A stretch of 64,000 nt of DNA. Origin: an uncultured Prolixibacteraceae bacterium. GTDB taxonomy: Bacteria > Bacteroidota > Bacteroidia > Bacteroidales > FEN-979. Where the stretch lies: contig CAZXQU010000005.1 of the NCBI GenBank assembly GCA_964642545.1, positions 1,669 through 65,668 of the forward strand, read 5' to 3'. Numbering within the stretch: position 1 is the first letter of the stretch; the number at the start of each line of letters is the position of its first letter. Made by a program: the position numbers and the translations under genes. The notes under the pieces were generated by a model that saw nothing but the letters and a program-made list of their open reading frames with translations, ran no database searches and had not been told where the DNA came from. Below, one piece after another: positions 1 to 64,000 of the stretch.

Positions 1-480
1 GGCATCGGAGAGTACAAGGATCCGGCCTAACATCTCTTGTTCCCTGGACGTGGGACGGAACTGTTTACGGATATCCAAACGTTGAACAAGTGCATTGATG
101 GCATCGTAATCGCAAGGGAATCCTGCGATATCAACAGGCATGATCACTTTTGTGCGAGGGGTTATCGCCTTTTTAATGGCACCCACCGAAATATTAAAGT
201 CCTCGCCAACATCAACAAAAACCACTTTCGCTCCGCAATGGACAACAACATTGGCGGTAGCACAGTAGGTATATGCCGGAACGATCACTTCGTCACCATT
301 CCCAACCCCAAACCACCGCAGCATCAACTCCAGTCCAGATGAACCGGAATTGACACAGAAAGTCACCTTCTGTCCGCCAAACGCTGTGAGATTTTTTTCG
401 AACTGTTTGGTTCTTGGCCCGGTAGTAATCCACCCTGAATAGAGCGCCTCAACGACAGCGTCGGTGATCTTTTTGTCCAT
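1..480 (-). CDS. DegT/DnrJ/EryC1/StrS-family PLP sugar aminotransferase, N-terminal part (gene continues past the left edge)
   Basis: Absent from the ORF track because it is open to the window edge. Reverse-strand translation from ATG (478-480) reads MDKKITDAVVEALYSGWITTGPRTKQFEKNLTAFGGQKVTFCVNSGSSGLELMLRWFGVGNGDEVIVPAYTYCATANVVVHCGAKVVFVDV..., a typical N-terminus of this family. Confidence 0.8.
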   Translation of the reverse strand, partial: MDKKITDAVVEALYSGWITTGPRTKQFEKNLTAFGGQKVTFCVNSGSSGLELMLRWFGVGNGDEVIVPAYTYCATANVVVHCGAKVVFVDVGEDFNISVGAIKKAITPRTKVIMPVDIAGFPCDYDAINALVQRLDIRKQFRPTSREQEMLGRILVLSDA

Positions 481-507
481 ACGGGGTGGGGAAAACGGGA
501 TCAAAGT

Positions 508-549
508 AATTAAGAATTATGAGTTACGATTTACGAATTATCAGTTTAA
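508..549. repeat. 7-nt periodic degenerate array, 6 units (aattaag aattatg agttacg atttacg aattatc agtttaa)
   Basis: Read directly from the sequence. Fills the spacer between the purC stop (550-552) and the aminotransferase start (480). Confidence 0.8.
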
Positions 550-1500
550 TCAGTGTGATTGAAGCCAACGGAGAATATTTTGCTCTACACGTTTGATCAC
601 ATCAGAAGTGTCGGATTTTAAGAAACTCTCACCGGTGATCTTTTCATAGAGTTCAATATACCTTTCCGAAATCTGGTTCACAATGTCATCGGTCATTTCG
701 GGGACCTGCTGTCCGGCGTTTCCCATGAAATTATTCGCCATCAGCCATTCCCTCACAAACTCCTTTGAAAGCTGTTTCTGTTGCTCTCCATTCGCCTGGC
801 GCTCTTCGTATCCGCCGAGGTAGAAATAACGTGAAGAATCCGGGGTGTGGATCTCATCGATCAGATAAATCGTTCCATCGTCGCCTTTACCAAACTCATA
901 TTTTGTATCAACAAGGATCAGCCCTTTCTCTCTTGCCATTTCGGTGCCACGCTGGAACAGTTCCCTGGTGTATTTCTCAAGAAGTGCATAATCTTCAGCA
1001 GAGACAAGACCATGGCTGATGATCTCCTCTTTTGAGATATCTTCATCATGTCCTTCTGTGGCTTTGGTGGTGGGCGTGACGATAGGTTCGGGAAACCGCT
1101 CGTGCTCTTTCATCCCGTCGGGTATTGGCACTCCGCAAATCTCACGTGAACCATTTTTATAGGATCTCCATGAACTGCCAGTCAGGTAGCCCCGGATGAT
1201 CATCTCTACCGGAAAGGGTTTACAGTATTTGCCAATCGTGACGCTTGGGTCGGGACTGTCAATCTTCCAATTGGGACAGATATCTTCCGTCGCATCCAGG
1301 AATTTAATGGCAATCTGGTTCAAAACCTGACCCTTGTATGGAATGCCTCTCGGAAGTACTACGTCAAATGCGCTGATGCGGTCGGATGTGACCATCACCA
1401 AATAGGTGTCATCAATGTTGTATACATCTCTTACTTTCCCTTTGTAGAGGCTTTTTTGGCCGGGAAAACTGAACTCGGTTTTTCGGATTACGTTCTCCAT
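550..1500 (-). CDS. purC: Phosphoribosylaminoimidazole-succinocarboxamide (SAICAR) synthase
   Basis: The N-terminus [29 protein letters not shown]...TSDRISAFD is a PurC hallmark. The ORF-track TTG start at 1527 overlaps a TAacTTTG promoter box, so I take the ATG at 1498-1500. Confidence 0.9.
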
Positions 1501-1524
1501 ATTCACGTGTTGTTTTGTGGTTGA

Positions 1525-1532
1525 CAAAGTTA
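1525..1532 (-). promoter_or_regulatory. Bacteroidota -7 promoter box TAacTTTG for purC
   Basis: Forward caaagtta is TAACTTTG on the minus strand, about 25 nt upstream of the purC ATG. Confidence 0.45.
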
Positions 1533-1553
1533 GGCAAATTAAAAAATTGAAGG

Positions 1554-2495
1554 TTATTTCGAATAAGCTTTTATGATCCGGCCCACCAGCTTATGCCGGA
1601 TGATATCCTTTTCATCCAGGTAAACAAATGAGATTCCCGGCACCTCATTCAGGATCGATTGGGCTTGGATCAGCCCCGACTCCTGTTTCGGTGGCAAGTC
1701 GATCTGAGTAATATCTCCTGTAACAATGAATTTAGCAGAGGCTCCCATTCGTGTCAGGAACATTTTTAACTGTCCTGGTGTTGTATTCTGGGCTTCGTCC
1801 AGGATCGCAAAGGCATTGTTGAGTGTTCGTCCACGCATGAAAGCCAGCGGGGCCACCTCGATGGTGCCATCTTCGAGGAACGCAAGCAGCTTTTGTGTTG
1901 GCAGCATGTCGCGAAGGGCATCATAGAGTGGTTGGAGGTAAGGATCAAGTTTCTCTTTGAGGTCGCCCGGAAGGAAACCAAGGTTCTCACCAGCTTCCAC
2001 TGCTGGCCGTGTAAGGATGATCCGTTGGACCTCTTTGTTTTTTAAGGCCCTCACTGCCAAGGCAATTGCTGTGTAGGTTTTCCCGGTACCAGCTGGTCCG
2101 ATAGCGAGCATCAGGTCATCCTTGTCAATGGCCTCAACCATCTTCTGTTGGTTAGGGGTGCGTGCCCGGATGAGCATGCCGTTCCGGCCATGAACCAGCA
2201 CGCCAGCATGATGCCCCTCTGGCTTCAGTGGGATTGATCCGTTTTCAGCAGCCAGGAGATACGTGATATCTCCCTTCGTAAGCCTGCCAAAATTCTCATA
2301 GTGGAGCAGGAGTGTGGTGAACTTCTCTTCAAACTCAAGCAACAGTGACTCTTCACCCATTGCCTTAATCACATTGTCGCGTGCAACGATTTTCAGTTTT
2401 GGGAAGAAATTCCTTACTTCATAAAGGTTTTGATCATTGACGCCAAAGATCTCCAATGGGTCAACTGATTCAATCCGGATTATTTTTTCGCTCAT
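1554..2495 (-). CDS. phoH: PhoH-family ATPase (PhoH/YbeZ-like)
   Basis: Walker A motif [19 protein letters not shown] and PhoH-type C-terminal region. Start taken at [10 protein letters not shown] (ATG 2493-2495); the longer ORF-track N-terminus runs through the promoter region. Confidence 0.9.
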
Positions 2496-2506
2496 CAAAA
2501 AATATA

Positions 2507-2514
2507 TACCTTTG
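2507..2514 (+). promoter_or_regulatory. -7 box TAccTTTG for the DUF62 gene
   Basis: Exact TAnnTTTG match 25 nt upstream of the ATG at 2539. Confidence 0.45.
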
Positions 2515-2519
2515 ATTCG

Positions 2520-2527
2520 CAAAAGTA
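2520..2527 (-). promoter_or_regulatory. -7 box TActTTTG for phoH
   Basis: Forward caaaagta is TACTTTTG on the minus strand, 25 nt upstream of the phoH ATG. It forms an inverted pair with the box at 2507-2514. Confidence 0.45.
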
Positions 2528-2538
2528 CAAATAAATCA

Positions 2539-3318
2539 ATGCCTGTCATCACACTGACCAGCGACTGGGGAAAGAAGGATCATTACCGCGGAGCCGTTAA
2601 AGGCGCTATTCTGCGCCAACTGCCAAAAGCTGTCATTGTTGATATCTCACATGAGATCCCTCCGTTTGACCTGAACCAGGCAGCTTTTATTATCCGAAAT
2701 TTCTATGCCAACTTCCCGGAAGGCACTGTTCATCTTATCGGAATCAACACCGAAGCCTCTATCGAGAGTCCCCATACCTTAGTGTTCCACAAGGGACATT
2801 ATTTTATCGGGGCCGACAATGGGATCTTCTCCCTTATTTTTGACGAGATACCTGAGCATATTATCGAACTCGACATCATCCAGGATTCCGACTATTTCAC
2901 TTTTTCTACTCGTGATGTCTTTGTAAAAGCTGCCTGTCATATCGCAGCAGGCAAACCCAAGGAGGAACTCGGGCACAAGAAAGAGAAGGTGCTGGTTAAA
3001 ATGGCATTCCAACCGGTGATTAGCGCCGACCAGATCAAAGGAAAAGTGATCTACGTGGATCGTTATGGCAATTCGTTTGCTAATATTACAGAGGAACTCT
3101 TCAATTCAATGGTTAAAAACCGGAAGTTTGTCATCACCTTTCGATCTCCCAATTACCGGATTACCCGCATCAGCAAATCATACCTGGATGTCCATGAAGG
3201 AGAGATGCTAGCTCTCTTCAGCACCAGCGGCTATCTTGAGATTGCCATCAATCGCGGCGATGCCAGCAGCCTGCTGGGCTTAAAGCTGGATACTTCTGTC
3301 CTAATAGAAACTGGGTAG
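2539..3318 (+). CDS. S-adenosyl-L-methionine hydrolase / SAM hydroxide adenosyltransferase family (DUF62)
   Basis: MPVITLTSDWGKKDHYRGAVKGAIL...IDISHEIPPFDL...VIYVDRYGN is a typical DUF62 (chlorinase/fluorinase-like) pattern. The start at 2539 is supported by the upstream -7 box. Confidence 0.8.
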   Translation: MPVITLTSDWGKKDHYRGAVKGAILRQLPKAVIVDISHEIPPFDLNQAAFIIRNFYANFPEGTVHLIGINTEASIESPHTLVFHKGHYFIGADNGIFSLIFDEIPEHIIELDIIQDSDYFTFSTRDVFVKAACHIAAGKPKEELGHKKEKVLVKMAFQPVISADQIKGKVIYVDRYGNSFANITEELFNSMVKNRKFVITFRSPNYRITRISKSYLDVHEGEMLALFSTSGYLEIAINRGDASSLLGLKLDTSVLIETG

Positions 3319-3364
3319 TTGTTGGTTGTCGCGTATCCTTGATCCCTCATCTCAATTTATATTT

Positions 3365-3372
3365 TAACTTTG
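3365..3372 (+). promoter_or_regulatory. -7 box TAacTTTG for gldF
   Basis: Exact motif 23 nt upstream of the ATG at 3395. Confidence 0.45.
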
Positions 3373-3394
3373 CATTCCAAACCAGGCCTGCTCC

Positions 3395-4126
3395 ATGTAC
3401 ACCCTTTTTAAGAAGGAATTGAACGGATTTCTGAACTCCCTGATAGGGTATATAGTAATCGTTGTATTCTTATTGGTTATCGGACTCTTTCTCTGGGTTT
3501 TTCCATTGCAGTTCAATATTTTCGACTTTGGATATGCCAATGTCGATGGCCTCTTTCTGCTTGGTCCGTTCGTTTTTCTGTTTCTGATTCCGGCAATCAC
3601 GATGCGCTCTTTTGCCGATGAGAAAAGGAGTGGGACACTCGAACTACTGATGACCCAACCACTGACTGACCTGCAAGTAATCCTGGCTAAATTCTTTGCC
3701 GGTATGGCACTTGTGATCTTTTCCCTGATCCCTACGCTGGTCTATGTCTATACGGTTTACCAACTGGGATTGCCATCTGGAAATCTCGACATGGGTAGCA
3801 TTTGGGGATCTTACATTGGATTGATCATGCTGGCCGGTGCTTTCGTTTCGATTGGAATCTTTTCATCCTCCCTAACAGATAACCAAATTGTCTCCTTTAT
3901 CCTTGCTGTGTTCCTGAGTTTCTTCATGTACATCGGATTTGAGTTTATCTATACCTTCATCATCTCCGGAAAAACGGGACTTCTGGTCCAGTCCATCGGA
4001 TTGAGCGACCATTATTCCTCCATGAGTCGTGGGGTAATCGATACGCGCGACCTGATCTACTTCCTCAGCGTGATGGCGTTTTTTATACTATTGACAAAGG
4101 TGAAGCTAGAGAGTAGGAAATGGTGA
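3395..4126 (+). CDS. gldF: Gliding-motility-associated ABC transporter permease GldF
   Basis: 243-aa multi-TM ABC-2 permease with N-terminus MYTLFKKELNGFLNSLIGYIVI. It is followed by a GldG-like gene, the canonical gldF-gldG order. Confidence 0.85.
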   Translation: MYTLFKKELNGFLNSLIGYIVIVVFLLVIGLFLWVFPLQFNIFDFGYANVDGLFLLGPFVFLFLIPAITMRSFADEKRSGTLELLMTQPLTDLQVILAKFFAGMALVIFSLIPTLVYVYTVYQLGLPSGNLDMGSIWGSYIGLIMLAGAFVSIGIFSSSLTDNQIVSFILAVFLSFFMYIGFEFIYTFIISGKTGLLVQSIGLSDHYSSMSRGVIDTRDLIYFLSVMAFFILLTKVKLESRKW

Positions 4127-4174
4127 AATAGTGAAAATGGTGAAATAGCGAAATGCGAAAAGCGAAAAACAAAA
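4113..4174. repeat. 7-9 nt periodic array, 8 units ending in GAAA (gtaggaaa tggtgaaa tagtgaaa atggtgaaa tagcgaaa tgcgaaa agcgaaa aacaaaa)
   Basis: Read directly. Contains the gldF stop (4124-4126) and the gldG ATG (4153) plus its first codons (MRKAKNK). Confidence 0.8.
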
Positions 4175-5901
4175 AGTGGGACATTAAGCGGAATAATATT
4201 CTTCAGGTAACCCTGGGGATTGTGATTATTTTGCTTGTGAACATTATCGCTTCCTTTGTTTTTACTCGAGTTGACCTGACAGCCGAAAAACGTTACTCAT
4301 TATCACCTGCTGTAAAAAGCATGCTAAAGGGGCTTGATGACGATGTTTTCTTCAGGGTTTACCTCGATGGAGAGTTGCCTTCCGGATTTCGCCGGCTTGC
4401 CAACGAAACCCGGGATATGCTCAACGAGTTCAGGGCCTACAGTGACCATATTCACTTCGAGTTCATCAATCCATCAGCGAGTCCGAATTCACGTGAGAGG
4501 AATGATACTTACAGACTTCTTGCAGAACAGGGGCTACAACCAACGGATCTTCGTGTAACCAACAAAGGAGAATCATCCCAACTGATCATTTTTCCCGGCA
4601 CTATCGTGGTTTACCGGGGTCGGGAATTACCGGTACAGTTATTAATGACACAGCTGGGTCAGGATCCGCAAAAGGTGCTGAATAACTCCATCCAGGCACT
4701 CGAGTATAACCTGGGTAATGCGATTGACAAGCTCATCAATGCCACGAAACCCAGAGTTGCAATTCTGGAGGGGCAGGGAGAGTTATCGAGGGAGGAGACC
4801 CTGGATATGGAAGATGCACTCTCCGAATACTACAATATTGAGAGAATTGTAATCAACAACAAGATCAACAGCCTGACTGTCAGGCTTAAGACTGATTCTT
4901 CCGGGTCGCCGTTGGTAAACAAATTCAAAGCACTGATTATTGCGGGTCCCGAACGGCGTTTTGATGATCGGGATAAGTTCCTTATCGACCAGTTTATCAT
5001 GCGTGGAGGAAGAGTATTGTGGATGATAGACCCTGTGTTTGCAAAAATGGACAGTTTGCAACAGTTTCCTTCTACCATGGGGATATCAAATGATATCAAT
5101 ATCGATGATATGCTTTTTAGCTATGGCGTGAGACTAAACAAGAACCTTGTCATGGATATGAGCGCGCTGCCGATCCCGGTGAAAACCGGACAAGTTGGAG
5201 ATCAGCCACAATTCGACTTCTTCCCATGGTACTATTTCCCTTTGATCACACCCGCCAGCAATCATCCCGTTGTAAATGGTCTGAATGTTGTAAAAACGGA
5301 GTTTATCAGCAGTATCGACACCGTTGAAGCGCCCGGAGTGAAAAAAACGGTTTTACTTACCTCTTCCCCTTACTCACGGATTGTCAATGCGCCGGTGTTG
5401 ATTGATCTTGAGATCCTTCGCGATGAACCTGATCCGCGAATGTATAATAGCGGGGCACAGCCGGTTGCAGTTCTTCTTGAAGGGGAGTTCACATCGGCAT
5501 ACCTGTTCAGGCTTCCTCCCGAAATAGAGTTGAATAAAGATATCGACTTCCGGAAGAAGAGCAAACCTACACGTATGGTTGTAATTGCCGATGGCGATAT
5601 CGCAAAGAACCAATATCATGTCACCCAGAAGTACCCGTTGCCTCTGGGATATGACCAATTTACCGGCCAGACTTTTGGGAATAAAGAGCTTCTGATAAAC
5701 ATTATGAACTACCTGTGTGATGATTCGGGTCTGATCTCCATCCGATCGAGGGAGCTGAAGTTAAGGTTGCTGGATATGACAAAACTGGCATCTCAACGAC
5801 CTTTATGGCAAGCTATTAATGTAATTCTCCCAATCATTCTGATCCTTGGATTTGGCTTGATTAAGTCCCAGTTGCGGAGAAGAAAATATACCAGAAAATG
5901 A
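4153..5901 (+). CDS. gldG: Gliding-associated ABC transporter substrate-binding component GldG
   Basis: 582 aa with N- and C-terminal TM anchors, in the position after gldF. Sequence is GldG-like (…RYSLSPAVKSMLKGLDDDVFFRVYL…). Confidence 0.85.
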   Translation: MRKAKNKKWDIKRNNILQVTLGIVIILLVNIIASFVFTRVDLTAEKRYSLSPAVKSMLKGLDDDVFFRVYLDGELPSGFRRLANETRDMLNEFRAYSDHIHFEFINPSASPNSRERNDTYRLLAEQGLQPTDLRVTNKGESSQLIIFPGTIVVYRGRELPVQLLMTQLGQDPQKVLNNSIQALEYNLGNAIDKLINATKPRVAILEGQGELSREETLDMEDALSEYYNIERIVINNKINSLTVRLKTDSSGSPLVNKFKALIIAGPERRFDDRDKFLIDQFIMRGGRVLWMIDPVFAKMDSLQQFPSTMGISNDINIDDMLFSYGVRLNKNLVMDMSALPIPVKTGQVGDQPQFDFFPWYYFPLITPASNHPVVNGLNVVKTEFISSIDTVEAPGVKKTVLLTSSPYSRIVNAPVLIDLEILRDEPDPRMYNSGAQPVAVLLEGEFTSAYLFRLPPEIELNKDIDFRKKSKPTRMVVIADGDIAKNQYHVTQKYPLPLGYDQFTGQTFGNKELLINIMNYLCDDSGLISIRSRELKLRLLDMTKLASQRPLWQAINVILPIILILGFGLIKSQLRRRKYTRK

Positions 5902-6962
5902 AAAAAAACAGAATCGTTTTACTTGTTGTTCTGATCCTGGCTATTGTAGCCATTGTTTTATTCTTTTCACGGTCGGATAAGACGTTTCAAAGTTCGCTGA
6001 GTGATTTTGCCATTGCAGATACTGCATCTGTAACCAAGATCTTTATGTCTGATAAAAATAACAACATGGTCACTCTCTCAAGGGAGGCTTACGGAAGCTG
6101 GGGGCTCAACGACAAATATATGGCTTCGAAGTTCAATATGGACATGTTACTTCAAACCTTACACAACCTGGCTGTAAAAGAACCGGTAGCCCTGGCAGCA
6201 CACGACAATGTGATCCGGGAACTTGCTGTCAATTCCGTGAAAGTTGAAATCTATCAGGAGGTATACCGTGTTGACTTGTTCAATACCATCAAGTGGTTTC
6301 CCCATGAGAAACTTACAAAGGTTTTCTATGTTGGCGGTGCAACCCAGAGCAATCGCGGAACTTATATGCTGATGGAAGACTCCTCTACGCCATTTGTAAT
6401 CTTTATACCTGGCTTCAGGGGGTTTGTTTCACCAAGGTTTACTCCAATGACCAATGCCTGGCGCGATTATACTATCTTCAAAAAGGAGTTGCCTCAGATC
6501 TCTTCTGTTAAAGTCGAAATTCCCGTTAAGGATAATGAATCGTATGTAATTACGAACAACCAAAATAGCTCCGTTTCCCTATACTCTTTCCCTGAGATGG
6601 AAATTATCCCTGGTTTCGACACTCTGGCGGTATTGAATTTTCTTACCGGATTCAGAAATCTCAATTTTGAAGGAGTTCTGAGTGATATTGATTCCGGGAA
6701 AAGGGATTCAGTGCTTGCCTCTACTCCGTTTACGATTATTACGTTGACAGACACTGTGGGTTTGAGTAAAACCATTAAAACCTTCTTCAAGGAGGGATAT
6801 GGGGAGGCCGATCTGAATGGAAATGAAATCCCCTATGACCTGGATAGATTTTATGCGCTGGTAAACGATGGCGAAGATTTTGTACTTGTACAATATTTTG
6901 CTTTCGACCGCGTGCTGCGTCCAAGATCTTTTTTCCTGAAGGATCCTCCCCCAATCCACTAG
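5898..6962 (+). CDS. DUF4340-like membrane-anchored protein commonly found downstream of gldG
   Basis: N-terminal TM segment. The ATGA overlap with the gldG stop suggests translational coupling. The family call rests on context and general resemblance only. Confidence 0.6.
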   Translation: MKKNRIVLLVVLILAIVAIVLFFSRSDKTFQSSLSDFAIADTASVTKIFMSDKNNNMVTLSREAYGSWGLNDKYMASKFNMDMLLQTLHNLAVKEPVALAAHDNVIRELAVNSVKVEIYQEVYRVDLFNTIKWFPHEKLTKVFYVGGATQSNRGTYMLMEDSSTPFVIFIPGFRGFVSPRFTPMTNAWRDYTIFKKELPQISSVKVEIPVKDNESYVITNNQNSSVSLYSFPEMEIIPGFDTLAVLNFLTGFRNLNFEGVLSDIDSGKRDSVLASTPFTIITLTDTVGLSKTIKTFFKEGYGEADLNGNEIPYDLDRFYALVNDGEDFVLVQYFAFDRVLRPRSFFLKDPPPIH

Positions 6963-6990
6963 GGATTCTTGTTTAGAAGTTTCAGCAAGT

Positions 6991-8262
6991 ATGATTGATA
7001 TTATCACACGCAAGAAACCATTTTTAACAAATACATTTAAACTTGTCGCCGGTGCAGGCATTGGACAAGCCATCTCACTTGCAATCGCCCCTCTTCTCAC
7101 CCGCATATACTCCCCGGCAGAATTTGGCCTCTATACTTTCTTCATCTCTATTGCCGGTGGTTTTGGTCTTGTGGCAACCTTGAGGTATGAGATGGCGATT
7201 ATTTTGCAGAAACGACCGGATGGGGGAATAAATATGGCTTCCATCTCGCTGACTATCACGTTTCTGATCTCATGCTTACTTATGGCCGGCATTGCACTGC
7301 TAGATCTGTTTTTCCCGAAATTTACCGGCGAGGGAGTGTTACGGCAAATGATTTTCCTGCTACCGCTTCTGGTTTTACTGATCGGTGCCGGAAATATCTT
7401 TCAACATTGGTTCAATCGGCAAGGCAAGTATTCCATTCTGGCAACAGGTAAAGTAATCAACTCATTGGGTAATAACGGTGGGATGCTTTTACTTGGTATA
7501 TTAGGAATGGGCGTATGGGGACTTGTCGGGGGATTTATTTTTGGAGCGGGATTGTTTGTCCTCTTCTTTTTCCTAATTTTTATCTATTACGACCGCCATA
7601 TTCTGAAAGATATCCGCTTATCCTCTTTCCCCATATTACTCAAGAGACACCGAGATCTTCCACTTGCTAACTCTCCCCAGGTTGTGCTGGAGATGCTTCA
7701 AAATTATGGGATAATTTACCTGGCCAAGATTTTCTTTGATGCCGCAGTTGTAGGGTGGTATGCCCTTTCCATGCGTATCATGCAGGCACCCTTGTTACTC
7801 ATTGGTTCATCCATCTCCCAGGTGCTTTATAAAGATGCTGCTGAACAATATAAAGCTACCGGACATATACGCGATATTGTATGGAAGACACTAAAAATAG
7901 CGATACTGGTTGGTCTCCCTTTCTTATTGACACTTCTCGTTGCCGGTCCATGGTTATTCGCACTGGTCTTTGGTGAGACCTGGAAAGAGTCGGGAATTTA
8001 TGTACAAATTCTTGCTCCATGGATGTTCTTTGATTTTATCCGGTATACTATTGCGCAGGTACCACTGATAGTAAATCGTACACGTACGATGTTTTACATT
8101 TCTATTGCAGGGAATGTATTGATGTTACTTTCCATGTGTGCAGGAGGATTATACTTTCACAATGTTATGACAGGATTCATCCTGTTGTCTGTCTCGATGA
8201 GCGTGTATGCCATTGGAGTTATCGTATGGATCTTTTCAATCATAAAACCAACCCGGTCATGA
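6991..8262 (+). CDS. Polysaccharide/O-antigen flippase (Wzx-like, MOP superfamily)
   Basis: 423 aa, about 12 TM segments, N-terminus ...LVAGAGIGQAISLAIAPLLTRIYSPAEFGLY typical of Wzx-type flippases. First gene of the glycan cluster. Confidence 0.8.
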   Translation: MIDIITRKKPFLTNTFKLVAGAGIGQAISLAIAPLLTRIYSPAEFGLYTFFISIAGGFGLVATLRYEMAIILQKRPDGGINMASISLTITFLISCLLMAGIALLDLFFPKFTGEGVLRQMIFLLPLLVLLIGAGNIFQHWFNRQGKYSILATGKVINSLGNNGGMLLLGILGMGVWGLVGGFIFGAGLFVLFFFLIFIYYDRHILKDIRLSSFPILLKRHRDLPLANSPQVVLEMLQNYGIIYLAKIFFDAAVVGWYALSMRIMQAPLLLIGSSISQVLYKDAAEQYKATGHIRDIVWKTLKIAILVGLPFLLTLLVAGPWLFALVFGETWKESGIYVQILAPWMFFDFIRYTIAQVPLIVNRTRTMFYISIAGNVLMLLSMCAGGLYFHNVMTGFILLSVSMSVYAIGVIVWIFSIIKPTRS

Positions 8263-8870
8263 CCGTAACAACCCCTGACAGATCAAAAATTTTAGAAAGA
8301 ATTCTTACGCTTGATAAAGTCTTTATCGAGTTGGGATGCGGATCAAGCAAAAAAGATTCTGCCGCCATTGGTATCGATATGGTAGATCTTCCTGGCGTGG
8401 ATATCGTTTGCAACCTGGAAGAGGGGCTACCATTTCTTCCGGATGAATGTGCTGATAGTGTGTTCTCCTCGCACTTTCTTGAACACCTATCAAACCTTGA
8501 TCTTATGATGTCAGAATCATTCCGGGTTCTTAAAAAAGGGGGAGTGATGAAGGGATGTGTTCCCCATTTTTCCAATCCCTATTTTTACAGCGATTATACA
8601 CATAAAACCTCATTCGGTCTGTATTCCTTTTGTTATTTTTCCAAGGAATCCCCATTCAAAAGGGGGGTGCCAATGTTCTATAATTCGTTTAATTTTAGGA
8701 TTAAAAGAGTTAAACTAGTTTTTTATTCTCCGTTCCTGATACGAAATATTTTCAGAAAGATACTAACCTGGGTGTTCAATTCATCCCGTTTTATGCAGGA
8801 GTGGTATGAAGAGGGATTCTGCTACATGTTTCCTGCGTATGAATTGGAATTTGAACTTGAGAAACTTTAA
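8259..8870 (+). CDS. Class I SAM-dependent methyltransferase (type 11)
   Basis: Motif I ELGCGSSKK and FSSHFLEHL...VLKKGG. The start at ATG 8259 forms an ATGA overlap with the flippase stop. Earlier in-frame Met codons lie inside the flippase gene. Confidence 0.75.
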   Translation: MTVTTPDRSKILERILTLDKVFIELGCGSSKKDSAAIGIDMVDLPGVDIVCNLEEGLPFLPDECADSVFSSHFLEHLSNLDLMMSESFRVLKKGGVMKGCVPHFSNPYFYSDYTHKTSFGLYSFCYFSKESPFKRGVPMFYNSFNFRIKRVKLVFYSPFLIRNIFRKILTWVFNSSRFMQEWYEEGFCYMFPAYELEFELEKL

Positions 8871-8875
8871 TCTGA

Positions 8876-9721
8876 ATGGCAAAGCCAAGGACAGAGACTG
8901 ATCTTAGTATTGTAATTGTAAACTACAATTCCGGCGAGCTCCTGAAGAATTGCCTGGATTCAATCTTCCTTCATATTCAAGGTAGCTATCAGGTAATTAT
9001 TTATGACAATGCCTCTTCTGATGATTCACTCTCTTTTATACAAACCAATTTTTCGGATTCTTTCCCTCTGACACTGATACGGGGAGATGAAAATCTGGGC
9101 TTCTCAAGGGCAAATAATCTGGCTGTACAACACGCCAATGGCAGATTCCTCCACTTCCTTAATCCGGATATGGTTGTCAACAATAACCTCAATCAAGATT
9201 ACCAGGATATCATCCAAGGCAGTACTGAAGGCATTTGGGTCACGAGCTTGGTTGATCAGGAAGGTAGATTGCTGAAGAACAAGCATATGATTCCTCGGTT
9301 GAAGAATTTCCTGAACAGATTGTTTCAGAAGAATCAAGTGGGATACTGGAATATTGGAGCGAGCGTGATCATGAACAGGTCAATATTCGACCGGATAGGG
9401 GGATGGAATGAAGATACATTTATGTACGCTGAGGATCTGGAACTTTTTTACCAGGCCCATCTCAACCAGATCCCGGTTGCCTACCTGGATACCAGGATCG
9501 TGCATATCGGGAAGGGATCTACACAACACAGATGGAATGAGCGGGAACGAGCTCGTGTGATCGAGGAGTCGTTTTTTAAATTTTTTAAAAGACATGAAGC
9601 GGCCTGGGAGTATTATCTGGTACGTCCTATTATGCTGATGTATATCTTGATGAATGAACCGCGCCAATTCGGTATCTACTTCAATGCTTTTTTTCGACGT
9701 TGTTTTAAATGCACAGAATGA
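8876..9721 (+). CDS. Glycosyltransferase family 2
   Basis: LSIVIVNYNSGELLKNCLDS...YDNASSDDS...ED motif, a typical GT2 fold. Confidence 0.85.
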   Translation: MAKPRTETDLSIVIVNYNSGELLKNCLDSIFLHIQGSYQVIIYDNASSDDSLSFIQTNFSDSFPLTLIRGDENLGFSRANNLAVQHANGRFLHFLNPDMVVNNNLNQDYQDIIQGSTEGIWVTSLVDQEGRLLKNKHMIPRLKNFLNRLFQKNQVGYWNIGASVIMNRSIFDRIGGWNEDTFMYAEDLELFYQAHLNQIPVAYLDTRIVHIGKGSTQHRWNERERARVIEESFFKFFKRHEAAWEYYLVRPIMLMYILMNEPRQFGIYFNAFFRRCFKCTE

Positions 9722-10818
9722 GAGTTCTACTGCTGTCGGATGTAAATTCAATTCATACCCGTAGGTGGGCTGCATCACTGAAGGAAGCCGGTGTTGATCC
9801 TGGAATATTTAGCCTGGCAGAGCCAAAGGAGACCTGGTGTGAAGATTATGGGATTCCACTTTTTTTATCCAGATGGCAACCAAAGAGAAGTTTCTTTAGT
9901 AAGGCTTTTTCTAAAATTTTTTACCCCCTTCAGATCTGTTCTCTCAAAAAGGCCATCCAAACCTATCATCCCGATATAATTCATGCACACTATGCATCCA
10001 GCTATGGACTTCTCGGGGCCCTCTCAGGATTTCATCCATTCATTTTGTCTGTATGGGGATCTGATATCTTTGAATTCCCGAAAATCTCTTTTTTCCATAG
10101 GATGGTTCTTCGATACAACCTTGCCAATGCGGATAAAATTCTTTCCACCAGTCAGGCAATGGCCAGAGAAACAAACAAATATATAAACAAGAATATTGAG
10201 ATAACCCCTTTTGGAGTAGATCTAACCCATTTTATACCCCAAAAAGTCGATTCGTTATTTAATGAAAAGGATATCGTTATCGGGACGGTAAAAGCACTGG
10301 AGCCAATCTATGGAATACGTTGTCTGATGAAAGCTTTTCAGATCGTCAAAGGAAACAATCGTGAATTACCTCTCAAACTCTTAATCGTTGGCAGTGGATC
10401 AGAGGAGATGGATCTCAAAAAGTTGGCGAAGGATCTGGCAATTCAGAACGATGTTGTTTTTACTGGCAGGGTCGGGTTTTCAGATGTGCCCCGATACCAT
10501 AATATGATATCCATTTATGTTGCGTTATCAACATTTGAAAGTTTTGGTGTGTCGATTGTTGAGGCTCAGGCAACGGAGACACCGGTTGTGGTTTCCAATG
10601 TGGGCGGATTGCCGGAAGTAGTCGAGGACGGTGTGACAGGTTTTGTTATTGAGCCCAAAAACCCTGTTGCTGCAGCAAAAGCGATCGAATCCCTTGTACA
10701 CGACAAAGCGTTGCGTGAAAGAATGGGAAAAAACGGGAGACAACGGGTTATTGCGAACTATAACTGGAATGATAGTCTTGCACAGATGATCGCCATATAT
10801 CGGGAGGTGATGAGATGA
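9718..10818 (+). CDS. Glycosyltransferase family 4 (GT-B, group 1)
   Basis: MRVLLLSDVNSIHTRRW... and C-terminal SxFESFGVSIVEAQATETPVV..GGLPEVV (EX7E region). ATGA overlap with the upstream stop. Confidence 0.85.
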   Translation: MRVLLLSDVNSIHTRRWAASLKEAGVDPGIFSLAEPKETWCEDYGIPLFLSRWQPKRSFFSKAFSKIFYPLQICSLKKAIQTYHPDIIHAHYASSYGLLGALSGFHPFILSVWGSDIFEFPKISFFHRMVLRYNLANADKILSTSQAMARETNKYINKNIEITPFGVDLTHFIPQKVDSLFNEKDIVIGTVKALEPIYGIRCLMKAFQIVKGNNRELPLKLLIVGSGSEEMDLKKLAKDLAIQNDVVFTGRVGFSDVPRYHNMISIYVALSTFESFGVSIVEAQATETPVVVSNVGGLPEVVEDGVTGFVIEPKNPVAAAKAIESLVHDKALRERMGKNGRQRVIANYNWNDSLAQMIAIYREVMR

Positions 10819-12050
10819 GAATCCTCTTTTTAACACAATATTATCCCCCTGAAGTGGGTGCTCCGCAGAATCGCCTTTCAGAGCTCGCCATCCGGTTCCG
10901 CATGGAAGGAAACCATGTTGAGGTTTTAACTGCAATGCCCAATTATCCTTTCATGAAGGTGCTTGATGACTATAAAGGCAAATGGTATGTAAGGGAGGAG
11001 ATGGATGGGGTCATAATCAACAGAGCCTGGATCTTTGTCAGTCAGAGCCAGGCTATACCGGTTCGGTTAATGGTCTATTTTTCTTTTGTATTTTCCTCCC
11101 TTTGGGTAGGCCTCTTCAACCTGAAACGGTTTGATCTCATCATTTGTGAGTCACCTCCATTATTTCTGGGCATTGCGGCGTGGATCCTGAAAAAGTTGAA
11201 ACGGTCCAAATTACTTTTTAATGTCTCGGATCTCTGGCCCGAAAGTGCGGAGAAATTGGGATTGGTTACAAACCGGTTTTTTCTCCGAATATCGAAATAC
11301 TTAGAAGAGTTTCTTTACAGGCACTCCGACCTGATAAGCGGGCAAACTCAGGGGATCGTCACAAACATATCGGTGAGGATGCCCCGGAAAGAGGTTTTCT
11401 GGCTGAAAAACGGAGTGGATCTCAGTTTTTACTCACCTGGGAAAGGAATTCCTGGCTGGAGGAACGAGAATGGGTTCGCTGCGGATGATTTCGTTGCTTT
11501 CTATGGAGGCATCCTTGGTCATGCTCAAGGTCTTGAAGTCATTCTTAAGGCTGCCCTGAGCCTGAAGAACATGGAGAAAATAAAGTTTGTCATTGCCGGA
11601 GAGGGCCCTTTAAAGAAGGATCTGATGGATCAGGCCGTTAGTATGGATTTGACCAATGTCACTTTTCTGCCTGCTTACCCTAAGCGCAGGATGCCTGATG
11701 TAATCTCCGGGATTGATATCTCAATCATCCCACTCCGGAAACTGGATCTTTTCCTTGGAGCAATTCCTTCGAAGATTTTTGAGAGTCTGGCGATGGGAAA
11801 ACCTATTTTGCTTGGTGTGGAGGGGGAGGCAAAAGAGCTTTTTATCAATCAGGGAAACTGTGGGTTGGATTTTAAACCAGAGGATCCGGCGTCGCTTGCC
11901 GAAGGGCTCAGAAGACTCTGTTCCGACAAAGCACTGTACGACAGGTTGTCTAAAAATGCCTATTTTTACGTGTCGGAGAATTTCGATCGTGATACAATCT
12001 TCGTTGAGTTTCAGCAATTCATTCAACTTTACCTGAATGCAGGAAAATAG
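10815..12050 (+). CDS. Glycosyltransferase family 4 (WcaI-like)
   Basis: MRILFLTQYYPPEVGAPQNRLSELA is a typical WcaI-like N-terminus. ATGA overlap with the upstream stop. Confidence 0.85.
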   Translation: MRILFLTQYYPPEVGAPQNRLSELAIRFRMEGNHVEVLTAMPNYPFMKVLDDYKGKWYVREEMDGVIINRAWIFVSQSQAIPVRLMVYFSFVFSSLWVGLFNLKRFDLIICESPPLFLGIAAWILKKLKRSKLLFNVSDLWPESAEKLGLVTNRFFLRISKYLEEFLYRHSDLISGQTQGIVTNISVRMPRKEVFWLKNGVDLSFYSPGKGIPGWRNENGFAADDFVAFYGGILGHAQGLEVILKAALSLKNMEKIKFVIAGEGPLKKDLMDQAVSMDLTNVTFLPAYPKRRMPDVISGIDISIIPLRKLDLFLGAIPSKIFESLAMGKPILLGVEGEAKELFINQGNCGLDFKPEDPASLAEGLRRLCSDKALYDRLSKNAYFYVSENFDRDTIFVEFQQFIQLYLNAGK

Positions 12051-13335
12051 AGGTAACAGATTCAGCTGGTTACAACTTTGGGATTGGATCGCCCTTTTTC
12101 ACAGGGTTGTTTATATTCTGCTCTTTCTTGCGCTAGGATTTGCAATCCCGGTCAAAAACCGCATGGCCACATGGGTGATTGGCTTCATTGTGATCAACTG
12201 GGCCGCCGAGCTGCGTTTCTGGGACAAGTTGAAAAGGGTATTACAGGATTGCCGGCGACAACGACTTCTTCTGTTTACGATTCTGTATTTTATTTACCTG
12301 ATAGGACTCTTCTATACTAAAAACATGGAGTATGCACGGTTTGACGTTACAGTGAAACTCTCCCTGCTGGTTTTTCCCCTCCTGTTTGCCACTATTGATG
12401 GTCGGGTTTTTTCATTTCTCAGGATCAACTACATCTTTCTAACCTATATTGCCGGATGCCTCGCCGCTTCTATTGCATGCCTTGTAAATGCTTATCTGGG
12501 GTATCTGAGGACAGGTGATTCCAGCTTGTTTTTCTATATGACCCTATCGTTCCTGCATCACTCCGGCTACCTGGCTATGTTTATTAATTTTGCGATTGTA
12601 CTGATTGTGTTTTTGACACTCAAAAATCTTCATATTTTCCACTGGTGGCATCTGGTTTTTATCACCCTTCTTGTGGTTTTTTTCAACCTGATGGTCGTGC
12701 TTCTCTCGTCAAAAATGGGAATTCTAAGTCTGCTTGTGATTTACCTGATGATGGCATTACTTTTCTTCTTCAAGAAGTCGACCCGCATGAAAGCCATCTT
12801 TCCGCTTGCGATGATGGCAATTCTGCTGCTTTTCTTGCTATTCCTTCCTCAAGCGATGGCACGGGTTGAAGGTGGAACAAAAGTTGTGGAGAATATGGAT
12901 TCGGTAAGAGCCGATTCGGATGAGTCGACCGGTGAACGAATCCTGGTATGGAAGTCGGCCTGGAATATCATGAAGCAGCACCCGCTTTTTGGTGTAGGAA
13001 CCGGTGATGTGAAGGATGCACTGCTTGATGAGTATTCCAAACGTGGGATCAAATATGCTTATTCCAGGAATCTGGATGCCCATTCCCAGTACCTGCAGAC
13101 CTATCTCTCTGTGGGTTTAGCCGGGTTTATTGTGCTGGTTGCTATGCTGGCATGGCCTGCTGTCCTGGCATTTTTCAGGAAAGATTACATCTACTTCTTT
13201 TTTATCCTTCTTTTCGCCATGAACATTCTAACGGAATCAATGTTCGAGAACCAGGCAGGGGTTGTCTTTTACGCATTTTTCAATGCATTACTTTTCTATT
13301 ATATGCCATCCGGCAAAAACAGAGGGCTGTCCTGA
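12037..13335 (+). CDS. O-antigen polymerase/ligase family membrane protein (Wzy_C domain)
   Basis: About 10 TM segments with a periplasmic loop ...ERILVWKSAWNIMKQHPLFGVGTGD...NLDAHSQYLQTYL. Overlaps the upstream gene by 14 nt. Confidence 0.75.
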   Translation: MQENRGNRFSWLQLWDWIALFHRVVYILLFLALGFAIPVKNRMATWVIGFIVINWAAELRFWDKLKRVLQDCRRQRLLLFTILYFIYLIGLFYTKNMEYARFDVTVKLSLLVFPLLFATIDGRVFSFLRINYIFLTYIAGCLAASIACLVNAYLGYLRTGDSSLFFYMTLSFLHHSGYLAMFINFAIVLIVFLTLKNLHIFHWWHLVFITLLVVFFNLMVVLLSSKMGILSLLVIYLMMALLFFFKKSTRMKAIFPLAMMAILLLFLLFLPQAMARVEGGTKVVENMDSVRADSDESTGERILVWKSAWNIMKQHPLFGVGTGDVKDALLDEYSKRGIKYAYSRNLDAHSQYLQTYLSVGLAGFIVLVAMLAWPAVLAFFRKDYIYFFFILLFAMNILTESMFENQAGVVFYAFFNALLFYYMPSGKNRGLS

Positions 13336-13350
13336 AATTCAGAACAGCCC
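13324..13350. terminator. Hairpin between convergent polymerase and gdhA genes (gggctgt / acagccc stem, 13-nt loop)
   Basis: A 7-bp perfect stem read directly. It overlaps the polymerase stop codon. The flanking T-run is weak. Confidence 0.3.
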
Positions 13351-13381
13351 AGCTGTCATATTTAAATGAGTATGTGAGAGT

Positions 13382-14785
<1,404 letters not shown>

Positions 14786-14966
14786 TTAAGGAAAAGATTT
14801 CATTCGGAACGAAAATTTCACCTTGTTTTTTAATATTATTTACTTATTTTCAGGAACTTACGAGATATTCGGACGTTGTTTAGGTGTTTTACTGATGCCA
14901 ACTTCGGTATAATTCGTATTGTGCTCATTGACCGTTTTTTAATTTTTTCAGTTCCGAAAGTTGTGT

Positions 14967-14974
14967 TAATTTTG
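14967..14974 (+). promoter_or_regulatory. -7 box TAatTTTG for the 1290-aa sensor/PPDK_N gene
   Basis: Exact motif 24 nt upstream of the ATG at 14998. Confidence 0.45.
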
Positions 14975-14997
14975 GCACGACCATCCCCCATTTTAGC

Positions 14998-17900
14998 ATG
15001 CCAGGTAAGGACGAAAGAAAACGTGCAGGAAGAACTCCTGTCAACTCGAACGACGTTGAGAAACTCCTGCTGGATAATCGCGAAAGGCTCAAAGAACTTA
15101 CAGCGATTAACCATACCACGGCAATACTCAAGGAAAATAAGTCGATCCCTGATACGCTAACCCGAATTTGCCAGATTCTTCCAAAAGCATGGCAGTACCC
15201 AAAATATACTGTCATTCGTATCAGGTTTGATGAGATGGAGTTTACAAACAACAACTTCCGGGAAACTGCATGGAAGCAAGAGCAGGTATTTGAGACCATC
15301 GACAACCTGGTAGGCTCTCTGGAGGTCTTCTATGTGAAGGAGTTTCCGAAAGCATATGAAGGTCCTTTTCTGAAAGAGGAGCGCAACCTGATCAATACTC
15401 TCACCAGTTTAATTGAGGGTTACCTGAACGCCATCAAGGGGAAAGAAGGGAGGTATGTGACCACCGAAAGGCTGAAAGAGTTATCGGCGATAAATCAAAC
15501 CACCAGTATTCTCAGAACAGGAGCACCGCCCGATGAAGCACTGCATCAGATCTGTATGATTATTTCCAGGGCATGGCAGTATCCCGAATTTGCGGTTTGT
15601 AAGATCAAACACGGAAATATTGAAGTCCAAAGCCCCAATTTTCGCGAGACCCAATGGAGGCAACTACAGGTTTTTGAGACGATTGACAACCAGACCGGAT
15701 CTATTGAGATCTGCTATATAAAAGCATTCCCACAAGCGTTTGAAGGCCCTTTTCTGGAAGAAGAACGCGATCTGATCATCAACCTCTCCAACCTGATTGC
15801 AGGATATCTCAACTCTATCAAGGGAAAGGCAATCCTGAAAAAGAGCACACCCCATGCCGAGGAACCGGATAACGCCGATCGGGGAGGTGTTGATGGACAT
15901 TATAGCCGGCGACTCCTGCAGTCGTTCCTCAACCGAACAAACAACAACCGGGATATCTATCACGACCTGATGCCATTCAAGGTAAGGGAGATTCTGTTGG
16001 TTGCCAATCTGTATGATGCCTATAGCATAGAAAAAGAGGGACGGTTCTCGGAACATGTGTTGGGGCAGTTTTACCAGCTAAGCCTTAGCACGATGCCTCG
16101 AATCACCGGAGTCTCCTCCATCGAGGAAGTAATGGAACAGCTTCGTTCTAAGCACTACGACCTGGTCATTATCATGATGGGAGTTGACAAGCAGTTTCCT
16201 ACCGAACTCAGCACTGCCATAAAAAATGAATTCCAATACATCCCTGTATTCATGCTGTTAAACAGCAATACCGACCTGGCTCAGCTTGAAAAGGAACCAG
16301 ATCGGCTAAACTGGATCGATCGTGTATTTGTGTGGAATGGAGATACCCGGATCTTTTTTGCTATGATCAACTACCTGGAAGACAAGATCAATGTAGAGAA
16401 TGATACAAGACTGGGTATGGTAAGGGTGATCTTGCTCGTGGAAGACTCACCACAATATTATTCGCTTTATCTCCCGATGCTCTATAACATCGTACTGGAG
16501 CAAACCAAACACATCATTGAGGATGTCACAACGGATGAGCTTTACCGAATTCTTCGCCTCAAGGCCCGCCCGAAAATCCTGCTGGCTTCTACCTACGAGG
16601 AGGCAATGTATATCTTCAATAAATACAAGGAGTTTATTCTCTGCCTCATCTCAGATGTCAAATTTAAAAAGGATGGTAAGCTCAATGAAAATGCAGGAAT
16701 CATGCTTGTCAACCAAACCCGGAAAGAGGCCCGTGAGTTGCCAATAGTACTACAGTCCTCTGATGATTCCAATGCAGCAAAAGCCTATCAATTAAAAGCT
16801 TCCTTTATCAATAAAAATTCAGAGACCCTGTTGGTTGACTTCAGGAGTTTCATTACCCACTATTTGGGGTTTGGGAACTTCATTTACCGCGATAACGAGG
16901 GAAAACAGATCGGACTGGCAAAGTCTCTCAAAGAGTTCGAAGACCGGCTGAAAACAATCCCCGAAGAGTCGCTTTTATACCATGCCCGGAAAGACCACTT
17001 CTCCCTGTGGCTGACAGCACGCGGAGAGATCCAGGCTGCTAAGATACTCAACCCGGCCAAAGTTACCGACTTCAAGGATGCTGCAAGCTTGCGTGAATAC
17101 CTCATCTCGGTCATCTCCCATTTCAGAAATGAACAGAGCCGTGGGAAGGTAATCCCGTTCGAAGAATCATCCATCACCGATGCCACCAACATTGTCAGCT
17201 TAACTGAAGGAGCTCTGGGAGGGAAAGGTCGGGGACTGGCGTTTGTCAATACTCTGATATACAACTATGACTTCTCCCGACATGTCCCGAACATCAATAT
17301 ACTGACTCCAACTACCTCCATCATTGGAACGGATGAGTTTGAGTACTTCCTTGACAGGAACCATCTCAGGGAGAGAGCTGTTCAGGAGAGTGACTACCAA
17401 ATTATCCGTAGTTGGTTTGTGGAGGGGAAACTCTCGGAAACTCTGATCCGTAAACTGAGATTGCTGATCAGGCATCTGAACAAGCCGCTTGCCATCCGCT
17501 CCTCCGGACTATTTGAAGACTCCCTGAACCAACCTTTTGCAGGCATTTTTGAAACGTACCTGATCCCCAATGATCATCCAGATTCCAAAGTTAGGCTGGA
17601 ACAACTGAAGGATGCCATCAAACTCGTTTATGCATCTGTTTACTCTCCCACAGCCAAAGGGTATATTGAGGCCGTCAACTACCGTATCGAACAGGAGAAG
17701 ATGGCTATTGTGATCCAGGAGGTGGTTGGGAGCCAGCACGAGGATGTTTTCTATCCCCATATCAGCGGAGTTGCACAGTCGTATAATTATTATCCTTATG
17801 CCCACATGAAGCCTGAAGAGGGATTTGCCGTGATCGCGTTGGGCTTGGGACGTTTTGTGGTGGAAGGAGAAAAGGCGTTCAGATTTTCACCACATTATCC

Positions 17901-18870
17901 CGACCTGGAGATCAATTCGGCTGAAGATCAGCTAAAGGGGAGCCAGGTTCACTTCTACGGTGTTGACCTGGCAAAGAGCGATGTGAATCTGCTGGAAGGC
18001 GAAGATGCCGGACTCAGAAAAATGTATATCGACGATGCAGAACGACATGGAACTCTAAGACACCTCGCCTCCGTCTTCAGTCCCGAGAACAACAGAATCA
18101 TCCCGGGGTTAAGTCACTCTGGCCCAAGAGTAATTAATTTCGCTGACATTCTTAAATACAATTATATCCCCCTGGCCAAAACTATTGATGTAGTGCTTGA
18201 TGTAGTTCAGGAGGCGATGGGATCACCCGTCGAAATTGAGTTTGCCGTTGATCTGAACAAAGACAAAGAGAACAAAGCATCATTTTACCTGCTTCAGATT
18301 AAACCTCTGATTGGGAATGCAACTGATTTTGTGATTGACATGAAATCGATATCCAACGAGGAGATCCTGCTTTATTCGGAAAAAGAGATGGGGAACGGAC
18401 TTGTCAGTGATATCCATGATGTGATATTTGTGGATCCCGATACCTTTGATAAAACCAAAACCATGGAGATGGCAGATGAGATGGGAAAGATCAATTCTGA
18501 GATGTTGCAGGAGAAAAGGAAGTACATCCTGATAGGTCCGGGAAGATGGGGGACACGTGACAAATGGATTGGGATTCCAATCTCCTGGCCCCAAATATCC
18601 AATGCCAAAGTGATTGTGGAAACCAGTTTGGAAGGATTTCCCCTTGATGCCTCATCAGGTTCGCATTTCTTCCACAATGTGACTTCGATGAACGTGGGTT
18701 ATTTCTGTGTTCAGCCCGAGCTCTCAAAGAGTTTCATCAGGTATGATGTCCTGAAGAGACAATCAAAAATAGTAAAAACAGAGTTTTTCTCCATCGCCCA
18801 CTTTAAGAAACCACTGACAATTCGGATGGATGGGAAAAAGCGAATTTCCGTAATTACATTTGAACAATAA
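14998..18870 (+). CDS. Multidomain protein: 2 tandem GAF-like sensor domains + pseudo-receiver + receiver + PPDK_N-type (PEP/pyruvate-binding, ATP-grasp) domain + conserved C-terminal module. Not a canonical dikinase.
   Basis: Receiver motifs ILLVEDS...LISDVKF...PIVLQSSD...FINK. ATP-grasp region GGKGRGLAFV...AIRSSGLFEDS...FAGIFETY...MAIVIQEVV. C-terminus GPGRWGTRDKWIGIPISWPQIS...SGSHFFHN. No GGxTSHAA-type phosphohistidine motif. Confidence 0.75.
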   Translation: MPGKDERKRAGRTPVNSNDVEKLLLDNRERLKELTAINHTTAILKENKSIPDTLTRICQILPKAWQYPKYTVIRIRFDEMEFTNNNFRETAWKQEQVFETIDNLVGSLEVFYVKEFPKAYEGPFLKEERNLINTLTSLIEGYLNAIKGKEGRYVTTERLKELSAINQTTSILRTGAPPDEALHQICMIISRAWQYPEFAVCKIKHGNIEVQSPNFRETQWRQLQVFETIDNQTGSIEICYIKAFPQAFEGPFLEEERDLIINLSNLIAGYLNSIKGKAILKKSTPHAEEPDNADRGGVDGHYSRRLLQSFLNRTNNNRDIYHDLMPFKVREILLVANLYDAYSIEKEGRFSEHVLGQFYQLSLSTMPRITGVSSIEEVMEQLRSKHYDLVIIMMGVDKQFPTELSTAIKNEFQYIPVFMLLNSNTDLAQLEKEPDRLNWIDRVFVWNGDTRIFFAMINYLEDKINVENDTRLGMVRVILLVEDSPQYYSLYLPMLYNIVLEQTKHIIEDVTTDELYRILRLKARPKILLASTYEEAMYIFNKYKEFILCLISDVKFKKDGKLNENAGIMLVNQTRKEARELPIVLQSSDDSNAAKAYQLKASFINKNSETLLVDFRSFITHYLGFGNFIYRDNEGKQIGLAKSLKEFEDRLKTIPEESLLYHARKDHFSLWLTARGEIQAAKILNPAKVTDFKDAASLREYLISVISHFRNEQSRGKVIPFEESSITDATNIVSLTEGALGGKGRGLAFVNTLIYNYDFSRHVPNINILTPTTSIIGTDEFEYFLDRNHLRERAVQESDYQIIRSWFVEGKLSETLIRKLRLLIRHLNKPLAIRSSGLFEDSLNQPFAGIFETYLIPNDHPDSKVRLEQLKDAIKLVYASVYSPTAKGYIEAVNYRIEQEKMAIVIQEVVGSQHEDVFYPHISGVAQSYNYYPYAHMKPEEGFAVIALGLGRFVVEGEKAFRFSPHYPDLEINSAEDQLKGSQVHFYGVDLAKSDVNLLEGEDAGLRKMYIDDAERHGTLRHLASVFSPENNRIIPGLSHSGPRVINFADILKYNYIPLAKTIDVVLDVVQEAMGSPVEIEFAVDLNKDKENKASFYLLQIKPLIGNATDFVIDMKSISNEEILLYSEKEMGNGLVSDIHDVIFVDPDTFDKTKTMEMADEMGKINSEMLQEKRKYILIGPGRWGTRDKWIGIPISWPQISNAKVIVETSLEGFPLDASSGSHFFHNVTSMNVGYFCVQPELSKSFIRYDVLKRQSKIVKTEFFSIAHFKKPLTIRMDGKKRISVITFEQ
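15085..15468 (+). other. GAF-like sensor repeat 1 (128 codons) inside the 1290-aa protein
   Basis: RLKELTAINHTTAIL...AWQYPKYTVIRIRF...NFRETAWKQEQVFETIDN..GSLEVFYVKEFPKAYEGPFLKEERNLINTL. Confidence 0.6.
15469..15828 (+). other. GAF-like sensor repeat 2 (120 codons), a tandem duplicate of repeat 1
   Basis: RLKELSAINQTTSIL...AWQYPEFAVCKIKH...NFRETQWRQLQVFETIDN..GSIEICYIKAFPQAFEGPFLEEERDLIINL. Colinear with repeat 1; roughly half the positions are identical by eye. Confidence 0.6.
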
Positions 18871-18882
18871 AAACAGATTTTT

Positions 18883-19401
18883 ATGCGAGTTGCAAGAATT
18901 TACAGAAAAGAGGTCGTCACTGATGCGGATGAGATCGATCTCACCTTACTCGATCCTCTGATCAATAAATACAAAGGCAAAAAGGGGAATGTCATCCCCC
19001 TTCTTCAGGGAGCCCAAGAGTTATATGGATTTATCCCCCGTGCAGTGTTTGATTGGATCTCGGCAGGAACCGGGCTTCCCCTTAGCGATATGTTCGGTGT
19101 TGCGACTTTCTATGCCCAGTTTCGCCTGAAGCCGGTGGGAAAGCACATCGTGAAGGTATGCCATGGTACTGCCTGTCATGTGCAGAATGCCAAAGAAATT
19201 ACTGAAGCGATTGAGGAAGCCCTCAAGGTCAAGGATGGGGAGACCACCGAAGACCGCCTCTTCACCCTCGAATCGGTAGCCTGCCTCGGTTGTTGCTCCC
19301 TCGCCCCGGTGATGATGATCGGCGACCAGACTTATGGCAAACTGACCGGAAATGAAGCGATCAAAGTGATCAAGAACATCAGACTGGCAGAGAAAAACTA
19401 G
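18883..19401 (+). CDS. NuoE/HydC-like [2Fe-2S] thioredoxin-fold subunit
   Basis: CHGTACH...CLGCCSLAPVMMI cysteine pattern of the NuoE family. Only 12 nt downstream of the preceding gene. Confidence 0.9.
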   Translation: MRVARIYRKEVVTDADEIDLTLLDPLINKYKGKKGNVIPLLQGAQELYGFIPRAVFDWISAGTGLPLSDMFGVATFYAQFRLKPVGKHIVKVCHGTACHVQNAKEITEAIEEALKVKDGETTEDRLFTLESVACLGCCSLAPVMMIGDQTYGKLTGNEAIKVIKNIRLAEKN

Positions 19402-19412
19402 TTGCTAGTCCA

Positions 19413-19455
19413 CAGTTTGCAGTCTGCAGTTTTTGTAATTCCTGCCAACTGCCAA
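19413..19455. repeat. Two adjacent heptamer arrays (cagtttg cagtctg cagtttt ... ctgccaa ctgccaa)
   Basis: Read directly, in the nuoE-like/nuoF-like spacer. The CTGCCAA unit recurs at 60618-60652. Confidence 0.7.
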
Positions 19456-19471
19456 CGAAGGACTTGTTAAA

Positions 19472-19511
19472 TAAAGAAACCAATATTAAAGAAACCAATA
19501 TTAAAGAAACC
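19472..19511. repeat. Perfect 15-nt tandem repeat taaagaaaccaatat, 2.7 copies
   Basis: Copies at 19472-19486 and 19487-19501, plus a partial copy at 19502-19511. Ends 4 nt before the ATG at 19516. Confidence 0.9.
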
Positions 19512-19515
19512 TCGT

Positions 19516-21291
19516 ATGAGTACTACCGTAACTGTCGGACTTGGAAGCTGCGGAATTGCTGCCGGCGCTAATAAAACCTATGAAAAGATCAAGGCCCTGA
19601 AGGAGAGCGAAAACCTCGACTTTGATCTCAAGAAAACTAGTTGCATCGGGATGTGCTACCGCGAACCTCTGGTAGAGATTGTTGACGATACCGGAACCTA
19701 TATTTATGGAGATGTAAATGCCGAGCGTGCAATCGAAGTCATTGAGAAACATGTCACCCAGCACGACCCGATTCGGGATTATATCGTATACACCGACCTT
19801 TTTGATGCACCCGAGAATAGCTTCATGAACTCACAGGTAAAGATCGTGTTGCGAAACTGTGGCTATATGGACCCTGAGTCGATTGATGAATACGAAGCCC
19901 GCGACGGATACAAGGCAATCAAAAAGATCACAGTGGAGAAGATTCCTGCCGATCAGGTCATCGAAACGATACTCAAATCGGGTCTTCGTGGCCGCGGTGG
20001 TGGTGGATTCCCTACTGGGCTGAAGTGGAAGTTTGCCAGAGCGAATAAATCCGATGAGAAATATGTGATTTGTAATGCCGACGAGGGCGACCCCGGAGCC
20101 TTTATGGATCGCAGCATCCTTGAAGGCGACCCGCACTCGGTTTTGGAAGGGATGATCATCGCAGCTTATAGCATTGGAGCCACAGGCGGGGTCATCTACT
20201 GCCGAGCCGAATACCCACTGGCAATCAAACGCCTCAATATCGCACTGGCTCAGGCCCGTAAACGGGGATACCTCGGGAAAGAGATTCTCGGCATCAAGGA
20301 TTTCAATTTCGATATTTATATCAAGGAGGGAGCCGGAGCATTTGTTTGCGGAGAAGAGACTGCCCTTATCGCCTCCGTTGAAGGAGAACGAGGGATGCCT
20401 CGTAAGCGGCCGCCATTTCCTGCCGAATCGGGATTGTGGCGTAAACCTACCAACATCAATAACGTAGAGACCTTAAACAACATCCCCTGGATTGTTTTGA
20501 ACGGAGCTGAAGCCTTTGCCAAATACGGGACAGAGAAGAGTAAGGGAACAAAAGTATTCGCCCTCGCCGGGAAGGTCAGGAATTCGGGATTGGTAGAGGT
20601 GCCAATGGGTATCACCATCAACGAAGTGATCATGAAACTCGGTGGTGGGATCAAGAACGACAAAAAGTTCAAGGCGGTTCAGTTGGGCGGTCCTTCGGGA
20701 GGCTGTATCCCACAGTATCTTTCAGAGACTATAGTGGATTACGACTCGGTAAATGCTACCGGGGCGATCATGGGATCAGGCGGGATGGTTGTGATGGACG
20801 AAAGTACCTGCATGGTCGATGTGGCTAAATTTTTCCTCGATTTCACCTGTAAAGAGTCTTGTGGAAAGTGTACTTTCTGCCGGGTTGGAACGGTAAGGAT
20901 GCTGGAAATCCTCGAACGCATCACCAACGGCGAAGGGCGCGAAGGGGATATAGAAAAGCTTGAGGAACTGGCATATGAGATCAAGGATAACTCTCTGTGC
21001 GGGCTCGGTCAAACAGCGCCTAATCCTGTACTCACTACCATCAAGTACTTCAGAGATGAATATGAAGCGCACATTGTCCATAAAAAATGCCCCGCGAAAG
21101 TGTGCCGTCCATTGCTGACTTACACCGTTGATCAGGAGAAATGTACCGGTTGCATGGTTTGTTTGAAAAACTGTCCGGCCAACGCCATTACAGGAGAGCG
21201 CAAGCAACCACACCTCATCAACCAGGATCTCTGCACTCAGTGCGGCGTGTGTTATACAAAATGTAAGTTCGACTCGATTATCCTGACATAA
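19516..21291 (+). CDS. NuoF/HydB-like NAD(H)- and FMN-binding subunit with N-terminal thioredoxin-like 2Fe-2S domain and C-terminal 2x[4Fe-4S] ferredoxin extension
   Basis: GLRGRGGGGFPTGLKWKF, ICNADEGDPGAFMDR and ESCGKCTFCR (N3 cluster), followed by CTGCMVCLKNCP...CTQCGVCYTKC. Confidence 0.9.
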   Translation: MSTTVTVGLGSCGIAAGANKTYEKIKALKESENLDFDLKKTSCIGMCYREPLVEIVDDTGTYIYGDVNAERAIEVIEKHVTQHDPIRDYIVYTDLFDAPENSFMNSQVKIVLRNCGYMDPESIDEYEARDGYKAIKKITVEKIPADQVIETILKSGLRGRGGGGFPTGLKWKFARANKSDEKYVICNADEGDPGAFMDRSILEGDPHSVLEGMIIAAYSIGATGGVIYCRAEYPLAIKRLNIALAQARKRGYLGKEILGIKDFNFDIYIKEGAGAFVCGEETALIASVEGERGMPRKRPPFPAESGLWRKPTNINNVETLNNIPWIVLNGAEAFAKYGTEKSKGTKVFALAGKVRNSGLVEVPMGITINEVIMKLGGGIKNDKKFKAVQLGGPSGGCIPQYLSETIVDYDSVNATGAIMGSGGMVVMDESTCMVDVAKFFLDFTCKESCGKCTFCRVGTVRMLEILERITNGEGREGDIEKLEELAYEIKDNSLCGLGQTAPNPVLTTIKYFRDEYEAHIVHKKCPAKVCRPLLTYTVDQEKCTGCMVCLKNCPANAITGERKQPHLINQDLCTQCGVCYTKCKFDSIILT

Positions 21292-21350
21292 CCCCTCCCC
21301 AACCCTCCCCTAAAGGGGAGGGAGTAAGTCCCCTTTAGGGGATTTAGGGG
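21290..21350. repeat. 61-nt double-hairpin REP-like element, copy A
   Basis: aacccctccccaaccctcccctaaaggggagggagtaagtcccctttaggggatttagggg. Stems are ccctcccc/ggggaggg (loop taaa) and tcccc/gggga (loop ttta). 59 of 61 positions match copy B at 42451-42511. Confidence 0.85.
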
Positions 21351-21387
21351 CAAAAAGAAACCACAAAACATCAAAAAAATCATTGTA

Positions 21388-24300
21388 ATGTCTGAACAAT
21401 CACTAAACATCATATTGGACGGAAAAATCGTTAAGGGAACCCCCGGCGAGACCATTCTGCAACTTGCCACACGAAATGGGATCGAGATCCCTACACTTTG
21501 CAATGATAACCGCCTCGAACCCTATTCCTCGTGTTTCGTCTGCGTTGTTGCTGTAGAGGGCATGAGGGGTCATCAGCCTTCCTGTTCCACACGGATTACG
21601 GAAGGGATGAAGATCACCACCTTCAACGAATCAATCCGAAAATCCCGTAAGATGGCGCTGGAGCTGATGCTGAGCAACCATTATGCCGACTGTATCGGGC
21701 CATGCAAGCAGACATGTCCGGCCGGTGTCGATGTACAGGGGTACATCTCACTGATCGAGAAAGGCAACTACTCAGATGCCATTGCCCTTATCAAGGAGAC
21801 TAATCCCTTACCCGCCATTTGTGGCCGTGTTTGTGTACGCCCGTGTGAAAAAGAGTGCCGCAGAAACCTGCTGGATGAAGGATCGCCCGTTGGTATTGAT
21901 TACCTGAAACGATTTGCAGCCGACTGGGATTTGGCATCCCCGGATAAATTTGTTCCCGACATCAAGCCCTCTACCGGGAAAAAGGTGGCTGTGATTGGTG
22001 CCGGGCCGGGAGGATTGTCCGTTGGCTATTTCATGCAAATACAAGGGCATCAGGTGGATATCTTTGAAGCGGCTCCCCATCCGGGCGGATGGCTTCGTTA
22101 CGGAATTCCCGAATACAGACTGCCTAACGACATCCTGGATCAGGAGGTGAAAAATATTACCGATCTCGGTGTTCAGATCTTCTATAACAAGAAGCTGGGT
22201 GAAAATCTGAGTTACAAGGAGATTGCTGAAAAATACGATGCCACAGTTCTTACTATCGGTTCGCAGATCGGAACCGGGGTTGGATGCGAGGGTGATGATG
22301 CCGGGAATGTTTTTTCGGGGATCGACTTCCTGAAGAACATGGAGGTAACCGAACAACATTATGACTTCAGCGGAAAGACTATAGCCGTGGTTGGTGGCGG
22401 AAATACAGCTATGGACTGCTGCCGTACCTCCATCAGGTGTCATGCCGATAAAGTTTATGTGATCTACCGTCGAACGGAAAAGGAGATGCCTGCCAACCCG
22501 ATTGAGATCCATGAATCGAAATTGGAAGGAGTAGAGTACCTGTTCCTGACCCTTCCACAGAAGATCAACAAAAATGCAAAGGGAGAGGTCGAGACAGTTA
22601 CTTGTATCCGGATGGAATTGGGTGAACCCGATGCTTCTGGCCGTCGTCGGCCGGTTCCCATAGAGGGTTCCGAATTTGATATCAAGGTGGACTACATCCT
22701 GGCTGCCATAGGGCAGAAGACCGATGTAAACTGCATCGACGACATCAATACTACTACTTCAACCGGAGAACTGAAGATCAATAAATGGGGCGATATCGAT
22801 GCCGACCGGAATACACTTCAAACAGGCATTCCATCGGTGTTTGCCGCTGGTGACGGGGTTACCGGACCGGCAACCATCATTGAAGCGATAGCCCAGGCAC
22901 GCGTAGCGGCACACAGTGCGAACCAATACCTCATGGGAGAGGAGATTACACCGGGTAACAAGCCATTTACAAGCAAGCGCGAGAATTTTAAAAAGCAGGT
23001 CAAGGAGGATTTTCTTGGGGCCTTTGACAGCCAGATAAGGGAAGAGATGCCGGTACTGGATGCTGATCAGCGGATGAATTTCGATGAAGTGGAACTCGGT
23101 TACGCCGGGGAAGAGGTTGCACTGCATGAAACCCAGCGTTGCCTAGAATGTGGTTGTAATGCCTTTTTCGATTGTGACCTCCAGCAATATTCTACAGATT
23201 ACAATGCTGATCAAAAGGGATTTGCCGGGGCATATAAGGAGTACCAAGTTGACTTCCGTCATCCCTATATCGAAATCGACAATAACAAATGTATCCTTTG
23301 CTCACGCTGTGTCCGCATTTGCCGTGAAGTGGTTGGCGCCAATGCCCTGGGTCTCGTTAACCGGGGATTTGAAACCTACGTCTCACCAAGTATGGGAGAT
23401 TCTCTCCAGGATACCTACTGCGAATCATGCGGGATGTGTATCTCGACATGTCCAACCGGAGCCATTAGTGAAAATGTGCTCTTCAAACCAGGGCCGGTAC
23501 GCACCACCGCTGCCGAAACCATTTGCAACTACTGTTCGATTGGTTGTTCATTAAACCTGAATCACCTGAACGGTTTCGTGATGAATGTGACAGGAACCAC
23601 CGGATTGGTTAATGAAAAAGGAAATATCTGCCGGTTCCCCCGGTTTGGATACTCCTATCTGAACGATAGAAACCGCATCATCTCTCCTATGAAACGGGTC
23701 AATAGAAAATTTGAAAAGATCACCTTTGAGGAGGCGTTCAGGATCATGTTTGAGAAAATCAGATCGGTAGATCCGGATGATAATGTTTTTTTTGCGGGAG
23801 CACGGCTAACCAATGAAGAACTTTACCTGGTCCAAAAGCTGGCCCGCGCTGGTGCCAAGACCGGAAATATCGGAAGTTTCCATTACCTTAGTAGATGGCA
23901 GGCTTACCGAATGGATGAATCGATGAACACCTCATTTGGTGAGATTGATCAGGCCTCCAAAATTTTCTTGGTTGGTTCAGAAATAAACAGAGATAATGCT
24001 GTTGCAGGATTCATGGTCAGCAATGCCCGTGCAATGAAACATATTCCTGTAGTACTTGTTACAACCCGGGAAGAGAATGCCATGGCCCATAAAGTAGACA
24101 AGATTATCGAGGTAAAATCATACTACTACTTCACTAAAGCCGTAAATCATTTTCTCTTGACAAACAAGATGGAAAATACACTGTTCCTGCGTGATAGGGT
24201 GGATGGCTTGAGTGAATACAAAGAGCAGATGGCAACCGAGGATTATCCTGCACTGTTAGCTAATGCCGGAATAACGGCTGAGGTGGTAAAAAACTTTGCT

Positions 24301-25101
24301 GAAGAGTACAACAATGAGTTGAACGGGATTATCCTCTATTCTGAAAAGGAGGTTTCCGGCAATGGCGCCATCGCCCTGATGAATTTGGCTATGATCACCG
24401 GGAAACTTGGAAAAACCGCCAACGGGTTGATTGTCCTGAAAGAGAAGAATAACGCACAGGGGCTGTTCGACATGGGTATCAACCGGAAGTATGGCGTAGG
24501 GGGCAGGAGCCTGACTGATACAGCCTACCTGAAACACCTCATGGAAGCCTGGAAGGTTGATTCAATACCGGGTCCTGATCTTGTATGCCTCAAAACGAAC
24601 CTCACGCTAGGGAAGATCAAAAACATCTTTATCTTTGGGGAAGATCCCGTGGGATGCGACATTACCGGATCCTATTCCACATTGATTGAACAAATCCCGT
24701 TCAAAGTAGTTCAGGATTATTTCATGACGGATACGGCGAAGATGGCCGACCTGATTCTGCCAGCTTCATTCCCAACGGAAATTGGGGGCACCTTCTCCAA
24801 TACACAGAAGGTAATCCTGGAGTTTGACAAGGTTTTGCCTTCCCGTTTGGCGATGGATTCCATTCAGCAGCTCATCAAGACCCTGAAACGTTTCGGGTTG
24901 AATGGAGTGGAGAGCAGGGAGGATGTTTTCTCTGAGATCATCCAGCTGCTGCCGCAAACGGAGGAGGAGATGCCGGTTGAGAAACTCTCGCTGACGTACA
25001 GCGTTGACGATAATCCCAACCGTGCCTTTAACTTCGGATGCGACTACCTTGTGAAGCGATTTGAAGAGGAGTTTGAAAACCGAATGAAAAATGGAAATTA
25101 G
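21388..25101 (+). CDS. 1237-aa fusion subunit: N-terminal plant-type 2Fe-2S, then a GltD/NfnB-like FeS + FAD/NAD(P)H module, then NuoG/FdhA-type FeS cluster domains, then a truncated degenerate molybdopterin-oxidoreductase-like domain
   Basis: LNIILDGKIV..IEIPTLC..SCFVCVV. CPAGVDVQGYI..ETNPLPAICGRVCVRPCEKEC. KVAVIGAGPGGLSVGY...AVVGGGNTAMDC. CILCSRCVRIC, CESCGMCISTCP, CNYCSIGCSL. No Cys/Sec-His active-site motif and no C-terminal molybdopterin-binding barrel. Confidence 0.85.
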   Translation: MSEQSLNIILDGKIVKGTPGETILQLATRNGIEIPTLCNDNRLEPYSSCFVCVVAVEGMRGHQPSCSTRITEGMKITTFNESIRKSRKMALELMLSNHYADCIGPCKQTCPAGVDVQGYISLIEKGNYSDAIALIKETNPLPAICGRVCVRPCEKECRRNLLDEGSPVGIDYLKRFAADWDLASPDKFVPDIKPSTGKKVAVIGAGPGGLSVGYFMQIQGHQVDIFEAAPHPGGWLRYGIPEYRLPNDILDQEVKNITDLGVQIFYNKKLGENLSYKEIAEKYDATVLTIGSQIGTGVGCEGDDAGNVFSGIDFLKNMEVTEQHYDFSGKTIAVVGGGNTAMDCCRTSIRCHADKVYVIYRRTEKEMPANPIEIHESKLEGVEYLFLTLPQKINKNAKGEVETVTCIRMELGEPDASGRRRPVPIEGSEFDIKVDYILAAIGQKTDVNCIDDINTTTSTGELKINKWGDIDADRNTLQTGIPSVFAAGDGVTGPATIIEAIAQARVAAHSANQYLMGEEITPGNKPFTSKRENFKKQVKEDFLGAFDSQIREEMPVLDADQRMNFDEVELGYAGEEVALHETQRCLECGCNAFFDCDLQQYSTDYNADQKGFAGAYKEYQVDFRHPYIEIDNNKCILCSRCVRICREVVGANALGLVNRGFETYVSPSMGDSLQDTYCESCGMCISTCPTGAISENVLFKPGPVRTTAAETICNYCSIGCSLNLNHLNGFVMNVTGTTGLVNEKGNICRFPRFGYSYLNDRNRIISPMKRVNRKFEKITFEEAFRIMFEKIRSVDPDDNVFFAGARLTNEELYLVQKLARAGAKTGNIGSFHYLSRWQAYRMDESMNTSFGEIDQASKIFLVGSEINRDNAVAGFMVSNARAMKHIPVVLVTTREENAMAHKVDKIIEVKSYYYFTKAVNHFLLTNKMENTLFLRDRVDGLSEYKEQMATEDYPALLANAGITAEVVKNFAEEYNNELNGIILYSEKEVSGNGAIALMNLAMITGKLGKTANGLIVLKEKNNAQGLFDMGINRKYGVGGRSLTDTAYLKHLMEAWKVDSIPGPDLVCLKTNLTLGKIKNIFIFGEDPVGCDITGSYSTLIEQIPFKVVQDYFMTDTAKMADLILPASFPTEIGGTFSNTQKVILEFDKVLPSRLAMDSIQQLIKTLKRFGLNGVESREDVFSEIIQLLPQTEEEMPVEKLSLTYSVDDNPNRAFNFGCDYLVKRFEEEFENRMKNGN

Positions 25102-25134
25102 GAAATTAGGAAACTAGGAAATTAGGAAAATAGG
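25093..25134. repeat. 8-nt array, 5 units (ggaaatta ggaaatta ggaaacta ggaaatta ggaaaata)
   Basis: Read directly. Contains the last two codons and the TAG stop (25099-25101) of the 1237-aa gene. Confidence 0.85.
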
Positions 25135-25149
25135 TTATTTAAGTTTTAC

Positions 25150-25178
25150 ATGAAACCTGAAACCCTGAAACCTGAAAC
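25150..25178. repeat. 7-8 nt array, 4 units (atgaaac ctgaaac cctgaaac ctgaaac)
   Basis: Read directly, 10 nt upstream of the rubrerythrin-like ATG. Confidence 0.8.
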
Positions 25179-25187
25179 AAACCAAAT

Positions 25188-25643
25188 ATGATCGAATTTA
25201 ACAACATCAGCGATGTTCTCGATTTTGCGATCGGGGAGGAACAGGCAGCTGTAGAGTTTTACCTGAAACTGGCAGAATTGTCGAAAAATGAACAGGTTCA
25301 AAAAATCTTCTATGATTTTGCCGAAGAGGAGATGAAGCACAAGGCGAAATTAATAGAGGTGAAGATCAATGGTGCAACGGTGTTTGGGAACATTCCCATT
25401 GTTGACATGAAATTAGCGGATTACCTGGTAGATGTAAAAGCAACACCAGATATGTCATACGAGAAAGCCCTGATACTGGCAATGAAAAAGGAGAAGGCTG
25501 CTTTCAAGCTCTATACTGCATTGGCCGACCGTGCCAAACAACCGGAGATGCAGGAGATGTTCCGTCATCTGGCGATGGAAGAGTCAAAACACAAGATGCA
25601 GTTTGAAATTGAGTACGACGACTATATCCTGAGGGAAAATTAA
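25188..25643 (+). CDS. Rubrerythrin/ferritin-like di-iron four-helix-bundle protein (no rubredoxin domain)
   Basis: Two E-x-x-H motifs (AEEEMKHK and AMEESKHK) plus upstream Glu residues, in a 151-aa helical protein. Confidence 0.8.
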   Translation: MIEFNNISDVLDFAIGEEQAAVEFYLKLAELSKNEQVQKIFYDFAEEEMKHKAKLIEVKINGATVFGNIPIVDMKLADYLVDVKATPDMSYEKALILAMKKEKAAFKLYTALADRAKQPEMQEMFRHLAMEESKHKMQFEIEYDDYILREN

Positions 25644-25931
25644 GAGATATACTCCATGATCCCGAAGTAGATATGCCACGCCAGCTCCTTCTGAAACTCA
25701 GGATCTTTGTCTTTGTCCCCATCTGAGAAATCATATCGCAGCTTAAGGCTTAGGTTGTTATAAAGGAGCTCTACTTTAATTGCAATCATCTCTGCAAGTC
25801 GGTCTGACTTGGTTGTTCCCTTTGTTATGTATATCTCGAACCCTCTGGCCTGGCTGTTAAATGCATTTGAGTGGATGGAGATAAAATCTTCATTATCTTT
25901 GAATCCGCAGGAGAGAAAATTAGATCGTAAT
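25640..25931 (-). pseudogene. Remnant of an Amidase_3-type N-acetylmuramoyl-L-alanine amidase (C-terminal part only, apparent internal deletion, no start codon)
   Basis: Minus-strand frame reads ...DFISIHSNAFNSQARGFEIYITKGTTKSDRLAEMIAIKVE...LKLRYDFSDGDKDKDPEFQKELAWHIYFGIMEYIS*. An in-frame stop lies upstream at 25932-25934, and the N-terminal zinc-ligand half is missing. Confidence 0.45.
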
Positions 25932-25935
25932 CAAG

Positions 25936-28917
25936 ATGACAGAGAAGGCCAAAACAAGATCAATACTGGATCATAAAAAGTACTATTTCGCTGATACACA
26001 GTTCAACCTGATGATGGAGAAGCGAATTTACCAGATTCTGCTGATCTCAAGTACGTACGATGCCTTTATGCTGGAAGAGGATGGCCGTATTGATGAACAG
26101 ATCTTCATGGAGTATGTCTCCCTGAACCTACGGTACCCCCCACAGTTTATCAAGGTAACATCTGAAGAGGAGGCCTTTGCCGTATTGGAAGACAAACATG
26201 TGGAGCTGATTATTTCGATGCTAAGCATTGAGAAATCAGATACATTCGACCTCGCTCTTCGGATTAAAGAGAAGTACGCAAAGATCCCGATCGTTGCTCT
26301 AACGCCTTTTTCCCGAGAATCTAGCCTGAAATTAACCCAGAAAGACCTGAGTGCTATTGATTATGTCTTCTCCTGGTTGGGGAATGCTGATATCATGTTG
26401 GCGATCATCAAGTTGATTGAGGATAAAATGAATATTGATCAGGATGTCAGGCAGGGAGTGCAGGCAATCTTGCTGGTTGAGGACTCCATCCGGTTCTATT
26501 CAAGTTACCTTCCTAACATCTATAAAATCATCTTCAAACAATCCAAGGCATTTATGGCAGAAGGGTTGAATGAACACCAGAAGATGCTCAGAATGAGGGG
26601 TCGGGCTAAAATATTGTTGGCAACGAATTATGAGGAGGCAGTGGAGTTATGGGAAAAGTACCACCATAATTTGCTTGGAATTATTACCGATATCAGTTTT
26701 AAACGCCAGGGAGAAACGGATAAAACAGCTGGGATCAAGTTTGTAAAGAAGATTCGATCAGAAGATGAGTTTATGCCGGTCCTGTTTCAGTCTTCCGATG
26801 CAGAATACAAGGAAGTAGCACACCAGATGAGAGTGGGTTTTGTTAATAAAGTTTCCAAAACCCTTTCAATGGAGTTGCGAAATTATATTAACGAGCACTT
26901 CTCCTTTGGTGATTTTGTTTTCATTGACCCCAAAAATGGCCGGGAGATAAGCCGCGTGGCTGATTTGCGAACGATGCAGGAACGTATCTTTGAAATCCCC
27001 GACGACTCGCTACTCTATCTCATGCAGCGAAATAGGTTTTCTAAATGGCTAAACGCTAGGGCATTATTTCCGATAGCGGAATTGTTCGCCGAAGGATCTG
27101 TTTCCCACTTTCAAGATATGGATGAAGCCAAACGCTACATCTACGACTCAATTAAAGCTTTCAGGATCAATAAGGCGAGAGGAGTCATTGCTGATTTCGA
27201 TCGGGAACGATACGATGAATTCCTCCATTTCGGCCGGATTGGAGAGGGGTCAATTGGTGGGAAAGCAAGAGGTTTGGCTTTTCTCGACTCGTTGATTAAA
27301 CGTAACAGGTTAGCCGATAAATACAATGGGGTGACCATTTCGATTCCGCGTACGGTAGTGATTGGAACTGATATCTTTGATGAATTCATGGAGGAGAACA
27401 ATTTATATGAGATTGCTTTGTCGAATCGCAGTGACAGAGAAATTCTGGATCATTTTGTTGCCGCCCGGTTGCCATTCAGGATCCACGAAGATCTCTATAC
27501 CTTTATCACCTGCATCCGTAACCCTGTGGCAATCAGGTCCTCTTCTTTACTTGAAGATTCCCACTACCAGCCATTTGCCGGGATCTATTCGACATATATG
27601 ATTCCGAATATCCGGTTCAACGACCGGTTAATGATTGAGAAGCTGAGTGAAGCAGTCAAAAGCGTTTATGCATCTACCTTCTTCCATGACAGCAAAGCAT
27701 ACATGGCCGCAACGTTGAATATGATTGATGAGGAGAAGATGGCGATTGTTCTTCAGGAGGTTACCGGCAAGCAGTATGGTAACCGTTTTTATCCTACGAT
27801 TTCAGGTGTCGCCCGATCGATCAACTTTTATCCTATCGCACCTGAGGAGCCGGGAGATGGCATTGCAAATATTGCTTTTGGACTTGGAAAGTATATTGTC
27901 GATGGCGGAAACGGTATCAGATTCTCTCCGCGTTACCCGAAAAAAATATTACAACTCTCCACTCCTGAGTTGGCACTTACTGAAACCCAGAAAACCTTTT
28001 ATGCATTGGATTTGAATCCTGACAGTTTCCATGCTGATTGTGATGAGACGATCAATTTACTTAAACTTAAAGTCAAAGATGCCGAGAGCGATCCTGTGTT
28101 GAAACTGGTGGCATCAACCTACGATTACAACGCACACTCACTTCGGGATGGCATGCTGGCATCCGGGAAACGGTTGATTACCTTCTCAAATATTCTGACA
28201 CACGACACATTCCCTCTGGCAAAGATTCTACAAGAGATTTTAGAGATTGGACAAAAGGAGATGAGTAAACCGGTGGAGATTGAGTTTGCAGTGAATCTAG
28301 ATGTTCCAAAAGGGGAACCACGACTGTTTAGCATCCTTCAGATCCGTCCGATTGCCGGGCGTGATGAAACCCTTCACCTCGATCCCAAAACGATAGAGCA
28401 GGATGAGACTATCCTAATCTCAAATGCAGCATTGGGCAATGGGATTATCAATGATATCTCAGACATTGTTTACATCAAGCCTGAAGTTTTTGATGCTTCA
28501 AAAAGTATGCAGTTCGCGGCTCAGTTGGAGAAAATCAATGATCGTTTTCTGGAGGATAAAAAAAACTACATTCTGATTGGCCCTGGCCGTTGGGGTTCCA
28601 GTGATCCCTGGCTTGGCATTCCCATCCGATGGCCACAGATCTCTGCTGCCCGACTCATTGTGGAGTCAAGCCTGGAAAACTACCGGATCGATCCCAGTCA
28701 GGGAACACACTTCTTCCAGAATCTAACCTCTTTCCGGGTCGGATATTTCACAATCAACTCATTTATTGGAGAGGGTTCATACAATATCGGTTTCCTGAAC
28801 AGCCAGCCCGCATTATGGGAGAATGAGTTCATCAGGCACGTTCGGTTTGAGACAAATTGCAAAATTGCCCTGGATGGAAAAAAGAGCTTTGGGGTGGTAT
28901 TCAAGCCAATCCTATGA
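25936..28917 (+). CDS. Paralog of 14998-18870 without the GAF pair: pseudo-receiver + receiver + PPDK_N-type ATP-grasp + conserved C-terminal module
   Basis: ILLVEDS...IITDISF...PVLFQSSD...FVNK. GGKARGLAFL...AIRSSSLLEDS...FAGIYSTY...MAIVLQEVT. GPGRWGSSDPWLGIPIRWPQIS...SQGTHFFQN. Colinear with the first paralog. Confidence 0.75.
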   Translation: MTEKAKTRSILDHKKYYFADTQFNLMMEKRIYQILLISSTYDAFMLEEDGRIDEQIFMEYVSLNLRYPPQFIKVTSEEEAFAVLEDKHVELIISMLSIEKSDTFDLALRIKEKYAKIPIVALTPFSRESSLKLTQKDLSAIDYVFSWLGNADIMLAIIKLIEDKMNIDQDVRQGVQAILLVEDSIRFYSSYLPNIYKIIFKQSKAFMAEGLNEHQKMLRMRGRAKILLATNYEEAVELWEKYHHNLLGIITDISFKRQGETDKTAGIKFVKKIRSEDEFMPVLFQSSDAEYKEVAHQMRVGFVNKVSKTLSMELRNYINEHFSFGDFVFIDPKNGREISRVADLRTMQERIFEIPDDSLLYLMQRNRFSKWLNARALFPIAELFAEGSVSHFQDMDEAKRYIYDSIKAFRINKARGVIADFDRERYDEFLHFGRIGEGSIGGKARGLAFLDSLIKRNRLADKYNGVTISIPRTVVIGTDIFDEFMEENNLYEIALSNRSDREILDHFVAARLPFRIHEDLYTFITCIRNPVAIRSSSLLEDSHYQPFAGIYSTYMIPNIRFNDRLMIEKLSEAVKSVYASTFFHDSKAYMAATLNMIDEEKMAIVLQEVTGKQYGNRFYPTISGVARSINFYPIAPEEPGDGIANIAFGLGKYIVDGGNGIRFSPRYPKKILQLSTPELALTETQKTFYALDLNPDSFHADCDETINLLKLKVKDAESDPVLKLVASTYDYNAHSLRDGMLASGKRLITFSNILTHDTFPLAKILQEILEIGQKEMSKPVEIEFAVNLDVPKGEPRLFSILQIRPIAGRDETLHLDPKTIEQDETILISNAALGNGIINDISDIVYIKPEVFDASKSMQFAAQLEKINDRFLEDKKNYILIGPGRWGSSDPWLGIPIRWPQISAARLIVESSLENYRIDPSQGTHFFQNLTSFRVGYFTINSFIGEGSYNIGFLNSQPALWENEFIRHVRFETNCKIALDGKKSFGVVFKPIL

Positions 28918-28987
28918 ATGTTTAAAAAAAATTAAATCCAACGTATAACCTTTTGCCCCTTAACCGGATTAATGGCTAAAAAAAGCC

Positions 28988-29551
28988 ATGAAAACAACAA
29001 TTCTGGAGCCGGGTAAATTTTATCACATTTATAATCGGGCCAAAAACGGGAACCCATTATTCCCCGAAGACGAAGACATCCAGTTCTTCCTGAAACTCTA
29101 CAAAACACACATCGTCCCTGTTGCGGAGACTTGGGCATACTGTATCCTCGACGACCATGTCCATTTTCTGGTTAGATTAAAAGAGGATCTGAATGGCAAT
29201 GCATACAAACCATTTGCGTTGCTCTTCAACTCCTACGCTAAGGGCTATCACAAGAAAAACGGAAGTGAGGGAAAACTTTTCAAATTCAAACTCAAGCGTG
29301 TTGAGATCCACAGAGAAACGGTCTTACGGGATGTGATCCGTTACATCAACCAAAATGCCCGCAAACATGGGTTGGTTGAGGATTGTTCCCGGTACAGGTA
29401 CTCCTCCTTTCGCGCTACTGTCACCACCTGGCCTACTTTGATTCCTAAGGAAGAGATTCTCAGGCGATTTGGCAATAGGGAGATGTTATCTCATATCCTG
29501 GCCGAACCAGTGAAGGAGAAAGGGTTGAAGATGTACCTGCTTGAAGAATGA
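28988..29551 (+). CDS. HUH/Y1 transposase of the IS200/IS605 TnpA - REP-associated tyrosine transposase (RAYT) type
   Basis: GKFYHIYNRAKNGNPLF, HUH motif DDHVHFLV, and catalytic-Tyr helix VIRYINQNARKHGLV. Confidence 0.8.
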   Translation: MKTTILEPGKFYHIYNRAKNGNPLFPEDEDIQFFLKLYKTHIVPVAETWAYCILDDHVHFLVRLKEDLNGNAYKPFALLFNSYAKGYHKKNGSEGKLFKFKLKRVEIHRETVLRDVIRYINQNARKHGLVEDCSRYRYSSFRATVTTWPTLIPKEEILRRFGNREMLSHILAEPVKEKGLKMYLLEE

Positions 29552-29570
29552 CGAATTACGAATTACGAAT
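29543..29570. repeat. Heptamer array, 4 units (gaagaat gacgaat tacgaat tacgaat)
   Basis: Read directly. Contains the transposase TGA stop (29549-29551). The same word family occurs at 508-549 and, as reverse complement, at 37181-37208. Confidence 0.8.
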
Positions 29571-29653
29571 GAGGGATGTGTTGATAGGATTATAGGTTGG
29601 TCTCAAGAAAGGAAGCGACAGCTCTGAGGCAGGATCTGCAGGTTTCAGTATAG

Positions 29654-29746
29654 TCAATATTCTTTGCCATAGGTAGCGAGAATCGATTGGGCGCAGTTGT
29701 ATCCCTGTTTGAATTGATCCATGGTTTCTTCCGTTCTGTTTTGCAT
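29654..29746 (-). pseudogene. Truncated remnant of a C_GCAxxG_C_C-family gene (first 30 codons only)
   Basis: MQNRTEETMDQFKQGYNCAQSILATYGKEY* matches the family N-terminus (GYNCAQS). Downstream frames are broken. Confidence 0.35.
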
Positions 29747-29751
29747 AGTAA

Positions 29752-32469
29752 TTAGTTGTTTATGAGTTTTATAGCGGTTTGATACAGTGAAGTAGTGATG
29801 GAAAAAATGTAAAGTCCTGTGGCGAATCCCGAAAGGTCAACCGGGTAAATATTATCTCCCGGAACTCCCGATATTGCCTTGGTAAAAAGATCCTTTCCGG
29901 ATGCCTGATACAGGCTTAGGGTACCAGTGAAGTCCGTTTCGCTGTGGTATATTACTTCGTAATTCCCATCTCCCAGGTTTCTCACTACCAAGGGCTCCTC
30001 CTTGTTTGAGGGTTGTTCCTCCCTCCCCTCAATAAATTCGGCTGTAAACTTACAGGCTGATGCAAAACGGATCCACAACAAGGAGTTTGTCTCATCCGGA
30101 TAATACTCCAGAATATTTCCGGATGTAGGCACGAACTCACTTGGATAGGATGAATAGAACCCCACCCAACCCGAATCGCTTACATAACCCGAATGAAGCA
30201 TATCAGATTCGATCTGGTAGCATACATCCATCCGATGGCTGCAAATAATGTAGTTTTGATCAATTGTCCTAAGGGAATCTCCATGTTCCAGGAAAAACAG
30301 GGATGGATTGATGAAATCGACCTTAACAAGGTTTAGGGTGCCATTCCCCTGGATTGGCCCCTGAAAACCACTTGCCGTTGCAAGGACTGTTACCATGACG
30401 GAGTCCTGCTGAGTAAAAATCAGGTTCTGAAAAGTCCCATCCACAACCTGGATGGCATTGACAGATAATCCTGCATCCAGGGTGGTGACTTCGGGTGGTG
30501 TATCGTTAAACGGAAAAAGAACGGAAAGAAACTGAGTGTTCTCGATACTTTCTTTTTGTATAAGCATTTTACTGTAATATCGGTATTGATTGGTACCGGT
30601 GGCAAGGCTGTCAATAGCTGCTGAATAATTTGTTGCGCCGCCGGCTGAGATGGTATGCACAAGAAGTTGGGTTGAATCTCTTGACCAGATGCCCTGGTGG
30701 TTGGTAAAATCAGGGGTGAAAGCTCCTTCAGGAGTGCCGGAAATCCCCCCTTCAAGCCCGTTTCCCTGAAGCTGGAATGTGTATGTATTTGGGCTAACTG
30801 AAGTGATAAAATCGGCTACGATAATATAACGGTCCCTAACAAAGAAGCTCTTCCGGATGATATCAGCACCAAAATAGGCTGTCCGGATCTCTCCGTAATC
30901 GAGCTCGGGTGTATCAAAATAGTTCTCAATCCAGCAGGTGTTTGTTGCAATACTCACCGCTTCACCCACCGGAGGCAGTGGCCCGAATCCGTTCACCAGT
31001 ATCAGTGAGTGGTTGGAGGCGTTGTTCACGGCCGATGATTCCTGGTATCCGGGATATCCGGGATCCACTGCAAGGAGTTCTCCATTGGCCATCAGCGAGA
31101 AACTGCTGGCATCCCCCTGGTGATGGGCTTTGGCGCCGGATAATGCGATACCATGTTTCCCGATGAAATGCATAAATAGGGCATCGGGATCATGTGACGA
31201 CCGAAAAATGAGGCTGCCGGCTTCGGGGAGCGCCCTGAAAAGGGTGTCGGGGAAGAGGCCCTCCTCCACATTCGTGCTGATATATTGCGTACGCCACATC
31301 ACATCTGTAGGGGGGAAGTGTGGATTGGGAATATTAAACCGGCTGTTGCCTGAAAGAGTGGTGATGCTGGTTCCAAACCCGATCGGACTGTCATGGATTG
31401 CGGGAGAGCTTCCGTCGGGCATACGGATCTGGATCATCCATTCGTAGAGGTTAGCGTAATTGGGGTCATACCATGGATTGCGGATATTCCTTGTCACCAT
31501 ATTGAATGTCATGGGATAAGTGGCATCCGGGAGGAAGTTCCAGAAAGCGCGGATAAAGGGAAAAGCATTCTCGAACCCATATTCAAAATAGGCTGGTCCT
31601 TCAGCATATCCTGCGATCGTATCAGGTTCGGAAACCCTTGGGTAGACTCCATTTTCCCGCCAGAGAGTGTTATCCAGGTTCCACAATCCGGCATCGATCC
31701 AGTTTTGCGGCTGGTAATCGGGATCGCTGCTTTCGTTGTCGTTCAGCACAATTGCTGCCAGGCCAAGTGCCGAAGCGGTCATGATGCTATGGTTGTTGAA
31801 CTGGAATTCGAAAAACTTGAACTGCCAGATGAGAACCGTATAGGTCGCCATCGCCCGGTTATACAAATGGGCTGAAAACTCAATCAACGAATCCTTTGCC
31901 AACTGCAGACTGTCAACTGCCAACTGTTGTCCCATCAGCAGATCGTAGGCGATGAGGTAGTTAATCAACTCCTTCGACCGGTGTTGCCACTCCTGGTAGA
32001 AGATCCAGCCCGACTGGAATCCGACAACCGTGTTGATCTCCTCAAGAAGCTGTTTACTTTTCGCTGTTAGTTGTTCACGTTCGGTTGGGGTCAGTGGAAT
32101 AATGGAGCTGGATGAAGGCTTTCTGTCCATCAGTGCAGCAAATGCTGCCTCTTTGGCGATCGTTGACCGGGTGAACCGTTCACCGTTGGTTGTGTTCCCT
32201 GATGGAATGTCGCTGTTCGCATGACTCCATACCAGTTCATAAATGGAATAGATTTTCGGATCTGTCAGAGTGTTTTTGATTACCTCTATCTGAGTGGTAT
32301 CAAGTAAGGTGCGCGGAAAGGTCAGGTCGGCACCGGGAGGATTCCAGGAGCCCTGCGATAGAGAAGTCAGTGGGGTTGCCAGGACTAAAAATAAGGCAGT
32401 ATAGGTCACCCATCTCTTTAAATCAGTTGTGGTTGATTGTATTCTTCCGGAGATTGAGAGAAGTTGCAT
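29752..32469 (-). CDS. Heparinase II/III-like (polysaccharide lyase-like) secreted protein with T9SS C-terminal sorting domain
   Basis: Signal peptide. Central HHQGDASSFSLMANGELLAVDPGYPGY (Hepar_II_III pattern). The last 80 or so aa (...GTLSLYQASGKDLF...GLYIFSITTS..IKLINN) look like a T9SS CTD. Confidence 0.7.
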   Translation of the reverse strand: MQLLSISGRIQSTTTDLKRWVTYTALFLVLATPLTSLSQGSWNPPGADLTFPRTLLDTTQIEVIKNTLTDPKIYSIYELVWSHANSDIPSGNTTNGERFTRSTIAKEAAFAALMDRKPSSSSIIPLTPTEREQLTAKSKQLLEEINTVVGFQSGWIFYQEWQHRSKELINYLIAYDLLMGQQLAVDSLQLAKDSLIEFSAHLYNRAMATYTVLIWQFKFFEFQFNNHSIMTASALGLAAIVLNDNESSDPDYQPQNWIDAGLWNLDNTLWRENGVYPRVSEPDTIAGYAEGPAYFEYGFENAFPFIRAFWNFLPDATYPMTFNMVTRNIRNPWYDPNYANLYEWMIQIRMPDGSSPAIHDSPIGFGTSITTLSGNSRFNIPNPHFPPTDVMWRTQYISTNVEEGLFPDTLFRALPEAGSLIFRSSHDPDALFMHFIGKHGIALSGAKAHHQGDASSFSLMANGELLAVDPGYPGYQESSAVNNASNHSLILVNGFGPLPPVGEAVSIATNTCWIENYFDTPELDYGEIRTAYFGADIIRKSFFVRDRYIIVADFITSVSPNTYTFQLQGNGLEGGISGTPEGAFTPDFTNHQGIWSRDSTQLLVHTISAGGATNYSAAIDSLATGTNQYRYYSKMLIQKESIENTQFLSVLFPFNDTPPEVTTLDAGLSVNAIQVVDGTFQNLIFTQQDSVMVTVLATASGFQGPIQGNGTLNLVKVDFINPSLFFLEHGDSLRTIDQNYIICSHRMDVCYQIESDMLHSGYVSDSGWVGFYSSYPSEFVPTSGNILEYYPDETNSLLWIRFASACKFTAEFIEGREEQPSNKEEPLVVRNLGDGNYEVIYHSETDFTGTLSLYQASGKDLFTKAISGVPGDNIYPVDLSGFATGLYIFSITTSLYQTAIKLINN

Positions 32470-34319
32470 TATTTCTCTGATCGTATCATATTCCTGGGAT
32501 CCAGTACCCGCTCCAACTCCTCCTTCGACATCAACTTCTTTTTTAGGACGAGATCATACACACTGTCTTCTGTCTCAAGTGCCTCTTTTGCTATCAGCGA
32601 ACTATTCTCGTAGCCAATATAAGGGTTGAGCGCAGTAACCAGTCCGATGCTGTTTTCGACCATCTTGCGGCAGTGCTCAGCATTTGCTGTGATGCCGTCA
32701 ATGCACCGGTACCGAAGTGAGTCCATGCCGTTCTTCAGCATCTCGATCGATTCGAGCAGGCTTTGCACGATCACCGGCTCCATCACGTTGAGTTCAAGCT
32801 GGCCGGCTTCAGCGGCAAAACTAACTGTTAGGTCGTTCCCAATCACTTTGAAGGCGATCTGGTTCACGACTTCAGGGATAACGGGATTAACTTTGCCGGG
32901 CATTATGGTAGAACCCGGCTGCATGGGAGGGAGGTTAATCTCATTCAAGCCGGCACGGGGCCCTGAGGAGAGTAGCCTGAGATCATTACAGATCTTACTA
33001 AGTTTGATTGCCAGACGTTTTACAGCGGATGAATAAATTACGTATTGCCCGGTATCCTGGGTCGCTTCAACAAGGTCAACCGCGAGCACGATGTCCAGTC
33101 CGGTTATCTTTCGAAGATATTCCACCACTTTCCCGCTGTATTGAGGGTTGGCATTCAGTCCGGTACCAATCGCAGTTCCCCCCATGTTGATCTCCAGAAA
33201 GAGGTTTGCATTCTCGTTCAGTCGTTCAATCTCTTCCCCCAGGGTGGTAGCGAACGCCCCAAAGGTTTGTCCCAGTGTCATGGGTACCGCATCCTGCAAC
33301 TGGGTTCTTCCCATTTTGATAATAAGGGAGAATTCGACCGATTTTTTGCGGAAGGAGTCGATGAGCTGTTTGAGTACATTCACCAGCTTTTCATTACTCC
33401 GGAAAAGAGCGAGCTGGATAGCAGTAGGATAGACATCGTTTGTCGATTGCGACAGGTTAACGTGGCTGTTGGGATGACAGTACGTGTATTCGCCTTTTTT
33501 ATGCCCGAGTAACTCGAGTGCACGATTGGCTATCACCTCGTTGGCATTCATGTTTGTGGAGGTGCCGGCTCCTCCCTGAATCATGTCCACTACAAAGTGG
33601 TTCAAGAAACGGCTGTCGATAATCTCAAGGCAGGTGCGAATGATGGCATCTGCCATATCTTTTGGAAGCAGTCCAAGGTCATAATTGGCTTCTGCAGCTG
33701 CCATTTTCACAATTGCCAGGGATTTCACCAGTTCGGGGTAAGAATTGAGCCTGACGCCGCTGATATTGAAATTCTCCAGAGCCCGGAGTGTTTGAATGCC
33801 ATAGTAGTATTCATAAGGAACCTCGCGTTCGCCAAGCAAATCATGTTCAGTGCGGGTTCGGCCCGATTCATACTGGGCCGAATCGTCGGAGCTGAGATGA
33901 ACAGCATAACGCAATCTCCGGGAAATAACCCTTGAGATGTTCGACATCACCTTGACAGCAATTGCCCCGTGATGAGAAAAAAAGTCAATCCCCAGGCAAA
34001 GTGTTGTGCTCTCTTCCAGGGCACGCGCCGATGTTGAGTGCGGGTATGTGTCGAGGAGAGACCCTTCACCCAGAAAGTCATATTCGCGGAAGGAGGTGAT
34101 GAACTTCTCCTTTCCAGAAGTTGTCGCCTTAAACAATTCGATCTTTCCGCTCACGACAAAAAAGATCTCTTTTCGGGGTTCGTTTCTTTTGAAAAGGAAC
34201 TCACCGGGTTCAAATGTCTTGAGTGTAACCAAATCGGCTGTGACTGCAATCTCTTCATCCGTGAGATCACGAAAAAGTTCGACTTGGTGCAAAAATTCTT
34301 TGATCTTCAGAAAATCCAT
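32469..34319 (-). CDS. aspA: Aspartate ammonia-lyase with an N-terminal cyclic-nucleotide-binding-like (CAP effector) domain fusion
   Basis: From residue 155 or so it is colinear with E. coli AspA as I remember it (EHDLLGEREVP..YYG.QTLRA.ENF; GRTQLQDAVPMTLGQ; KICNDLRLLSSGPRAGLNEINLP; GSTIMPGKVNP). Residues 8-135 have the cNMP-binding fold pattern. Confidence 0.9.
   Translation of the reverse strand: MDFLKIKEFLHQVELFRDLTDEEIAVTADLVTLKTFEPGEFLFKRNEPRKEIFFVVSGKIELFKATTSGKEKFITSFREYDFLGEGSLLDTYPHSTSARALEESTTLCLGIDFFSHHGAIAVKVMSNISRVISRRLRYAVHLSSDDSAQYESGRTRTEHDLLGEREVPYEYYYGIQTLRALENFNISGVRLNSYPELVKSLAIVKMAAAEANYDLGLLPKDMADAIIRTCLEIIDSRFLNHFVVDMIQGGAGTSTNMNANEVIANRALELLGHKKGEYTYCHPNSHVNLSQSTNDVYPTAIQLALFRSNEKLVNVLKQLIDSFRKKSVEFSLIIKMGRTQLQDAVPMTLGQTFGAFATTLGEEIERLNENANLFLEINMGGTAIGTGLNANPQYSGKVVEYLRKITGLDIVLAVDLVEATQDTGQYVIYSSAVKRLAIKLSKICNDLRLLSSGPRAGLNEINLPPMQPGSTIMPGKVNPVIPEVVNQIAFKVIGNDLTVSFAAEAGQLELNVMEPVIVQSLLESIEMLKNGMDSLRYRCIDGITANAEHCRKMVENSIGLVTALNPYIGYENSSLIAKEALETEDSVYDLVLKKKLMSKEELERVLDPRNMIRSEK
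33915..34319 (-). other. cNMP-binding-like domain of the AspA fusion
   Basis: LFRDLTDEEI...FEPGEFLFKRNEPRKEIFFVVSGKIELFK...DFLGEGSLLDTYPHSTSARA. The phosphate-binding-cassette Arg is replaced by His. Confidence 0.7.
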
Positions 34320-34348
34320 ATGGCAGCTGATTTTACACTACGAAGGTA

Positions 34349-34356
34349 CAAAGTTA
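34349..34356 (-). promoter_or_regulatory. -7 box TAacTTTG for the aspA fusion
   Basis: Forward caaagtta, 30 nt upstream of the ATG at 34317-34319. Confidence 0.45.
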
Positions 34357-34451
34357 AACTGCGTTTTATCCAAAGTTTTAAACATTCCACTTACAAACGT
34401 TCCGATTATCGTAGTTTTACAGAAACCAGCAACCAAAAATCAAAAACCATT

Positions 34452-35852
34452 ATGGGCGGCATTTTCGGAACAATTTCCACAACAGATTGTGTAAACGATC
34501 TCTATTACGGAACGGATTATAATTCACACCTCGGAACCCGTCGTGGAGGGATGGCAGTTTATTCAGGCAGTGGATTTACCAAAGCAATTCATAACATCGA
34601 AAATTCTTATTTCAGGACCAAGTTCGAATCAGACCTTCCAACGTTTATTGGAAAAAGCGGGATCGGGGTGATCAGCGATACCGAATCGCAACCAATCATC
34701 ATACGGTCACACCTGGGAGAGTTTGCTATCGTTACTGTAAGCAAGATCAAAAACATCGAAGAGCTAACTTCAAGGGCTTTGAAGCGACATCAGCATTTTT
34801 CTGAAACCGGAACCATCGGCACCAGTCCCACTGAACTGGTGGCCATTCTGATCAATGAAGAGGAATCTATTGAGAAAGGGATTGAGAATGTTTTCGAAAA
34901 GGTTCAGGGATCCTGCACGATGCTCCTCCTCACCAATAAAGGAATCTTTGCAGCGCGTGATAAACTGGGACGAACTCCTATCATCCTGGGAAAGAAAGAG
35001 GGGGCCTACGCAATCAGTTCGGAGAGCAGTTCTTTTGATAACATTGGCTTTGAGATCGAAAAGTATATTGGACCCGGAGAGATCCTGTTTATCACAGCTG
35101 ATGGAGTAGAACAGTGCAGGAAACCAAATGATAAGATGCAGATCTGTGCATTTCTCTGGGTCTACTATGGCTATCCCAGTTCCTGCTACGAAGGGATCAA
35201 TGTGGAGGCCTGCCGGTACAGATGTGGTGCGGCCCTGGCTAAGCGTGATAAAGAGGTGGTGGATTTTGTGTCGGGCGTTCCTGATTCGGGCATCGCACAT
35301 GCCATCGGCTATTCGAATGAAAAGCAAATCCCTTATAAGCGGGCCTATGTGAAATATACTCCCACCTGGCCACGTAGCTTCATGCCTCAGAATCAGGAGA
35401 TGCGGGATCTCGTTGCCCGGATGAAACTGATCCCTGTCAAGGAGCTGATTGAGGGAAACCGGATCGTTTTCTGTGATGACTCAATCGTTCGGGGTACCCA
35501 ACTTAAAGATACCGTTAAAATACTCTATGACTGTGGTGCAAAGGAGATCCATATCAGGCCTGCGTGCCCAACACTCATCTACCCCTGCGAGTTCCTCAAC
35601 TTCTCAACCTCCCGCACAACGTTCGACCTCGCCGGACGAAGAGCCATTGACCAATTGGGGGAAGGCGAAGAGCACCTCAACGAGTATGCCACACCTGATA
35701 CAGACCGCTATTATGCCATGATAGAAAAGATTCGTGAAAGTCTCGGGGTTACAACACTCCAATATCAGCACCTTAATGATCTGATTGATGCAATTGGTTT
35801 GCCGAAAGAGCAGGTTTGCACACATTGCTGGGACGGAAGTTCCTATTTTTAA
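34452..35852 (+). CDS. Amidophosphoribosyltransferase-like protein (PurF fold) lacking the N-terminal Cys nucleophile
   Basis: Starts MGGIFGTIS (codon 2 is GGC, Gly). PRTase motif VFCDDSIVRGTQ. Gn-AT II-like N-domain. The 604-aa ORF-track version carries a spurious 5' extension antisense to aspA. Confidence 0.8.
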   Translation: MGGIFGTISTTDCVNDLYYGTDYNSHLGTRRGGMAVYSGSGFTKAIHNIENSYFRTKFESDLPTFIGKSGIGVISDTESQPIIIRSHLGEFAIVTVSKIKNIEELTSRALKRHQHFSETGTIGTSPTELVAILINEEESIEKGIENVFEKVQGSCTMLLLTNKGIFAARDKLGRTPIILGKKEGAYAISSESSSFDNIGFEIEKYIGPGEILFITADGVEQCRKPNDKMQICAFLWVYYGYPSSCYEGINVEACRYRCGAALAKRDKEVVDFVSGVPDSGIAHAIGYSNEKQIPYKRAYVKYTPTWPRSFMPQNQEMRDLVARMKLIPVKELIEGNRIVFCDDSIVRGTQLKDTVKILYDCGAKEIHIRPACPTLIYPCEFLNFSTSRTTFDLAGRRAIDQLGEGEEHLNEYATPDTDRYYAMIEKIRESLGVTTLQYQHLNDLIDAIGLPKEQVCTHCWDGSSYF

Positions 35853-35910
35853 ATAGCGAAATGGTGAACCGGAGCGAAGCGGAGTTCGGCATAGCCAAAT
35901 AGCGAAATAG
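35851..35910. repeat. Composite repeat: aaatagcgaaatggt + 25-nt hairpin core gaaccggagcgaagcggagttcggc (35866-35890) + atagcc + aaatagcgaaatag
   Basis: Read directly. The core is identical to 51205-51229. Direct repeats of aaatagcgaaat flank the core. Begins inside the purF-like stop codon. Confidence 0.85.
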
Positions 35911-35952
35911 TTTTTTTCGTGTCTTCGTGTCTTTGTGGTGAAGTCTTTGTTT

Positions 35953-37148
35953 ATGTGCAGGATTCAAATAGTATTCTTCTTTCTTTGTCTTCCGCTTTTG
36001 TTATCTGCCCAGGAGAAGGGGGCCATACAGGGCCGGGTGACAGATGCTGCCACTGGAGAACCGATGCCCTATGCACAGGCTGCATCGGAAAGAACCACCC
36101 TGGGAACGGTTACCAATGAGGATGGAATTTTCAGATTGAAGTTGCCTGATGCCGGATGCCCGGATGCCAATTATCCGGATAGCCTGATGGTTTCGTTTCT
36201 GGGATTTCAGACGGAAAAACTTCAGGTTTCCTCAGTTGATACAGGAACACTGGAGATATTCCTGATCCCTGTTTCTCTCAATCTTCGGGAGGTAGAAATC
36301 ATTGCCTTGTCGTCCCAGGAAGTGCTTCGTAGAGCACTCGACAGCATCTCTGTCAACTATGGGGTTGATCCCGTCATCCTGACTGCTTTTATCCGGACAC
36401 AAAAGATGGTCAATAAAAACTGGCCGAATATACGGAAGCCATTGTGGAGAACCTGATAGACGGATACTATTTATACAAAACCGGAGAGGTAGGAGCGAGC
36501 GCACGATGCCTGGGGTGTAATTTCGTCAGGGATATTGCTGAGTTTCCCTACGAGACAGTACTTGATGAACGGGATAAGAAGCACTATACGTTAAAAATGG
36601 AGGAATTGGTTAACCCCGAAGGAGGCAAGATCTACCGGATCAGGTTTGATCAGAATGAGAAAACGACCAAAACATTATACCAGGGAGAGATCCTGATTGA
36701 TTCCCGTGATTTTGCCATCCTCCAAATCACCTACAAGCCAAGCTACAAAGCATACGATAGTTACGAAAGGAAAAAATACAACCACGTCTGGTACCTGAAC
36801 AGCCAACCCGGCTGGATCCAGGAAATGCCTTTTGGGGAAACTACTGTGACTTATTCTAAACGAGGAGATTATTGGTGTTTGAATACCATTCGTCAACAGT
36901 ATTGGGTCACCTATAACCATCCGCAAAACAGTCAGCGTATCAGCTATGGTTACAAAAACGAAGTTGTCGTCACCAATATCACCCGTGATCCAGTGGTCAT
37001 CCGGGCTTTTGAAGGCGATAAATCGATGGGGGTCAACCAACGCTGGGATGAAGTTGTCGGCGAAACCGATGAAGCTTTCTGGGAAAATTTCAACTACCTG
37101 CCAATTGAGGCGACACTTCAGAAAGAGCTTAACAAGTTGGACAAGTGA
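35953..37148 (+). pseudogene. CarboxypepD_reg-domain protein split by a frameshift in an A5 run (36415-36419)
   Basis: ORFs 35935-36456 and 36444-37148 are adjacent frames. Adding one A to aataaaaac joins ...QKMVNKKLAEYTEAIVENLIDGYY... Signal peptide MCRIQIVFFFLCLPLLLSAQE, then GRVTDAATGEPMPYA. Confidence 0.6.
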
Positions 37149-37180
37149 AACAGGTTGTTGATGCTGAAGGGGATTCTTTT

Positions 37181-37208
37181 AATTCGTAATTCGACATTCG
37201 TAATTCTA
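37181..37208. repeat. Heptamer array, 4 units (aattcgt aattcga cattcgt aattcta)
   Basis: Read directly. Reverse-complement word family of 29543-29570. Contains the stop codon (37206-37208) of the minus-strand phosphatase gene. Confidence 0.8.
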
Positions 37209-37922
37209 AATATCCCTGTTGTCCTGTATCACCATCTCCATATTGGTGAGTTCCAAAGCGACGAGGTTCCCGAAGCCGGTTCGTCCCTGCATATAAGGGC
37301 CATTGTCGATGTCGATGAACTTATAAAAACTATTTTTCACCGACAATGTGATCAGCTCAAGGTTAACGGGCACGTGGCCATGAATGATGCGCCGGTTTCC
37401 GATTTTCTCGGGGATGATCTCGTAATCACGGAACCATAGCATTGCCTCTTTATCCTCATAGGGATCCTCCTTTTTGAAGTTCAGTCCGGCATGAACCAGC
37501 ACGAAATCATCCAGTTCCACATAGTACTGCAGGTTCCGCATCCATTCAATGTAATCGGGAGGGATATCCTTAAGGTGACTCACCTTAAAGCTTTCAAGAG
37601 TGGCTTTCCCGCCGATGGAATTCCATGCTTTACGCTTCCGTTTTGCAAAATTGAAGAGCCAGGAGGTGCCCGAACTCACCTCTACATCGTACAGTTCCAC
37701 CATGAAGTCTTCGTGATTTCCCTTCAGTGGAATAACGGAATATTCATCATTTTGTAACCCCCTGATATAGTCGATCACACCTTTGGAATCGGGCCCCCGG
37801 TCGATATAATCCCCCAGCAGGTAGATCTCATCGTACCTGGCCGGCCGGATGATCTCCTCAACCAAACACCTCAGGGTCTTCGCATAACCATGCAAGTCGG
37901 GAATTACCCATTGTCGTCTCAT
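37206..37922 (-). CDS. Metallophosphoesterase (PPP-family Ser/Thr phosphatase / ApaH-like)
   Basis: IPDLHG...[10 protein letters not shown]...GNHE...HGH motifs. The ATG overlaps the gpmA stop (ATGA). Confidence 0.8.
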
Positions 37923-38665
37923 TTCTTCTTTGCTTGGTTTGCCACCTCTTCCATCAATTTCTTAATCACCTCCGGATCTCCCAGGAAATAGTCCTTTACC
38001 AGATTCATTTCATCATCAAATTCAAACACATAGGGGATGCCGGTGGGAAGATTTAGCCCGGGAATATCTTCGTCGGAGATGTTTTTAAGGTACTTAACAA
38101 TGCCCCGAAGAGAGTTCCCGTGGGCAGCCACTACAACCTGCTTATGTTCTTTCAAACTCTTACGAATCTCATCCAGCCAGTAAGGGACTATCCGCTCCAC
38201 AGTGTCTTTCAGCGCTTCGGTAGCGGGAATCTCCGATGGCTTCAGGTCTTTGTAACGCGGATCAAACCGGGGATGCCGGGGATCGTCTTCAGAGAGTGGA
38301 GGCGGAGGGATGTCGTAGCTTCTCCGCCAGATGTGCACCTGTTCATCACCGTATTGCTCGGCCATTTCCGATTTATTCAGTCCTTGCAGAGTGCCGTAAT
38401 GCTTTTCATTCAGCCTCCACGATTTATACACAGGAATCCACATCAGATCCATCTCATCCAGCACCAGGTCGAGGGTCCTGATAGCCCTGGTCAGGTATGA
38501 TGTATAGGCAACTTTAAATTCAAATCCTGCCTCTTTCAATGTTTTTCCAGCCTCTTTTGCTTCCCGGATGCCTCTTTCCGAAAGGTCTACATTGGTCCAG
38601 CCCGTAAAACGGTTCTCTTTGTTCCACTGGCTCTCACCGTGTCTGATTAAAACGAGTTTATGCAT
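37919..38665 (-). CDS. gpmA: 2,3-bisphosphoglycerate-dependent phosphoglycerate mutase
   Basis: [20 protein letters not shown]...AAHGNSLR. Confidence 0.95.
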
Positions 38666-38718
38666 GGGTGTCGTTCGTGTTTAGGATGTCAAAAATAAGA
38701 AAATTGCTTAACTTATAC

Positions 38719-38726
38719 TATCTTTG
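38719..38726 (+). promoter_or_regulatory. -7 box TAtcTTTG for the DUF2723 gene
   Basis: Exact motif 23 nt upstream of the ATG at 38749. Supports that start over 38668. Confidence 0.45.
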
Positions 38727-38748
38727 CCCTCCTTCAAATCCTTTATCC

Positions 38749-41700
38749 ATGAAGATCTACAATCGCCTGAATAACATCATTGGCTGGGGTGTCTTCCTGA
38801 TCGCCACGGTAGTTTTCATCATCACCTCCGAACCCACGATGAGTTTCTGGGATTGCGGCGAATATATCGCAACTGCCTATAAGCTGGAAGTTGGTCACCC
38901 TCCGGGAGCTCCGCTGTTTCAGATGCTGGGCAGGTTTTTCTCTCTCTTTGCGATGGGAGATGTAACCCTTGTTGCCCGGATGGTCAATACCATGTCGGCA
39001 CTCTCCAGTAGCTTCACCATCCTCTTCCTTTTCTGGTCGATCACGATGATCGCAAAAAAAATTGTCCTGCGCAATAGGGAGACGATGAACGAAGGGAGAA
39101 TGTTTGCCATCATGGGCGCCGGGTTGGTTGGTTCGCTGGCCTTTACCTTCAGCGATTCGTTCTGGTTTTCAGCTGTTGAAAGTGAAGTTTACGCGATGTC
39201 CTCATTCTTTACGGCGATTGTCTTCTGGGCGATCCTGAAGTGGGAGGAGCATGCTGATGAAGGCCACTCTTACCGCTGGCTTATATTGATCGCCTACCTG
39301 ATGGGTCTCTCCATCGGGGTGCACCTTCTCAACCTACTGGCAATCCCTGCCATCACGCTGGTCTATTATTTCAAGAAGTACAAGAATCCAAACTGGAAAG
39401 GAATCACCCTGGCATTCGGTGTCTCTGTCATCATCCTGGCTGTGGTGATGTATGTTATCATTCCATTGATTGTGAGGCTGGCAGGCTGGTTTGAATTCTT
39501 CTTTGTGAATACCCTGGGACTTCCGTTTAACATCGGGCCTGTGGTTTATTTCATTCTCCTGATCGGACTGATCGTTTGGGCGCTCATCTATACCCGCAGA
39601 AAACTCAAACCTGTTCTCAACGCCATCGTTCTCTCACTCACTTTCATATTGATTGGCTACTCTTCTTTCTTTTTGCTGGTGGTTCGAAGCAATGCCGATC
39701 CACCCATCGACGAAAACAATCCGGAGAATGCCATGTACCTCCTCTCTTACCTCAACAGAGAGCAGTATGGTGACTGGCCGCTTTTAAAAGGGCAGTATTT
39801 CAATGCCCCGGTTGTTGGGCGCGAGGATGGGAGCCCCATCTATGCCAAAGACGAGAAAACAGGAAAGTATGTGGTTGTGGATGAGCGAAAAGGAACTGTT
39901 CCTGTCTATGATGAGCGGTTTATGACCATTTTCCCCCGCATGTGGGCCAATATGGAGCAACGGTATCAGGACGAATACATGCGCTGGGCACAGATCAAGG
40001 GCATCCCGATGCAGGTTACCGATGGTGACCAGAAAAAAACAGTTGCCCGGCCTACCTTTTCCGAGAACCTTCGTTTTTTCCTTAGATATCAGGTGGTACA
40101 TATGTACTACCGTTATTTTATGTGGAACTTTGCCGGCAGGCAGAATGATGTTCAGGGGTTGGGGAATAAAATCAATGGCAACTGGAAAAGTGGAATTCCA
40201 TTCATCGACAGATGGCGGTTAGGCCCTCAGGATAAGCCTGAGAGTATGAATAGCAATGCCGATAACAGCTTTTACTTTCTACCGTTGATCTTAGGTATTA
40301 TTGGCATCTGGTTTACAATCCGAAAAGATTACAAAAGTGCCATTGTGATCGCGCTTCTATTTTTGATGACAGGCCTGGCGATTGTCTTCTACCTGAATCA
40401 GTATGCCCCGCAGCCTCGGGAACGGGATTATGCCTACGCCGCTTCATTTTATGCCTTTGCCATCTGGATGGGACTGGGCGTGCTGGCACTCTTTGAGTGG
40501 ATCTCCAGGAAGCTAAATCCCAAGGTCACTGCTATCGTAGTTACCCTGCTTACCCTATTGCTTGTACCTGGTATCATGGCTCAACAAGGGTGGGATGATC
40601 ACGACCGCTCGGGGCGCTCATCTGCCCTTGCCATCGCGATCAACTACCTAAATTCATGTGAGCCCAATGCCATCCTCTTTGCCAATGGCGACAATGACAC
40701 ATTCCCCCTTTGGTATGCACAGGAAGTGGAAGGGATCCGTACCGATATTCGGGTAGTTAACCTGAGTTTGCTGAATACCGAATGGTATATCGATCAGATG
40801 AAACGGAAAGCCTATGACGCCGACCCGGTACCGTTCTCACTTACAAAGGATAAGTACCGGATAGGAAATCGGGATGTGACCTATCTGATGGATGATCCTG
40901 CATTGAAGGGTATGTACATCAATGTAAAAGATATTTTTGATGTGATCGACAAAAACGAGGAGAGGTTGAAGATGAACACTCAGGTTGGGAAGATAGACTA
41001 TTTCCCTACCAAGAAGTTCATGGTGACATACGACTCTGCAGCGATGGTTCGCAATGAACTGATTCCAACATTCCTGGCCGACAGAATGGACACCATCCGC
41101 TGGACGATTAACCGGCCGGCAATCGAGAAGAATAATCTGATGATTCTCGACCTCCTTGCTACCAACAACTGGAAACGGCCCGTCTATTTCGTGATGACTA
41201 CCAGTCCGAGTACATACCTGGGTCTCGATCCCTGGTTTTTCATGGAGGGTCTCACTTACCGGTTGCTCCCGGCCAAAGCGATGCCTTCGCCTGATGGACA
41301 AACCGGCGAGATAAATACCGACCTGATGTATGACCATGTTGTGAACAAGTTTACCTGGGGAAATATGGAAAAACCCGGAGTAAATATCGATGATAATAAT
41401 GCCCGGATGGTCATGAATCTCAGGAATCTGATGAGCCGTCTGGCTATGGCCCTGGTTGATGAAGGGAAGCTGGATTCGGCTAAAGTGGTGATGGATCTCT
41501 CACTGGAGAAGATGCCTGATGCGAAGGTGCCTTACGACTATTTTGTAATGCCGTTGGCCAGAGGGTACTTTGCTATTGGGGATACAGCAACCGGCATGGA
41601 AATTCTGGAGCGGATCAGTAAGTATAAGACAGAGGAACTGGCCTATTACTTCAGCTTTCCTGATGCCGATCTTCCCGCACTGGACATGAGCATCCAGGAG

Positions 41701-41829
41701 GCGCTATTTACAGTTAACAAGCTGGCAGAGGCAGCCACAGCGGTGGGTGTTGTCAACATTGCCGATGAATCGGAAGCTACCCTGAATCAGTATTATGATC
41801 AATACATGAAGAAAGTCTACCGGCCTTGA
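38749..41829 (+). CDS. DUF2723-family large integral membrane protein (glycosyltransferase-like, PMT/ArnT-type fold suspected)
   Basis: N-terminus MKIYNRLNNIIGWGVFLIATVVFIITSEPTMSFWDCGEYIATAYKLEVGHPPGAPLF is characteristic. Many TM segments plus a soluble C-terminal part. Confidence 0.75.
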   Translation: MKIYNRLNNIIGWGVFLIATVVFIITSEPTMSFWDCGEYIATAYKLEVGHPPGAPLFQMLGRFFSLFAMGDVTLVARMVNTMSALSSSFTILFLFWSITMIAKKIVLRNRETMNEGRMFAIMGAGLVGSLAFTFSDSFWFSAVESEVYAMSSFFTAIVFWAILKWEEHADEGHSYRWLILIAYLMGLSIGVHLLNLLAIPAITLVYYFKKYKNPNWKGITLAFGVSVIILAVVMYVIIPLIVRLAGWFEFFFVNTLGLPFNIGPVVYFILLIGLIVWALIYTRRKLKPVLNAIVLSLTFILIGYSSFFLLVVRSNADPPIDENNPENAMYLLSYLNREQYGDWPLLKGQYFNAPVVGREDGSPIYAKDEKTGKYVVVDERKGTVPVYDERFMTIFPRMWANMEQRYQDEYMRWAQIKGIPMQVTDGDQKKTVARPTFSENLRFFLRYQVVHMYYRYFMWNFAGRQNDVQGLGNKINGNWKSGIPFIDRWRLGPQDKPESMNSNADNSFYFLPLILGIIGIWFTIRKDYKSAIVIALLFLMTGLAIVFYLNQYAPQPRERDYAYAASFYAFAIWMGLGVLALFEWISRKLNPKVTAIVVTLLTLLLVPGIMAQQGWDDHDRSGRSSALAIAINYLNSCEPNAILFANGDNDTFPLWYAQEVEGIRTDIRVVNLSLLNTEWYIDQMKRKAYDADPVPFSLTKDKYRIGNRDVTYLMDDPALKGMYINVKDIFDVIDKNEERLKMNTQVGKIDYFPTKKFMVTYDSAAMVRNELIPTFLADRMDTIRWTINRPAIEKNNLMILDLLATNNWKRPVYFVMTTSPSTYLGLDPWFFMEGLTYRLLPAKAMPSPDGQTGEINTDLMYDHVVNKFTWGNMEKPGVNIDDNNARMVMNLRNLMSRLAMALVDEGKLDSAKVVMDLSLEKMPDAKVPYDYFVMPLARGYFAIGDTATGMEILERISKYKTEELAYYFSFPDADLPALDMSIQEALFTVNKLAEAATAVGVVNIADESEATLNQYYDQYMKKVYRP

Positions 41830-42488
41830 AGACAAAATTCATCAAACGACCTTTCATCTGTCGCTTTTTCAGCAGGGAGCATCTTATCTGTGATGTCCCA
41901 ACCACGGAAAAAGAGATTTTCCTGACCTTCGACGATGGTCCGGTTCCCGAAATTACTCCAGTGATTCTGGATATCCTGAAAGAGCGGAATGTGAAAGCCA
42001 CATTTTTTTGTGTTGGGGCCAATGTGGCTGCAAATCCCGAACTCTTTGAACGACTCATTGGAGATGGTCATGCAGTTGGAAATCACACCTATCATCACCT
42101 GCATGGGTGGAAGAGTCCGCCCGGTGCCTATGTAGAAGATGTTACACGTTGTGAGGCCCTGTTTCAGACAAACCTGTTTCGTCCGCCATACGGAAAGTTT
42201 ACCCCATCACAATACCTGCTTTTAAAGGACAAATACCTCTTTGTGATGTGGAGTGTCCTAACCCACGATTACAGCCGTCGGGTGAAGCCGGAACAATGCC
42301 TCGACATCGCGATTCAGAATACCCGTCCCGGCTCCATCGTCCTCTTCCACGACAGCATCAAGGCATCAGAGAACGTGTTGTATGCTCTCCCCAGATTTCT
42401 GGATCATTTTCTGGAGAGGGGATATAGGTTTAAGGTGCTGGAGGGCCGACAACCCCTCCCCGGCCCTCCCCTAAAGGGGAGGGAGTAA
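41826..42488 (+). CDS. Polysaccharide deacetylase (CE4/NodB family)
   Basis: IFLTFDDGP...TFFCVG...GNHTYHH motifs. TTG start overlapping the upstream TGA. The last 12 or so codons (…PLPGPPLKGRE*) and the stop are supplied by REP-like copy B. Confidence 0.8.
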   Translation: MKTKFIKRPFICRFFSREHLICDVPTTEKEIFLTFDDGPVPEITPVILDILKERNVKATFFCVGANVAANPELFERLIGDGHAVGNHTYHHLHGWKSPPGAYVEDVTRCEALFQTNLFRPPYGKFTPSQYLLLKDKYLFVMWSVLTHDYSRRVKPEQCLDIAIQNTRPGSIVLFHDSIKASENVLYALPRFLDHFLERGYRFKVLEGRQPLPGPPLKGRE

Positions 42489-42511
42489 GTCCCCTTTAGG
42501 GGATTTAGGGG
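42451..42511. repeat. 61-nt double-hairpin REP-like element, copy B
   Basis: aacccctccccggccctcccctaaaggggagggagtaagtcccctttaggggatttagggg. Differs from copy A only at 2 adjacent positions (gg versus aa). Confidence 0.85.
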
Positions 42512-42527
42512 TTAAATGGACATTCCC

Positions 42528-43226
42528 CTACATCATCCCCTGGTCCGAAAAACTGAAAAAATCCCCATCTGTAACGATGATGTGATCAAGAACCGATAGT
42601 TCCAGGAGTTTGCCTGCTTCCACGATTTTGTGGGTTATCCGGATATCTGATTCACTGGGTTTTGTGTTACCCGAAGGATGGTTATGGCCGAGGATGATCC
42701 CCGTGGCATGATAATCCAGGGCAATCTTGAAGATCTTCTTTGGGTCAACAACCGTACCTGAGATACCCCCTTCACTGATGCACTCTTTCCGGATGAGCCT
42801 GTTGGCACGATTCAGCAAAAGGATCCAGAATTCCTCATACGGTTTATCCTGCATAACGGTTTTCAGCAATGAGAATGCATCCTGACTCCTTTTCACAAGA
42901 GATTTTCCGGGAGGAACAGATTCATTTCTGCGTCTTCCCAGTTCCAATGCAGCAGAGATAGTTATCGCCCTGGCCGGACCAACACCATGATTCTTTTGCA
43001 GATCCTTCACGGAGAGTTTCCCAAGTTCAGTCAGGTCATCATTGACATCCTCGAGAATCACTTTTGCGATCTCCACCGCCGACATCTCCTGGGTTCCTGA
43101 TCCAATAAGGATAGCAATCAACTCTGCATCGCTTAGGGCGTGTCTCCCCTTCAGCATCAGTTTCTCCCTTGGGCGGTCTTCTTCAGCCCACTGTTTGATG
43201 GTAACATGTTTTAAATACTTTTGCAT
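42528..43226 (-). CDS. radC: RadC-family JAB/MPN-domain protein
   Basis: ...HNHPSGNTKPSESD (JAMM motif) with an HhH N-terminal region. Confidence 0.85.
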   Translation of the reverse strand: MQKYLKHVTIKQWAEEDRPREKLMLKGRHALSDAELIAILIGSGTQEMSAVEIAKVILEDVNDDLTELGKLSVKDLQKNHGVGPARAITISAALELGRRRNESVPPGKSLVKRSQDAFSLLKTVMQDKPYEEFWILLLNRANRLIRKECISEGGISGTVVDPKKIFKIALDYHATGIILGHNHPSGNTKPSESDIRITHKIVEAGKLLELSVLDHIIVTDGDFFSFSDQGMM

Positions 43227-43264
43227 CTTTTTCCCCGTTAATCGGGAAAGAGGTTAAAAGGTTA

Positions 43265-43272
43265 TACATTTG
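43265..43272 (+). promoter_or_regulatory. -7 box TAcaTTTG for birA
   Basis: Exact motif 18 nt upstream of the ATG at 43290. Confidence 0.4.
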
Positions 43273-43289
43273 GTTGAAAAAAAGTCGTT

Positions 43290-44036
43290 ATGGGGGAAAT
43301 CGGTTATGTCATAATTGAACTTGAAGAGGTTGACTCAACCAACCTATATGCCGAAAGGTTGCTCAGTAAAGGAACTGTTGAGGAGGGGACAGTAATCCAG
43401 GCGAAACACCAGATCGCTGGAAAAGGGCAGGGGGAGAATCGCTGGGAGAGTTTGCCCGGACAAAACCTTACCTTCTCAATCGTGTTGCATCCCAGGTTCC
43501 TGGAACCCGGTTGTCAGTTTCATCTCAATAAAGCAATCTGCCTTGGGATACTGGATTTTTTATCCGCATATGTTGATAGAGCGGTTGTAAAGTGGCCAAA
43601 CGACATCCTGATCGATTCAAAAAAGGTTGGAGGTATCCTGATCCAGCATAGTGTTGAAGGTGAAATTCTTGAGACTACTATCGTTGGGATCGGACTGAAT
43701 GTCAACCAGACGAAATTTGATCATAACCTTACGCGGGCTGCATCCCTCTTTCAGATCCTTCATCAGGAGTTGAAGCTGAAAGAGGCGCTGGTTCTGCTTT
43801 GTAATGCGATTGAAGGACGTTATTCCCTGTTAAGGGGGAATGAGATAGAAAAATTGGAGTTTGATTTCTGCGAAGCATTATTAGGTTTTCAGGAAAAGAG
43901 AATTTTCCTTTTAAATGGAGAGGAAATTCAGGGCATCATAAGAGGTGTAGATGAATTCGGCCGGCTTCTGGTGGAGCATCCGGGAAACAACACCAAAACA
44001 TACGCCCATAAAGAGATACAGTATTTGATGAAGTAA
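43290..44036 (+). CDS. birA: Biotin--[acetyl-CoA-carboxylase] ligase (group I, no HTH domain)
   Basis: QIAGKGQGENRWES...KWPNDILIDSKKVGGILI motifs. Confidence 0.85.
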   Translation: MGEIGYVIIELEEVDSTNLYAERLLSKGTVEEGTVIQAKHQIAGKGQGENRWESLPGQNLTFSIVLHPRFLEPGCQFHLNKAICLGILDFLSAYVDRAVVKWPNDILIDSKKVGGILIQHSVEGEILETTIVGIGLNVNQTKFDHNLTRAASLFQILHQELKLKEALVLLCNAIEGRYSLLRGNEIEKLEFDFCEALLGFQEKRIFLLNGEEIQGIIRGVDEFGRLLVEHPGNNTKTYAHKEIQYLMK

Positions 44037-44067
44037 TGGGGTCATGAAGTCATTTGGCAAAATAAAT

Positions 44068-44128
44068 ACTTCGTCCTTCGTACTTCTAACTTACTTCTAA
44101 CTTCTAACCTCTAACTTCTGACTTCTAA
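44068..44128. repeat. Heptamer array, 8 or so units of the CTTCNNN type (acttcgtc cttcgta cttctaa ctta cttctaa cttctaa cctctaa cttctga cttctaa)
   Basis: Read directly. Contains the stop (44125-44127) of the minus-strand gene. Related to the array at 48657-48705. Confidence 0.85.
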
Positions 44129-44892
44129 TTGTACCGTTTCCCAAACGTAAAACTAAGGTAGAGTGTCACGAATAGGTTCTGCTTGTGATTGAATGCCATG
44201 ATAGGAATTCCTATCGGTGAGACGTCGAGGCATGCTCCTACTTCCAGCGCCTTAGGCCGTTTGTTTTTATTCCCAAATTCGAACTCCAGTCCACCTTTGG
44301 CATAGATGCCAGGATGGAAACTCAATTCGAATAGACCGGCAAGCAGTGGTCCTCGTCCGTAGATGTCCTCGGCAAAATGATTGGCCGGATCGTACCGCTC
44401 CTCTCTGATTTCGTATTCATTCAAATTTACAGGATAGATGATATACAGGTACATCGGCTTTGCAAAACCAACCGAGACGCCTCCCATCCACAAAATGCTC
44501 AGCTGAACACCTCCCCAGTAGGGTTTTCGATTCAGGATATACTGCTGTCCTGTTCCGACACGAAGAAAGGAGACGGAATTCACTTTTCCGTAGATATAAC
44601 TTTTTGAATCCGGATAATAGGGATTGAGGACACGGATCTCTTTGGACGATTTATAGGTAGAGTATTCTGCCTCCCACATCCAGATCCTGAGTGCAGTGCG
44701 GCTTGTGCCATAGCGGAACTTTAACCCCCATCCATTGGTGTGAATAAGTAAGCCGAGAGCCCATTGTTTCTCTGTCAGAACATTATCGGGCATCGTATCG
44801 GGCTCTGCCTGATACTGAGCATGAGCTGAACTTCCAAGAAGGCAACTTAAGGGCACAAGAATCAAGATCAGATATGCCTGTACTCGTTTCAC
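44125..44892 (-). CDS. Hypothetical outer-membrane beta-barrel-like protein with signal peptide (GTG start)
   Basis: Signal peptide MKRVQAYLILILVPLSCLLGSSAHA, alternating-hydrophobicity strands, C-terminal aromatic residue. No family recognised. Confidence 0.5.
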   Translation of the reverse strand: MKRVQAYLILILVPLSCLLGSSAHAQYQAEPDTMPDNVLTEKQWALGLLIHTNGWGLKFRYGTSRTALRIWMWEAEYSTYKSSKEIRVLNPYYPDSKSYIYGKVNSVSFLRVGTGQQYILNRKPYWGGVQLSILWMGGVSVGFAKPMYLYIIYPVNLNEYEIREERYDPANHFAEDIYGRGPLLAGLFELSFHPGIYAKGGLEFEFGNKNKRPKALEVGACLDVSPIGIPIMAFNHKQNLFVTLYLSFTFGKRYN

Positions 44893-44917
44893 TTGCAGTA
44901 GAGATAGTGTATTGATG

Positions 44918-44925
44918 CAAAGGTA
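44918..44925 (-). promoter_or_regulatory. -7 box TAccTTTG for the 44125-44892 gene
   Basis: Forward caaaggta, 26 nt upstream of the GTG start. Confidence 0.4.
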
Positions 44926-44930
44926 AAAAT

Positions 44931-44966
44931 AAAAGTAGGGGCAATTGAGAAATTGCCCCTACTTTT
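44931..44966. terminator. Strong bidirectional intrinsic-terminator-like hairpin (16-bp stem aaaagtaggggcaatt/aattgcccctactttt, loop gaga) with T-runs on both strands
   Basis: Pairing checked base by base. ttttt follows on the plus strand and ttttattttt on the minus strand. Confidence 0.55.
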
Positions 44967-45239
44967 TAATTGTATAAACCGTAAATTCGTTAGTGTCGTT
45001 CTACCTGATACCGGCTTCGTTCACCATATGCTGCACAGGCCTGGCCAGAAGAGCATGAAGAAACAATCATGCCAACTACTATGATTGTCATAATCATGAT
45101 AACGACTTTTTTCATATTTTTGACGGAGAGATTCATAGTAAGAGATTTGGTTGCAAAATTATACATTTCTTAGTTACTAACAACAAATTTCAAGAGTGAT
45201 TACGTAAAGTTATTAACTGTCAATCGTTCATAATTCCAA

Positions 45240-45920
45240 ATGGAACAAATCAACCCAAGCATTGAAGCAAGTTGGAAGGTAGCTCTCAGCCAGGCTTTTG
45301 ATCAACCTTATTTTGGAGAATTGAAAGAGTTCCTTTTAAGGGAGAGGAGTCGGTTTAACGTGTTCCCTCCCGGCTCTTTGATTTTTAATGCATTCAACCA
45401 CACTCCATTTGATCAGGTAAAGGTGGTAATCCTTGGACAGGATCCATACCATGGACCCAGACAAGCTCACGGGCTATGTTTCTCAGTGCCTGAAGGGGTA
45501 CCGGCACCACCATCTCTTGTCAATATTTTCAAGGAAATCAAAGCCGATTTAGGTATATCTCTACCTGCTAACGGGAATCTCATACACTGGGCGGATCAAG
45601 GTGTATTGTTATTGAATGCGACACTTACCGTTCGGGAGAACCAGGCTGGATCACACCAGGGTAAAGGGTGGGAACAGTTTACCGATGCAGCGATCCGGGC
45701 TTTATCAGAGAACCGTGAAGGGTTGATATTCCTTCTCTGGGGGAATTTCGCGATTGCAAAAAGAGAACTGATTGATGCTTCGAAGCATTTTATCCTTACC
45801 GCACCTCATCCATCGCCATTATCGGCATCCCGTGGTTTTTTCGGTTGCCGTCATTTTTCCCAGGTCAACACATTGTTGAAACAAATGGGAAAAGAGGAAG
45901 TAGATTGGAACCTCTCTTAA
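45240..45920 (+). CDS. ung: Uracil-DNA glycosylase (family 1)
   Basis: VVILGQDPYHGPRQAHGLCFSV...HPSPLSA motifs. Confidence 0.95.
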   Translation: MEQINPSIEASWKVALSQAFDQPYFGELKEFLLRERSRFNVFPPGSLIFNAFNHTPFDQVKVVILGQDPYHGPRQAHGLCFSVPEGVPAPPSLVNIFKEIKADLGISLPANGNLIHWADQGVLLLNATLTVRENQAGSHQGKGWEQFTDAAIRALSENREGLIFLLWGNFAIAKRELIDASKHFILTAPHPSPLSASRGFFGCRHFSQVNTLLKQMGKEEVDWNLS

Positions 45921-45927
45921 TGACAGT

Positions 45928-47148
45928 ATGGCCCCATTCCTTCTATTTGAGATAATCCGTAACTTCGTAGTTCTATTGATGGTCTGCCAAATGCTAATAA
46001 CTTATAGCGAAAAACGAATTCTAAAAACCATATCCTGTTTTACAGCGATCTTTGTGCTATTGGTATCCTGTAAAAAAAACGATCCCCCCGCACTCTCTTA
46101 TCAACCGACTTTATACCAGATCGAGATCCCTTTCCGGTTTCCAACTCAATTGAATATCCCCTCTGACAATCCTATGACAGTAGAGGGAGTTGAACTTGGC
46201 AGGAAACTTTTTTATGACGGACGGATTTCGGGAAGTACCCACCCCGACTCGATGATGTCCTGCAGTACATGCCACCTGCAATCCCGGTCGTTTGAATGTG
46301 GCATTGATCATCCTAAATTTATCGATGGACATCCATTTGGTGTAACCGGGATCCTCACACCACATTTCATGATGCCTTTAATCAATCTTGTATGGACCCA
46401 TTCGGGATACCTGTGGAATGGTAGAGTTTATCCGGATAACCCGGCATCCGGCATCCGGCAACTGGAAGATCTGGTATGGATGGGTATTGTCGCTCCGCAT
46501 GAGATGAACAGCGATACGGTCAGGTCAAAAGCATTAATCCAGAGTATTCCCGGATATCCGGAGTTGTTTGAGAAGGCATTCGGGAGTTCGACCGTGACGG
46601 TGAAAAACATGGGAAGGGCGATCGCTCAGTTTGTACGAACCCTGATCAGCGCAAACTCCAGGTTTGACCAATATCTCAGGGGCGAAGTTCAACTGACGCC
46701 AAATGAACTTCACGGATATGTCCTTTTCATGACCGAACAAGGGGGAGATTGCTTCCATTGCCACGGAGGAGAGGGTAACCCGCTTTTTACGACCAATCTC
46801 TTCTACAACAACGGAAAGGACTCTGTTTTTACTGATCTGCGCGACCGGTACCAGGTATCAGGCGCACTGGGCGATATCGGTGCTTATAAGGCTCCAACGC
46901 TTCGCAATCTGGTTTTTACAGCACCTTACATGCACGACGGGCGGTTCAAAACCATCGATGAAGTAATCGATTTTTACAGTTCAGGTCTGGTCTGGTCCCC
47001 TTATGTCAACCCGCTGATGCACCATATCGCTACAGGAGGGAACCAATTGACACCGGTTGAAAAAGCAGACCTTAAGGCGTTTCTGATGACGCTGACAGAC
47101 AGTTCCTTCGTGAACAATCCGGACTTTGCGATGCCTGAACTTCCCTGA
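45928..47148 (+). CDS. Di-haem cytochrome c peroxidase / MauG family
   Basis: Two CxxCH sites (CSTCH, CFHCH) and APYMHDGRFKTIDEVIDFY. The true start may be the Met at 45991 (lipoprotein-like ...FVLLVSCKK). Confidence 0.85.
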   Translation: MAPFLLFEIIRNFVVLLMVCQMLITYSEKRILKTISCFTAIFVLLVSCKKNDPPALSYQPTLYQIEIPFRFPTQLNIPSDNPMTVEGVELGRKLFYDGRISGSTHPDSMMSCSTCHLQSRSFECGIDHPKFIDGHPFGVTGILTPHFMMPLINLVWTHSGYLWNGRVYPDNPASGIRQLEDLVWMGIVAPHEMNSDTVRSKALIQSIPGYPELFEKAFGSSTVTVKNMGRAIAQFVRTLISANSRFDQYLRGEVQLTPNELHGYVLFMTEQGGDCFHCHGGEGNPLFTTNLFYNNGKDSVFTDLRDRYQVSGALGDIGAYKAPTLRNLVFTAPYMHDGRFKTIDEVIDFYSSGLVWSPYVNPLMHHIATGGNQLTPVEKADLKAFLMTLTDSSFVNNPDFAMPELP

Positions 47149-47202
47149 AAGGCTCCACTCTCCAGCCTTGTCGTGTGTTCTTCAAGTCAGCTGGTGAGGA
47201 GT

Positions 47203-47745
47203 CTATTCGTTGCAGTACTGACTGACTTTAATCAGGTTTGCTAACTCAAAGCCATTCTCTTTGGCTTTTTGGAGCAATCCAAGATAGATTTCATCAGATA
47301 TAAATTTCGTTCGGGCAAGCACCCATAAGTATTTGTGGTTCGGAGAACCAACCAACACATATTGGTACTCAGGATCAAGATCAATGATCCAGTAATCTCC
47401 GGCAAAGGGCCAGAAAAACCTTACTCTCAGTTTTGCTGGTTGTGCTGGATCTGGCACCCAGGCTACACCTTTGGCTTCGTCCGATTTGGTGGGGTCTTCC
47501 ACCTTGATTCCACGGTTGATCACGGTTACCCTGCCATCATCACGGAGTTCATAAGCGGCAGTCGTACATTTCAATCCTCGCTCAAATGAGTTGGGTAAAC
47601 GAGCTATTTCGTACCAGGTTCCCATATAACGGTTGAGGTCAACGTGGGAAACCACTGTTACCGGCTGCTGTGCCGATGTTGATCTGAATATGCTGAGCAT
47701 AAGAAAAAGGATAATGAATCGGTTCATTAGATTTGGATTTATCAA
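47203..47745 (-). CDS. blc: Bacterial lipocalin (Blc-like)
   Basis: YMGTWYEIARLPNSFE and a TD..Y-type lipocalin core in 180 aa with a signal peptide. Confidence 0.85.
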   Translation of the reverse strand: MINPNLMNRFIILFLMLSIFRSTSAQQPVTVVSHVDLNRYMGTWYEIARLPNSFERGLKCTTAAYELRDDGRVTVINRGIKVEDPTKSDEAKGVAWVPDPAQPAKLRVRFFWPFAGDYWIIDLDPEYQYVLVGSPNHKYLWVLARTKFISDEIYLGLLQKAKENGFELANLIKVSQYCNE

Positions 47746-47772
47746 TTTTGTAAAGATACACCAGAAATACTA

Positions 47773-47812
47773 ATTTTACATTTTACCATTTTACCATTTT
47801 ACCATTTTACAT
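47773..47812. repeat. 8-nt array, 5 units (attttaca ttttacca ttttacca ttttacca ttttacat)
   Basis: Read directly. The reverse complement (ggtaaaat) resembles the GTGAAAT family at 4113-4174. Its last unit merges into the ispE -7 box. Confidence 0.85.
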
Positions 47813-47815
47813 TTG
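47808..47815 (+). promoter_or_regulatory. -7 box TAcaTTTG for ispE
   Basis: Exact motif 11 nt upstream of the GTG start at 47826, which implies a very short leader. Confidence 0.35.
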
Positions 47816-47825
47816 ACTTGACTCC

Positions 47826-48638
47826 GTGATCTGTTTTCCCAACGCTAAAATAAACCTCGGCCTTCATGTCACAGAAAGGAGGCCGGATGGCTTTCATACG
47901 ATTGAAACTATATTCTACCCTGTCGAAATGTGTGATGTGTTGGAGATCGTTCCTTCTGAAAATGGGGGCGTTGAATTTACCTGCACAGGGATTTCCATTC
48001 CTGGAGATCCGGAATCAAATCTGGTATTGAAGGCTCTTGGTCTGATTAGAGATACGCGATATGCGATGCGCGATACCCAAACAGGCATCGTTGATCTCGA
48101 ATCGCAAATCGCAGATCCCGGATCCCACATCCATTTACATAAAGTTATCCCTACCGGCGCCGGGCTGGGTGGTGGCTCTTCTGATGCAGCCTATTCCTTA
48201 AAATTGATGAACGATTTATGGAAGTTGGAGTTATCGGTTACGCAGTTACAGGATATCGCCAGACAACTCGGCAGTGACTGCGCATTTTTCATTGAGAACA
48301 AGCCGGTGTTTGCCTCAGGCCGGGGCGATCAGTTCGAACCAATTGACCTGGACCTCTCAGAATACAAAATAGTGGTTGTTGCTCCTCCGGTTCATGTAAG
48401 GACACAGGAGGCTTATGGGATGGTAACTCCCCGGAAACCCCGGCACTCCCTTAAAGAGATCGTAAGGCTGCCAGCAGATCGCTGGAGGAGATTACTCTCC
48501 AACGATTTTGAGGAGCCGGTCATGAAAAAGTATCCCGTCATCCGGGAAGTCAAAGAGGAACTTTATCGTCGGGGGGCCATTTATGCAGCCATGAGCGGAA
48601 GCGGGTCGGCGGTATTTGGGATCTTTAGCAAGCACTAA
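47826..48638 (+). CDS. ispE: 4-diphosphocytidyl-2-C-methyl-D-erythritol kinase
   Basis: FPNAKINLGLHV...KVIPTGAGLGGGSSDAA...MSGSGSAVFG (GHMP kinase motifs). GTG start. Confidence 0.9.
   Translation: MICFPNAKINLGLHVTERRPDGFHTIETIFYPVEMCDVLEIVPSENGGVEFTCTGISIPGDPESNLVLKALGLIRDTRYAMRDTQTGIVDLESQIADPGSHIHLHKVIPTGAGLGGGSSDAAYSLKLMNDLWKLELSVTQLQDIARQLGSDCAFFIENKPVFASGRGDQFEPIDLDLSEYKIVVVAPPVHVRTQEAYGMVTPRKPRHSLKEIVRLPADRWRRLLSNDFEEPVMKKYPVIREVKEELYRRGAIYAAMSGSGSAVFGIFSKH
48051..48131. repeat. In-frame heptamer arrays inside ispE (gatacgc gatatgc gatgcgc gataccc ... tcgaatc gcaaatc gcagatc ccggatc ccacatc)
   Basis: Read directly. Encodes DTRYAMRDTQTGIVDLESQIADPGSH, located between NLVLKALGLI and IHLHKVIP. 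Confidence 0.8.
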
Positions 48639-48656
48639 GCAGCAGGCAGTTTGATT

Positions 48657-48705
48657 CTTCGTCCCTCTTCCCTCTTCCCTCTTCCCTCGTCCTTCGTCCT
48701 ATCTC
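48657..48705. repeat. Heptamer array, 7 units (cttcgtc cctcttc cctcttc cctcttc cctcgtc cttcgtc ctatctc)
   Basis: Read directly, between convergent ispE and the permease gene. Contains the permease stop (48699-48701). Confidence 0.85.
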
Positions 48706-49775
48706 GGTGTCTTCCACAACATGTAAGCTGCGATCACCATGAACAATATATTTGGCAGCCAGACGGCCAGCATCGGGGGGACAGTGCCAAAGATTCCGAA
48801 TACAGCTGAAATCTGCATGAAGAGGATGTAGAAAAAGGTGAGGGCGAGGCCTAACCCAAGGTGATACCCGATGCCTCCCCGTACTTTTCGAGAAGAAACT
48901 GCCACTCCGATTAAGGTGAGAATGATGGTGGCGAAGGGATGAGCGATGCGTTCGTATTGCTTCACCTGGTAATGCACCGCATCAGGATCCCCGCGCAGAA
49001 GTTTTTTCGCGATCATATCCTTTAGCTTCCGGTATCCCAGTACCTTTATCTCCTCAACATCCTCAATGAAATCTCCTGGTTTGATTGGCAACAAGGTGTC
49101 GATGCTGGTGCCTTTTATGATCGACTCTTCCAGTCCATTGATTTCCCTTGTAAAGTAGTTTTCGATCCGCCATTTTTCAGTAAGTGAGTCGTACGCAATT
49201 TTATCTCCTTTGAGTTTGAACACAAGAGTTTGCCCCTCAAATTTTTCCAGAGAGAACTTCCAGCCGGTGTTGTTCTTGAGGTTAAAATTTTCCATGTAGA
49301 TAAAGGTGCCCGGACTGATCTGCTTATGGACGTTCATGTCGCTGTATCTTCTTGGATCGCGGATGTACTTATTCTCAAATGCAAACATCGTTTGATTGGT
49401 GTAGGGAATGATAAAGTTGGCCAGCAGAAACGAAAGGACACCGAGTATAAGGGCGGAAACGATAAACGGGACAAGCATCCGCCAAAAGCTGATTCCACTA
49501 CTCAGGATGGCAATGATCTCGCTCCGGGAAGCCATCCGGGAGGTAAAAAAGATGACGGCGATGAATGTGAGAAGATAGCTGAAAAGGTTGATGAAGTAAG
49601 GGATAAAGTTGAGGTAGTAATCGATGATGATGGCTCCGAACGGTGCGTCGTTTTTCAGGAAATCATCGATCTTCTCAGAGATGTCGAACACAATCACGAT
49701 AAAAATCAACAATAGGAGGGTAAAGAAAAATGTCCCTAAAAACTTCTTGATAATATAGAGGTCTATTTTCTTCAC
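48699..49775 (-). CDS. LptF/LptG-family (YjgP/YjgQ) LPS export permease
   Basis: 358 aa. N-terminus IDLYIIKKFLGTFFFTLLLLIFIVIVFDISEKIDDF, 6 TM segments and a periplasmic beta-jellyroll insert. Confidence 0.85.
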   Translation of the reverse strand: MKKIDLYIIKKFLGTFFFTLLLLIFIVIVFDISEKIDDFLKNDAPFGAIIIDYYLNFIPYFINLFSYLLTFIAVIFFTSRMASRSEIIAILSSGISFWRMLVPFIVSALILGVLSFLLANFIIPYTNQTMFAFENKYIRDPRRYSDMNVHKQISPGTFIYMENFNLKNNTGWKFSLEKFEGQTLVFKLKGDKIAYDSLTEKWRIENYFTREINGLEESIIKGTSIDTLLPIKPGDFIEDVEEIKVLGYRKLKDMIAKKLLRGDPDAVHYQVKQYERIAHPFATIILTLIGVAVSSRKVRGGIGYHLGLGLALTFFYILFMQISAVFGIFGTVPPMLAVWLPNILFMVIAAYMLWKTPR

Positions 49776-49778
49776 GTA

Positions 49779-50909
49779 TCAGAGTCGTTGCATCAGTTGA
49801 ACAACCATTTTTTCTTTCCAATTCCGGAAATTTCCCTCAATGATCTGTTTTCGGGATTCCCGCATGAGCCACATGTAAAATCCGAGGTTGTGGGTAGTGG
49901 CAATCATGGCTGCAAGCATCTCTTTTGCGATAAAAAGATGCCGGAGAAAGGCCCTCGAATAATCCTGATCCGTAAAAATCTCGCCTTCGGGATCCAACGG
50001 GGAGAAATCGTCCCTCCATTTTTCGTTTTTGATGTTGATGATCCCCTGGCGGGTAAAAAGCATTCCGTTACGCCCATTACGGGTCGGGATTACACAATCG
50101 AACATGTCAACACCCAATGCGATATTTTCCAGGATATTGGCCGGGGTTCCTACTCCCATGAGATATCTGGGTTTATCGGCAGGAAGGATCCGCGTTACAA
50201 CTTCAGTCATCTCATACATCACCGGTGCAGGTTCACCCACAGATAACCCTCCGATGGCATTCCCATCTGCATTGAAGGAAGCGATAAATTCAGCTGATTT
50301 TTCACGCAGATCCTTGTAAACACTTCCCTGAACAATAGGAAAGAGGCTCTGGGTGTAGCCATGAGGACAGGCTGTTGCATCGAAATGGCTGATGCACCGT
50401 TGAAGCCATCGATGGGTTCGCATCATCGATTGGGAGGCGTTGTCATATTCACAGGGGTATGGTGTGCATTCATCGAATGCCATGATGATATCGGCACCAA
50501 GCGCTCGCTGGATGTCGATGGCAGACTCGGGTGTGAAGGTGTGTTTTGATCCATCGATGTGCGACTGAAACACTACTCCATCCTCCTTGAATTTTCGCAT
50601 AGCGGCTAACGAATATACCTGGTAGCCACCACTATCGGTCAAAATGGGTTTGCTCCAGCCATTGAACCGGTGGATCCCCCCGGCAGCAGATACGATCTCC
50701 GTTCCCGGCCGTAAATAGAGATGGTAAGTATTGGAGAGCATGATCTGGGCCTGGACGTCATCCCGTAACTGGTTCATATGAAGCGCTTTGACAGCTCCGG
50801 CTGTCCCCACTGGCATGAAAAAGGGAGATTCAATGGCCCCGTGATCGGTTTGCAGTAAACCGGCCCGGGCCGAAGTTCCAGGATCTGTATGGGTAATGGT
50901 GAAGGTCAT
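49779..50909 (-). CDS. tgt: Queuine tRNA-ribosyltransferase (tRNA-guanine transglycosylase)
   Basis: FMPVGT...LSNTYHL...TDSGGYQV...GLSVGE...MFDCV.PTR motifs. Confidence 0.95.
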   Translation of the reverse strand: MTFTITHTDPGTSARAGLLQTDHGAIESPFFMPVGTAGAVKALHMNQLRDDVQAQIMLSNTYHLYLRPGTEIVSAAGGIHRFNGWSKPILTDSGGYQVYSLAAMRKFKEDGVVFQSHIDGSKHTFTPESAIDIQRALGADIIMAFDECTPYPCEYDNASQSMMRTHRWLQRCISHFDATACPHGYTQSLFPIVQGSVYKDLREKSAEFIASFNADGNAIGGLSVGEPAPVMYEMTEVVTRILPADKPRYLMGVGTPANILENIALGVDMFDCVIPTRNGRNGMLFTRQGIINIKNEKWRDDFSPLDPEGEIFTDQDYSRAFLRHLFIAKEMLAAMIATTHNLGFYMWLMRESRKQIIEGNFRNWKEKMVVQLMQRL

Positions 50910-51008
50910 GAATTGCGAAGGATCTTCTCTTTGAATGCTCTGAAAGCACGGATATTAATGGTTATCGCAATTTTTTGTCAAAGGTAGGTTTTATTTTAGG
51001 ATTATGAA

Positions 51009-51016
51009 TAAATTTG
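51009..51016 (+). promoter_or_regulatory. -7 box TAaaTTTG for the GT2 gene
   Basis: Exact motif 27 nt upstream of the ATG at 51043. Confidence 0.45.
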
Positions 51017-51042
51017 CCGTTTCCCCTGTTAAATCTTGTTAA

Positions 51043-52245
51043 ATGCCAGATGCCTTCATCAACCCAAACCCGTTTCTTCTTGCACTATTTATCCTCTATG
51101 GATTTTGCTTCCTGGTGCAGATGGTATTTTACTGGGCAGTCTTCTTCAGAGTTGGGATAAAAGATAAGAGATCCGCGATTCGCGATATGCAATCCTCGGA
51201 TCCCGAACCGGAGCGAAGCGGAGTTCGGCGAAGCCAATCCCGGATCCCGGATCCCGTAATCGGTGTTTCCGTCGTCATCTGTGCCCATAACGAGTATCAA
51301 CAGTTGCAAAGTAACCTGCCGGGGATCCTCGAGCAGGACTACCCAATGTATGAAGTGGTGGTAGTGGATCATGCTTCGGATGATGATACGTCGTTTTTAC
51401 TCTCGGATCTGAGTGAGAAATATAAACACCTTAAAGTTGTCTCTATTCAACGTGACCTCAACTTTTTCACCGGGAAGAAGTTCCCCCTCTCCATCGGAAT
51501 TAAATCTGCAAAGCATGAGATCATTCTCCTCACGGATGCCGACTGCCGCCCTGCCGGGAACCAATGGGTGCGACTGATGCAGGAAGCTTTTACCGATGAC
51601 AAAGAGATCATCCTTGGTTACGGGCCTTATGAGATGCGTAAAGGCCTCTTAAATGCACTGATCCGTTTCGAAACCATTCAGGTGGCTATCCAGTACCTCT
51701 CTTTTGCGTTAGCTGGAATCCCATACATGGGAGTAGGGAGGAATCTGGCATACAGAAAAAGACTCTTTTATCAGGAGAAAGGATTCATCTCACACTATCG
51801 GATCAACAGTGGTGATGACGACCTGTTTATCAACCGCGTAGCCCATAAGAAAAATACTGGAGTGCAGCGAAATCCAGGATCCTTCACCTATTCTGAACCA
51901 AAAGTATCGTTGGGAAAGTGGTTCACCCAGAAAAGACGTCATATGACAACCGGCTCGCATTATAGATTTATACACAAGCTCCTGCTCGGTTTATATGGGT
52001 TCACCCAACTACTTTTTTGGGTACTGCTTGTTCTGTTGCTTGCCTGGAAATTCGCCTGGGTATTTGTTTTAAGTGTACTTTTGCTGCTATGGGTCAGCCA
52101 ATATATTGTGATTGGCAGATGCATGAAGAGGCTTCAGGAAAAGAGGCTGATTGCCTGGATTCCTCTACTTGAGTTGATGACACTCACTCTCCAGATTGTG
52201 ATCACAGGGACCAATTTCATTGTCAAACCCCATAAATGGAAGTAG
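51043..52245 (+). CDS. Membrane-anchored glycosyltransferase family 2
   Basis: N-terminal TM segment, VSVVICAHNEYQQL...VVVDHASDDDT...LTDADC, and C-terminal TM bundle. A repeat-derived linker lies between the TM segment and the catalytic domain. Confidence 0.8.
   Translation: MPDAFINPNPFLLALFILYGFCFLVQMVFYWAVFFRVGIKDKRSAIRDMQSSDPEPERSGVRRSQSRIPDPVIGVSVVICAHNEYQQLQSNLPGILEQDYPMYEVVVVDHASDDDTSFLLSDLSEKYKHLKVVSIQRDLNFFTGKKFPLSIGIKSAKHEIILLTDADCRPAGNQWVRLMQEAFTDDKEIILGYGPYEMRKGLLNALIRFETIQVAIQYLSFALAGIPYMGVGRNLAYRKRLFYQEKGFISHYRINSGDDDLFINRVAHKKNTGVQRNPGSFTYSEPKVSLGKWFTQKRRHMTTGSHYRFIHKLLLGLYGFTQLLFWVLLVLLLAWKFAWVFVLSVLLLLWVSQYIVIGRCMKRLQEKRLIAWIPLLELMTLTLQIVITGTNFIVKPHKWK
51170..51261. repeat. 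In-frame composite repeat inside the GT2 gene: heptamers (gatccgc gattcgc gatatgc aatcctc ggatccc) + 25-nt hairpin core (51205-51229) + gaagccaatc + cggatcc cggatcc cgtaatc
   Basis: Read directly. The core is identical to 35866-35890. Encodes about RSAIRDMQSSDPEPERSGVRRSQSRIPDPVIG. Confidence 0.85.
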
Positions 52246-52844
52246 CAGTACATCTCACAGAAAAGGCTCAACGCGATTACAGGTTGGTTATTGCTGCCCG
52301 GGAGTACGGGGACCAGAAAGCATATGCTGAGTTGCTGAACAACTACCGCGATTCACTCTACTTCCTTCTTCTGAAGATGACAAATAATCCCACAGATGCC
52401 GAAGATCTGACGATCGAGGCTTTCGGGAAGGCATTCAGGAAACTTCACCAATACTCACCCGATTATGCCTTTAGTACCTGGCTTTTCAAAATTGCTGCAA
52501 ATAACTGTATCGATTTTCTTCGGAAATCGAAGCGAATCATCTTTGCCGATAATTCTGGAGGCGATAATGATGAAAGGGATGATTATCCAACAAACATGGT
52601 CGCCACTACACTCGATCCGGAAGAGAAGGTGATCGAAAAGCAGAAGATCAAACTGATGCGGGAGGTTGTAGAGAAACTGAAACCGCATTACCGCAACCTG
52701 ATTGAACTACGTTACTTCAAAGAGTGGTCATACGAAGAGATCGCTACCGAACTCGACCTGCCCCTGGGTACCGTCAAAGCCCAACTCTTCCGTTCCAGGG
52801 AGTTTCTTTATCAGATCCTGAAGCATGCGGAGGAGAAGATTTAG
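52236..52844 (+). CDS. RNA polymerase sigma-70 family (ECF-type) sigma factor
   Basis: Region 2 (...DAEDLTIEAFGKAFRKL...STWLFKIAANNCIDFLRK) and region 4 (YRNLIELRYFKEWSYEEIATELDLPLGTVKAQLFRSR). Overlaps the GT2 stop by 10 nt. No anti-sigma gene is adjacent. Confidence 0.85.
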   Translation: MEVAVHLTEKAQRDYRLVIAAREYGDQKAYAELLNNYRDSLYFLLLKMTNNPTDAEDLTIEAFGKAFRKLHQYSPDYAFSTWLFKIAANNCIDFLRKSKRIIFADNSGGDNDERDDYPTNMVATTLDPEEKVIEKQKIKLMREVVEKLKPHYRNLIELRYFKEWSYEEIATELDLPLGTVKAQLFRSREFLYQILKHAEEKI

Positions 52845-52849
52845 TGGAT

Positions 52850-54790
52850 CTATAGCACCACGATTTTTCTGATAAATGTGCTTGTTCCGGATTTGAATCG
52901 GATAAAATAGAACCCTTTCGCTCTCCCTTCAAAGTTGAGGGAGATAGATCGCATGTTGCTAGCATCCCTCTGCTGAACTGATTTGCCTGATTCATCCAGA
53001 ACTTCAATCATCATTTGTTCGAATGGTTTGGAAAACTGAACTGAAAGAATCTCGTGCACTGGATTTGGCATCAAGGAGATATACTGTTCAAGATTATTCT
53101 CAGTAATGGCTCCGATCACCGAATTATTCGCTGAGATCAGCCAGAGTTCCGGATCCAGGATCGCCGAATCGGCCTGGAATGGGACAGCTATCTGAAATGT
53201 CTCACCGCTGTAGGTATGATCAAGTCGCACAACCATATCGGTCGATCCGTTTTTTATTTTTATTGGAAGCGGGAGCTCAAAAAAGGATACAGATGTGTGC
53301 GATTGGGTCTGATTGATCTGCAGGGTCAACGTGTCGCCTGTTTGGTCCCATTGTATCTGGTAAGAAGGGAATCCCTGGCCTGTATACCAATCATCGAAAT
53401 ACCATGTGAGGTCCTGGCCGGTTGTTGCTTCAAGGTGAGCCTTTAAATCAGATGTATGGGCAAATCCATAAGCCAGAGCCGGATCATACAGGAAGTTGTT
53501 GGTGGCAGCAAAAAAAGAGGAATCACCAATAACCCACCGAAGCTGATGCAGGATCATGGCTCCTTTGGCATAGCTGAGCCGCGAATCGAATATGCGACCA
53601 ACACTGGTAGTGTCATCACACCATACTGATCCCCCTGGTTGACTGGTCACCTTGTCCATCCTGTTTCTTAAAAATGGCATCCACCATGCTCCGTTGAACA
53701 TGTGTTCATAAGTGAGTCCCGAAAGGTATGTGGCAAACCCTTCATTCAGCCAGATATCTTCCCAGCTGGCACAAGTAACCATATCGCCAAACCACATATG
53801 AGCCAGTTCATGTGCCACCAGTTCATGTCCGAATGATCCCATAAAGGTAAATGTCTGATGCTCCATTCCTCCTCCCCAGTTGAACTGGCAGTGGCCATAT
53901 TTCTCATTGGCGAATGGGTAAAGGCCAAACAGTGTATCATAGAGTTGCATGATCGGGATCACACCCGGAGTTTGGGAAGCAGCTGAAGCAGAATCTTCGG
54001 GATAGACATAGTTCAACACCTCAACCACACTTGTTCCAAAGGGCACATAGTCGGAATATCTTGCGTAGTTGGTAACGGCCAGGCAAACCAGGTAAGTAGC
54101 TATGGGGTAACGGTGTTTCCAGTGGCAGGTAATATCTGACCCGGTAACCATCTTAGAAACTAAAAGCCCGTTACTAGCTCCTCTGTATCCTATCGGATTG
54201 GTGATATAAATATCCAGCGAATCGGCTTTGTCGGTGAGGCCGTTTTTGCAGGGCCACCAGTCACTGGCTCCGTAAGGCTCCGAAAGTGTCCACATCACCG
54301 GAACCCCATTGTGCTCCTCTGTGTTGAACGACCCGAAGCCTGTACTGTCTGGAACTCCGTGGTAAAAGACCGAAATGGAATCAAGCACAGATATGCCAAT
54401 TGTTGATGGCAGCGGGATAGTAAGCATCTCACTTGCATGAGTAAAGGGGATAGAGACGGAATGATACATCACCGCATCAACCTTAAGGGAATCGCTGAGG
54501 TTGAAGCGAAGGGTATCAAAACCTGTTGATATTGGGACAAACCAGGTGGTCACCTCTCCCTGGATATAGCGCTGGGCAGGATCGACTTCCCATACGCACC
54601 GGTGGTACCGGATGTCGTAATCGGTGATCAAGTTTCCGGCAGGTCGATAAAACATTCCCAGATTCGCCTTCATCTCCATCGCGGCGATCTCATCAAACTG
54701 ATCCATATTTGGCTTCTGTTGAGATGAGGCGACAAGGGATATACAGCAAAGGATTATTAAGAATGTGAATTTATTCCATAGTGTTTTCAT
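52850..54790 (-). CDS. M1-family zinc aminopeptidase with T9SS C-terminal sorting domain
   Basis: HELAHMWFGD...WLNEGFATY. C-terminus ...MPNPVHEILSVQF...GFYFIRFKSG..IRKIVVL is CTD-like. The start at MKTLWNKF (signal peptide) is supported by a -7 box. Confidence 0.85.
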   Translation of the reverse strand: MKTLWNKFTFLIILCCISLVASSQQKPNMDQFDEIAAMEMKANLGMFYRPAGNLITDYDIRYHRCVWEVDPAQRYIQGEVTTWFVPISTGFDTLRFNLSDSLKVDAVMYHSVSIPFTHASEMLTIPLPSTIGISVLDSISVFYHGVPDSTGFGSFNTEEHNGVPVMWTLSEPYGASDWWPCKNGLTDKADSLDIYITNPIGYRGASNGLLVSKMVTGSDITCHWKHRYPIATYLVCLAVTNYARYSDYVPFGTSVVEVLNYVYPEDSASAASQTPGVIPIMQLYDTLFGLYPFANEKYGHCQFNWGGGMEHQTFTFMGSFGHELVAHELAHMWFGDMVTCASWEDIWLNEGFATYLSGLTYEHMFNGAWWMPFLRNRMDKVTSQPGGSVWCDDTTSVGRIFDSRLSYAKGAMILHQLRWVIGDSSFFAATNNFLYDPALAYGFAHTSDLKAHLEATTGQDLTWYFDDWYTGQGFPSYQIQWDQTGDTLTLQINQTQSHTSVSFFELPLPIKIKNGSTDMVVRLDHTYSGETFQIAVPFQADSAILDPELWLISANNSVIGAITENNLEQYISLMPNPVHEILSVQFSKPFEQMMIEVLDESGKSVQQRDASNMRSISLNFEGRAKGFYFIRFKSGTSTFIRKIVVL

Positions 54791-54816
54791 ATGAGGCATC
54801 CCGTTTTTAGTCCACT

Positions 54817-54824
54817 CAAAGTTA
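54817..54824 (-). promoter_or_regulatory. -7 box TAacTTTG for the M1 peptidase
   Basis: Forward caaagtta, 27 nt upstream of the ATG at 54788-54790. Confidence 0.45.
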
Positions 54825-54945
54825 ACGATTTCTTGGATCCCCATGGCAATCGATTGCAATCCATGTCAATTCACGTGCAAGGATGTTCAATTCTTTTGTA
54901 TTTTTACTTCATAGCCAACCAAATCAAAACCATTTATCCCCACCC

Positions 54946-57900
54946 ATGAACACAAGATCCTGGTTTATCGCCGGCGTTGCATCCATACTTGTTGCAGCCA
55001 TCGTAATTTTCTTTTTTCTATCCCCCTGGAAACAGTTTAAAACGAAGGTCTTTTCTCCGGATCAGGTCAACCCGGCCTATCAGCAATATGTTCAGGCATT
55101 CACATCGGGAGTGATCTCCAGCCAGTCGACAATACTGGTTGTCCTTGCCGACGATGTTGCCGATTCTGCTCTTTTTTCCGGTATTGATTCAGAGAAGCTT
55201 TTTGAGTTCACCCCAGGCATCAGTGGCCAGACATTCCGGGTCAATAACCGCACCATCGAATTCAGGCCCAATAATGTTCTTCCTTCCGGAGAATCTTTTC
55301 GTGCTGTACTCAAATTATCGGAATTGTTTGACGTGCCGGATTCGATGTCTCTGTTCGAATTTGGCTTCAGCATCATGAAACAGCAGTTCGAAGTGGAGGT
55401 GTTGAATCACAAAGCCTATAACAACAAGGATCTCTCCCGAGAACGTTTGTTCGGGACACTGCTCACCTCCGACTTTGCCTCTCAGGAGGCGGTGGCGGGG
55501 ATCGTGGGAGTTACACAGAATGGTCTTGAATTACCCGTTACCTGGACACACGAGCCGGGAGGAAGGACCCATTATTTCAGAGCTGATTCCATCGTCAGAA
55601 GCCAGGTTCGGGGAGAAGTAATGGTGCGCTGGAATGGAGAATCTATCGGAGCTGACCAGAAGGGAGAGGAGCAGGTAGTTATTCCGGCATTGGATCAGTT
55701 TATCTTTCTAAACGCCAGGATGGTACAGGCACCCGACCAAAAAGTCATCGTTCAATTCTCAGATCCATTGGATCCGAAACAGAACCTGAAGGGGATGTTC
55801 AGTTTGGGAGGATCCCGCGATCTCCGTTACGCTGTGGAGGATAACGAATTGGTAATCTACCCGGCTGAGCTTCATGGTGATTCGGTCCAGCTTGTGATAG
55901 AAGCAGATATACGGAATCTGGCAGGCAAAAAACTCGGTTCACGGGTTACTGATTCTTCATTGCAAACACTTGCCGGCAAAGGCGTTGTTATGACCCTACC
56001 TGTTGTGGTAACTATGCCAGCTGTGCGTTTTCTGGGCGACGGGGTGATCATGCCAGGCTCGTCGGGTCTGCTATTCCCTTTCGAGGCGGTTAACCTGAAA
56101 GCTGTCGACATCATGGTGATCAGGATCTTTGAAGAGAATATTCTGCAATTTCTCCAGGTAAATGGTTTGGGAGGAAGTAATGAACTGTACCGGGTAAGTC
56201 GCGTGGTACTCAAGAAACGAATCCCGCTGACGAATGTTGTCGATTACAGCTCCTGGAACCGTTTTTCCATCGATCTGAATGATCTGATCAAAGCTGAACC
56301 CGGGGCGATTTATAATATTCAGCTGAGTTTCAGGAAAGAATATTCGACTTACCCGTGCGGTCAAACCACCGCTGAGAGGGATATTCCAGTGCTGATGAAA
56401 GCGTACGATCCCGACTCCATCAACGATCGGAACTGGAACTATTACAGCGATTACACCTGGTACGACTATGAAGATTACGATTGGCAGGAGCGCGACAACC
56501 CGTGCAAGCCCACTTATTACATGGATAAATCAATCTCCCGGAATGTCTTTGCCTCAAATCTCGGGCTGATTGCCAAGATGGGTAGTGGGAACAGGTGCCA
56601 GGTTTATGTAACGGACCTCATAACAGCACAACCTGTATCTGGTGCAACGGTGGAAGTCTTTAATTACCAGCAGGTCAAGCTAGGGAAAACCAGTACGAAC
56701 AGCGATGGAATTGCCGTGATTGATCTTTCCCAGAAGCCCTATTTCATTGTCGCTTCCCGGGGGAGGGAAACCGGTTATCTCACGCTTACCGACGGGGGAG
56801 CACTTTCGCTCAGCATGTTTGATGTTGGTGGAGAGGTTGTACAGCACGGCATCAAAGGTTTTCTTTACGGTGAACGGGGAGTATGGCGGCCTGGTGATTC
56901 ACTCTTCCTCACATTTATCCTGGATGACCAGGCTGGAACATTGCCCAAAAATCATCCGGTGAATTTCTCATTTTACAATCCAAGAGGGCAGTTGATGAAA
57001 TCCCTTGTCAAGGCTCCAACCCTTGGGAACTTCTACACTTTCCACGTAGCCACAGCTTCTGATGCCCCCACGGGCAACTGGATGGCAAAGGTGAAGGTAG
57101 GGGGTGCCGAGTTTAAGAAACTGCTGAAGGTCGAGACAGTTAAACCCAACAGGCTAAAAATCCTTATTGATGTGCCTGGCAACAAACTGATTGCCGGCAG
57201 CATCCCCGAGATCACCATGAAGGTAAATTGGCTAACAGGTCCCATCGCGGCAAATCTGAATGCATCTGTAAACCTTACATTAACGAAAAGCAGCTCCCCC
57301 TTTACGAAATTTCCGGGATACATTTTTGATTTCCCCTTCTCCGGCTTCAGTTCCGAAAACACAGCCATCTTTACCGGGAGGTTAAATGAGAAAGGAGAGG
57401 CGAAATTCCTTCCTGAGATCCATCTGACGGCATCCGCCCCGGGCGTACTGAAGGCCAGCTTTGAGACCATGGTATTCGAAGAGGGAGGCGGCTTTAGTGT
57501 CGACCGCTTTTCAGTGCCCTATTTCCCGTATCCCACCTATGCAGGCATCAGTGTCCCTCAACCCACAAAAGGGGCCTACGCACTTGTTGCCGGGAAAGCC
57601 TATGATATCTCATTGTTGAACATTACTGCTGAAGAGAAGGTAGTACCTTCGGGCAAGTTGAAGGTTGAGGTTTTCAAACTCGACTGGCGATGGTGGTGGG
57701 ATGATACCGAGTCGGGATATTCGGCGAGTTTTATAGCCAACCAGAGCCATAACCTCAAGGCTCAACAAGTCCTGCAGGCAACTGACGGCAAGGCCATTTA
57801 CAGGTTCCTGACTGATCGTGAGGAATGGGGCCGCTATCTAATCAAGGTGACGGATATTGCTTCAGGTCATTCAGCCGGGAAGGTCGTTTATGTTGACTGG

Positions 57901-60552
57901 GAAGGTTACTTCCGGATGCCGGGAGGCGAGAAGCAGGCTGCCACCATGCTCACATTTACTTCCGACAAACCGAAATATAAGGTTGGAGACCATGTAAAAC
58001 TTTCCATCCCTTCGGCAACGGGTGGAAGAGCCCTTATCACTCTCGAAAATGGTTCACAGGTAATTCGGTCGATCTGGGTCCCTACGGAACAAGGGCAAAC
58101 CGATGTCACATTTGAGGTTACAGGCGAGATGGCACCCAACATTTATGCGTTTGTCACCCTGCTGCAACCGCATGCACAAACAGTAAATGATTTGCCGATA
58201 CGACTGTACGGGGTCCTTCCTATCCTGGTTGAAAATCCCGGGACACATCTGAAGCCGGAGATCCAGATGAAGGAGGTTCTTGTTCCCGGCACCGATGCTA
58301 CCATCTCCGTGAAGGAGGCATCGGGGAGAGCCATGACATACACTCTTGCCATTGTTGACCAGGGGTTACTCGACCTTACCCGGTTCAAGACCCCCGATGC
58401 CTGGAATGTCTTTTACAGCCGCGAGGCGCTGGGTGTGAAAAGCTGGGATCTGTTTGATCTGGTGATGGGTGCTTATTCGGGAGAGTTGCAGCGGATACTC
58501 AGTATCGGCGGCGATGAGGAAAATGCCCTCCAGGGAAGCCTGAAGGCGAACCGGTTTGTGCCAATGGTTCGTTTTCTTGGGGTTTTTCAGCTGAAGAAGG
58601 GGCAAACGCAAGCCCATACCTTCCGGATGCCCGACTATATCGGAGCGGTAAGGGTGATGGTAGTGGCAGGAGAGGGAGAGTCGTTTGGCTCGGCGGAAAG
58701 TTCTGCCTTTGTGCGGAAACCTCTGATGGTCATGGGAACCCTCCCCAGGGTACTCGGACCCGACGAAACGGTGAAACTTCCGGTTACTCTCTTTGCGATG
58801 GAGAACAAGGTGAAAGAGGTGAAAGTCACCATCAAACCAAATGAGTTTTTCACAGTTGTTGGAAAATCAAGCCAACAGATCACATTCATAACTCCCGGGG
58901 AACAAGTAGCCATGTTTGAACTTCAGGTTCGGCCACAGGTGGGAGTGGGAACAGTAGAGATAGAAGCCATAGGCGGCGGGGAGATTTCAACGCAAACCAT
59001 TGAAATCGACATTCGAAATCCCAATCCTCCAATCAGTTCCGTGATCAGCAAAGCGATCCAGCCAGGAGCTTCATGGAGTACACCTTTCAAACCAATTGGA
59101 ATGGCTGGAACGAACACCGGCTCACTTGAGCTGTCAACCATTCCTCCAATGAATCTTGAGAAGTGGATGACCTACCTTATTCGATATCCATATGGCTGCA
59201 TCGAGCAAACCATCTCCGCTGCATTTCCACAGCTCTACCTGAATACGCTGATGGATACGTCAGATGAAAAGAGGGGGGAGGTTGAAACCAACATCCGCGA
59301 AGCGATCAAGCGGTTAAACTCCTTTCAGGTTCCGGGTGGAGGGTTCTCCTATTGGCCCGGGTCATCCTATCCCAATGACTGGGGAACCAATTATGCCGGG
59401 CATTTCCTGATAGAAGCCGAAAAGCAGGGGTATGCTGTCCCAGGAAACCTGCTTGGAAACTGGAAAACATTCCAGCACCGGAAGGCGGCTACATGGGAGA
59501 CCAACCTGAGTTATGCCAACAACGACCTGATCCAGGCTTACCGTTTGTTTACCCTTGCTCTGGTGGGTGATGCCGACCTTGGCGCGATGAACAGGTTGCG
59601 GGAATGGAACAGCCTGTCGAACACCGCGCGCTGGTATCTTGCCGGAGCTTACCAGGAAGCCGGAAAGCCTGAAGTTGCCATGGCTCTGATTGAACGGGCA
59701 ACGCATGATGTGAAACCTTACAATGAGCTTTCGGGGACATTCGGCTCTACCCTGAGAGATCAGGCAATCATCGCTGAGGTGTTGTGCCTGATGAACATGC
59801 AGACAAAGGCAACCCCGCTGATCCAGGAGATTGCCGGAAAGCTTGCCGGCAGTGGGTGGTACAGCACTCAAACGACTGCCTTCGCATTGATGGCTGTTGC
59901 TGAATATGCCGGGAGTAAAGATGGGAGCGGTGTAACTGCCAGCTACAGGTATGGCCTTGATAAGATGCAGGAAATTGCCTCATCCAAGAGTATGGCACTG
60001 ATCGATATTCCAGGTCTGGATACATCTCCTCCAGGATCGGTGGAGGTTCAAAACAGAGGGAAGGGTGTGCTTTTTGCCCAACTCATCCTGAACGGGATTC
60101 CCCTTCCCGGGCTGGAAGCTGCAGCGTCCAACGATCTGCGCATCTCTGTAAAATGGATGGACCTGAAAGAACAACCAATAAATCCGGCAAAGCTCCCTCA
60201 GGGGATGACCTTCCTGGTAGAGGTGACGGTTTCAAATCCAGGCTTAAGGGGGGATTACGAACAGCTTGCACTTGCACAGACCTTTCCTTCCGGATGGGAG
60301 ATCATCAATGCCCGTATGAGCGCTATGGCCCAGGCGGAAGAGACCACATCCCAGTTTGATTACCAGTACATTGGTGACGACAGGGTGAATACATTCTTTT
60401 CACTGAAGGCTGGAACAGGCAAACGTTTCCGGATCATGCTCAACACAACTTACCTTGGACGGTTCTATCTTCCAGCTACAAGCTGCGAAGCGATGTATGA
60501 TCATACCATCTATGCCCGGGATGCGGGGGGATGGGTGGAGGTTGTTAAGTAG
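54946..60552 (+). CDS. Bacterial alpha-2-macroglobulin family protein (YfhM/ECAM-like), thioester-containing, TM-anchored
   Basis: About 1870 aa with repeated MG-like beta domains. Thioester motif YPYGCIEQTIS, followed by an alpha/alpha-toroid (TED) and a C-terminal receptor-binding-like domain. Start taken at MNTRSWFIAGV (TM anchor). Confidence 0.9.
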   Translation: MNTRSWFIAGVASILVAAIVIFFFLSPWKQFKTKVFSPDQVNPAYQQYVQAFTSGVISSQSTILVVLADDVADSALFSGIDSEKLFEFTPGISGQTFRVNNRTIEFRPNNVLPSGESFRAVLKLSELFDVPDSMSLFEFGFSIMKQQFEVEVLNHKAYNNKDLSRERLFGTLLTSDFASQEAVAGIVGVTQNGLELPVTWTHEPGGRTHYFRADSIVRSQVRGEVMVRWNGESIGADQKGEEQVVIPALDQFIFLNARMVQAPDQKVIVQFSDPLDPKQNLKGMFSLGGSRDLRYAVEDNELVIYPAELHGDSVQLVIEADIRNLAGKKLGSRVTDSSLQTLAGKGVVMTLPVVVTMPAVRFLGDGVIMPGSSGLLFPFEAVNLKAVDIMVIRIFEENILQFLQVNGLGGSNELYRVSRVVLKKRIPLTNVVDYSSWNRFSIDLNDLIKAEPGAIYNIQLSFRKEYSTYPCGQTTAERDIPVLMKAYDPDSINDRNWNYYSDYTWYDYEDYDWQERDNPCKPTYYMDKSISRNVFASNLGLIAKMGSGNRCQVYVTDLITAQPVSGATVEVFNYQQVKLGKTSTNSDGIAVIDLSQKPYFIVASRGRETGYLTLTDGGALSLSMFDVGGEVVQHGIKGFLYGERGVWRPGDSLFLTFILDDQAGTLPKNHPVNFSFYNPRGQLMKSLVKAPTLGNFYTFHVATASDAPTGNWMAKVKVGGAEFKKLLKVETVKPNRLKILIDVPGNKLIAGSIPEITMKVNWLTGPIAANLNASVNLTLTKSSSPFTKFPGYIFDFPFSGFSSENTAIFTGRLNEKGEAKFLPEIHLTASAPGVLKASFETMVFEEGGGFSVDRFSVPYFPYPTYAGISVPQPTKGAYALVAGKAYDISLLNITAEEKVVPSGKLKVEVFKLDWRWWWDDTESGYSASFIANQSHNLKAQQVLQATDGKAIYRFLTDREEWGRYLIKVTDIASGHSAGKVVYVDWEGYFRMPGGEKQAATMLTFTSDKPKYKVGDHVKLSIPSATGGRALITLENGSQVIRSIWVPTEQGQTDVTFEVTGEMAPNIYAFVTLLQPHAQTVNDLPIRLYGVLPILVENPGTHLKPEIQMKEVLVPGTDATISVKEASGRAMTYTLAIVDQGLLDLTRFKTPDAWNVFYSREALGVKSWDLFDLVMGAYSGELQRILSIGGDEENALQGSLKANRFVPMVRFLGVFQLKKGQTQAHTFRMPDYIGAVRVMVVAGEGESFGSAESSAFVRKPLMVMGTLPRVLGPDETVKLPVTLFAMENKVKEVKVTIKPNEFFTVVGKSSQQITFITPGEQVAMFELQVRPQVGVGTVEIEAIGGGEISTQTIEIDIRNPNPPISSVISKAIQPGASWSTPFKPIGMAGTNTGSLELSTIPPMNLEKWMTYLIRYPYGCIEQTISAAFPQLYLNTLMDTSDEKRGEVETNIREAIKRLNSFQVPGGGFSYWPGSSYPNDWGTNYAGHFLIEAEKQGYAVPGNLLGNWKTFQHRKAATWETNLSYANNDLIQAYRLFTLALVGDADLGAMNRLREWNSLSNTARWYLAGAYQEAGKPEVAMALIERATHDVKPYNELSGTFGSTLRDQAIIAEVLCLMNMQTKATPLIQEIAGKLAGSGWYSTQTTAFALMAVAEYAGSKDGSGVTASYRYGLDKMQEIASSKSMALIDIPGLDTSPPGSVEVQNRGKGVLFAQLILNGIPLPGLEAAASNDLRISVKWMDLKEQPINPAKLPQGMTFLVEVTVSNPGLRGDYEQLALAQTFPSGWEIINARMSAMAQAEETTSQFDYQYIGDDRVNTFFSLKAGTGKRFRIMLNTTYLGRFYLPATSCEAMYDHTIYARDAGGWVEVVK
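59198..59209 (+). other. CIEQ thioester motif codons (tgc atc gag caa)
   Basis: Read directly in frame within ...RYPYGCIEQTISAAFP... Confidence 0.85.
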
Positions 60553-60612
60553 GGAGGTAGGGAAGAAGGAAAGTAGGTATGAGTATATGAGGGTATGTGT
60601 GTATGAGGGAAA
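60547..60612. repeat. Loosely 7-nt periodic purine-rich array (aagtagg gaggtag ggaagaa ggaaagt aggtatg agtatat gagggta tgtgtgt atgaggg)
   Basis: Read directly. Contains the A2M TAG stop (60550-60552) and the candidate pbpC start codons. Periodicity is weaker than in the other arrays. Confidence 0.55.
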
Positions 60613-63002
60613 ATTTACTGCCAACTGCGAACTGCCAACTGCGAACTGCAAGGCACTGGCTGATCAGGCTGTCGCCGGTTATCCTTTTCGCCATACTACT
60701 TTCCTGGTGGTTATGGCTGCCTGATCCCCTCTTTCACGACCCGACATCAACCGTATTAACAGATCGGGATAATCGGCTTTTGGGAGCACAGATCGCTTCC
60801 GACCAGCAATGGCGGTTCCCGGAGAGTTACTCGACTCCTTTAAAATTCAGGAAGGCGATAACCACCTATGAGGATCGGTGGTTTTACTTTCATCCCGGAA
60901 TCAACCCGGTTGCCTTGATCAGGGCATTGAAGCTGAATATCGAACACGGAGAGGTGGTTAGTGGCGGAAGCACCATTTCGATGCAGGTGATCAGACTTAC
61001 GAGGAAAAACCGTCCTCGCACCTATTTTGAGAAGCTCCTGGAAGTATTGCTGGCACTCAGGTTAGAGCTTGGTTATTCGAAAGAGGAGATCCTTGGATTG
61101 TATGCATCACACGCCCCTTTCGGTGGGAATGTGGTAGGACTGGAAGCTGCATCATGGCGTTATTTTGGAGTCAAACCCGACAATCTTTCCTGGGGTGAAG
61201 CTGCCACTCTTGCGGTTTTACCAAACAGTCCCGGTTTGATCTATCCGGGTCGGAATCCCGAGAAACTTCGTGAGAAACGAGCCCATTTACTCGACCTCCT
61301 GGCGATTCATGGAGAGATCGACCAACAGACCTGCGATCTGGCTAAAGCTGAGGTACTCCCAGGGATGCCGCTTCCCTTACCTCAGCTGGCGCCCCATCTC
61401 CTCGTGCGTGCAATGCGCGAAGGATATAAGGGGGAGAAGATCCATAGTACCCTTGACTATACACTTCAGCAAACTGTGTCGGATATTCTTTCCCGCCACG
61501 CCTTGTACCACAAAGCAAACGAGATTTATAATGCAGCTGCACTGGTTTTATCGGTGAATTCGGGAGAAGTACGGGCTTATGTCGGGAATATTCCCGGCGA
61601 CGGGACAGGTAGCCACGGCAGTGCCGTTGATATTATTCCGGCAAACAGAAGTACAGGCAGTCTTCTGAAACCCTTTCTCTTTGCTGCCATGCTTAACGAC
61701 GGACTGTTGCTGCCAACCACCCTTGTTCCGGATATTCCTACCCAGATGGGTGGTTTTGTGCCGGAAAACTACAACCGGACATATGATGGGGCGGTTCCGG
61801 CTAAACGGGCATTGGCACGTTCGTTGAATATCCCGGCGGTAAAAATGCTTCAGGCCTACGGTTATGAGCAGTTTTACGGACTTCTCAGGAAGATTGGGAT
61901 GAACTCACTTTCGAAGCCGGCCGACCATTATGGACTGGCTATGATCCTTGGCGGAGCTGAATCATCCCTCTGGGAGATGACCGGCATTTATGCATCCATG
62001 GCACGCACCCTGAACCACTACCTGGCTGACAGTTCTGGTTATTCGAAACAGGATTTTCATCCTCCGAACTATTTGGCTCAAGAGACCCCATTTCCCCCAC
62101 CTCTGGATGCTACTTCCTGGTTTGATGCCGGCACGATATGGCTCACTTTTGAAGCGATGGTGGAGGTGGCTCGGCCGGAGACGGATATGCAATGGCAGCA
62201 ATTTGCCTCATCCAGCAGAATAGCCTGGAAAACAGGAACGAGCTTTGGGAACCGGGATGCCTGGGCAATAGGTGTTACACCAGAATATGTGGTTGGCGTG
62301 TGGGTTGGAAACGCAACAGGAGAGGGGAGACCCGGATTGACAGGCTTGGGAATGGCTGCTCCCATTCTGTTTGAGATTTTCGATGCCCTGCCTGCGGGCG
62401 GATGGTTTGCCATGCCCGGATCAGCGTTAGACTCATTGGCCGTTTGCCGCTATAGTGGTTATCGTGTCTCCTCCCTCTGTGAGCTGGTGGATACCATACT
62501 GGTACCCAAGAGAGGAGTCGAAACGGGAGCCTGCCCTTTTCACCACCTGGTTCACCTCGACCCATCAGAAAACTATCAGGTCAATTCCAGCTGCATCTCT
62601 CCAAGCCAGATTATCCACAAGCCCTGGTTTTTACTTCCTCCTGTTCAGGAATATTATTTCAGCCGGAAAAACCCCTTTTACAAAAATCTTCCCCCATGGC
62701 TTCCGGGATGTGAACCATCTGCTGTCAAGAGTTCCATTGGTATGATCTATCCGAAAAACAACAGCAGCATTTACATTCCTGTCGAGTTGGACGGAACGCC
62801 TGGAGCAGCCATTTTCAGAGCGGCACATCACAATCCTGACGGAATCCTTTACTGGCATCTTGACGAGACATACCTTGGCAGCACGACTGGTCTCAACCAG
62901 ATGGAACTTTCACCTACACCAGGCTGGCACACCCTCACCCTCGTCAACCAGCAGGGAGAGATGTTGGAGATCCGGTTTGAAGTGATGGGGAAGCGGGAAT
63001 GA
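60603..63002 (+). CDS. pbpC: Penicillin-binding protein 1C (bifunctional glycosyltransferase/transpeptidase-like)
   Basis: GT51 motifs EDRWFYFHPGINP and GGSTISMQ. Transpeptidase-like motifs STGSLLKP, SLNIPAV and KTGTSFGNRDAW. PBP1C-type C-terminal domain. Start at ATG 60603 (or GTG 60597). Confidence 0.9.
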   Translation: MRENLLPTANCQLRTARHWLIRLSPVILFAILLSWWLWLPDPLFHDPTSTVLTDRDNRLLGAQIASDQQWRFPESYSTPLKFRKAITTYEDRWFYFHPGINPVALIRALKLNIEHGEVVSGGSTISMQVIRLTRKNRPRTYFEKLLEVLLALRLELGYSKEEILGLYASHAPFGGNVVGLEAASWRYFGVKPDNLSWGEAATLAVLPNSPGLIYPGRNPEKLREKRAHLLDLLAIHGEIDQQTCDLAKAEVLPGMPLPLPQLAPHLLVRAMREGYKGEKIHSTLDYTLQQTVSDILSRHALYHKANEIYNAAALVLSVNSGEVRAYVGNIPGDGTGSHGSAVDIIPANRSTGSLLKPFLFAAMLNDGLLLPTTLVPDIPTQMGGFVPENYNRTYDGAVPAKRALARSLNIPAVKMLQAYGYEQFYGLLRKIGMNSLSKPADHYGLAMILGGAESSLWEMTGIYASMARTLNHYLADSSGYSKQDFHPPNYLAQETPFPPPLDATSWFDAGTIWLTFEAMVEVARPETDMQWQQFASSSRIAWKTGTSFGNRDAWAIGVTPEYVVGVWVGNATGEGRPGLTGLGMAAPILFEIFDALPAGGWFAMPGSALDSLAVCRYSGYRVSSLCELVDTILVPKRGVETGACPFHHLVHLDPSENYQVNSSCISPSQIIHKPWFLLPPVQEYYFSRKNPFYKNLPPWLPGCEPSAVKSSIGMIYPKNNSSIYIPVELDGTPGAAIFRAAHHNPDGILYWHLDETYLGSTTGLNQMELSPTPGWHTLTLVNQQGEMLEIRFEVMGKRE
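60618..60652. repeat. Heptamer array, 5 units (ctgccaa ctgcgaa ctgccaa ctgcgaa ctgcaag)
   Basis: Read directly. Lies inside the pbpC reading frame (encodes LPTANCQLRTAR). Same unit as 19442-19455. Confidence 0.85.
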
Positions 63003-63006
63003 GGGA

Positions 63007-63642
63007 TTATTTCTTCCCAACAATCAGAAATACGGTGTACTCCTGTTTTCCTTGTTCTCCTCTCTCTTTGACAACGGTGGTGGCAGTCATGTCGCGTATT
63101 TCAACGAAACCTGCTTGACTGAGAAGCCGCTTGAGGTAATCCCGGTCAAATCCCTGGTGGTGGACTCCTTCATTATTCTCGTGGAATGAACCATCTTCTT
63201 GATCGAGATCTGCAAAAGCAAGATATCCGCTCGGAAGAAGAATCTTGAAACATTGGTTGATCACCTCATCAGGTTTCTCCAGATGATGAAAGGTCATGCT
63301 GCTGACAATCAGGTTGAACTTTCCATGTAGAAGAGCTCCCCCGTCAAGGTCCACCAACTGAGTTTGAATATTTGTCAGCCGTTGGTCAGCGACCTTTTGA
63401 TGCAGAACTTCAAGCATTTTCCCTGAACTGTCGGCTCCTGTAATATGTTTTACGAGTGGTTGAAGCCTGAGAGTGAGAAGGCCTGTCCCGCAGCCGAGAT
63501 CCAAAACAACCATATCCTTTGTTGGGTTGGTTTCTCGGATAATGACATCGGCCACATCACTTGCAAGTTTAACTCGTCGGGACGTCTCGTCCCAGCTGGA
63601 AGCCCGGAGATCAAAGGGATTCTCCTGTTGCTTGTTTTTCAT
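63007..63642 (-). CDS. Class I SAM-dependent methyltransferase
   Basis: VLDLGCGTGLLTL, DSSGKML and a FHH-type motif, in a 211-aa protein. Confidence 0.8.
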   Translation of the reverse strand: MKNKQQENPFDLRASSWDETSRRVKLASDVADVIIRETNPTKDMVVLDLGCGTGLLTLRLQPLVKHITGADSSGKMLEVLHQKVADQRLTNIQTQLVDLDGGALLHGKFNLIVSSMTFHHLEKPDEVINQCFKILLPSGYLAFADLDQEDGSFHENNEGVHHQGFDRDYLKRLLSQAGFVEIRDMTATTVVKERGEQGKQEYTVFLIVGKK

Positions 63643-63662
63643 CTGCTTTTCAGTTCATTACT

Positions 63663-63678
63663 TATCTTTGCAAAGATA
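63663..63678. promoter_or_regulatory. Perfect 16-bp palindrome TATCTTTGCAAAGATA, i.e. two abutting -7 boxes (TAtcTTTG on each strand) for divergent hutU and the methyltransferase
   Basis: Read directly. Each box is 29 nt from its ATG (63699 on plus, 63642 on minus). Confidence 0.5.
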
Positions 63679-63698
63679 TTCCGAAAAACCATTACGAT

Positions 63699-64000
63699 AT
63701 GACTTTCAAGGACGAAATCCTCCAGGGTATCCCCAACGGGCTTCCAGAGCCACAACCATATGATCCCGATGCAAACCATGCTCCTGTGCGGAAAGATATT
63801 TTATCTGCGGATGAGAAACAACTGGCATTGAAGAATGCCCTCCGGTATTTCGATAAAAAGCATCATGCAACACTTGCTCCCGAATTTGCAGAGGAGCTTA
63901 AAAAATATGGCCGGATATACATGTACCGCTTTCGGCCAACCTATGCAATGTTTGCGCGACCTATCAGTGAGTATCCACATCAATCCATCCAGGCTTCTGC
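63699..64000 (+). CDS. hutU: Urocanate hydratase, N-terminal part (runs off the right edge)
   Basis: MTFKDEILQGIPNGLPEPQPYDPDANHAPVRKDILSADEKQLALKNALRYF...YGRIYMYRFRP, an N-terminus typical of the long Bacteroidota-type urocanase. Confidence 0.8.
   Translation, partial: MTFKDEILQGIPNGLPEPQPYDPDANHAPVRKDILSADEKQLALKNALRYFDKKHHATLAPEFAEELKKYGRIYMYRFRPTYAMFARPISEYPHQSIQAS

Follow-up and report, generated by a model that had tools for sequence, protein, structure and literature searches.

Introduction

Tandem repeats of short units are a recurrent feature of prokaryotic spacers. Long simple sequence repeats (LSSRs) with units of 5-11 nt were defined by Mrazek 2007 and, as summarized in later work, have heptamers as their commonest long unit and lie in non-coding DNA unless the unit is a multiple of 3 (via PMC4679880 and PMC4692102). 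The same literature proposes polymerase slippage as the origin of heptamers (PMC4692102; PMC4679880 citing Mrazek 2007) and cites a report of tandem heptanucleotides in Calothrix PCC 7601 (in PMC4692102). Rehm 2015 described G-rich heptamers, GGGAATC and GGGGA(C/T)T, in Xanthomonas and Nostoc that seldom occur within coding DNA or in divergent spacers, and that are G-rich on the coding strand past stops and on the non-coding strand upstream of ORFs (PMC4692102). Relatives carry these repeats in matching intergenic positions, with highly variable length and sequence; neither surface or virulence genes nor mobile elements are linked with them, and they have no known function (PMC4692102). MacGregor 2015 described TAACTGA direct repeats in marine Beggiatoaceae, Cyanobacteria, and five Bacteroidetes, as intergenic, orientation-biased arrays of 2-6 (up to 43) copies adjoining start or stop codons, with further heptamer arrays beside them in Bacteroidetes spacers (PMC4679880). 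Protein docking was proposed for TAACTGA, and CspB was noted to bind heptamer repeats with one protein per heptamer (PMC4679880).

Here, we analyze a 64-kb stretch of DNA from an uncultured Prolixibacteraceae bacterium (the window), the sole part of this genome covered. Its short spacers are largely made of real, fast-evolving 7-8-base tandem repeats that lie directly against stop and start codons. A previous, sequence-only reading had taken these arrays for an undescribed class with no described function. The class is documented (PMC4692102; PMC4679880), and the arrays are heptanucleotide and octanucleotide simple-sequence repeats of the LSSR or STRR-like kind; the point about function stands. 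The features that place the arrays in this class are head-to-tail units beyond chance, concentration in non-coding DNA, polarity, and conservation of position with variation. Likeness to LSSRs and to the Calothrix repeats is drawn from the summaries in citing papers and from cyanobacterial STRR words.

The arrays resemble the Rehm 2015 repeats in placement, strand polarity, and variation between relatives (PMC4692102). They differ in that the published words are all missing from the window, many units are 8 nt long, the arrays are shorter and more degenerate, and the host belongs to Bacteroidota. The window has no TAACTGA dimer with at most one mismatch, and contains the related CTGCCAA; TAACTGA, a rotation of CTGATAA, falls in the same CTGNNAA/ACTG-core group, and both words co-occur in L169. 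Whereas MacGregor 2015 described one word found mainly upstream of starts, many words are present here and stop-proximal arrays dominate.

Results

Period-7/8 arrays exceed chance and are reproduced in independent assemblies

We called tandem arrays of period 7/8 with TRF. Calls fell at or within 15/15 of the intervals where at least 15 arrays had been read directly from the sequence, and inspection of the letters confirmed each one. Against a null model of 100 dinucleotide-preserving shuffles of the window in 1-kb blocks, we observed 16 arrays at TRF score >=36 (0.17 expected), 12 at >=40 (0.01 expected), and 5 at >=50 (0 expected). Periods 5-6 and 9-13 showed no enrichment over the shuffles at score >=40. 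Across 1.5 Mb of Bacteroidota loci, which extend the comparison beyond the 64 kb of the window itself, periods 7, 14, and 21 dominate.

The window is matched at 100% or 99.99%, arrays included, by contigs of three JGI samples, one ENA assembly, and one Logan run. That the arrays are chance low-complexity sequence or an assembly artefact is scarcely credible given the agreement of independent assemblies from five samples, the shuffled null, and the presence of orthologous arrays in relatives; we found no point in favor of this explanation.

Arrays concentrate at gene ends

Intergenic DNA makes up 4.3% of the window and holds 13/21 of its arrays; arrays account for 19% of the intergenic bases. 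They contain or abut ten stop codons, one more than previously counted: those of purC, gldF, the NuoE-like gene, the 1237-aa oxidoreductase, ORF 28988-29551, GATase_7, the metallophosphatase, ORF 44125-44892, LptF/G, and A2M. The tie to gene ends exceeds what short spacers alone would produce, with 19 stop-abutting informative arrays in the 1.5 Mb of Bacteroidota loci where 4.6 were expected (P<1e-5). Arrays per spacer number 0.05 in divergent, 0.17 in co-directional, and 0.22 in convergent spacers (chi-square p=1.2e-5), making them 4-5 fold rarer per spacer between divergent genes. Divergent promoter-bearing spacers are array-free and ~95% conserved, and three convergent spacers of the window consist of an array alone, with no significant hairpin.

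Individual arrays are given here with coordinates on the plus strand unless marked, and were called with TRF. The entire 45-nt spacer from the purC stop (550) to the DegT-like start (504) is an AATTACG-type heptamer array of ~6 degenerate units (505..549, minus strand; TRF and sequence; MFE 0 kcal/mol). An unstructured GAAATRGY/GAAAAGC array (4113..4176; TRF, sequence, and fold) runs from the final codons of gldF through its stop and a 26-nt spacer into the start and opening codons of gldG. A CAGTTTG array (19402..19432) begins at the stop of the NuoE-like gene and forms an inverted pair (z -3.65) with two copies of CTGCCAA (19442..19456), the commonest word of the lineage; directly upstream of the NuoF-like start lie 2.7 copies of the 15-nt unit TAAAGAAACCAATAT (19472..19511; TRF score 80). 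The stop codon of a 1237-aa Fe-S/molybdopterin oxidoreductase falls within GGAAATTA x5.2 (25093..25134), which is G-rich on the sense strand, and a rubrerythrin-like start follows 10 nt downstream of TGAAACC x3.9 (25151..25178), where C exceeds G on the sense strand. GAATTAC x3.6 (29543..29570) overlaps the stop of ORF 28988-29551, previously named a transposase, which has no Pfam match. At the GATase_7 stop, a composite array (35851..35937; TRF and sequence) runs from AAATAGCG/AAATGGTG units at the stop through a 25-nt core (35866-35890) and ATAGCSAA units to TTCGTGTC x2.8.

On the minus strand, an AATTACG-family array (37180..37206) abuts the metallophosphatase stop (37206), with 31 nt to the stop of the convergent gene, and a TAGAAGT/ACGAAGG array (44067..44128, in the sense of ORF 44125-44892) overlaps the stop of that ORF. 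ATTTTACC x5.5 (47773..47814; MFE 0), which contains no G, precedes the IspE start by 11 nt and is kept in five relatives. A GGGAAGA/GGACGAA array (48659..48699, minus strand, in LptF/G sense) begins at the LptF/G stop. The A2M/PBP1C boundary (60547..60612) comprises a GTAGGGAG array that contains the A2M stop codon, followed by a GTATGAG array that provides the PBP1C start codon.

Some protein tails and linkers are array-encoded

Three of the arrays listed in the earlier reading are coding. GATACGC units with inverted GCGATTY/GGATCCC units (48051..48131; hairpin-like, z -2.3) run in frame through IspE as residues 76-102, a loop that varies between lineages. Inverted GATYCGC and GGATCCC arrays (51170..51261; from sequence) flank a 25-nt core (51205-51229) in frame within a hypervariable linker of a GT2 glycosyltransferase. 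ACTGCCA/ACTGCGA x4.7 (60617..60649) codes for the N-terminal cytoplasmic tail of PBP1C. The intervals 35851-35939 and 51170-51261, earlier read as plain arrays, are both composites; the 25-nt core of each is not itself a repeat and is identical in the two. Shorter coding arrays are CCGGCAT x2.9 in a MauG-like peroxidase gene (46441..46460; about three heptamers or seven codons, kept in relatives), CAACTGY x4 on the strand opposite to a heparinase II/III-like gene (31900..31927), and TGCCGGA x3.6 in a CarbopepD_reg-domain gene (36143..36168).

Arrays follow a strand rule

Arrays after stops have more G than C in 35 cases and the reverse in 11, and arrays before starts have more C than G in 26 and the reverse in 6; array-free 3' flanks, used as a control, show no comparable G/C skew. 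In metagenome loci, (TTGGCAG)n begins 0-8 nt past a stop in 23/68 cases, with the mirror case in 2/61, on (TTGGCAG)n/(CTGCCAA)n contigs that range from 33 to 73% G+C. The polar placement of Rehm 2015-type heptamer repeats is found here, and the rule holds for new words, octamers, and Bacteroidota.

Words recur, with no sense-strand excess of stop triplets

Unit families recur at distant loci and on both strands, as had been noticed from the sequence. AATTACG is common to 508, 29546, and (reverse-complemented) 37180; CTGCCAA/CTGCGAA to 19442 and 60617; GAAATRG to 4113 and 35851; and CTTC-type units to 44067 and 48659. Among 101 period-7 arrays there are 69 distinct cyclic units. CTGCCAA/CTGCCCA accounts for 14 of the 101, and an ACTG/CAGT core occurs in 20, against 5.5% expected.

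The sequence-only reading had also raised, as part of the explanation, that a period of 7 or 8 serves to offer stop codons in all three frames past genes. This would fit the sense TAG, TAA, or TGA in the stop-abutting words GGAAATTA-G, GTAGGGAG, GAAATAG, and TAGAAGT. However, sense units carry stop triplets as often as antisense units do (44/68 and 42/68), stop-abutting arrays show no sense-specific excess (13/25 and 11/25 stop-bearing units for the two orientations), and the commonest word, CTGCCAA/TTGGCAG, has a stop triplet on neither strand yet the strongest adjacency to stop codons. We consider this purpose very improbable.

Most arrays are unstructured

We folded 13 array regions and found hairpin-like signal only at 19402-19470 (z -3.65) and 48045-48135 (z -2.3); for the other 11, z ranges from -1.0 to +1.5, and five of these have an MFE of 0 to -2.1 kcal/mol, in agreement with the earlier view that most arrays cannot form hairpins. 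REP/BIME and MITE-type repeats and intrinsic terminators are likewise extragenic, at gene 3' ends, and in convergent spacers. REP/BIME and MITE elements are imperfect palindromes, whereas most arrays here have no fold, and an identity as REP/MITE or intrinsic terminators is rejected for lack of a hairpin signal in 11/13 regions. CRISPR, with identical repeats of ~24-48 nt and unique spacers, is ruled out as the units are contiguous and lack spacers, a point made correctly from the start. No Rfam 15 family matched the window at gathering score. The G4-forming subclass of heptamer repeats has four or more G3 tracts per array and a preference for four units. Among the window arrays only 48663-48686 qualifies, with exactly four such tracts, and it is the sole array-made G4 motif; most words have no G3 tract. 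With four G3 tracts in one array only, the G4 rationale of Rehm 2015 does not transfer.

In convergent spacers of the Bacteroidota loci, the median hairpin is -11.8 kcal/mol with arrays and -17.9 kcal/mol without (p=0.005), a hint that arrays may replace terminators.

Positions persist while units turn over

We compared the window with relatives L088, L090-L093, L214, L215, and L007. The same spacers in close relatives carry arrays with gain, loss, and divergence of units, so that position is kept while copy number and sequence vary. Whole-unit indels and point changes separate the window from L088 in the BirA|ORF255 array and from L214 in the A2M|PBP1C array; at 44067..44128, L088 has an orthologous array with unit indels and L090 lacks the spacer. 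At ECF|peptidase, GTAGGGAG units number 6 in L088, 3 in L090, and 2 in L091, and at IspE|LptFG the units are graded (CACTGCC, CACGTCC, TTCGTCC, CTCTTCC). L214 has a tandem duplication of the final 16 nt of A2M, including the stop codon, which shows directly how an array can be seeded at the end of a gene.

Words at one site drift fast between close relatives. At some array sites relatives have no spacer at all, and at one the window spacer is just 5 nt where relatives have ~90 nt of arrays. Hairpins occupy deac|RadC in the window and L088, and an array in L090. The order (GTAGGGAG)n-(GTATGAG)n-(ACTGCCA)n occurs both at A2M|PBP1C (window and L214) and at ECF|peptidase (L088, L090, and L091), and a 52-nt segment with the 25-nt core is inverted between the window and L090.

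Contingency-locus simple sequence repeats share short tandem units and a copy number variable by slippage; unlike them, the arrays are degenerate, mostly 3'-proximal, beside housekeeping genes, and identical across the population's assemblies. Phase-variable contingency repeats are rejected at the contig level, where the population's independent contigs are identical through the arrays.

Discussion

We propose, with a probability of about one half, that slippage generates the arrays and that selection at gene boundaries filters them. Arrays would be created and altered by tandem duplication and by slipped-strand events that add or remove whole units, after which point mutations would arise and the variant units expand again. 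Since a change of 7 or 8 nt is a frameshift, arrays would persist only where harmless; in this very compact genome these sites are short stop-proximal spacers, the first or last few codons of genes, and disordered protein loops or linkers in which the total repeat length stays in frame. Expression signals of the neighboring gene may filter the array strand. Arrays upstream of starts are G-poor, A/C-rich, and unstructured, which fits the Shine-Dalgarno-independent initiation of Bacteroidota, and those directly past stops are G-rich and C-poor. No dedicated trans-acting factor would then be needed. We count in favor of slippage with selection the excess specific to period 7/8, the intergenic share, the unit indels and graded units, the L214 seed duplication, the array-free divergent promoter spacers, the strand rule, the in-frame coding copies, the spacer-less relatives, the 5-nt window spacer where relatives have arrays, and the published slippage proposal with its matching placement and variability (PMC4692102; PMC4679880 citing Mrazek 2007). 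The arrays would accordingly be quickly changing filler that accounts for a large share of intergenic sequence, reshapes the ends of proteins, and provides stop and start codons. Slippage alone would not lead to the shared vocabulary of CTGCCAA/CTGCCCA and ACTG/CAGT-core words, three words in identical order at two loci, or the 23:2 bias of (TTGGCAG)n within 8 nt of stops on contigs of such different G+C. The G-rich bias past stops, which has no established selective reason, and the weaker hairpins of array-bearing convergent spacers also count against it.

Insertion of arrays and composites at gene ends by transposition, inter-locus gene conversion, or templated synthesis would account for the tripartite order at both loci, the 25-nt core identical at two loci, the inverted 52-nt segment, and the spread of (CTGCCAA)n over contigs of widely differing G+C. 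However, the arrays have no associated terminal inverted repeats, target-site duplications, or transposase, the window composite is orthologous to that of L214 and not a new insertion, deletion explains presence/absence differences equally well, and Rehm 2015 found no mobile-element link (PMC4692102); we regard mobility as quite improbable. It is unlikely, too, that the arrays serve as platforms on which a single-stranded nucleic acid-binding protein docks at multiple sites, reading ~7 nt per domain; cold-shock-domain, S1, or RRM proteins would be candidates. Such a protein would explain both the vocabulary of words and their period of 7-8 nt, words recur across loci and lineages, the arrays are unstructured, and the same was proposed for TAACTGA (MacGregor 2015, PMC4679880). 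Against such docking stand dozens of unrelated words (69 cyclic units in 101 arrays), their fast drift at one site, and a window that holds no candidate protein tied to the arrays.

Compared with slippage and selection, a role as cis-acting transcript-boundary elements that replace hairpin terminators at many gene ends is a possible, less probable account. On this account, the G-rich strand always begins at the gene, so outgoing RNA is G-rich and C-poor, and incoming RNA is C-rich, G-poor, and unstructured. C-rich RNA could load Rho, and pausing of RNA polymerase or a block to 3'-5' exonucleases could come from the G-rich RNA or from G4s. The polar strand rule, here and in PMC4692102, is consistent with this role, as are the enrichment in convergent and co-directional spacers with depletion in divergent ones, the three convergent spacers with an array and no significant hairpin, the weaker hairpins beside arrays, the exchange of hairpin for array at deac|RadC, the persistence of arrays at the same spacers despite sequence turnover, and the four G3 tracts of 48663-48686. 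Yet many arrays lie within likely operons (gldF-gldG, NuoE-NuoF, A2M-PBP1C), where termination is unexpected, G4s are impossible for most words, and some relatives have no array at the site, with overlapping genes or a 5-nt spacer. Cyanobacteria are not known to have Rho. Nostoc follows the same placement rule (PMC4692102), so Rho loading would not be the general mechanism. More tentatively, the arrays may represent one part of a phylum-spanning class of directional, G4-independent gene-boundary elements in place of hairpin terminators, perhaps read by a conserved factor; ACTG-core words such as (TTGGCAG)n would set the 5' end of their G-rich strand exactly on the stop or, mirror-wise, on the start across 33-73% G+C. 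We consider this class doubtful. Its arrays would act on transcription, RNA decay, or translation, marking a transcript end or providing insulation.

Structured elements apart from the arrays also occur in the window, namely REP-like hairpins at 21290-21350 and 42451-42511 and classic terminators at 13336-13381 and 44893-44989.

Tandem arrays are genuine and concentrated at gene 3' ends

The sequence-only reading had placed 15 period-7/8 arrays between positions 508 and 60652 of the window, and TRF finds a period-7 or period-8 array at or inside each of these intervals. The contiguous degenerate units can also be read directly, as in GGAAATTA (five units, 25093), ATTTTACC (five, 47773), ACTTCTA (seven, 44082), TCCCTCT/TCGTCCC (six, 48659), and ACTGCCA/ACTGCGA (five, 60617). 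Against 100 dinucleotide-preserving shuffles of the window in 1-kb blocks, TRF detected 16 arrays of period 7 or 8 with a score of at least 36 (0.17 expected) and 12 with a score of at least 40 (0.01 expected). Periods 5-6 and 9-13 showed no comparable excess over the shuffles at a score of at least 40. Assembly artefact is effectively excluded, since five independent sources (one Logan run, one ENA assembly, and three JGI samples) yielded contigs that match the window across the arrays at 99.99-100% identity. These sources include JGI 3300028298 and 3300028176 and ENA ERZ27248961.

The genome is very compact: intergenic DNA amounts to 2,743 nt (4.3%) of the window. Of the 21 TRF arrays, 13 fall in this intergenic DNA (p=2e-13), 19% of which is array sequence, and ten stop codons in the window lie within or against an array. 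Across 1.5 Mb of Bacteroidota loci, taken as regions around TGT and LptF/G orthologues, the dominant periods are 7, 14, and 21, and the median density is 0.95 arrays per 10 kb. With 3.3 per 10 kb, the window is a high-density case of heptamer repeats in an uncultured Bacteroidota lineage; some loci reach 5-10. Cultured Bacteroidota rich in arrays include Pedobacter sp. Hv1, Pontibacter sp. H259, and Gramella forsetii. Its nearest named relatives are 'Bacteroidales' MAGs, and its genes include GldF/GldG, proteins with T9SS C-terminal domains, and an A2M-PBP1C pair.

The proposed packing of arrays against gene ends holds beyond any effect of short spacers. Within the 1.5 Mb, 25 of 105 intergenic arrays lie at most 2 nt from a stop codon, where random placement of each array inside its own spacer predicts 8.5; restricted to informative spacers, 19 stop-abutting arrays compare with 4.6 expected (P<1e-5). 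Among spacers 40 nt or longer, the number of arrays per spacer is 0.22 for convergent, 0.17 for co-directional, and 0.05 for divergent gene pairs (chi-square p=1.2e-5). Together these figures show that the association with 3' ends is real. The suggestion that arrays present stops in every frame did not survive: units with a stop triplet number 44 in the sense and 42 in the antisense orientation (n=68), and neither strand of the commonest word contains one, which effectively excludes a frame-stop function. Co-directional spacers showed no purine bias.

A strand rule relative to genes

Arrays directly after a stop codon carry more G than C on the sense strand of the gene (35 vs 11, p=5e-4), as do independent metagenome-locus arrays in this position (25 vs 9), whereas array-free 3' flanks lack this skew (mean -0.05; Mann-Whitney p=1e-7). 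Arrays at most 30 nt upstream of a start codon are C-rich on the sense strand (C>G 26 vs 6, p=5e-4). Window words following stops (GGAAATTA, GTAGGGAG, GAAATAG, TAGAAGT, and GGGAAGA) and preceding starts (TGAAACC, ACTGCCA, and ATTTTACC) conform to this rule. We rejected replication strand as the cause: under a cumulative GC skew that rises steadily through the window, the G-rich strands face both ways, their orientation following the adjacent gene, and the rule therefore holds relative to genes.

A metagenome scan for (CTGCCAA)3 recovered loci spanning 33-73% G+C. At 23 of 68 usable loci, an opposite-strand ORF of at least 100 codons ends -3 to +8 nt from the array, giving stop-(TTGGCAG)n in the mRNA sense; the mirror arrangement occurs at 2 of 61. 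Where (CTGCCAA)n loci have an inverted partner array, it is always on the far side (18 vs 0). Among 101 period-7 arrays, 20 contain an ACTG/CAGT core, where 5.5% would be expected. At these metagenome loci, (CTGCCAA)n spacers frequently combine several different heptamer arrays in a mosaic, with consecutive variant blocks of CTGACAA, CTGCTAA, CTGACCA, CTGAAAA, and CTGATAA running to as many as 40 units (locus L167).

Most arrays are not hairpins, as the sequence-only reading had held. Eleven of 13 folded array regions have z-scores of -1.0 to +1.5, five of these 11 with an MFE of 0 to -2.1 kcal/mol; the hairpin-like regions are 19402-19470, with an inverted CAGTTTG/CTGCCAA pair (z -3.65), and the IspE insert at 48045-48135 (z -2.3). 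Inverted pairs occur in these two regions, at several other Bacteroidota loci, and at 18 of 80 CTGCCAA loci. Long hairpins from inverted pairs were rejected as a general rule because most window arrays do not fold. Only one window array has four G3 tracts, and Rfam gave no matches anywhere in the window.

Rapid turnover between relatives

The nearest match among those listed in a TGT-based contig scan was 76% identical; closer relatives were taken from LptF/G homologues (96, 95, 89, 87, and 82% LptF/G identity) and PBP1C homologues (87 and 86% PBP1C identity). The promoter-bearing divergent spacers between TGT and GT2 and between RadC and BirA are about 95% conserved and array-free, and stop-proximal spacers are hypervariable. 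Arrays recur at the corresponding spacers of relatives, with unit indels and drift. The ATTTTACC array upstream of IspE is kept in all five relatives; the array between BirA and ORF255 has an ortholog with unit indels in L088, and in L090 these genes overlap and leave no spacer. Between IspE and LptFG, where the window has TTCGTCC and CTCTTCC units, four of five relatives (L088, L090, L092, and L093) carry an array and in L091 the genes overlap. Units across relatives form a graded series (CACTGCC, CACGTCC, TTCGTCC, CTCTTCC), so we dropped wholesale replacement by unrelated words here in favor of rapid divergence.

Between ECF and peptidase, the window has 5 nt and L088, L090, and L091 have 57-90 nt of (GTAGGGAG)n-(GTATGAG)n-(CACTGCC)n; in L093 the spacer is 125 nt long and the first two of the three words are replaced by others. 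The same three words stand in the same order between A2M and PBP1C in the window (60547-60649). Recent insertion of this composite was rejected, as relative L214 has an orthologous one with unit turnover. The last 16 nt of A2M in L214, including the stop codon, are tandemly duplicated (3935-3950), an array seed event. In the more distant relative L007 (62% LptF/G identity), arrays with different words follow directly after the LptF/G and ORF255 stops. L214 also has a tetranucleotide repeat, (GGTA)~12, directly 3' of the PBP1C stop (6450-6500).

Arrays within coding sequence

Three arrays that had been read as intergenic are coding: 48051-48131 is an in-frame loop of IspE that varies between lineages, 51170-51261 is the hypervariable linker joining the membrane helix of a GT2 glycosyltransferase to its catalytic domain, and 60617-60649 encodes the N-terminal tail of PBP1C, whose start codon sits within the preceding GTATGAG array. 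Arrays supply stop and start codons and encode protein tails and linkers, and start and stop calls in annotation, as well as apparent C-terminal differences between strains, may stem from their turnover. The window's IspE stops about 20 codons short of its counterparts in the relatives L088 and L090-L093 (window 48620-48660), whose C-terminal 'LAVGSWQF' is encoded by an in-frame (TTGGCAG)3; the window keeps a remnant, GGCAGTTTGAT, 3' of its stop codon. The IspE C-terminus in the window has been remodelled by array turnover.

Three copies of CCGGCAT lie inside a MauG-like gene (46441-46460) and are kept at L088 13187, L090 12701, and L091 13228; the word also occurs inside IspE of L092 and the window's CarbopepD_reg gene (36143-36168). 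The L092 GT2 linker (about 8560-8650) contains a 7-residue repeat, GTRHEAS/GMRHEAS, with three heptamers per peptide repeat, which shows a route from 7-nt arrays to 7-aa protein repeats.

A described repeat class and its possible origin

The arrays had been taken for an undescribed repeat class, but heptamer repeats have been reported for years without an assigned function (PMC4692102; PMC4679880), and the window arrays belong to this class, as their placement and variation match. Rehm et al. 2015 (PMC4692102) described GGGAATC/GGGGAYT repeats in Xanthomonas and Nostoc that are in excess in non-coding DNA, deficient between divergent ORFs, and present at the same gene pairs in relatives with extensive variation, the nearest ORF lying on the 5' side of the G-rich strand regardless of ORF orientation; the study found neither a function nor any association with mobile elements or surface genes. 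Placement and variability in the window and related loci closely match theirs. In Beggiatoaceae, Cyanobacteria, and five Bacteroidetes, MacGregor 2015 (PMC4679880) reported TAACTGA repeats beside start and stop codons and noted that Bacteroidetes spacers hold further heptamer repeats. Rotated, TAACTGA reads CTGATAA, and it groups with the window's CTGCCAA. Mrazek 2007, as cited there, found heptamers to be the commonest long-unit SSR and suggested polymerase slippage; that survey and an earlier Calothrix report are cited in PMC4692102 and PMC4679880. None of the published words was found in the window, and a literature search on CTGCCAACTGCCAA returned nothing relevant.

The window alone reveals no new kind of system; the sequence-only observation is confirmed and its interpretation supported in part. 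What we add is the extension of the placement rule to non-G4 words, octamers, and Bacteroidota. The published rule, that the G-rich strand begins at the nearest gene end, does not depend on words able to form G-quadruplexes, which narrows the possible explanations.

We propose, with a probability of roughly one half, that slippage and tandem duplication would create arrays, that these would persist only where a 7- or 8-nt indel does no harm, and that neighboring expression signals would impose the strand composition. This is the best-supported account. The data show the array excess, the placement, unit turnover, the seed duplication, in-frame coding copies, and the strand rule itself; that slippage is at work and that the strand rule results from selection, we infer. 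It does not cover the shared vocabulary or the cross-phylum stop-(TTGGCAG)n arrangement, and it gives no reason for G-richness after stops. Its main competitor, that arrays act as transcript-boundary elements in place of hairpin terminators, we regard as unlikely but worth serious weight: three convergent window spacers have an array and no significant hairpin, and convergent spacers with arrays have weaker hairpins than those without (median -11.8 vs -17.9 kcal/mol, p=0.005). A purely Rho-based form of this competitor is weakened, because Nostoc obeys the same rule and cyanobacteria are not known to have Rho. That arrays are protein-docking platforms appears improbable, and that they are mobile or copied elements slightly more so.

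Other repeats and neighboring genes

A 25-nt non-repeat core, GAACCGGAGCGAAGCGGAGTTCGGC, which includes a GCGAAGC mini-hairpin motif, is embedded in heptamer arrays at 35866-35890 and identically at 51205-51229, the latter in frame in the GT2 linker. In L090 (8540-8600), an approximately 52-nt segment with this core shows an exact inversion, with inverted GGATCCC arrays on either side, and remains in frame; the core is absent from L088. Distinct from the heptamer arrays, a 61-nt REP-like repeat at two gene 3' ends (21290-21350 and 42451-42511, 97% identical) combines a CCCCTAAAGGGG...CCCCTTTAGGGG hairpin with a G4 motif. A period-10 array (CCATGGCAAT-like, three units; 54841-54870) covers the start codon of the peptidase gene together with the adjoining first bases of its divergent spacer with A2M, and is among the few repeats in promoter regions.

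An ORF called a transposase in the sequence-only reading (28988-29551) has no Pfam match at E<=1e-3, and a Pfam search likewise gave no match for ORFs 36444-37148 and 44125-44892. Two large paralogues with PPDK_N and response-regulator receiver domains (14998-18870 and 25936-28917) flank a cluster of NuoE-like, NuoF-like, and 1237-aa Fe-S/molybdopterin oxidoreductase genes. A lipocalin (Blc-like) gene between MauG and IspE (47203-47727) is shared by the window, L088, and L091 and absent from L090, L092, and L093, and the ATTTTACC array remains with IspE in either case.

Follow-up and report, generated by a model that had tools for sequence, protein, structure and literature searches.

The window analysed here is a stretch of 64,000 nucleotides from an uncultured Prolixibacteraceae bacterium, and the locus under study (Table 1) holds two large paralogous proteins, which we name P1 and P2, on either side of three redox genes and a ferritin-like gene. 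A first-pass annotation, made from the sequence letters, had described these genes, and we recovered the same ORFs and coordinates for all seven ORFs, with every gene from P1 to P2 on the plus strand and a gap of 12 nt between P1 and the NuoE-like gene (NfnC); this short gap suggests that P1 and NfnC are co-transcribed. A scan for sigma-70 promoters and terminators over 13300-29800 was uninformative because its counts equalled the shuffled expectation, Bacteroidota promoters being outside the models of the scan. That annotation had left out of its list of locus partners the NADP-specific glutamate dehydrogenase (GDH) directly upstream of P1, which is transcribed divergently from P1 and matches NCBIfam NF006929 with 767 bits against a cutoff of 536.

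Table 1. Features of the locus at 13382-34319 of the window.
Feature	Position	Strand	Basis
NADP-specific glutamate dehydrogenase (GDH, 451 aa)	13382-14737	-	Pfam ELFV_dehydrog_N + ELFV_dehydrog
P1 (1290 aa): 2x GAF-like module, pseudo-receiver, receiver, helical linker, PPDK_N ATP-grasp, family-specific C-terminal domain	14998-18870	+	
P1 tandem ~130-aa sensor-like (weakly GAF-like) modules, residues 18-149 and 150-279	15049-15834	+	
P1 pseudo-receiver, without acidic pocket and phospho-acceptor Asp	15976-16374	+	alignment to P2, sequence inspection
P1 receiver, canonical residues E483/D484, D553, S587, K606	16423-16839	+	
P1 PPDK_N-type ATP-grasp (GGK743, RSS..ED, QEV, EIEFAV, LQIKP)	17212-18312	+	Pfam PF01326, 3.4e-38
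P1 C-terminal alpha/beta domain (GPGRWG loop, SxGSH1223FFxN)	18313-18867	+	
NfnC, NuoE/HydC-like [2Fe-2S] subunit (172 aa)	18883-19401	+	Pfam 2Fe-2S_thioredx 3e-49
NfnB, NuoF/HydB-like FMN/NAD(H) subunit	19516-21291	+	Pfam and PDB matches
NfnA (1237 aa): N-terminal 2Fe-2S, NfnL/GltD-like FAD/NADPH, NuoG/Fdh-like domains	21388-25101	+	Pfam and PDB matches
Ferritin-like di-iron protein, rubrerythrin family (151 aa)	25188-25643	+	Pfam Rubrerythrin 9e-15
P2 (993 aa): pseudo-receiver, receiver, linker, PPDK_N ATP-grasp, C-terminal domain	25936-28917	+	
P2 pseudo-receiver	26020-26415	+	
P2 receiver (D252)	26458-26874	+	
P2 PPDK_N ATP-grasp	27250-28392	+	
P2 C-terminal domain (H925)	28393-28914	+	
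Aspartate ammonia-lyase with N-terminal cNMP-binding domain	32469-34319	-	

All three redox subunits find their best PDB matches, at full or near-full length, in the NfnABC/Stn structures 9bov, 8oh5 and 9n5u: NfnC in 9bov_C (4e-57) followed by 8oh5_A and 9n5u_C, NfnB over its full length in 8oh5_B (5e-266), 9n5u_B (7e-261) and 9bov_B (3e-260), and NfnA in 9bov_A (9e-233), 8oh5_C (1.5e-216) and 9n5u_A (2e-184). Their architecture is that of NfnABC/Stn: subunit C is NuoE-like, subunit B is NuoF-like, and subunit A joins N-terminal 2Fe-2S, NfnL/GltD-like and Fdh/NuoG-like parts. NfnA matches Fer2_4, Fer4_20, Pyr_redox_2, Fer4_Nqo3, Molybdop_Fe4S4 and Molybdopterin in Pfam, and its Fdh-like domain carries the Molybdopterin (PF00384) match with no Molydop_binding match at E<=0.01. 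NfnB is of the HydB/Bfu type and not a complex I subunit, as had been claimed, given that both the N-terminal thioredoxin-like 2Fe-2S and the C-terminal 2x[4Fe-4S] extensions are present; besides Complex1_51K and NADH_4Fe-4S it shows two Fer4 matches (residues 536-586) and a weak N-terminal 2Fe-2S_thioredx match (24-78), and it aligns with 8oh5_B, 9n5u_B and 9bov_B over residues 4-591, whereas complex I NuoF spans only about 110-525. Because of this strong full-length homology to purified and solved enzymes, the trio is clearly assigned by sequence to the NfnABC/Stn (Bfu-family) NADH-dependent ferredoxin:NADP+ oxidoreductases, an enzyme type already known and structurally solved, for which the predicted reaction would be NADH + reduced ferredoxin + 2 NADP+ <-> NAD+ + oxidised ferredoxin + 2 NADPH.

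Subunit sizes and domain order in the trio are those of Caldicellulosiruptor saccharolyticus (Csac) NfnABC (9bov/9bp5), Sporomusa ovata StnABC (8oh5/8oh9) and the archaeal Nfn-Bfu (9n5u), and the Csac subunits of 130, 64 and 20 kDa agree with it in domains and sizes (PMC11829005). The proposal of a bifurcating enzyme of the HydB/Bfu type therefore stands by homology, and the NfnABC/Stn family has been characterised and solved (PMC11829005, PMC10482914). What sets the trio apart from those enzymes is its Bacteroidales origin, the ferritin-like gene behind it and the two receiver/ATP-grasp genes around it, its activity being predicted. The ferritin-like protein had been called rubrerythrin-like, and it does have the Pfam Rubrerythrin match and two ExxH di-iron motifs, but it is not a canonical rubrerythrin, since with zero Cys and so short a chain it has no rubredoxin (Cys4) domain. 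Its gene comes after NfnA in 34 of the 38 close NfnA loci and in 9 of the 42 distant ones, and because it is found there also in some loci without any P gene, it is a member of the Nfn operon.

P1 and P2 share 38% identity over 968 aa, which bears out their reported paralogy, and every motif quoted for them is found in the sequences. The pseudo-receiver and receiver were likewise found in tandem as described; the first is a pseudo-receiver because its acidic pocket and phospho-acceptor residues are missing, and the second has them (E182/D183, D252, S286 and K305 in P2, the P1 residues being given in Table 1), these columns being invariant in our alignment A1. Pfam Response_reg matches P2 with 1e-11 and P1 weakly, and Foldseek matches the AF2 model of P2 to PleD (E 4e-7), which is a REC-REC protein, and to PorX. 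In P1 and P2, as in PleD (REC-REC-GGDEF), PorX and RssB, one canonical and one degenerate receiver stand before an enzymatic output, and a DNA-binding domain is lacking; of the two receivers, the degenerate one is the first in P1 and P2 and the second in PleD. To our knowledge, a dikinase-type ATP-grasp has not been described as the output of a response regulator. No histidine kinase had been reported for the window, and neither HisKA nor HATPase_c occurs among the portion of its ORFs that was scanned. The two GAF-like modules ascribed to P1 are a true tandem duplication of a ~130-aa module, 54% identical to each other, but their GAF identity is weakly supported: weak GAF matches occur in 4 of 7 homologous modules elsewhere (best E 0.0028), the copies in the window give none in Pfam even at E<=10, and a profile of the module found no match in the PDB. 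With the N-terminus of the "long" partner proteins from other phyla both copies share 34-36% identity, and most P1 orthologs (1147-1190 aa) have a single copy.

The enzymatic core is a PPDK_N-type ATP-grasp (P1 3e-38, P2 7e-41 for PF01326) with its ATP/Mg ligand residues intact. In the AF2 model of P2 (pLDDT 84), the ATP domain matches rifampin phosphotransferase and PPDK by Foldseek, with E 1e-12 and a TM of 0.71, normalised to the isolated ATP domain, for 5hv1/5hv6, and 1kbl is also matched; the full-length P2 sequence gave no match in the PDB. The C-terminal module, a 180-aa alpha/beta domain in which a GRWG loop and a His are invariant, always stands behind a PPDK_N, and 1924 representatives of 50%-identity clusters match it at E<1e-3. 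In an alignment of 61 family sequences of 34-92% identity, the invariant residues are (in P2 numbering) GGK443, R534/S535/S536, E540/D541, Q607, E781/E783 and Q802 in the ATP-grasp, and G882xGRWG887, E910 and S921xGxH925FFxN929 in the C-terminal domain. P1 and P2 are thus members of a widespread, uncharacterised protein family, and our literature search found no paper on it and no biochemical or expression data for any member.

P1 and P2 have in common with PEP synthase, PPDK, rifampin phosphotransferase and PigC the PPDK_N ATP-grasp and its conserved Lys, Arg, Glu and Gln ligands, but differ from these dikinases in having no detectable swivel, PEP/pyruvate or rifampin-binding domain, and in carrying the 180-aa domain and the N-terminal receivers instead. 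It is very improbable that they are ordinary PEP synthases or pyruvate phosphate dikinases whose position here is incidental, as the PPDK_N match and the database names "phosphoenolpyruvate synthase" and "pyruvate, phosphate dikinase" would have it. Pfam, NCBIfam, PDB profiles, hhalign and fold search all failed to show a PEP-utilizers (phosphohistidine swivel) or PEP-utilizers_C domain, in agreement with the first-pass annotation; the TIM-barrel of the latter is absent, the proteins ending ~175 aa past the ATP-grasp. With cutoffs of 598-1063 bits, NCBIfam PEP-synthase models score 15-49, over the ATP-grasp part only, and conservation of the neighbourhood across phyla likewise speaks against ordinary dikinases.

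The C-terminal module, singled out earlier as shared and distinct, was structure-predicted and fold-searched, and it is family-specific, with no relative in Pfam or among PDB structures by sequence profile or fold search. By eye it resembles a swivel domain in the order of its elements, namely a Gly-rich hairpin, two strands, a helix that opens with G-[ST]-H, another strand and a closing "vDG..G.v" motif, and we considered it as a very divergent PEP-utilizers phosphohistidine swivel domain; every automated test spoke against this candidate. A Pfam scan of 24 family members at E<=10 gave no swivel match, the profile of the C-terminal domain found nothing relevant in the PDB, and its isolated model (pLDDT 90.9) reached at best E 0.011 and TM < 0.3 in Foldseek with no dikinase match, even though the isolated PPDK central domain is a PDB entry (2fm4); hhalign against the swivel sequence of Clostridium symbiosum PPDK, validated against 1kbl and 2fm4, gave a probability of 0.3%. 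A swivel-like role for the invariant His, which follows G-[ST] at a helix N-terminus, may be kept as a low-probability lead only, and since no swivel similarity is detectable, it is solely the invariance of this His that would argue for dikinase-type chemistry through it.

The most conserved neighbour of the family is GDH, and not Nfn. GDH adjoins P-family genes in the window itself, in 19 of 80 species-level, P2-bearing Bacteroidales genomes, and in all nine of the loci sampled outside Bacteroidales, whose source labels include Spirochaetales, Terriglobales, Zixibacteria, Eisenbacteria, Fermentibacteria, Stygibacter and a separate Bacteroidota lineage. These nine loci all have the order GDH, short PPDK_N, long PPDK_N; the short and long genes overlap, which suggests translational coupling, and the long relatives carry an NTP_transf_2 nucleotidyltransferase domain, often with a Metallophos neighbour. 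A histidine kinase and a sigma-54 activator adjoin the GDH-short-long cluster in one locus (L092). Within Bacteroidales, 17 of the 80 genomes have GDH no more than 1.5 kb from P2, in varied arrangements, and in the clade of the window it stays divergent from P1. The usual Bacteroidales layout is a 2-oxoacid:ferredoxin oxidoreductase followed by P1, P2 and GDH, P1 being directly adjacent to P2 without intervening redox genes; roughly half of all P2 loci show no P1. At least one of GDH, the oxidoreductase and Nfn is found within 10 kb in 30 of 42 well-flanked loci, and none of the three in the other 12. We rejected in part the association with the oxidoreductase genes KorAB as fully independent evidence, because near the P genes KorAB belongs to a long BamA-OmpH-OmpH-MurI-KorAB block, which makes this link partly inherited synteny.

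Nfn lies between P1 and P2 only in the lineage of the window and a few others. The predicted link between P genes and redox genes is far above chance when seen from Nfn, given that a P-family gene is in the locus for 36 of 38 NfnA orthologs of at least 64% identity, and for 7 of 42 distant NfnA loci (5 of 12 among those with adequate flanks), but across the family Nfn is no general partner, since NfnA is within 10 kb of P2 in just 6 of the 80 genomes and in none of the nine loci outside Bacteroidales. We tentatively read the region as an Nfn operon (18883-25643) inserted, in this lineage, into an older GDH-P1-P2 cluster. In the closest genome (L001), the P1-P2 slot holds a classical NfnSL pair instead of NfnCBA. 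This non-orthologous replacement, in which the function is by sequence the same, argues for a real functional link; in L014 and L142 NfnCBA stands directly upstream of P2 with P1 absent. These arrangements, together with the frequent flanking of close NfnA loci and the 12-nt gap, would also suit P1 and P2 acting directly on the Nfn complex as ATP-dependent activators, modifiers or assembly regulators. We consider the bifurcating enzyme a quite unlikely target, given its rarity beside P2 and its absence beside the relatives in other phyla; NfnABC and NfnSL have unrelated architectures, so that a metabolic role common to the two is likelier than one modifier acting on both at the protein level, and the enzymes purified from Csac and S. 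ovata show activity in the absence of P-type partners (PMC11829005, PMC7483475).

The reading that we prefer, tentatively and slightly below an even chance, is that P1 and P2 are ATP-dependent modifiers, gated by their receivers, of the NADPH/2-oxoglutarate/glutamate node; the bracketing of Nfn by P1 and P2, together with the adjacent GDH, points to a layer of control over nitrogen assimilation that has so far not been described. What we observed are the domains, the conserved residues, the breadth of the family and its gene neighbourhoods; the catalytic chemistry, the target and the control by phosphorylation we infer. P1 and P2 would be response-regulator-type proteins with an uncharacterised enzyme core as output, in which a histidine kinase, not found nearby, would phosphorylate the second receiver (D252 in P2, D553 in P1), while the GAF-like modules of P1 would contribute a ligand input. 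Phosphorylation of the receiver would turn on phosphoryl or pyrophosphoryl transfer by the ATP-grasp, probably via the invariant His as in dikinases, and the target would be a component of the node, most likely NADP-GDH itself, put under a covalent on/off switch, in logic comparable to the control of isocitrate dehydrogenase by AceK or of glutamine synthetase by GlnE. Nfn as supplier of NADPH, the 2-oxoacid:ferredoxin oxidoreductase as likely supplier of 2-oxoglutarate and GDH as consumer of both would make up one ammonium-assimilation route, which would explain the recurrence of all three beside P1 and P2.

The gene neighbourhood fits both a protein that modifies GDH and one that acts on a metabolite of the same pathway. 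Along the second line, P1 and P2 would be receiver-gated small-molecule kinases, dikinases or ligases working on glutamate, 2-oxoglutarate or a derivative, with the C-terminal domain as substrate or phosphate site and the paralogs as a hetero-oligomer; we regard this as unlikely, even if all characterised PPDK_N enzymes (PEP synthase, PPDK, rifampin phosphotransferase and PigC) act on small molecules or glucans, the glycine-rich GRWG loop behind a beta-strand resembles a phosphate-binding loop, and the overlapping short and long genes share an operon with GDH, as pathway enzymes do. By contrast, inputs through receiver and GAF-like modules, together with the Metallophos neighbour and nucleotidyltransferase domain of the long form, resemble regulators of the kind of GlnE/GlnD plus a phosphatase, and no ATP-requiring step is obviously missing around GDH. 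In favour of the small-molecule reading, split dikinases with a separate ATP subunit are known, such as the published acetovanillone kinase AcvAB and the phenylphosphate synthase PpsABC, and like P1 and P2 they keep the PPDK_N module apart from other catalytic parts and encode the partner subunits side by side; they retain a recognisable His-carrier subunit, however, which the conserved GDH-P clusters do not encode.

As for the modification of GDH that we favour, its likeness to GlnE/GlnD on glutamine synthetase/PII, AceK on isocitrate dehydrogenase and PDRP on PPDK would be one of logic only, that of an ATP-using modifier encoded beside a branch-point enzyme. GlnE and GlnD do have a nucleotidyltransferase domain, as the long P relatives have NTP_transf_2, but in sequence the P family is not homologous to AceK, to PDRP or to the core of GlnE, so that the comparison is an analogy and not a membership. 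Ammonium enters biomass at two points, one of them GDH, and our literature search found no dedicated post-translational control system for the bacterial enzyme; an uncharacterised enzyme pair beside GDH in many phyla makes the question of its control directly testable. An extended version, for which we see only a minor chance, would make P1, P2 and their short and long relatives an unrecognised, phylum-spanning group of ATP-grasp "protein dikinases", possibly nucleotidyl-transferring, that covalently switch GDH and, with it, NADPH-dependent ammonium assimilation through a new His phospho-carrier domain, being wired in Bacteroidales to two-component signalling and co-encoded with an NADPH-generating bifurcating transhydrogenase.

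The redox trio itself is not new. The P family adds a response-regulator output domain of a new kind and a domain unmatched among solved structures, and it calls for a correction of thousands of database entries named PEP synthase or PPDK. In anaerobic Bacteroidales, the cluster ties together ferredoxin-dependent 2-oxoacid synthesis, bifurcation-made NADPH and NADPH-dependent ammonium fixation, which are usually studied apart.

Farther downstream in the window lies an aspartate ammonia-lyase, an ortholog of which is found within 10 kb of P2 in L004, L008, L014 and L035, and this enzyme is a possible further member of the neighbourhood.

The window carries a cluster of three genes, a glutamate dehydrogenase (GDH) and the large paralogs P1 and P2, into which an NfnCBA-ferritin operon is inserted. 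The observations of the first-pass annotation were confirmed: its ORF order and coordinates agree exactly with our ORF map, its domain content is borne out by Pfam and NCBIfam, every motif that it quoted was found in P1 and P2, and the paralogy of these two proteins holds at 38% identity over 968 residues. Absent from that account was the GDH gene (NCBIfam NF006929, 767 bits vs. a cutoff of 536).

Features of the locus and of the rest of the window
Feature	Positions	Strand	Size or domains	Remark
Polysaccharide-synthesis block	3395-13335	+		Upstream of GDH
NADP-specific glutamate dehydrogenase (GDH)	13382-14737	-		Directly upstream of P1, opposite strand
P1	14998-18870	+	1290 aa	From the ORF map
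NuoE-like gene (NfnC)	18883-19401	+		12-nt gap after P1
NuoF-like gene (NfnB)	19516-21291	+		
Fusion gene (NfnA)	21388-25101	+	1237 aa	
Ferritin/rubrerythrin-like gene	25188-25643	+	151 aa	
P2	25936-28917	+	993 aa	292-nt spacer before P2
ORF just 3' of P2	28988-29551	+	187 aa	Sub-threshold REP-associated tyrosine transposase match
Aspartate ammonia-lyase (NCBIfam aspA family)	32469-34319	-	N-terminal cyclic-nucleotide-binding domain	
Bacterial alpha-2-macroglobulin	54883-60552	+	1889 aa	
PBP1c-type penicillin-binding protein	60597-63002	+	Transgly + Transpeptidase + BiPBP_C	

P1 and P2 share a five-part layout in which a degenerate receiver precedes a canonical one, followed by a helical linker faintly resembling DUF5752, the PPDK_N ATP-grasp domain, and a C-terminal domain of ~180 aa. 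The canonical receiver residues (E182/D183, D252, S286, and K305 in P2; E483/D484, D553, S587, and K606 in P1) are invariant in the alignment of orthologs. In P1, a ~130-aa module additionally occurs twice in tandem, the copies sharing 54% identity; the two GAF-like domains annotated there hold up as a tandem duplication, but GAF similarity is weak and seen solely in the homologous modules of related proteins. P2 was modelled with AlphaFold2 from 61 diverse sequences (mean pLDDT 84); in Foldseek, the ATP domain of this model resembles rifampin phosphotransferase (1e-12) and PPDK, and its N-terminus resembles PleD, a REC-REC protein. Across 61 sequences of 34-92% identity, the ATP-grasp ligand-type residues GGK443, R534, E540/D541, Q607, E781/E783, and Q802 are invariant, as are G882xGRWG887, E910, and S921xGxH925FFxN929 of the C-terminal domain, and given that P1 and P2 both retain every invariant residue, neither looks like a pseudo-enzyme.

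The C-terminal domain was modelled in isolation with a pLDDT of 90.9, and its Foldseek search against the PDB gave no significant neighbour (best E 0.011, TM below 0.3), nor was any relative found in Pfam or among PDB sequences. A very divergent phosphohistidine swivel was considered for this domain and rejected, failing both in the fold search and in hhalign against a validated PPDK swivel sequence. Searched with a profile of the module, a set clustered at 50% identity yielded 1924 representatives at E<1e-3, in which PPDK_N invariably precedes the module. This P family exists in a receiver form (~990 aa), a short form consisting of the catalytic core alone (~570 aa), and a long form (~1055 aa) with a P1-type N-terminal GAF-like module, the core, and a C-terminal NTP_transf_2 nucleotidyltransferase; the cores of P1 and P2 share 36-40% identity with the short form vs. 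27-28% with the long one. In the relatives' loci L084-L092 (e.g., L085, 8785-11946) the nucleotidyltransferase of the long member is of the NTP_transf_2/Pol-beta type. Databases name these proteins PEP synthase, PPDK, “PEP/pyruvate-binding domain-containing protein”, response regulator, or hypothetical, and our literature searches found no publication on the family. The P family is new, as is its C-terminal domain, which is without a match in Pfam or the PDB.

P2 orthologs (55-86% identity) were examined in 80 genomes, each representing one species; MAG labels point to carriers related to Lentimicrobium, Paludibacter, or Marinilabiliaceae. In 30 of these loci P1 is immediately upstream of P2, with no gene intervening. 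The most frequent neighbours are a two-subunit 2-oxoacid:ferredoxin oxidoreductase (TIGR03710; 25-26 loci) and GDH (19 loci, in 17 of them at no more than 1.5 kb), then Fe/Mn superoxide dismutase and OsmC. The oxidoreductase association is in part inherited synteny. Of the 42 loci with long flanks (upstream ≥8 kb, downstream ≥3 kb), 30 contain Nfn, GDH, or the oxidoreductase. The decisive evidence is from other phyla: the order GDH, short form, long form was found there in all nine sampled loci, with the start and stop codons of the short and long genes overlapping; a Metallophos phosphoesterase often adjoins this cluster, in several loci 3' of the long gene, and two of the nine also have a receiver-type P2 adjoining a second GDH of 454 aa. 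With one or two GDH genes per genome, we estimate a chance neighbour within 10 kb at ~1%, and against this figure the adjacency makes GDH the conserved partner of the P family, a cross-phylum pairing that is new. One of these relatives (L092) has a histidine kinase and sigma-54 activator pair just upstream of its GDH gene.

The redox trio was proposed as a candidate electron-bifurcating module, and this assignment was right, with the enzyme belonging to a family already characterised. For each of the three proteins the top PDB matches are solved NfnABC/Stn complexes, aligned over all or nearly all of the protein (for the fusion subunit, 9bov_A, 9e-233, 8oh5_C, 1.5e-216, and 9n5u_A, 2e-184; NuoF-like: 8oh5_B, 5e-266, then 9n5u_B and 9bov_B; NuoE-like: 9bov_C, 4e-57), and subunit sizes and the three-domain large subunit agree with the described Caldicellulosiruptor NfnABC (PMC11829005; related work in PMC10482914 and PMC7483475). 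By this likeness in size, domain layout, and PDB matches, the trio is a member of the NfnABC/Stn family and is predicted to be electron-bifurcating.

The co-localisation test proposed by the first-pass annotation was also run in reverse, centred on Nfn, in 80 metagenome loci that carry NfnA orthologs (58-90% identity). At ≥64% NfnA identity, a P-family gene is present in 36/38 loci (19/19 with good flanks), keeping the window order of GDH on the opposite strand, P1, NfnC, NfnB, NfnA, the rubrerythrin-like gene, and P2; below 64%, it is present in 7/42 (5/12 with good flanks), in several arrangements. Distant Nfn operons are mostly alone; the P-family association nonetheless recurs far above chance. 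Seen from P2, NfnA lies within 10 kb in just 6 of the 80 loci. The interpretation of the first-pass annotation is supported in part: the claimed link to a bifurcating enzyme is real but confined to certain lineages. In the closest genome (L001, P2 86% identical), the slot between P1 and P2 (7167-9857) is filled by 297-aa and 594-aa homologs of the classical NfnSL/NfnAB transhydrogenase (5jca_S, 2e-95; 4ylf_B, 4e-163), the large subunit having ~130 extra N-terminal residues vs. solved NfnB/NfnL. This enzyme is architecturally unrelated to NfnCBA and would have the same function in the same slot. Of all the observations, this replacement argues most strongly for a functional link.

The recurrent neighbours make sense as one metabolic scheme, where the ferredoxin-dependent oxidoreductase would be a candidate source of 2-oxoglutarate, Nfn would convert NADH and reduced ferredoxin to NADPH, and the NADP-GDH would fix ammonium with both products. 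Because they combine sensory inputs (the receiver in both, GAF-like modules added in P1) with an intact ATP-using core and have no DNA-binding domain, P1 and P2 may be signal-gated, ATP-dependent modifying enzymes acting on this NADPH/2-oxoglutarate/glutamate node. GDH would be the likeliest target of modification, and the nucleotidyltransferase domain of the long relatives and the neighbouring phosphoesterase fit a reversible covalent switch; a small molecule of the same pathway as substrate is equally allowed by the neighbourhood data.

The rubrerythrin-like protein has two ExxH motifs and zero cysteine; the family name given to it stands, and it is a ferritin-like member that lacks the rubredoxin domain. 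Since its gene lies 3' of NfnA with or without P genes in the NfnA-centred loci, it belongs to the Nfn operon. Fe/Mn superoxide dismutase (16 of the 80 P2 loci) and OsmC (9) lie beside P2 in many loci across L013-L075; with the ferritin-like gene, they hint at an oxidative-stress theme around oxygen-sensitive enzymes, and may also reflect inherited synteny. The spacer before P2 (25644-25935) is a variable spot among relatives: it holds a single 49-aa minus-strand ORF in the window, an AbiEii/DUF6922 toxin-antitoxin-like pair with small ORFs in L081 (20503-22569), and in L083 (20047-20057) the ferritin-like gene is absent and the NfnA-P2 gap is just 9 nt.

The 187-aa ORF has no Pfam match and a weak NCBIfam one (NF047646, E 1e-13, 51 bits vs. 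a cutoff of 80). The aspartate ammonia-lyase is an unusual regulatory fusion; in L004, L008, L014, and L035 an ortholog lies no more than 10 kb from P2. The polysaccharide-synthesis block encodes an ABC-type auxiliary transporter component, a flippase-like protein, several glycosyltransferases, and a Wzy-type polymerase, and its gene content differs among close relatives (L081, L083). Alpha-2-macroglobulin and PBP1c form a gene pair known from other bacteria, unrelated to the P1/P2-Nfn finding.

Follow-up and report, generated by a model that had tools for sequence, protein, structure and literature searches.

In the window, that is, the whole stretch of 64,000 nucleotides analyzed from a contig of an uncultured Prolixibacteraceae bacterium, a gene encoding a 1,237-aa protein lies directly downstream of genes for NuoE-like and NuoF-like proteins (Table 1). 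Every motif that a preliminary description of this DNA had quoted is present in the translation, and Pfam bore out the order given there, in which a 2Fe-2S domain is followed by a GltD/NfnL-like FAD/NADPH module, then by NuoG-type FeS motifs, and finally by a molybdopterin-oxidoreductase-like region. The matches are Fer2_4 (residues 4 to 80), NADH-G_4Fe-4S_3 (residues 87 to 102, the first 16 profile positions only), Fer4_20 (104 to 182), Pyr_redox_2 (198 to 504), Fer4_Nqo3 (626 to 693), Molybdop_Fe4S4 (709 to 759), and Molybdopterin PF00384 (763 to 1153). Neither Molydop_binding (PF01568) nor an [FeFe]-hydrogenase H-cluster domain was matched by Pfam in this subunit.

Table 1. Genes and protein features of the locus, with positions in the window
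Feature	Position	Strand	Basis
NADP-specific glutamate dehydrogenase, divergently transcribed	13382..14737	-	NCBIfam NF006929, 766.6 bits (cutoff 536)
PPDK_N-domain protein with receiver-like domains, 1290 aa	14998..18870	+	PPDK_N E 3.4e-38
stnA / nfnC (BfuC), NuoE-like, 172 aa, [2Fe-2S] cluster 'C1' of bifurcating site	18883..19401	+	2Fe-2S_thioredx E 3e-49
stnB / nfnB (BfuB), NuoF-like FMN/NAD(H) subunit, 591 aa	19516..21291	+	Complex1_51K, SLBB, NADH_4Fe-4S, two Fer4
stnC / nfnA (BfuA), large subunit	21388..25101	+	1237 aa, ATG start
N-terminal plant-type [2Fe-2S] domain, residues 4-80	21397..21627	+	Fer2_4 E 5.9e-17
H98-x3-C102-x3-C106-x3-C110-P, first half of split His-ligated 4Fe-4S motif, then start of inserted module	21679..21717	+	
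Inserted GltD/NfnL-like FAD + NADPH module, residues 103-587	21694..23148	+	Fer4_20, Pyr_redox_2
C585-x2-C588-x-C590-x5-C596, second half of split NuoG-type cluster motif plus extra Cys	23140..23175	+	
Ferredoxin-like 2x[4Fe-4S] domain (C635/638/641/645, C678/681/684/688)	23263..23466	+	Fer4_Nqo3 E 1.4e-10
Molybdop_Fe4S4-type cluster (C713, C716, C720, C748)	23512..23664	+	PF04879
Fdh-like domains II/III without active site, no domain IV after	23674..24957	+	PF00384 without PF01568; FdhF mapping
C-terminal tail, 47 residues + stop codon, poorly conserved; not MGD barrel	24958..25101	+	no Pfam match
Ferritin-like / rubrerythrin-domain diiron protein, 151 aa, two E-x-x-H motifs	25188..25643	+	Rubrerythrin E 9e-15

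The preliminary description had placed the GltD module between the 2Fe-2S and FeS domains. Its fusion into a NuoG/FdhA-like protein stands, while its position can be refined. PF10588 matches the intact large subunit at profile positions 1 to 16 of 40 (18.8 bits), and in silico deletion of residues 103 to 587 restores a match to positions 1 to 37 with 38 bits (cutoff, 27). The module is thus inserted inside the His-ligated 4Fe-4S motif, which is a modest new point.

The 82 clade sequences show little or no variation at the 28 cluster cysteines, H98, K174, R237, the FAD motif, and the NADPH signature, and none at the [2Fe-2S] ligands (C38, C49, C52, and C66), the H98 to C110-P motif, and the C585 to C596 motif. 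The first of these two motifs fits the HxxxCxxxCxxxCP of Kremp et al., and the second, CxxCxC...C, has already been noted for StnC and NsoC (PMC7483475). The inserted module contains C145/C149/C153/C157, K174, R237, the FAD motif G204-x-G206-x-x-G209, and the NADPH motif G336-x-G338-x-x-A341 with R361/R362. K174 is an unusual Lys ligand equivalent to StnC K170, and R237 is equivalent to StnC R239. The transhydrogenase idea of the preliminary description hung on an NADPH-binding signature in the GltD part, and this signature (GxGxxA plus YRR) is present and conserved. Among 96 family representatives, H98, C102, C110, and the C585 to C596 motif are again invariant, C106 is Cys in 95, the four Molybdop_Fe4S4 cysteines are kept in 90 to 91, and only 49 have Cys at the position of C145; the remaining sites, all outside the [2Fe-2S] domain, are invariant or nearly so. 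Conservation peaks in the 2x[4Fe-4S] domain (mean identity, 86%; invariant columns, 47%). The Fdh-like domain (52% identity, 8% invariant columns) is the fastest-evolving part after the C-terminal tail (41% mean identity, 4% invariant columns).

All three proteins find their best PDB matches in StnABC (8oh5) and NfnABC (9bov, 9n5u), in agreement with the Stn/Bfu-type partnership proposed earlier for the NuoE and NuoF subunits. In anaerobes, StnABC (synonyms, NfnABC and Nfn-Bfu) keeps the NADH, NADPH, and ferredoxin pools in balance. The best matches are 9bov_A (E 8.8e-233, query residues 8 to 1033 and 1073 to 1189) and 8oh5_C (E 1.5e-216) for the large subunit; 9bov_C (E 3.9e-57), 8oh5_A, and 9n5u_C for the NuoE-like subunit; and 8oh5_B, StnB (E 5.3e-266 over residues 5 to 589), then 9n5u_B and 9bov_B, for the NuoF-like subunit. 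The large subunit is 44.0% and 41.5% identical to 9bov_A and 8oh5_C, respectively, over about 860 aligned columns, within the 33 to 49% range of "potential Stn" homologs (Kremp et al., PMC7483475); in the Fdh-like part, identity to characterized enzymes is only 29 to 33%. In the NuoE-like subunit, C93, C98, C134, and C138 are invariant among 75 relatives. The NuoF-like subunit also bears an N-terminal 2Fe-2S_thioredx remnant, whose thioredoxin-like metal site has three cysteines (C12, C43, and C47) like the 3Cys+Glu Zn site B5 of Caldicellulosiruptor saccharolyticus (Csac). It further has the B1 4Fe-4S cluster (C449, C452, C455, and C495) and a C-terminal 2x[4Fe-4S] region (B3/B4, residues 536 to 589) forming the ferredoxin side; all its cluster and metal-site cysteines are invariant in 77 relatives. 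Upstream of the large-subunit gene, stnB is found in 77/77 and stnA in 68/69 related loci.

The 1,237-aa protein is the large subunit of StnABC/NfnABC (Nfn-Bfu), an enzyme type already described. Its domain order and degenerate Mo scaffold, previously called unusual and distinctive, are neither, as StnC and Csac NfnA share the exact architecture and at least 150 clusters (50% identity), most of them 1,000 to 1,400 aa long, match residues 1 to 1200 with E values of 1.4e-159 or lower. StnC (1,172 aa) runs from a 2Fe-2S domain (1 to 101) through GltD (102 to 565) and the NuoG FeS clusters to an FdhF-like domain without catalytic activity (683 to 1172) (PMC10482914), and the same order is described for Csac NfnA (1,178 aa) (PMC11829005). 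The stnA-stnB-stnC set is conserved in 80 species genomes of Bacteroidales, Ignavibacteria, and Chlorobiota, all of them named as MAGs, the closest under the names Prolixibacteraceae and Bacteroidales; Nfn-Bfu in Bacteroidetes was mentioned already in 2022 (PMC9304861).

StnABC of Sporomusa ovata (Sporomusa-type Nfn; PDB 8oh5/8oh9; Kremp 2020, PMC7483475; Kumar 2023, PMC10482914) has the same gene order, NuoE-like, NuoF-like, and large subunit, and StnC has the same series of 2Fe-2S, HxxxCxxxCxxxCP, GltD module, CxxCxC..C, 2x[4Fe-4S], Molybdop_Fe4S4, and inactive FdhF-like domain without barrel. Its GxGxxA NADPH motif corresponds to G336 to A341 here. However, identity to StnC drops to about 29% in the Fdh-like part, and the window protein exceeds StnC by 65 residues, with an insertion at about residues 1033 to 1073 and the 47-residue tail. 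Ile143 of StnC is replaced by C145, and C114, mutation of which halves StnC activity, by V116; most of the family have V or I at the latter position. S. ovata belongs to the Bacillota and its stn genes neighbor metVF/pabAB, whereas the window operon comes from another phylum, Bacteroidota, in nonacetogenic genomes, and has glutamate dehydrogenase, ferritin-like, and PPDK_N genes as neighbors (Table 1). NfnABC of the thermophilic Firmicute Csac (Type 1 Nfn-Bfu; PDB 9bov/9bp5; PMC11829005), the top PDB match of the large and NuoE-like subunits, has the same domains, with Cys at the V116 and Ile at the C145 position; for the Csac enzyme, the metals present and the assembly into a tetramer have been determined. 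The Thermococcus archaeal Nfn-Bfu, or NsoABC (PDB 9n5u; PMC12018979, PMC9304861), shares the BC core (B subunit, E 7e-261; C subunit, E 7e-49) and, up to about residue 819, the 2Fe-2S and GltD-insert architecture. At 963 aa, its large subunit falls about 270 residues short of the window protein, with one cluster fewer and most of the Fdh-like domain missing, whereas the window protein retains full bacterial-type Fdh-like domains II/III.

Around the operon, 46/69 loci, spanning Bacteroidales, Ignavibacteria, and Chlorobiota, have the ferritin-like gene immediately after stnC in the same orientation (median gap, 33 nt); its product has weak PDB matches to 2fzf and 1vjx. The PPDK_N gene, upstream in 35/60 loci, is probably cotranscribed with stnA, since its stop lies only 12 nt ahead, and it has a paralog at 25936..28917 (38% identical over 968 aa). 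The glutamate dehydrogenase gene keeps its position and orientation in 27/57 loci. Such linkage could point to a clade-specific function added to a Stn-type core, in which the ferritin-like protein takes electrons for peroxide/O2 detoxification or the PPDK_N/receiver proteins regulate or modify the complex. A Rub-Bfu was predicted by Schut et al. from a rubrerythrin gene beside BfuB (PMC9304861), NCBIfam NF009413, a model of a GltD-like/ferritin-domain fusion, matches weakly, and the off-path clusters of the Fdh-like domain lack an assigned partner. We nevertheless consider an added function unlikely: the case is one of synteny, about one-third of the loci lack the ferritin-like gene, as does an stnABC locus with 44% identity from a different lineage, the protein carries neither a rubredoxin domain nor any obvious docking motif, and the Molybdop_Fe4S4 cluster is wholly lost in two lineages (L068 and L077; all four cysteines jointly, 2/82 relatives).

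The enzyme might instead be a nonbifurcating NADPH-dependent reductase acting on sulfur/polysulfide (Nso) or Fe(III) (SfrAB) or serving as the electron-input subunit of glutamate synthase. The top NCBIfam model is NF009454, "putative NADPH-dependent glutamate synthase small subunit," but its score of 629 bits is below the cutoff of 916, and no GltB-like gene was found among the operon neighbors scanned. NsoC (40.6% identical to StnC) and SfrA/SfrB have been cited as relatives, and isolated StnC reduces artificial acceptors with NADPH (Kremp et al., PMC7483475). Sulfur/polysulfide reduction was the first report for the archaeal homolog, but a later study showed that homolog to be a bifurcating Nfn with tight coupling; the same study uses as a criterion the Bfu-specific extra sites of the NuoF-like subunit, which are absent from nonbifurcating homologs (PMC9304861). 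Here these sites (the N-terminal 3-Cys site and C-terminal B3/B4) are kept, as are all Bfu-specific sites in the NuoF/NuoE partners, and stnA, stnB, and stnC are invariably linked, which makes a nonbifurcating reductase quite improbable. Classical NfnAB/NfnSL (PDB 4ylf, 5jca) has an NfnB/NfnL subunit homologous to the inserted module (4ylf_B, E 2.4e-100; 5jca_L, E 3.2e-82), with the same FAD/NADPH fold and net reaction, but the window operon has no NfnA/NfnS-type partner, and bifurcation in the Stn/Bfu type takes place at the FMN core of the NuoF/NuoE-like subunits rather than at the GltD-module FAD (PMC10482914).

The Mo domain was previously judged catalytically dead and devoid of the MGD barrel, and both points held. 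MAFFT alignment to Escherichia coli FdhF places Sec140/His141 at S835/R836 (23890..23895), within the stretch quoted earlier as "...FHYLSRWQAY," and HMMER alignments to five solved formate dehydrogenases (FDHs) give S-R or a 7-residue gap at the U/C-H site. Neither Cys nor Sec occupies the Mo-ligand position in any of 82 relatives. FdhF Arg333 and Lys44 correspond to K1018 and F750, respectively, while C713, C716, C720, and C748 align to C8/C11/C15/C42. The FdhF alignment extends only to about residue 542 (of 715), which leaves the large subunit without domain IV; the protein stops about 170 residues before the FdhF end. An AF2 model of the region (pLDDT, 84.3) confirmed the Fdh-like fold. Foldseek gave a TMq of about 0.8 against FDHs, of 0.76 against 9bov_A, and of 0.74 against 8oh5_C, and the TMq/TMt of 0.81/0.62 against FdhH is consistent with the missing domain IV. 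In sequence, the domain is equally similar to genuine FDHs (E 2.5e-46) and to StnC/NfnA (E ~1e-39); several typical domain II/III motifs persist, and it may retain a residual ligand-binding role. The domain is presumably free of metal.

In favor of an active enzyme of this kind are the names given to relatives ("formate dehydrogenase major subunit" or "molybdopterin-dependent oxidoreductase"), the presence of PF00384 and PF04879, and the matches of the C-terminal part to real FDHs (E 1e-46 to 1e-38). Uncharacterized GltD-inserted, apparently intact FDHs (P0178, P0200, P0202, P0214, P0243, and P0258) also exist, which share the N-terminal half, including H98, K174, and CxxCxC..C, at 31 to 37% overall identity. 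These proteins (1,365 to 1,589 aa) are 130 to 350 aa longer and keep CARxCH and, in P0178, PF01568, all lost in the window protein; near P0178, no NuoE/NuoF gene lies within 848 nt upstream and 8 kb downstream. With no Cys/Sec-His at the ligand position in two independent alignments, no formate:MV activity for StnC (PMC7483475), no significant metal besides Fe and Zn in Csac NfnABC, Mo and W being absent (PMC11829005), and both cryo-EM papers treating the domain as noncatalytic (PMC10482914, PMC11829005), a functional NAD(P)H-linked, possibly bifurcating FDH or other Mo/W-bisPGD oxidoreductase with a misaligned active site is hardly credible.

The complex encoded at 18883..25101 is therefore very probably an electron-bifurcating transhydrogenase of the StnABC/NfnABC type (Type 1 Nfn-Bfu) from an anaerobic bacterium of the Bacteroidota. 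By homology with the solved enzymes, NADPH would donate a hydride to the FAD of the inserted module, and single electrons would exit via the Lys/Cys-ligated 4Fe-4S cluster beside it (K174 plus Cys) and pass along the FeS chain of the NuoG-like part, with the N-terminal 2Fe-2S cluster as one of its links, to the NuoF-like/NuoE-like core. There, bifurcation at the B1-FMN-C1 "flavobicluster" would send one branch to NAD+ at the FMN and the other through B3/B4 to the putative partner ferredoxin. The molybdopterin-oxidoreductase-like region would be a cofactor-less FDH relic that, by analogy, may act as a scaffold for a predicted oligomer and for NuoE docking. It would carry one or two off-path clusters, among them probably the Molybdop_Fe4S4-type cluster; the C1/C2 clusters of StnC are reported to be off-path (PMC10482914).

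A further modest new point is the clade-specific synteny with the NADP-specific glutamate dehydrogenase, the ferritin-like gene, and the two PPDK_N/receiver paralogs. In vivo, the enzyme would most likely run in reverse, NADH + reduced ferredoxin + 2 NADP+ -> 2 NADPH, and the NADPH would feed biosynthesis, including the adjacent glutamate dehydrogenase, a likely NADPH consumer.

[quoted passage not shown] The three genes lie on a single strand with intergenic gaps of 114 and 96 nt. In PDB searches, the 1237-aa large subunit matched the large subunit of Caldicellulosiruptor saccharolyticus (Csac) NfnABC (9bov_A, 1178 aa; E 8.8e-233; query residues 8-1033 and 1073-1189), Sporomusa ovata StnC (8oh5_C, 1172 aa; E 1.5e-216), and the archaeal NfnA 9n5u_A (E 1.8e-184), the last only up to query residue 819. 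The best PDB matches of the NuoF-like subunit were 8oh5_B (E 5.3e-266), 9n5u_B, and 9bov_B, and those of the NuoE-like subunit were 9bov_C, 8oh5_A, and 9n5u_C. Counted on the printed alignments over about 860 columns, the large subunit shares 44.0% identity with Csac NfnA and 41.5% with StnC; by part, identity is 48 to 49% in the GltD module and 29 to 33% in the formate dehydrogenase (Fdh)-like part. Compared with these two enzymes the protein is 59 to 65 residues longer, owing to extra residues inserted around 1033-1073 and to a variable tail of 47 residues, and its differences from the characterized enzymes are all minor.

Coordinates of the stn genes, the large-subunit domains, and the neighboring features; occurrence is given as a fraction of the related loci with sufficient flank
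Feature	Position	Strand	Length	Remarks	Occurrence at related loci
Polysaccharide biosynthesis block	9709..13335	+		Two group-1 glycosyltransferases and a Wzy/O-antigen-ligase-like protein; upstream of the GDH gene	
Glutamate dehydrogenase (GDH) gene	13382..14737	-		NCBIfam NF006929 (NADP-specific GDH), 766.6 bits against cutoff 536	Upstream, opposite strand, divergent, 27/57
PPDK_N protein gene	14998..18870	+	1290 aa	Receiver-like domains and PPDK_N	Upstream, 35/60
stnA/nfnC, NuoE-like (BfuC)	18883..19401	+	172 aa		Upstream of stnC, 68/69
stnB/nfnB, NuoF-like (BfuB)	19516..21291	+	591 aa	N-terminal thioredoxin-like remnant, two C-terminal 4Fe-4S motifs	Directly upstream of stnC, 77/77
stnC/nfnA, large subunit (BfuA)	21388..25101	+	1237 aa		
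Fer2_4 (Pfam)	Large subunit residues 4-80				
PF10588, NuoG His-cluster motif (Pfam)	Large subunit residues 87-102			First 16 of 40 profile positions, 18.8 bits, under cutoff	
Fer4_20 (Pfam)	Large subunit residues 104-182				
Pyr_redox_2 (Pfam)	Large subunit residues 198-504				
Fer4_Nqo3 (Pfam)	Large subunit residues 626-693				
Molybdop_Fe4S4 (Pfam)	Large subunit residues 709-759				
Molybdopterin, PF00384 (Pfam)	Large subunit residues 763-1153				
Position 116 (Val) of the large subunit	21733..21735	+			
Position 145 (Cys) of the large subunit	21820..21822	+			
Ferritin-like diiron protein gene	25188..25643	+	151 aa	Ferritin-like/rubrerythrin domain, two E-x-x-H motifs, without a rubredoxin domain	Directly downstream of stnC, median gap 33 nt, 46/69
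PPDK_N/receiver protein gene	25936..28917	+	993 aa	Receiver-like domains and PPDK_N	Downstream, 22/50
ORF	28988..29551	+	187 aa	NF047646 (REP-associated tyrosine transposase), sub-threshold, 51 bits against cutoff 80	Several related loci have homologs close to the stn cluster
ORF	29752..32469	-	905 aa	No Pfam match at E <= 1e-5	Homologs with 45-50% identity in few related loci
Class II fumarase/aspartase-type lyase gene	32469..34319	-		Lyase_1 and FumaraseC_C with an N-terminal cyclic-nucleotide-binding domain; unusual fusion	

All motifs cited in the preliminary description were found in the translation of the large-subunit gene, and the domain content and the NuoE/NuoF partners it reported are borne out by the ORF, the Pfam matches, and the upstream genes. 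It had placed the GltD module between the 2Fe-2S and FeS domains; more exactly, the module sits within the His-ligated 4Fe-4S motif of a NuoG/HydA-type N terminus, with H98-x3-C102 before the insert and C590-x5-C596-D-L-Q after it, and this motif is split by 485 residues. When residues 103-587 were excised in silico, the PF10588 match was restored to positions 1-37 of 40 and rose past the cutoff (38.0 bits; cutoff 27). The Stn-type functional interpretation was also right, as judged by homology, sites, and gene set. The architecture, however, which had been called distinctive, turned out in the PDB and literature comparison to be the defining one of StnC/NfnA: StnC has a published layout of a 2Fe-2S domain (1-101), a GltD domain (102-565), NuoG clusters, and an inactive FdhF-like domain (683-1172) (PMC10482914). 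As StnC/NfnA have been published with an identical layout, the architecture defines the family and not this protein. The top 150 clusters at 50% identity, all with E <= 1.4e-159 and mostly 1000 to 1400 aa long, speak in the same way against a distinctive architecture.

At least 120 full-length relatives of about 1235 aa with 67 to 90% identity are listed in the protein database, and the source-named ones among those listed come from Bacteroidales or Bacteroidota metagenome-assembled genomes (MAGs). A relative was found at 286 loci among one-genome-per-species contigs; the best 80 of these have 60 to 87% identity and nearly all carry names of Bacteroidales, Ignavibacteria, or Chlorobiota MAGs, the Bacteroidales including Prolixibacteraceae, Draconibacterium, and Lentimicrobiaceae. 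Among 50%-identity representatives, query residues 1-1200 retrieved 5864 proteins at E <= 1e-30. Nfn-associated BfuB subunits have been noted "also in Synergistetes and Bacteroidetes" (Schut et al. 2022, PMC9304861), and this passing mention was all that the literature on Stn/NfnABC offered for Bacteroidales, Bacteroidota, or Ignavibacteria; our literature search found no paper characterizing a Bacteroidota enzyme.

We examined the cofactor sites in 82 aligned large-subunit relatives from Bacteroidota, Ignavibacteria, and Chlorobiota (the clade) and in 96 wider representatives (the family). The large-subunit sites correspond to one 2Fe-2S and six 4Fe-4S clusters, with 28 cysteines, H98, and K174 ordered as in StnC/NfnA. 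The motifs HxxxCxxxCxxxCP and CxxCxC..C, which flank the GltD/NfnL-like module, are invariant or nearly so in both sets; H98 is invariant in the clade and invariant or nearly so in the family, and C106 is cysteine in 95 of the 96 family representatives. K174, the equivalent of StnC K170, a lysine ligand of the FAD-proximal 4Fe-4S cluster, is present in 82/82 and 96/96 sequences, and R237 (StnC R239) in 82/82 and 91/96. The FAD motif G204xG206xxG209, the NADPH motif G336-G-G-N-T-A341, and Y360-R361-R362 are found in all 82 clade sequences and in 94 to 96 of the 96 family representatives. The NADPH-binding signature that the preliminary description had named as a test of the GltD part is thus present, as GxGxxA followed by Arg-Arg; GxGxxA has been read as an NADPH signature before (PMC7483475). 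Mean identity within the clade is 79% in the GltD module and 86% in the 2x[4Fe-4S] domain, with 33% and 47% invariant columns, respectively.

All 28 cluster cysteines are invariant across the clade except for the Molybdop_Fe4S4 set, which is absent in 2 of the 82 sequences. At these two related loci (L068 and L077), all four cysteines, window-equivalent 713-748, are replaced by D/G/F/S, while the other cluster sites are kept. Two StnC clusters lie off the electron path yet are required for tetramer assembly (PMC10482914), and the joint loss of the four cysteines in two lineages fits an off-path cluster; the S. ovata complex, on the other hand, did not assemble when cysteines of its off-path clusters were mutated to alanine (PMC10482914). 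Across 77 sequences of the NuoF-like subunit, the B1 cysteines C449/452/455/495 are kept, and the two CxxCxxCxxxC motifs of B3/B4 (C543-C583) and the N-terminal 2Fe-2S_thioredx remnant with C12/C43/C47 are invariant. Such Bfu-specific extra metal sites of BfuB separate bifurcating enzymes from nonbifurcating NuoF homologs (Schut et al., PMC9304861). The NuoE-like subunit retains its 2Fe-2S cysteines.

Position 116 of the large subunit, which is C114 in StnC, is valine here, and position 145, isoleucine in StnC and Csac NfnA, is cysteine. In a count that ignores phylogeny, 12 of the 96 family representatives have Cys116, 49 have Cys145, and none has both; either position may provide a sulfur close to the Lys-ligated cluster. 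Val116 is no special trait of this clade, since V or I is the family-wide majority state, and V/I at this position in homologs was already remarked on by Kumar et al. (PMC10482914).

One rival reading is that of a formate dehydrogenase. The Fdh-like part of the clade is about equally similar to true formate dehydrogenases (E 2.5e-46) and to StnC/NfnA (E about 1e-39), and residues 700-1237, modeled with AlphaFold2 (pLDDT 84.3, pTM 0.85), matched formate dehydrogenase folds at a TMq of about 0.8. Against FdhH (1fdi) the model gave a TMq of 0.81 and a TMt of 0.62, the latter being the expectation if the last domain of the target stays unmatched; TMq was 0.76 against Csac NfnA (9bov_A) and 0.74 against StnC (8oh5_C). 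The active site decides against this reading. When Escherichia coli FdhF was aligned to the 82-sequence clade alignment, Sec140 fell on S835 (G in 50 and N in 25 clade sequences, never Cys), His141 on R836 (R in 73), the substrate-site Arg333 on K1018 (K in 72, R in 9), and Lys44, between the pterin and the FeS cluster, on F750 (Y in 61, F in 15); overall, the U140-H141 positions are occupied by G/N/S and R/Q/G in the clade. In HMMER alignments to five solved formate dehydrogenases, U/C-H is matched by S-R or falls on a gap of 7 residues. The FdhF alignment does not extend beyond about residue 542 of the 715 of FdhF, which leaves domain IV without a counterpart in the large subunit, and the Pfam scan of this protein detected neither Molydop_binding (PF01568) nor a hydrogenase H-cluster domain. 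The mapped residues and the missing domain IV make a formate dehydrogenase very improbable. The claim of a catalytically dead molybdenum domain without its barrel stands: from sequence and model, the molybdopterin-like region is predicted to be inactive, with neither an Mo ligand nor an MGD barrel. In the clade proteins only the tail is less conserved than this region, whose mean identity is 52% with 8% invariant columns, and in StnABC formate:methyl viologen activity is absent (PMC7483475).

Six uncharacterized family representatives of 1365 to 1589 aa (P0178, P0200, P0202, P0214, P0243, and P0258) have the GltD insertion and keep CARxCH. One of them, P0178 (848..4969 of related locus L085), carries PF01568, and no NuoE/NuoF gene lies next to it in the available flank. 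Possibly, these six are NADPH-linked formate dehydrogenases that are still intact and from which the Stn-type subunit descended. Because such relatives exist, and P0178 combines PF01568 with the lack of NuoE/NuoF neighbors, the comparison suggests that the Stn-type large subunit came from a GltD-inserted formate dehydrogenase in which the active site and domain IV later disappeared.

Other candidates fail as well. Classical NfnAB/NfnSL consists of a separate FNR-like 2Fe-2S NfnA/NfnS and a free-standing NfnB of about 470 aa; here the NfnB-like module is internal to the 1237-aa protein, and the partners are NuoE/NuoF-like, not NfnA-like. For the small subunit of glutamate synthase (GltD), the scores stayed below cutoff (NF009454, 629 against 916; TIGR01317, 202 against 448), and no GltB-like gene was found among the flanking ORFs scanned. 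Complex I NuoG is dismissed by a TIGR01973 score of 257 bits (cutoff 470), the interrupted His-cluster motif, and the lack of any nuo membrane-subunit gene among the scanned neighbors.

The mechanism has been worked out in the solved enzymes (PMC11829005, PMC10482914), from which we infer by homology the steps in the window complex. NADPH would reduce the FAD of the GltD-like module, and single electrons would then reach the NuoF/NuoE-like core through the Lys174/Cys-ligated cluster and an FeS chain to which the N-terminal 2Fe-2S cluster belongs. There, the B1-FMN-C1 "flavobicluster" would split electrons between NAD+ (at FMN) and ferredoxin (through C1 and B3/B4), with conformational changes set off by NAD(H) binding accompanying the bifurcation step. 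The reaction is probably reversible, and in a fermenter it would probably form 2 NADPH from NADH and reduced ferredoxin. For the enzymes of S. ovata and C. saccharolyticus, and for no others, a tetramer of heterotrimers assembled via the large subunit, with Fe and Zn as the sole metals, has been described (PMC10482914, PMC11829005).

The gene neighborhood shows recurrent partners. The divergent arrangement of the GDH gene and the PPDK_N-stnABC unit suggests that NADPH supply is tied to NADPH use, and from this synteny it is plausible that the complex works in the NADPH-forming direction and supplies ammonium assimilation. A gap of 12 nt separates the stop codon of the upstream PPDK_N gene from stnA. 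Its product and the downstream PPDK_N/receiver protein are paralogs flanking the stn genes (38% identity over 968 aa), both with a PEP synthase/PPDK nucleotide-binding domain (PPDK_N); a swivel-His (PEP-utilizers) domain was detected in neither, and the 1290-aa protein had no sequence match in the PDB at E <= 0.001. That these flanking paralogs control the complex is conceivable but very improbable. When 14600..29700 was scanned for sigma-70 promoters and intrinsic terminators with a method that does not cover Bacteroidota promoters, counts were at or below the shuffled expectation.

The ferritin-like gene next to stnC spans Bacteroidales, Ignavibacteria, and Chlorobiota, and it is absent at a 44%-identical stnABC locus of another lineage, which indicates that the association is specific to this clade. 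Its product recalls the predicted "Rub-Bfu" (PMC9304861). Synteny is the one observation in favor of the diiron protein being a fourth partner and electron acceptor gained by the Stn-type complex of this clade, for example via the dead-end Fdh-like clusters, and this reading is very improbable; if it held, the complex would reduce peroxide or O2 with electrons from NAD(P)H/ferredoxin, like the predicted "Rub-Bfu."

For enzymology there is nothing new here, since three cryo-EM studies already cover the mechanism, the architecture, and the dead Fdh-like domain; the leads beyond the literature are only the pairing with an NADP-specific GDH and the ferritin-like and PPDK_N/receiver neighbors. Public labels of the gene set read "FAD-dependent oxidoreductase," "molybdopterin-dependent oxidoreductase," and "formate dehydrogenase major subunit." The predicted function is instead the supply of NADPH from ferredoxin and NADH by electron bifurcation. 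Many Bacteroidales, Ignavibacteria, and Chlorobiota that are anaerobic and uncultured have the gene set, with matches in 286 species-level genomes. The practical gain is thus a correct annotation, which bears on metabolic models of such fermenters: they should credit no formate oxidation from this gene.
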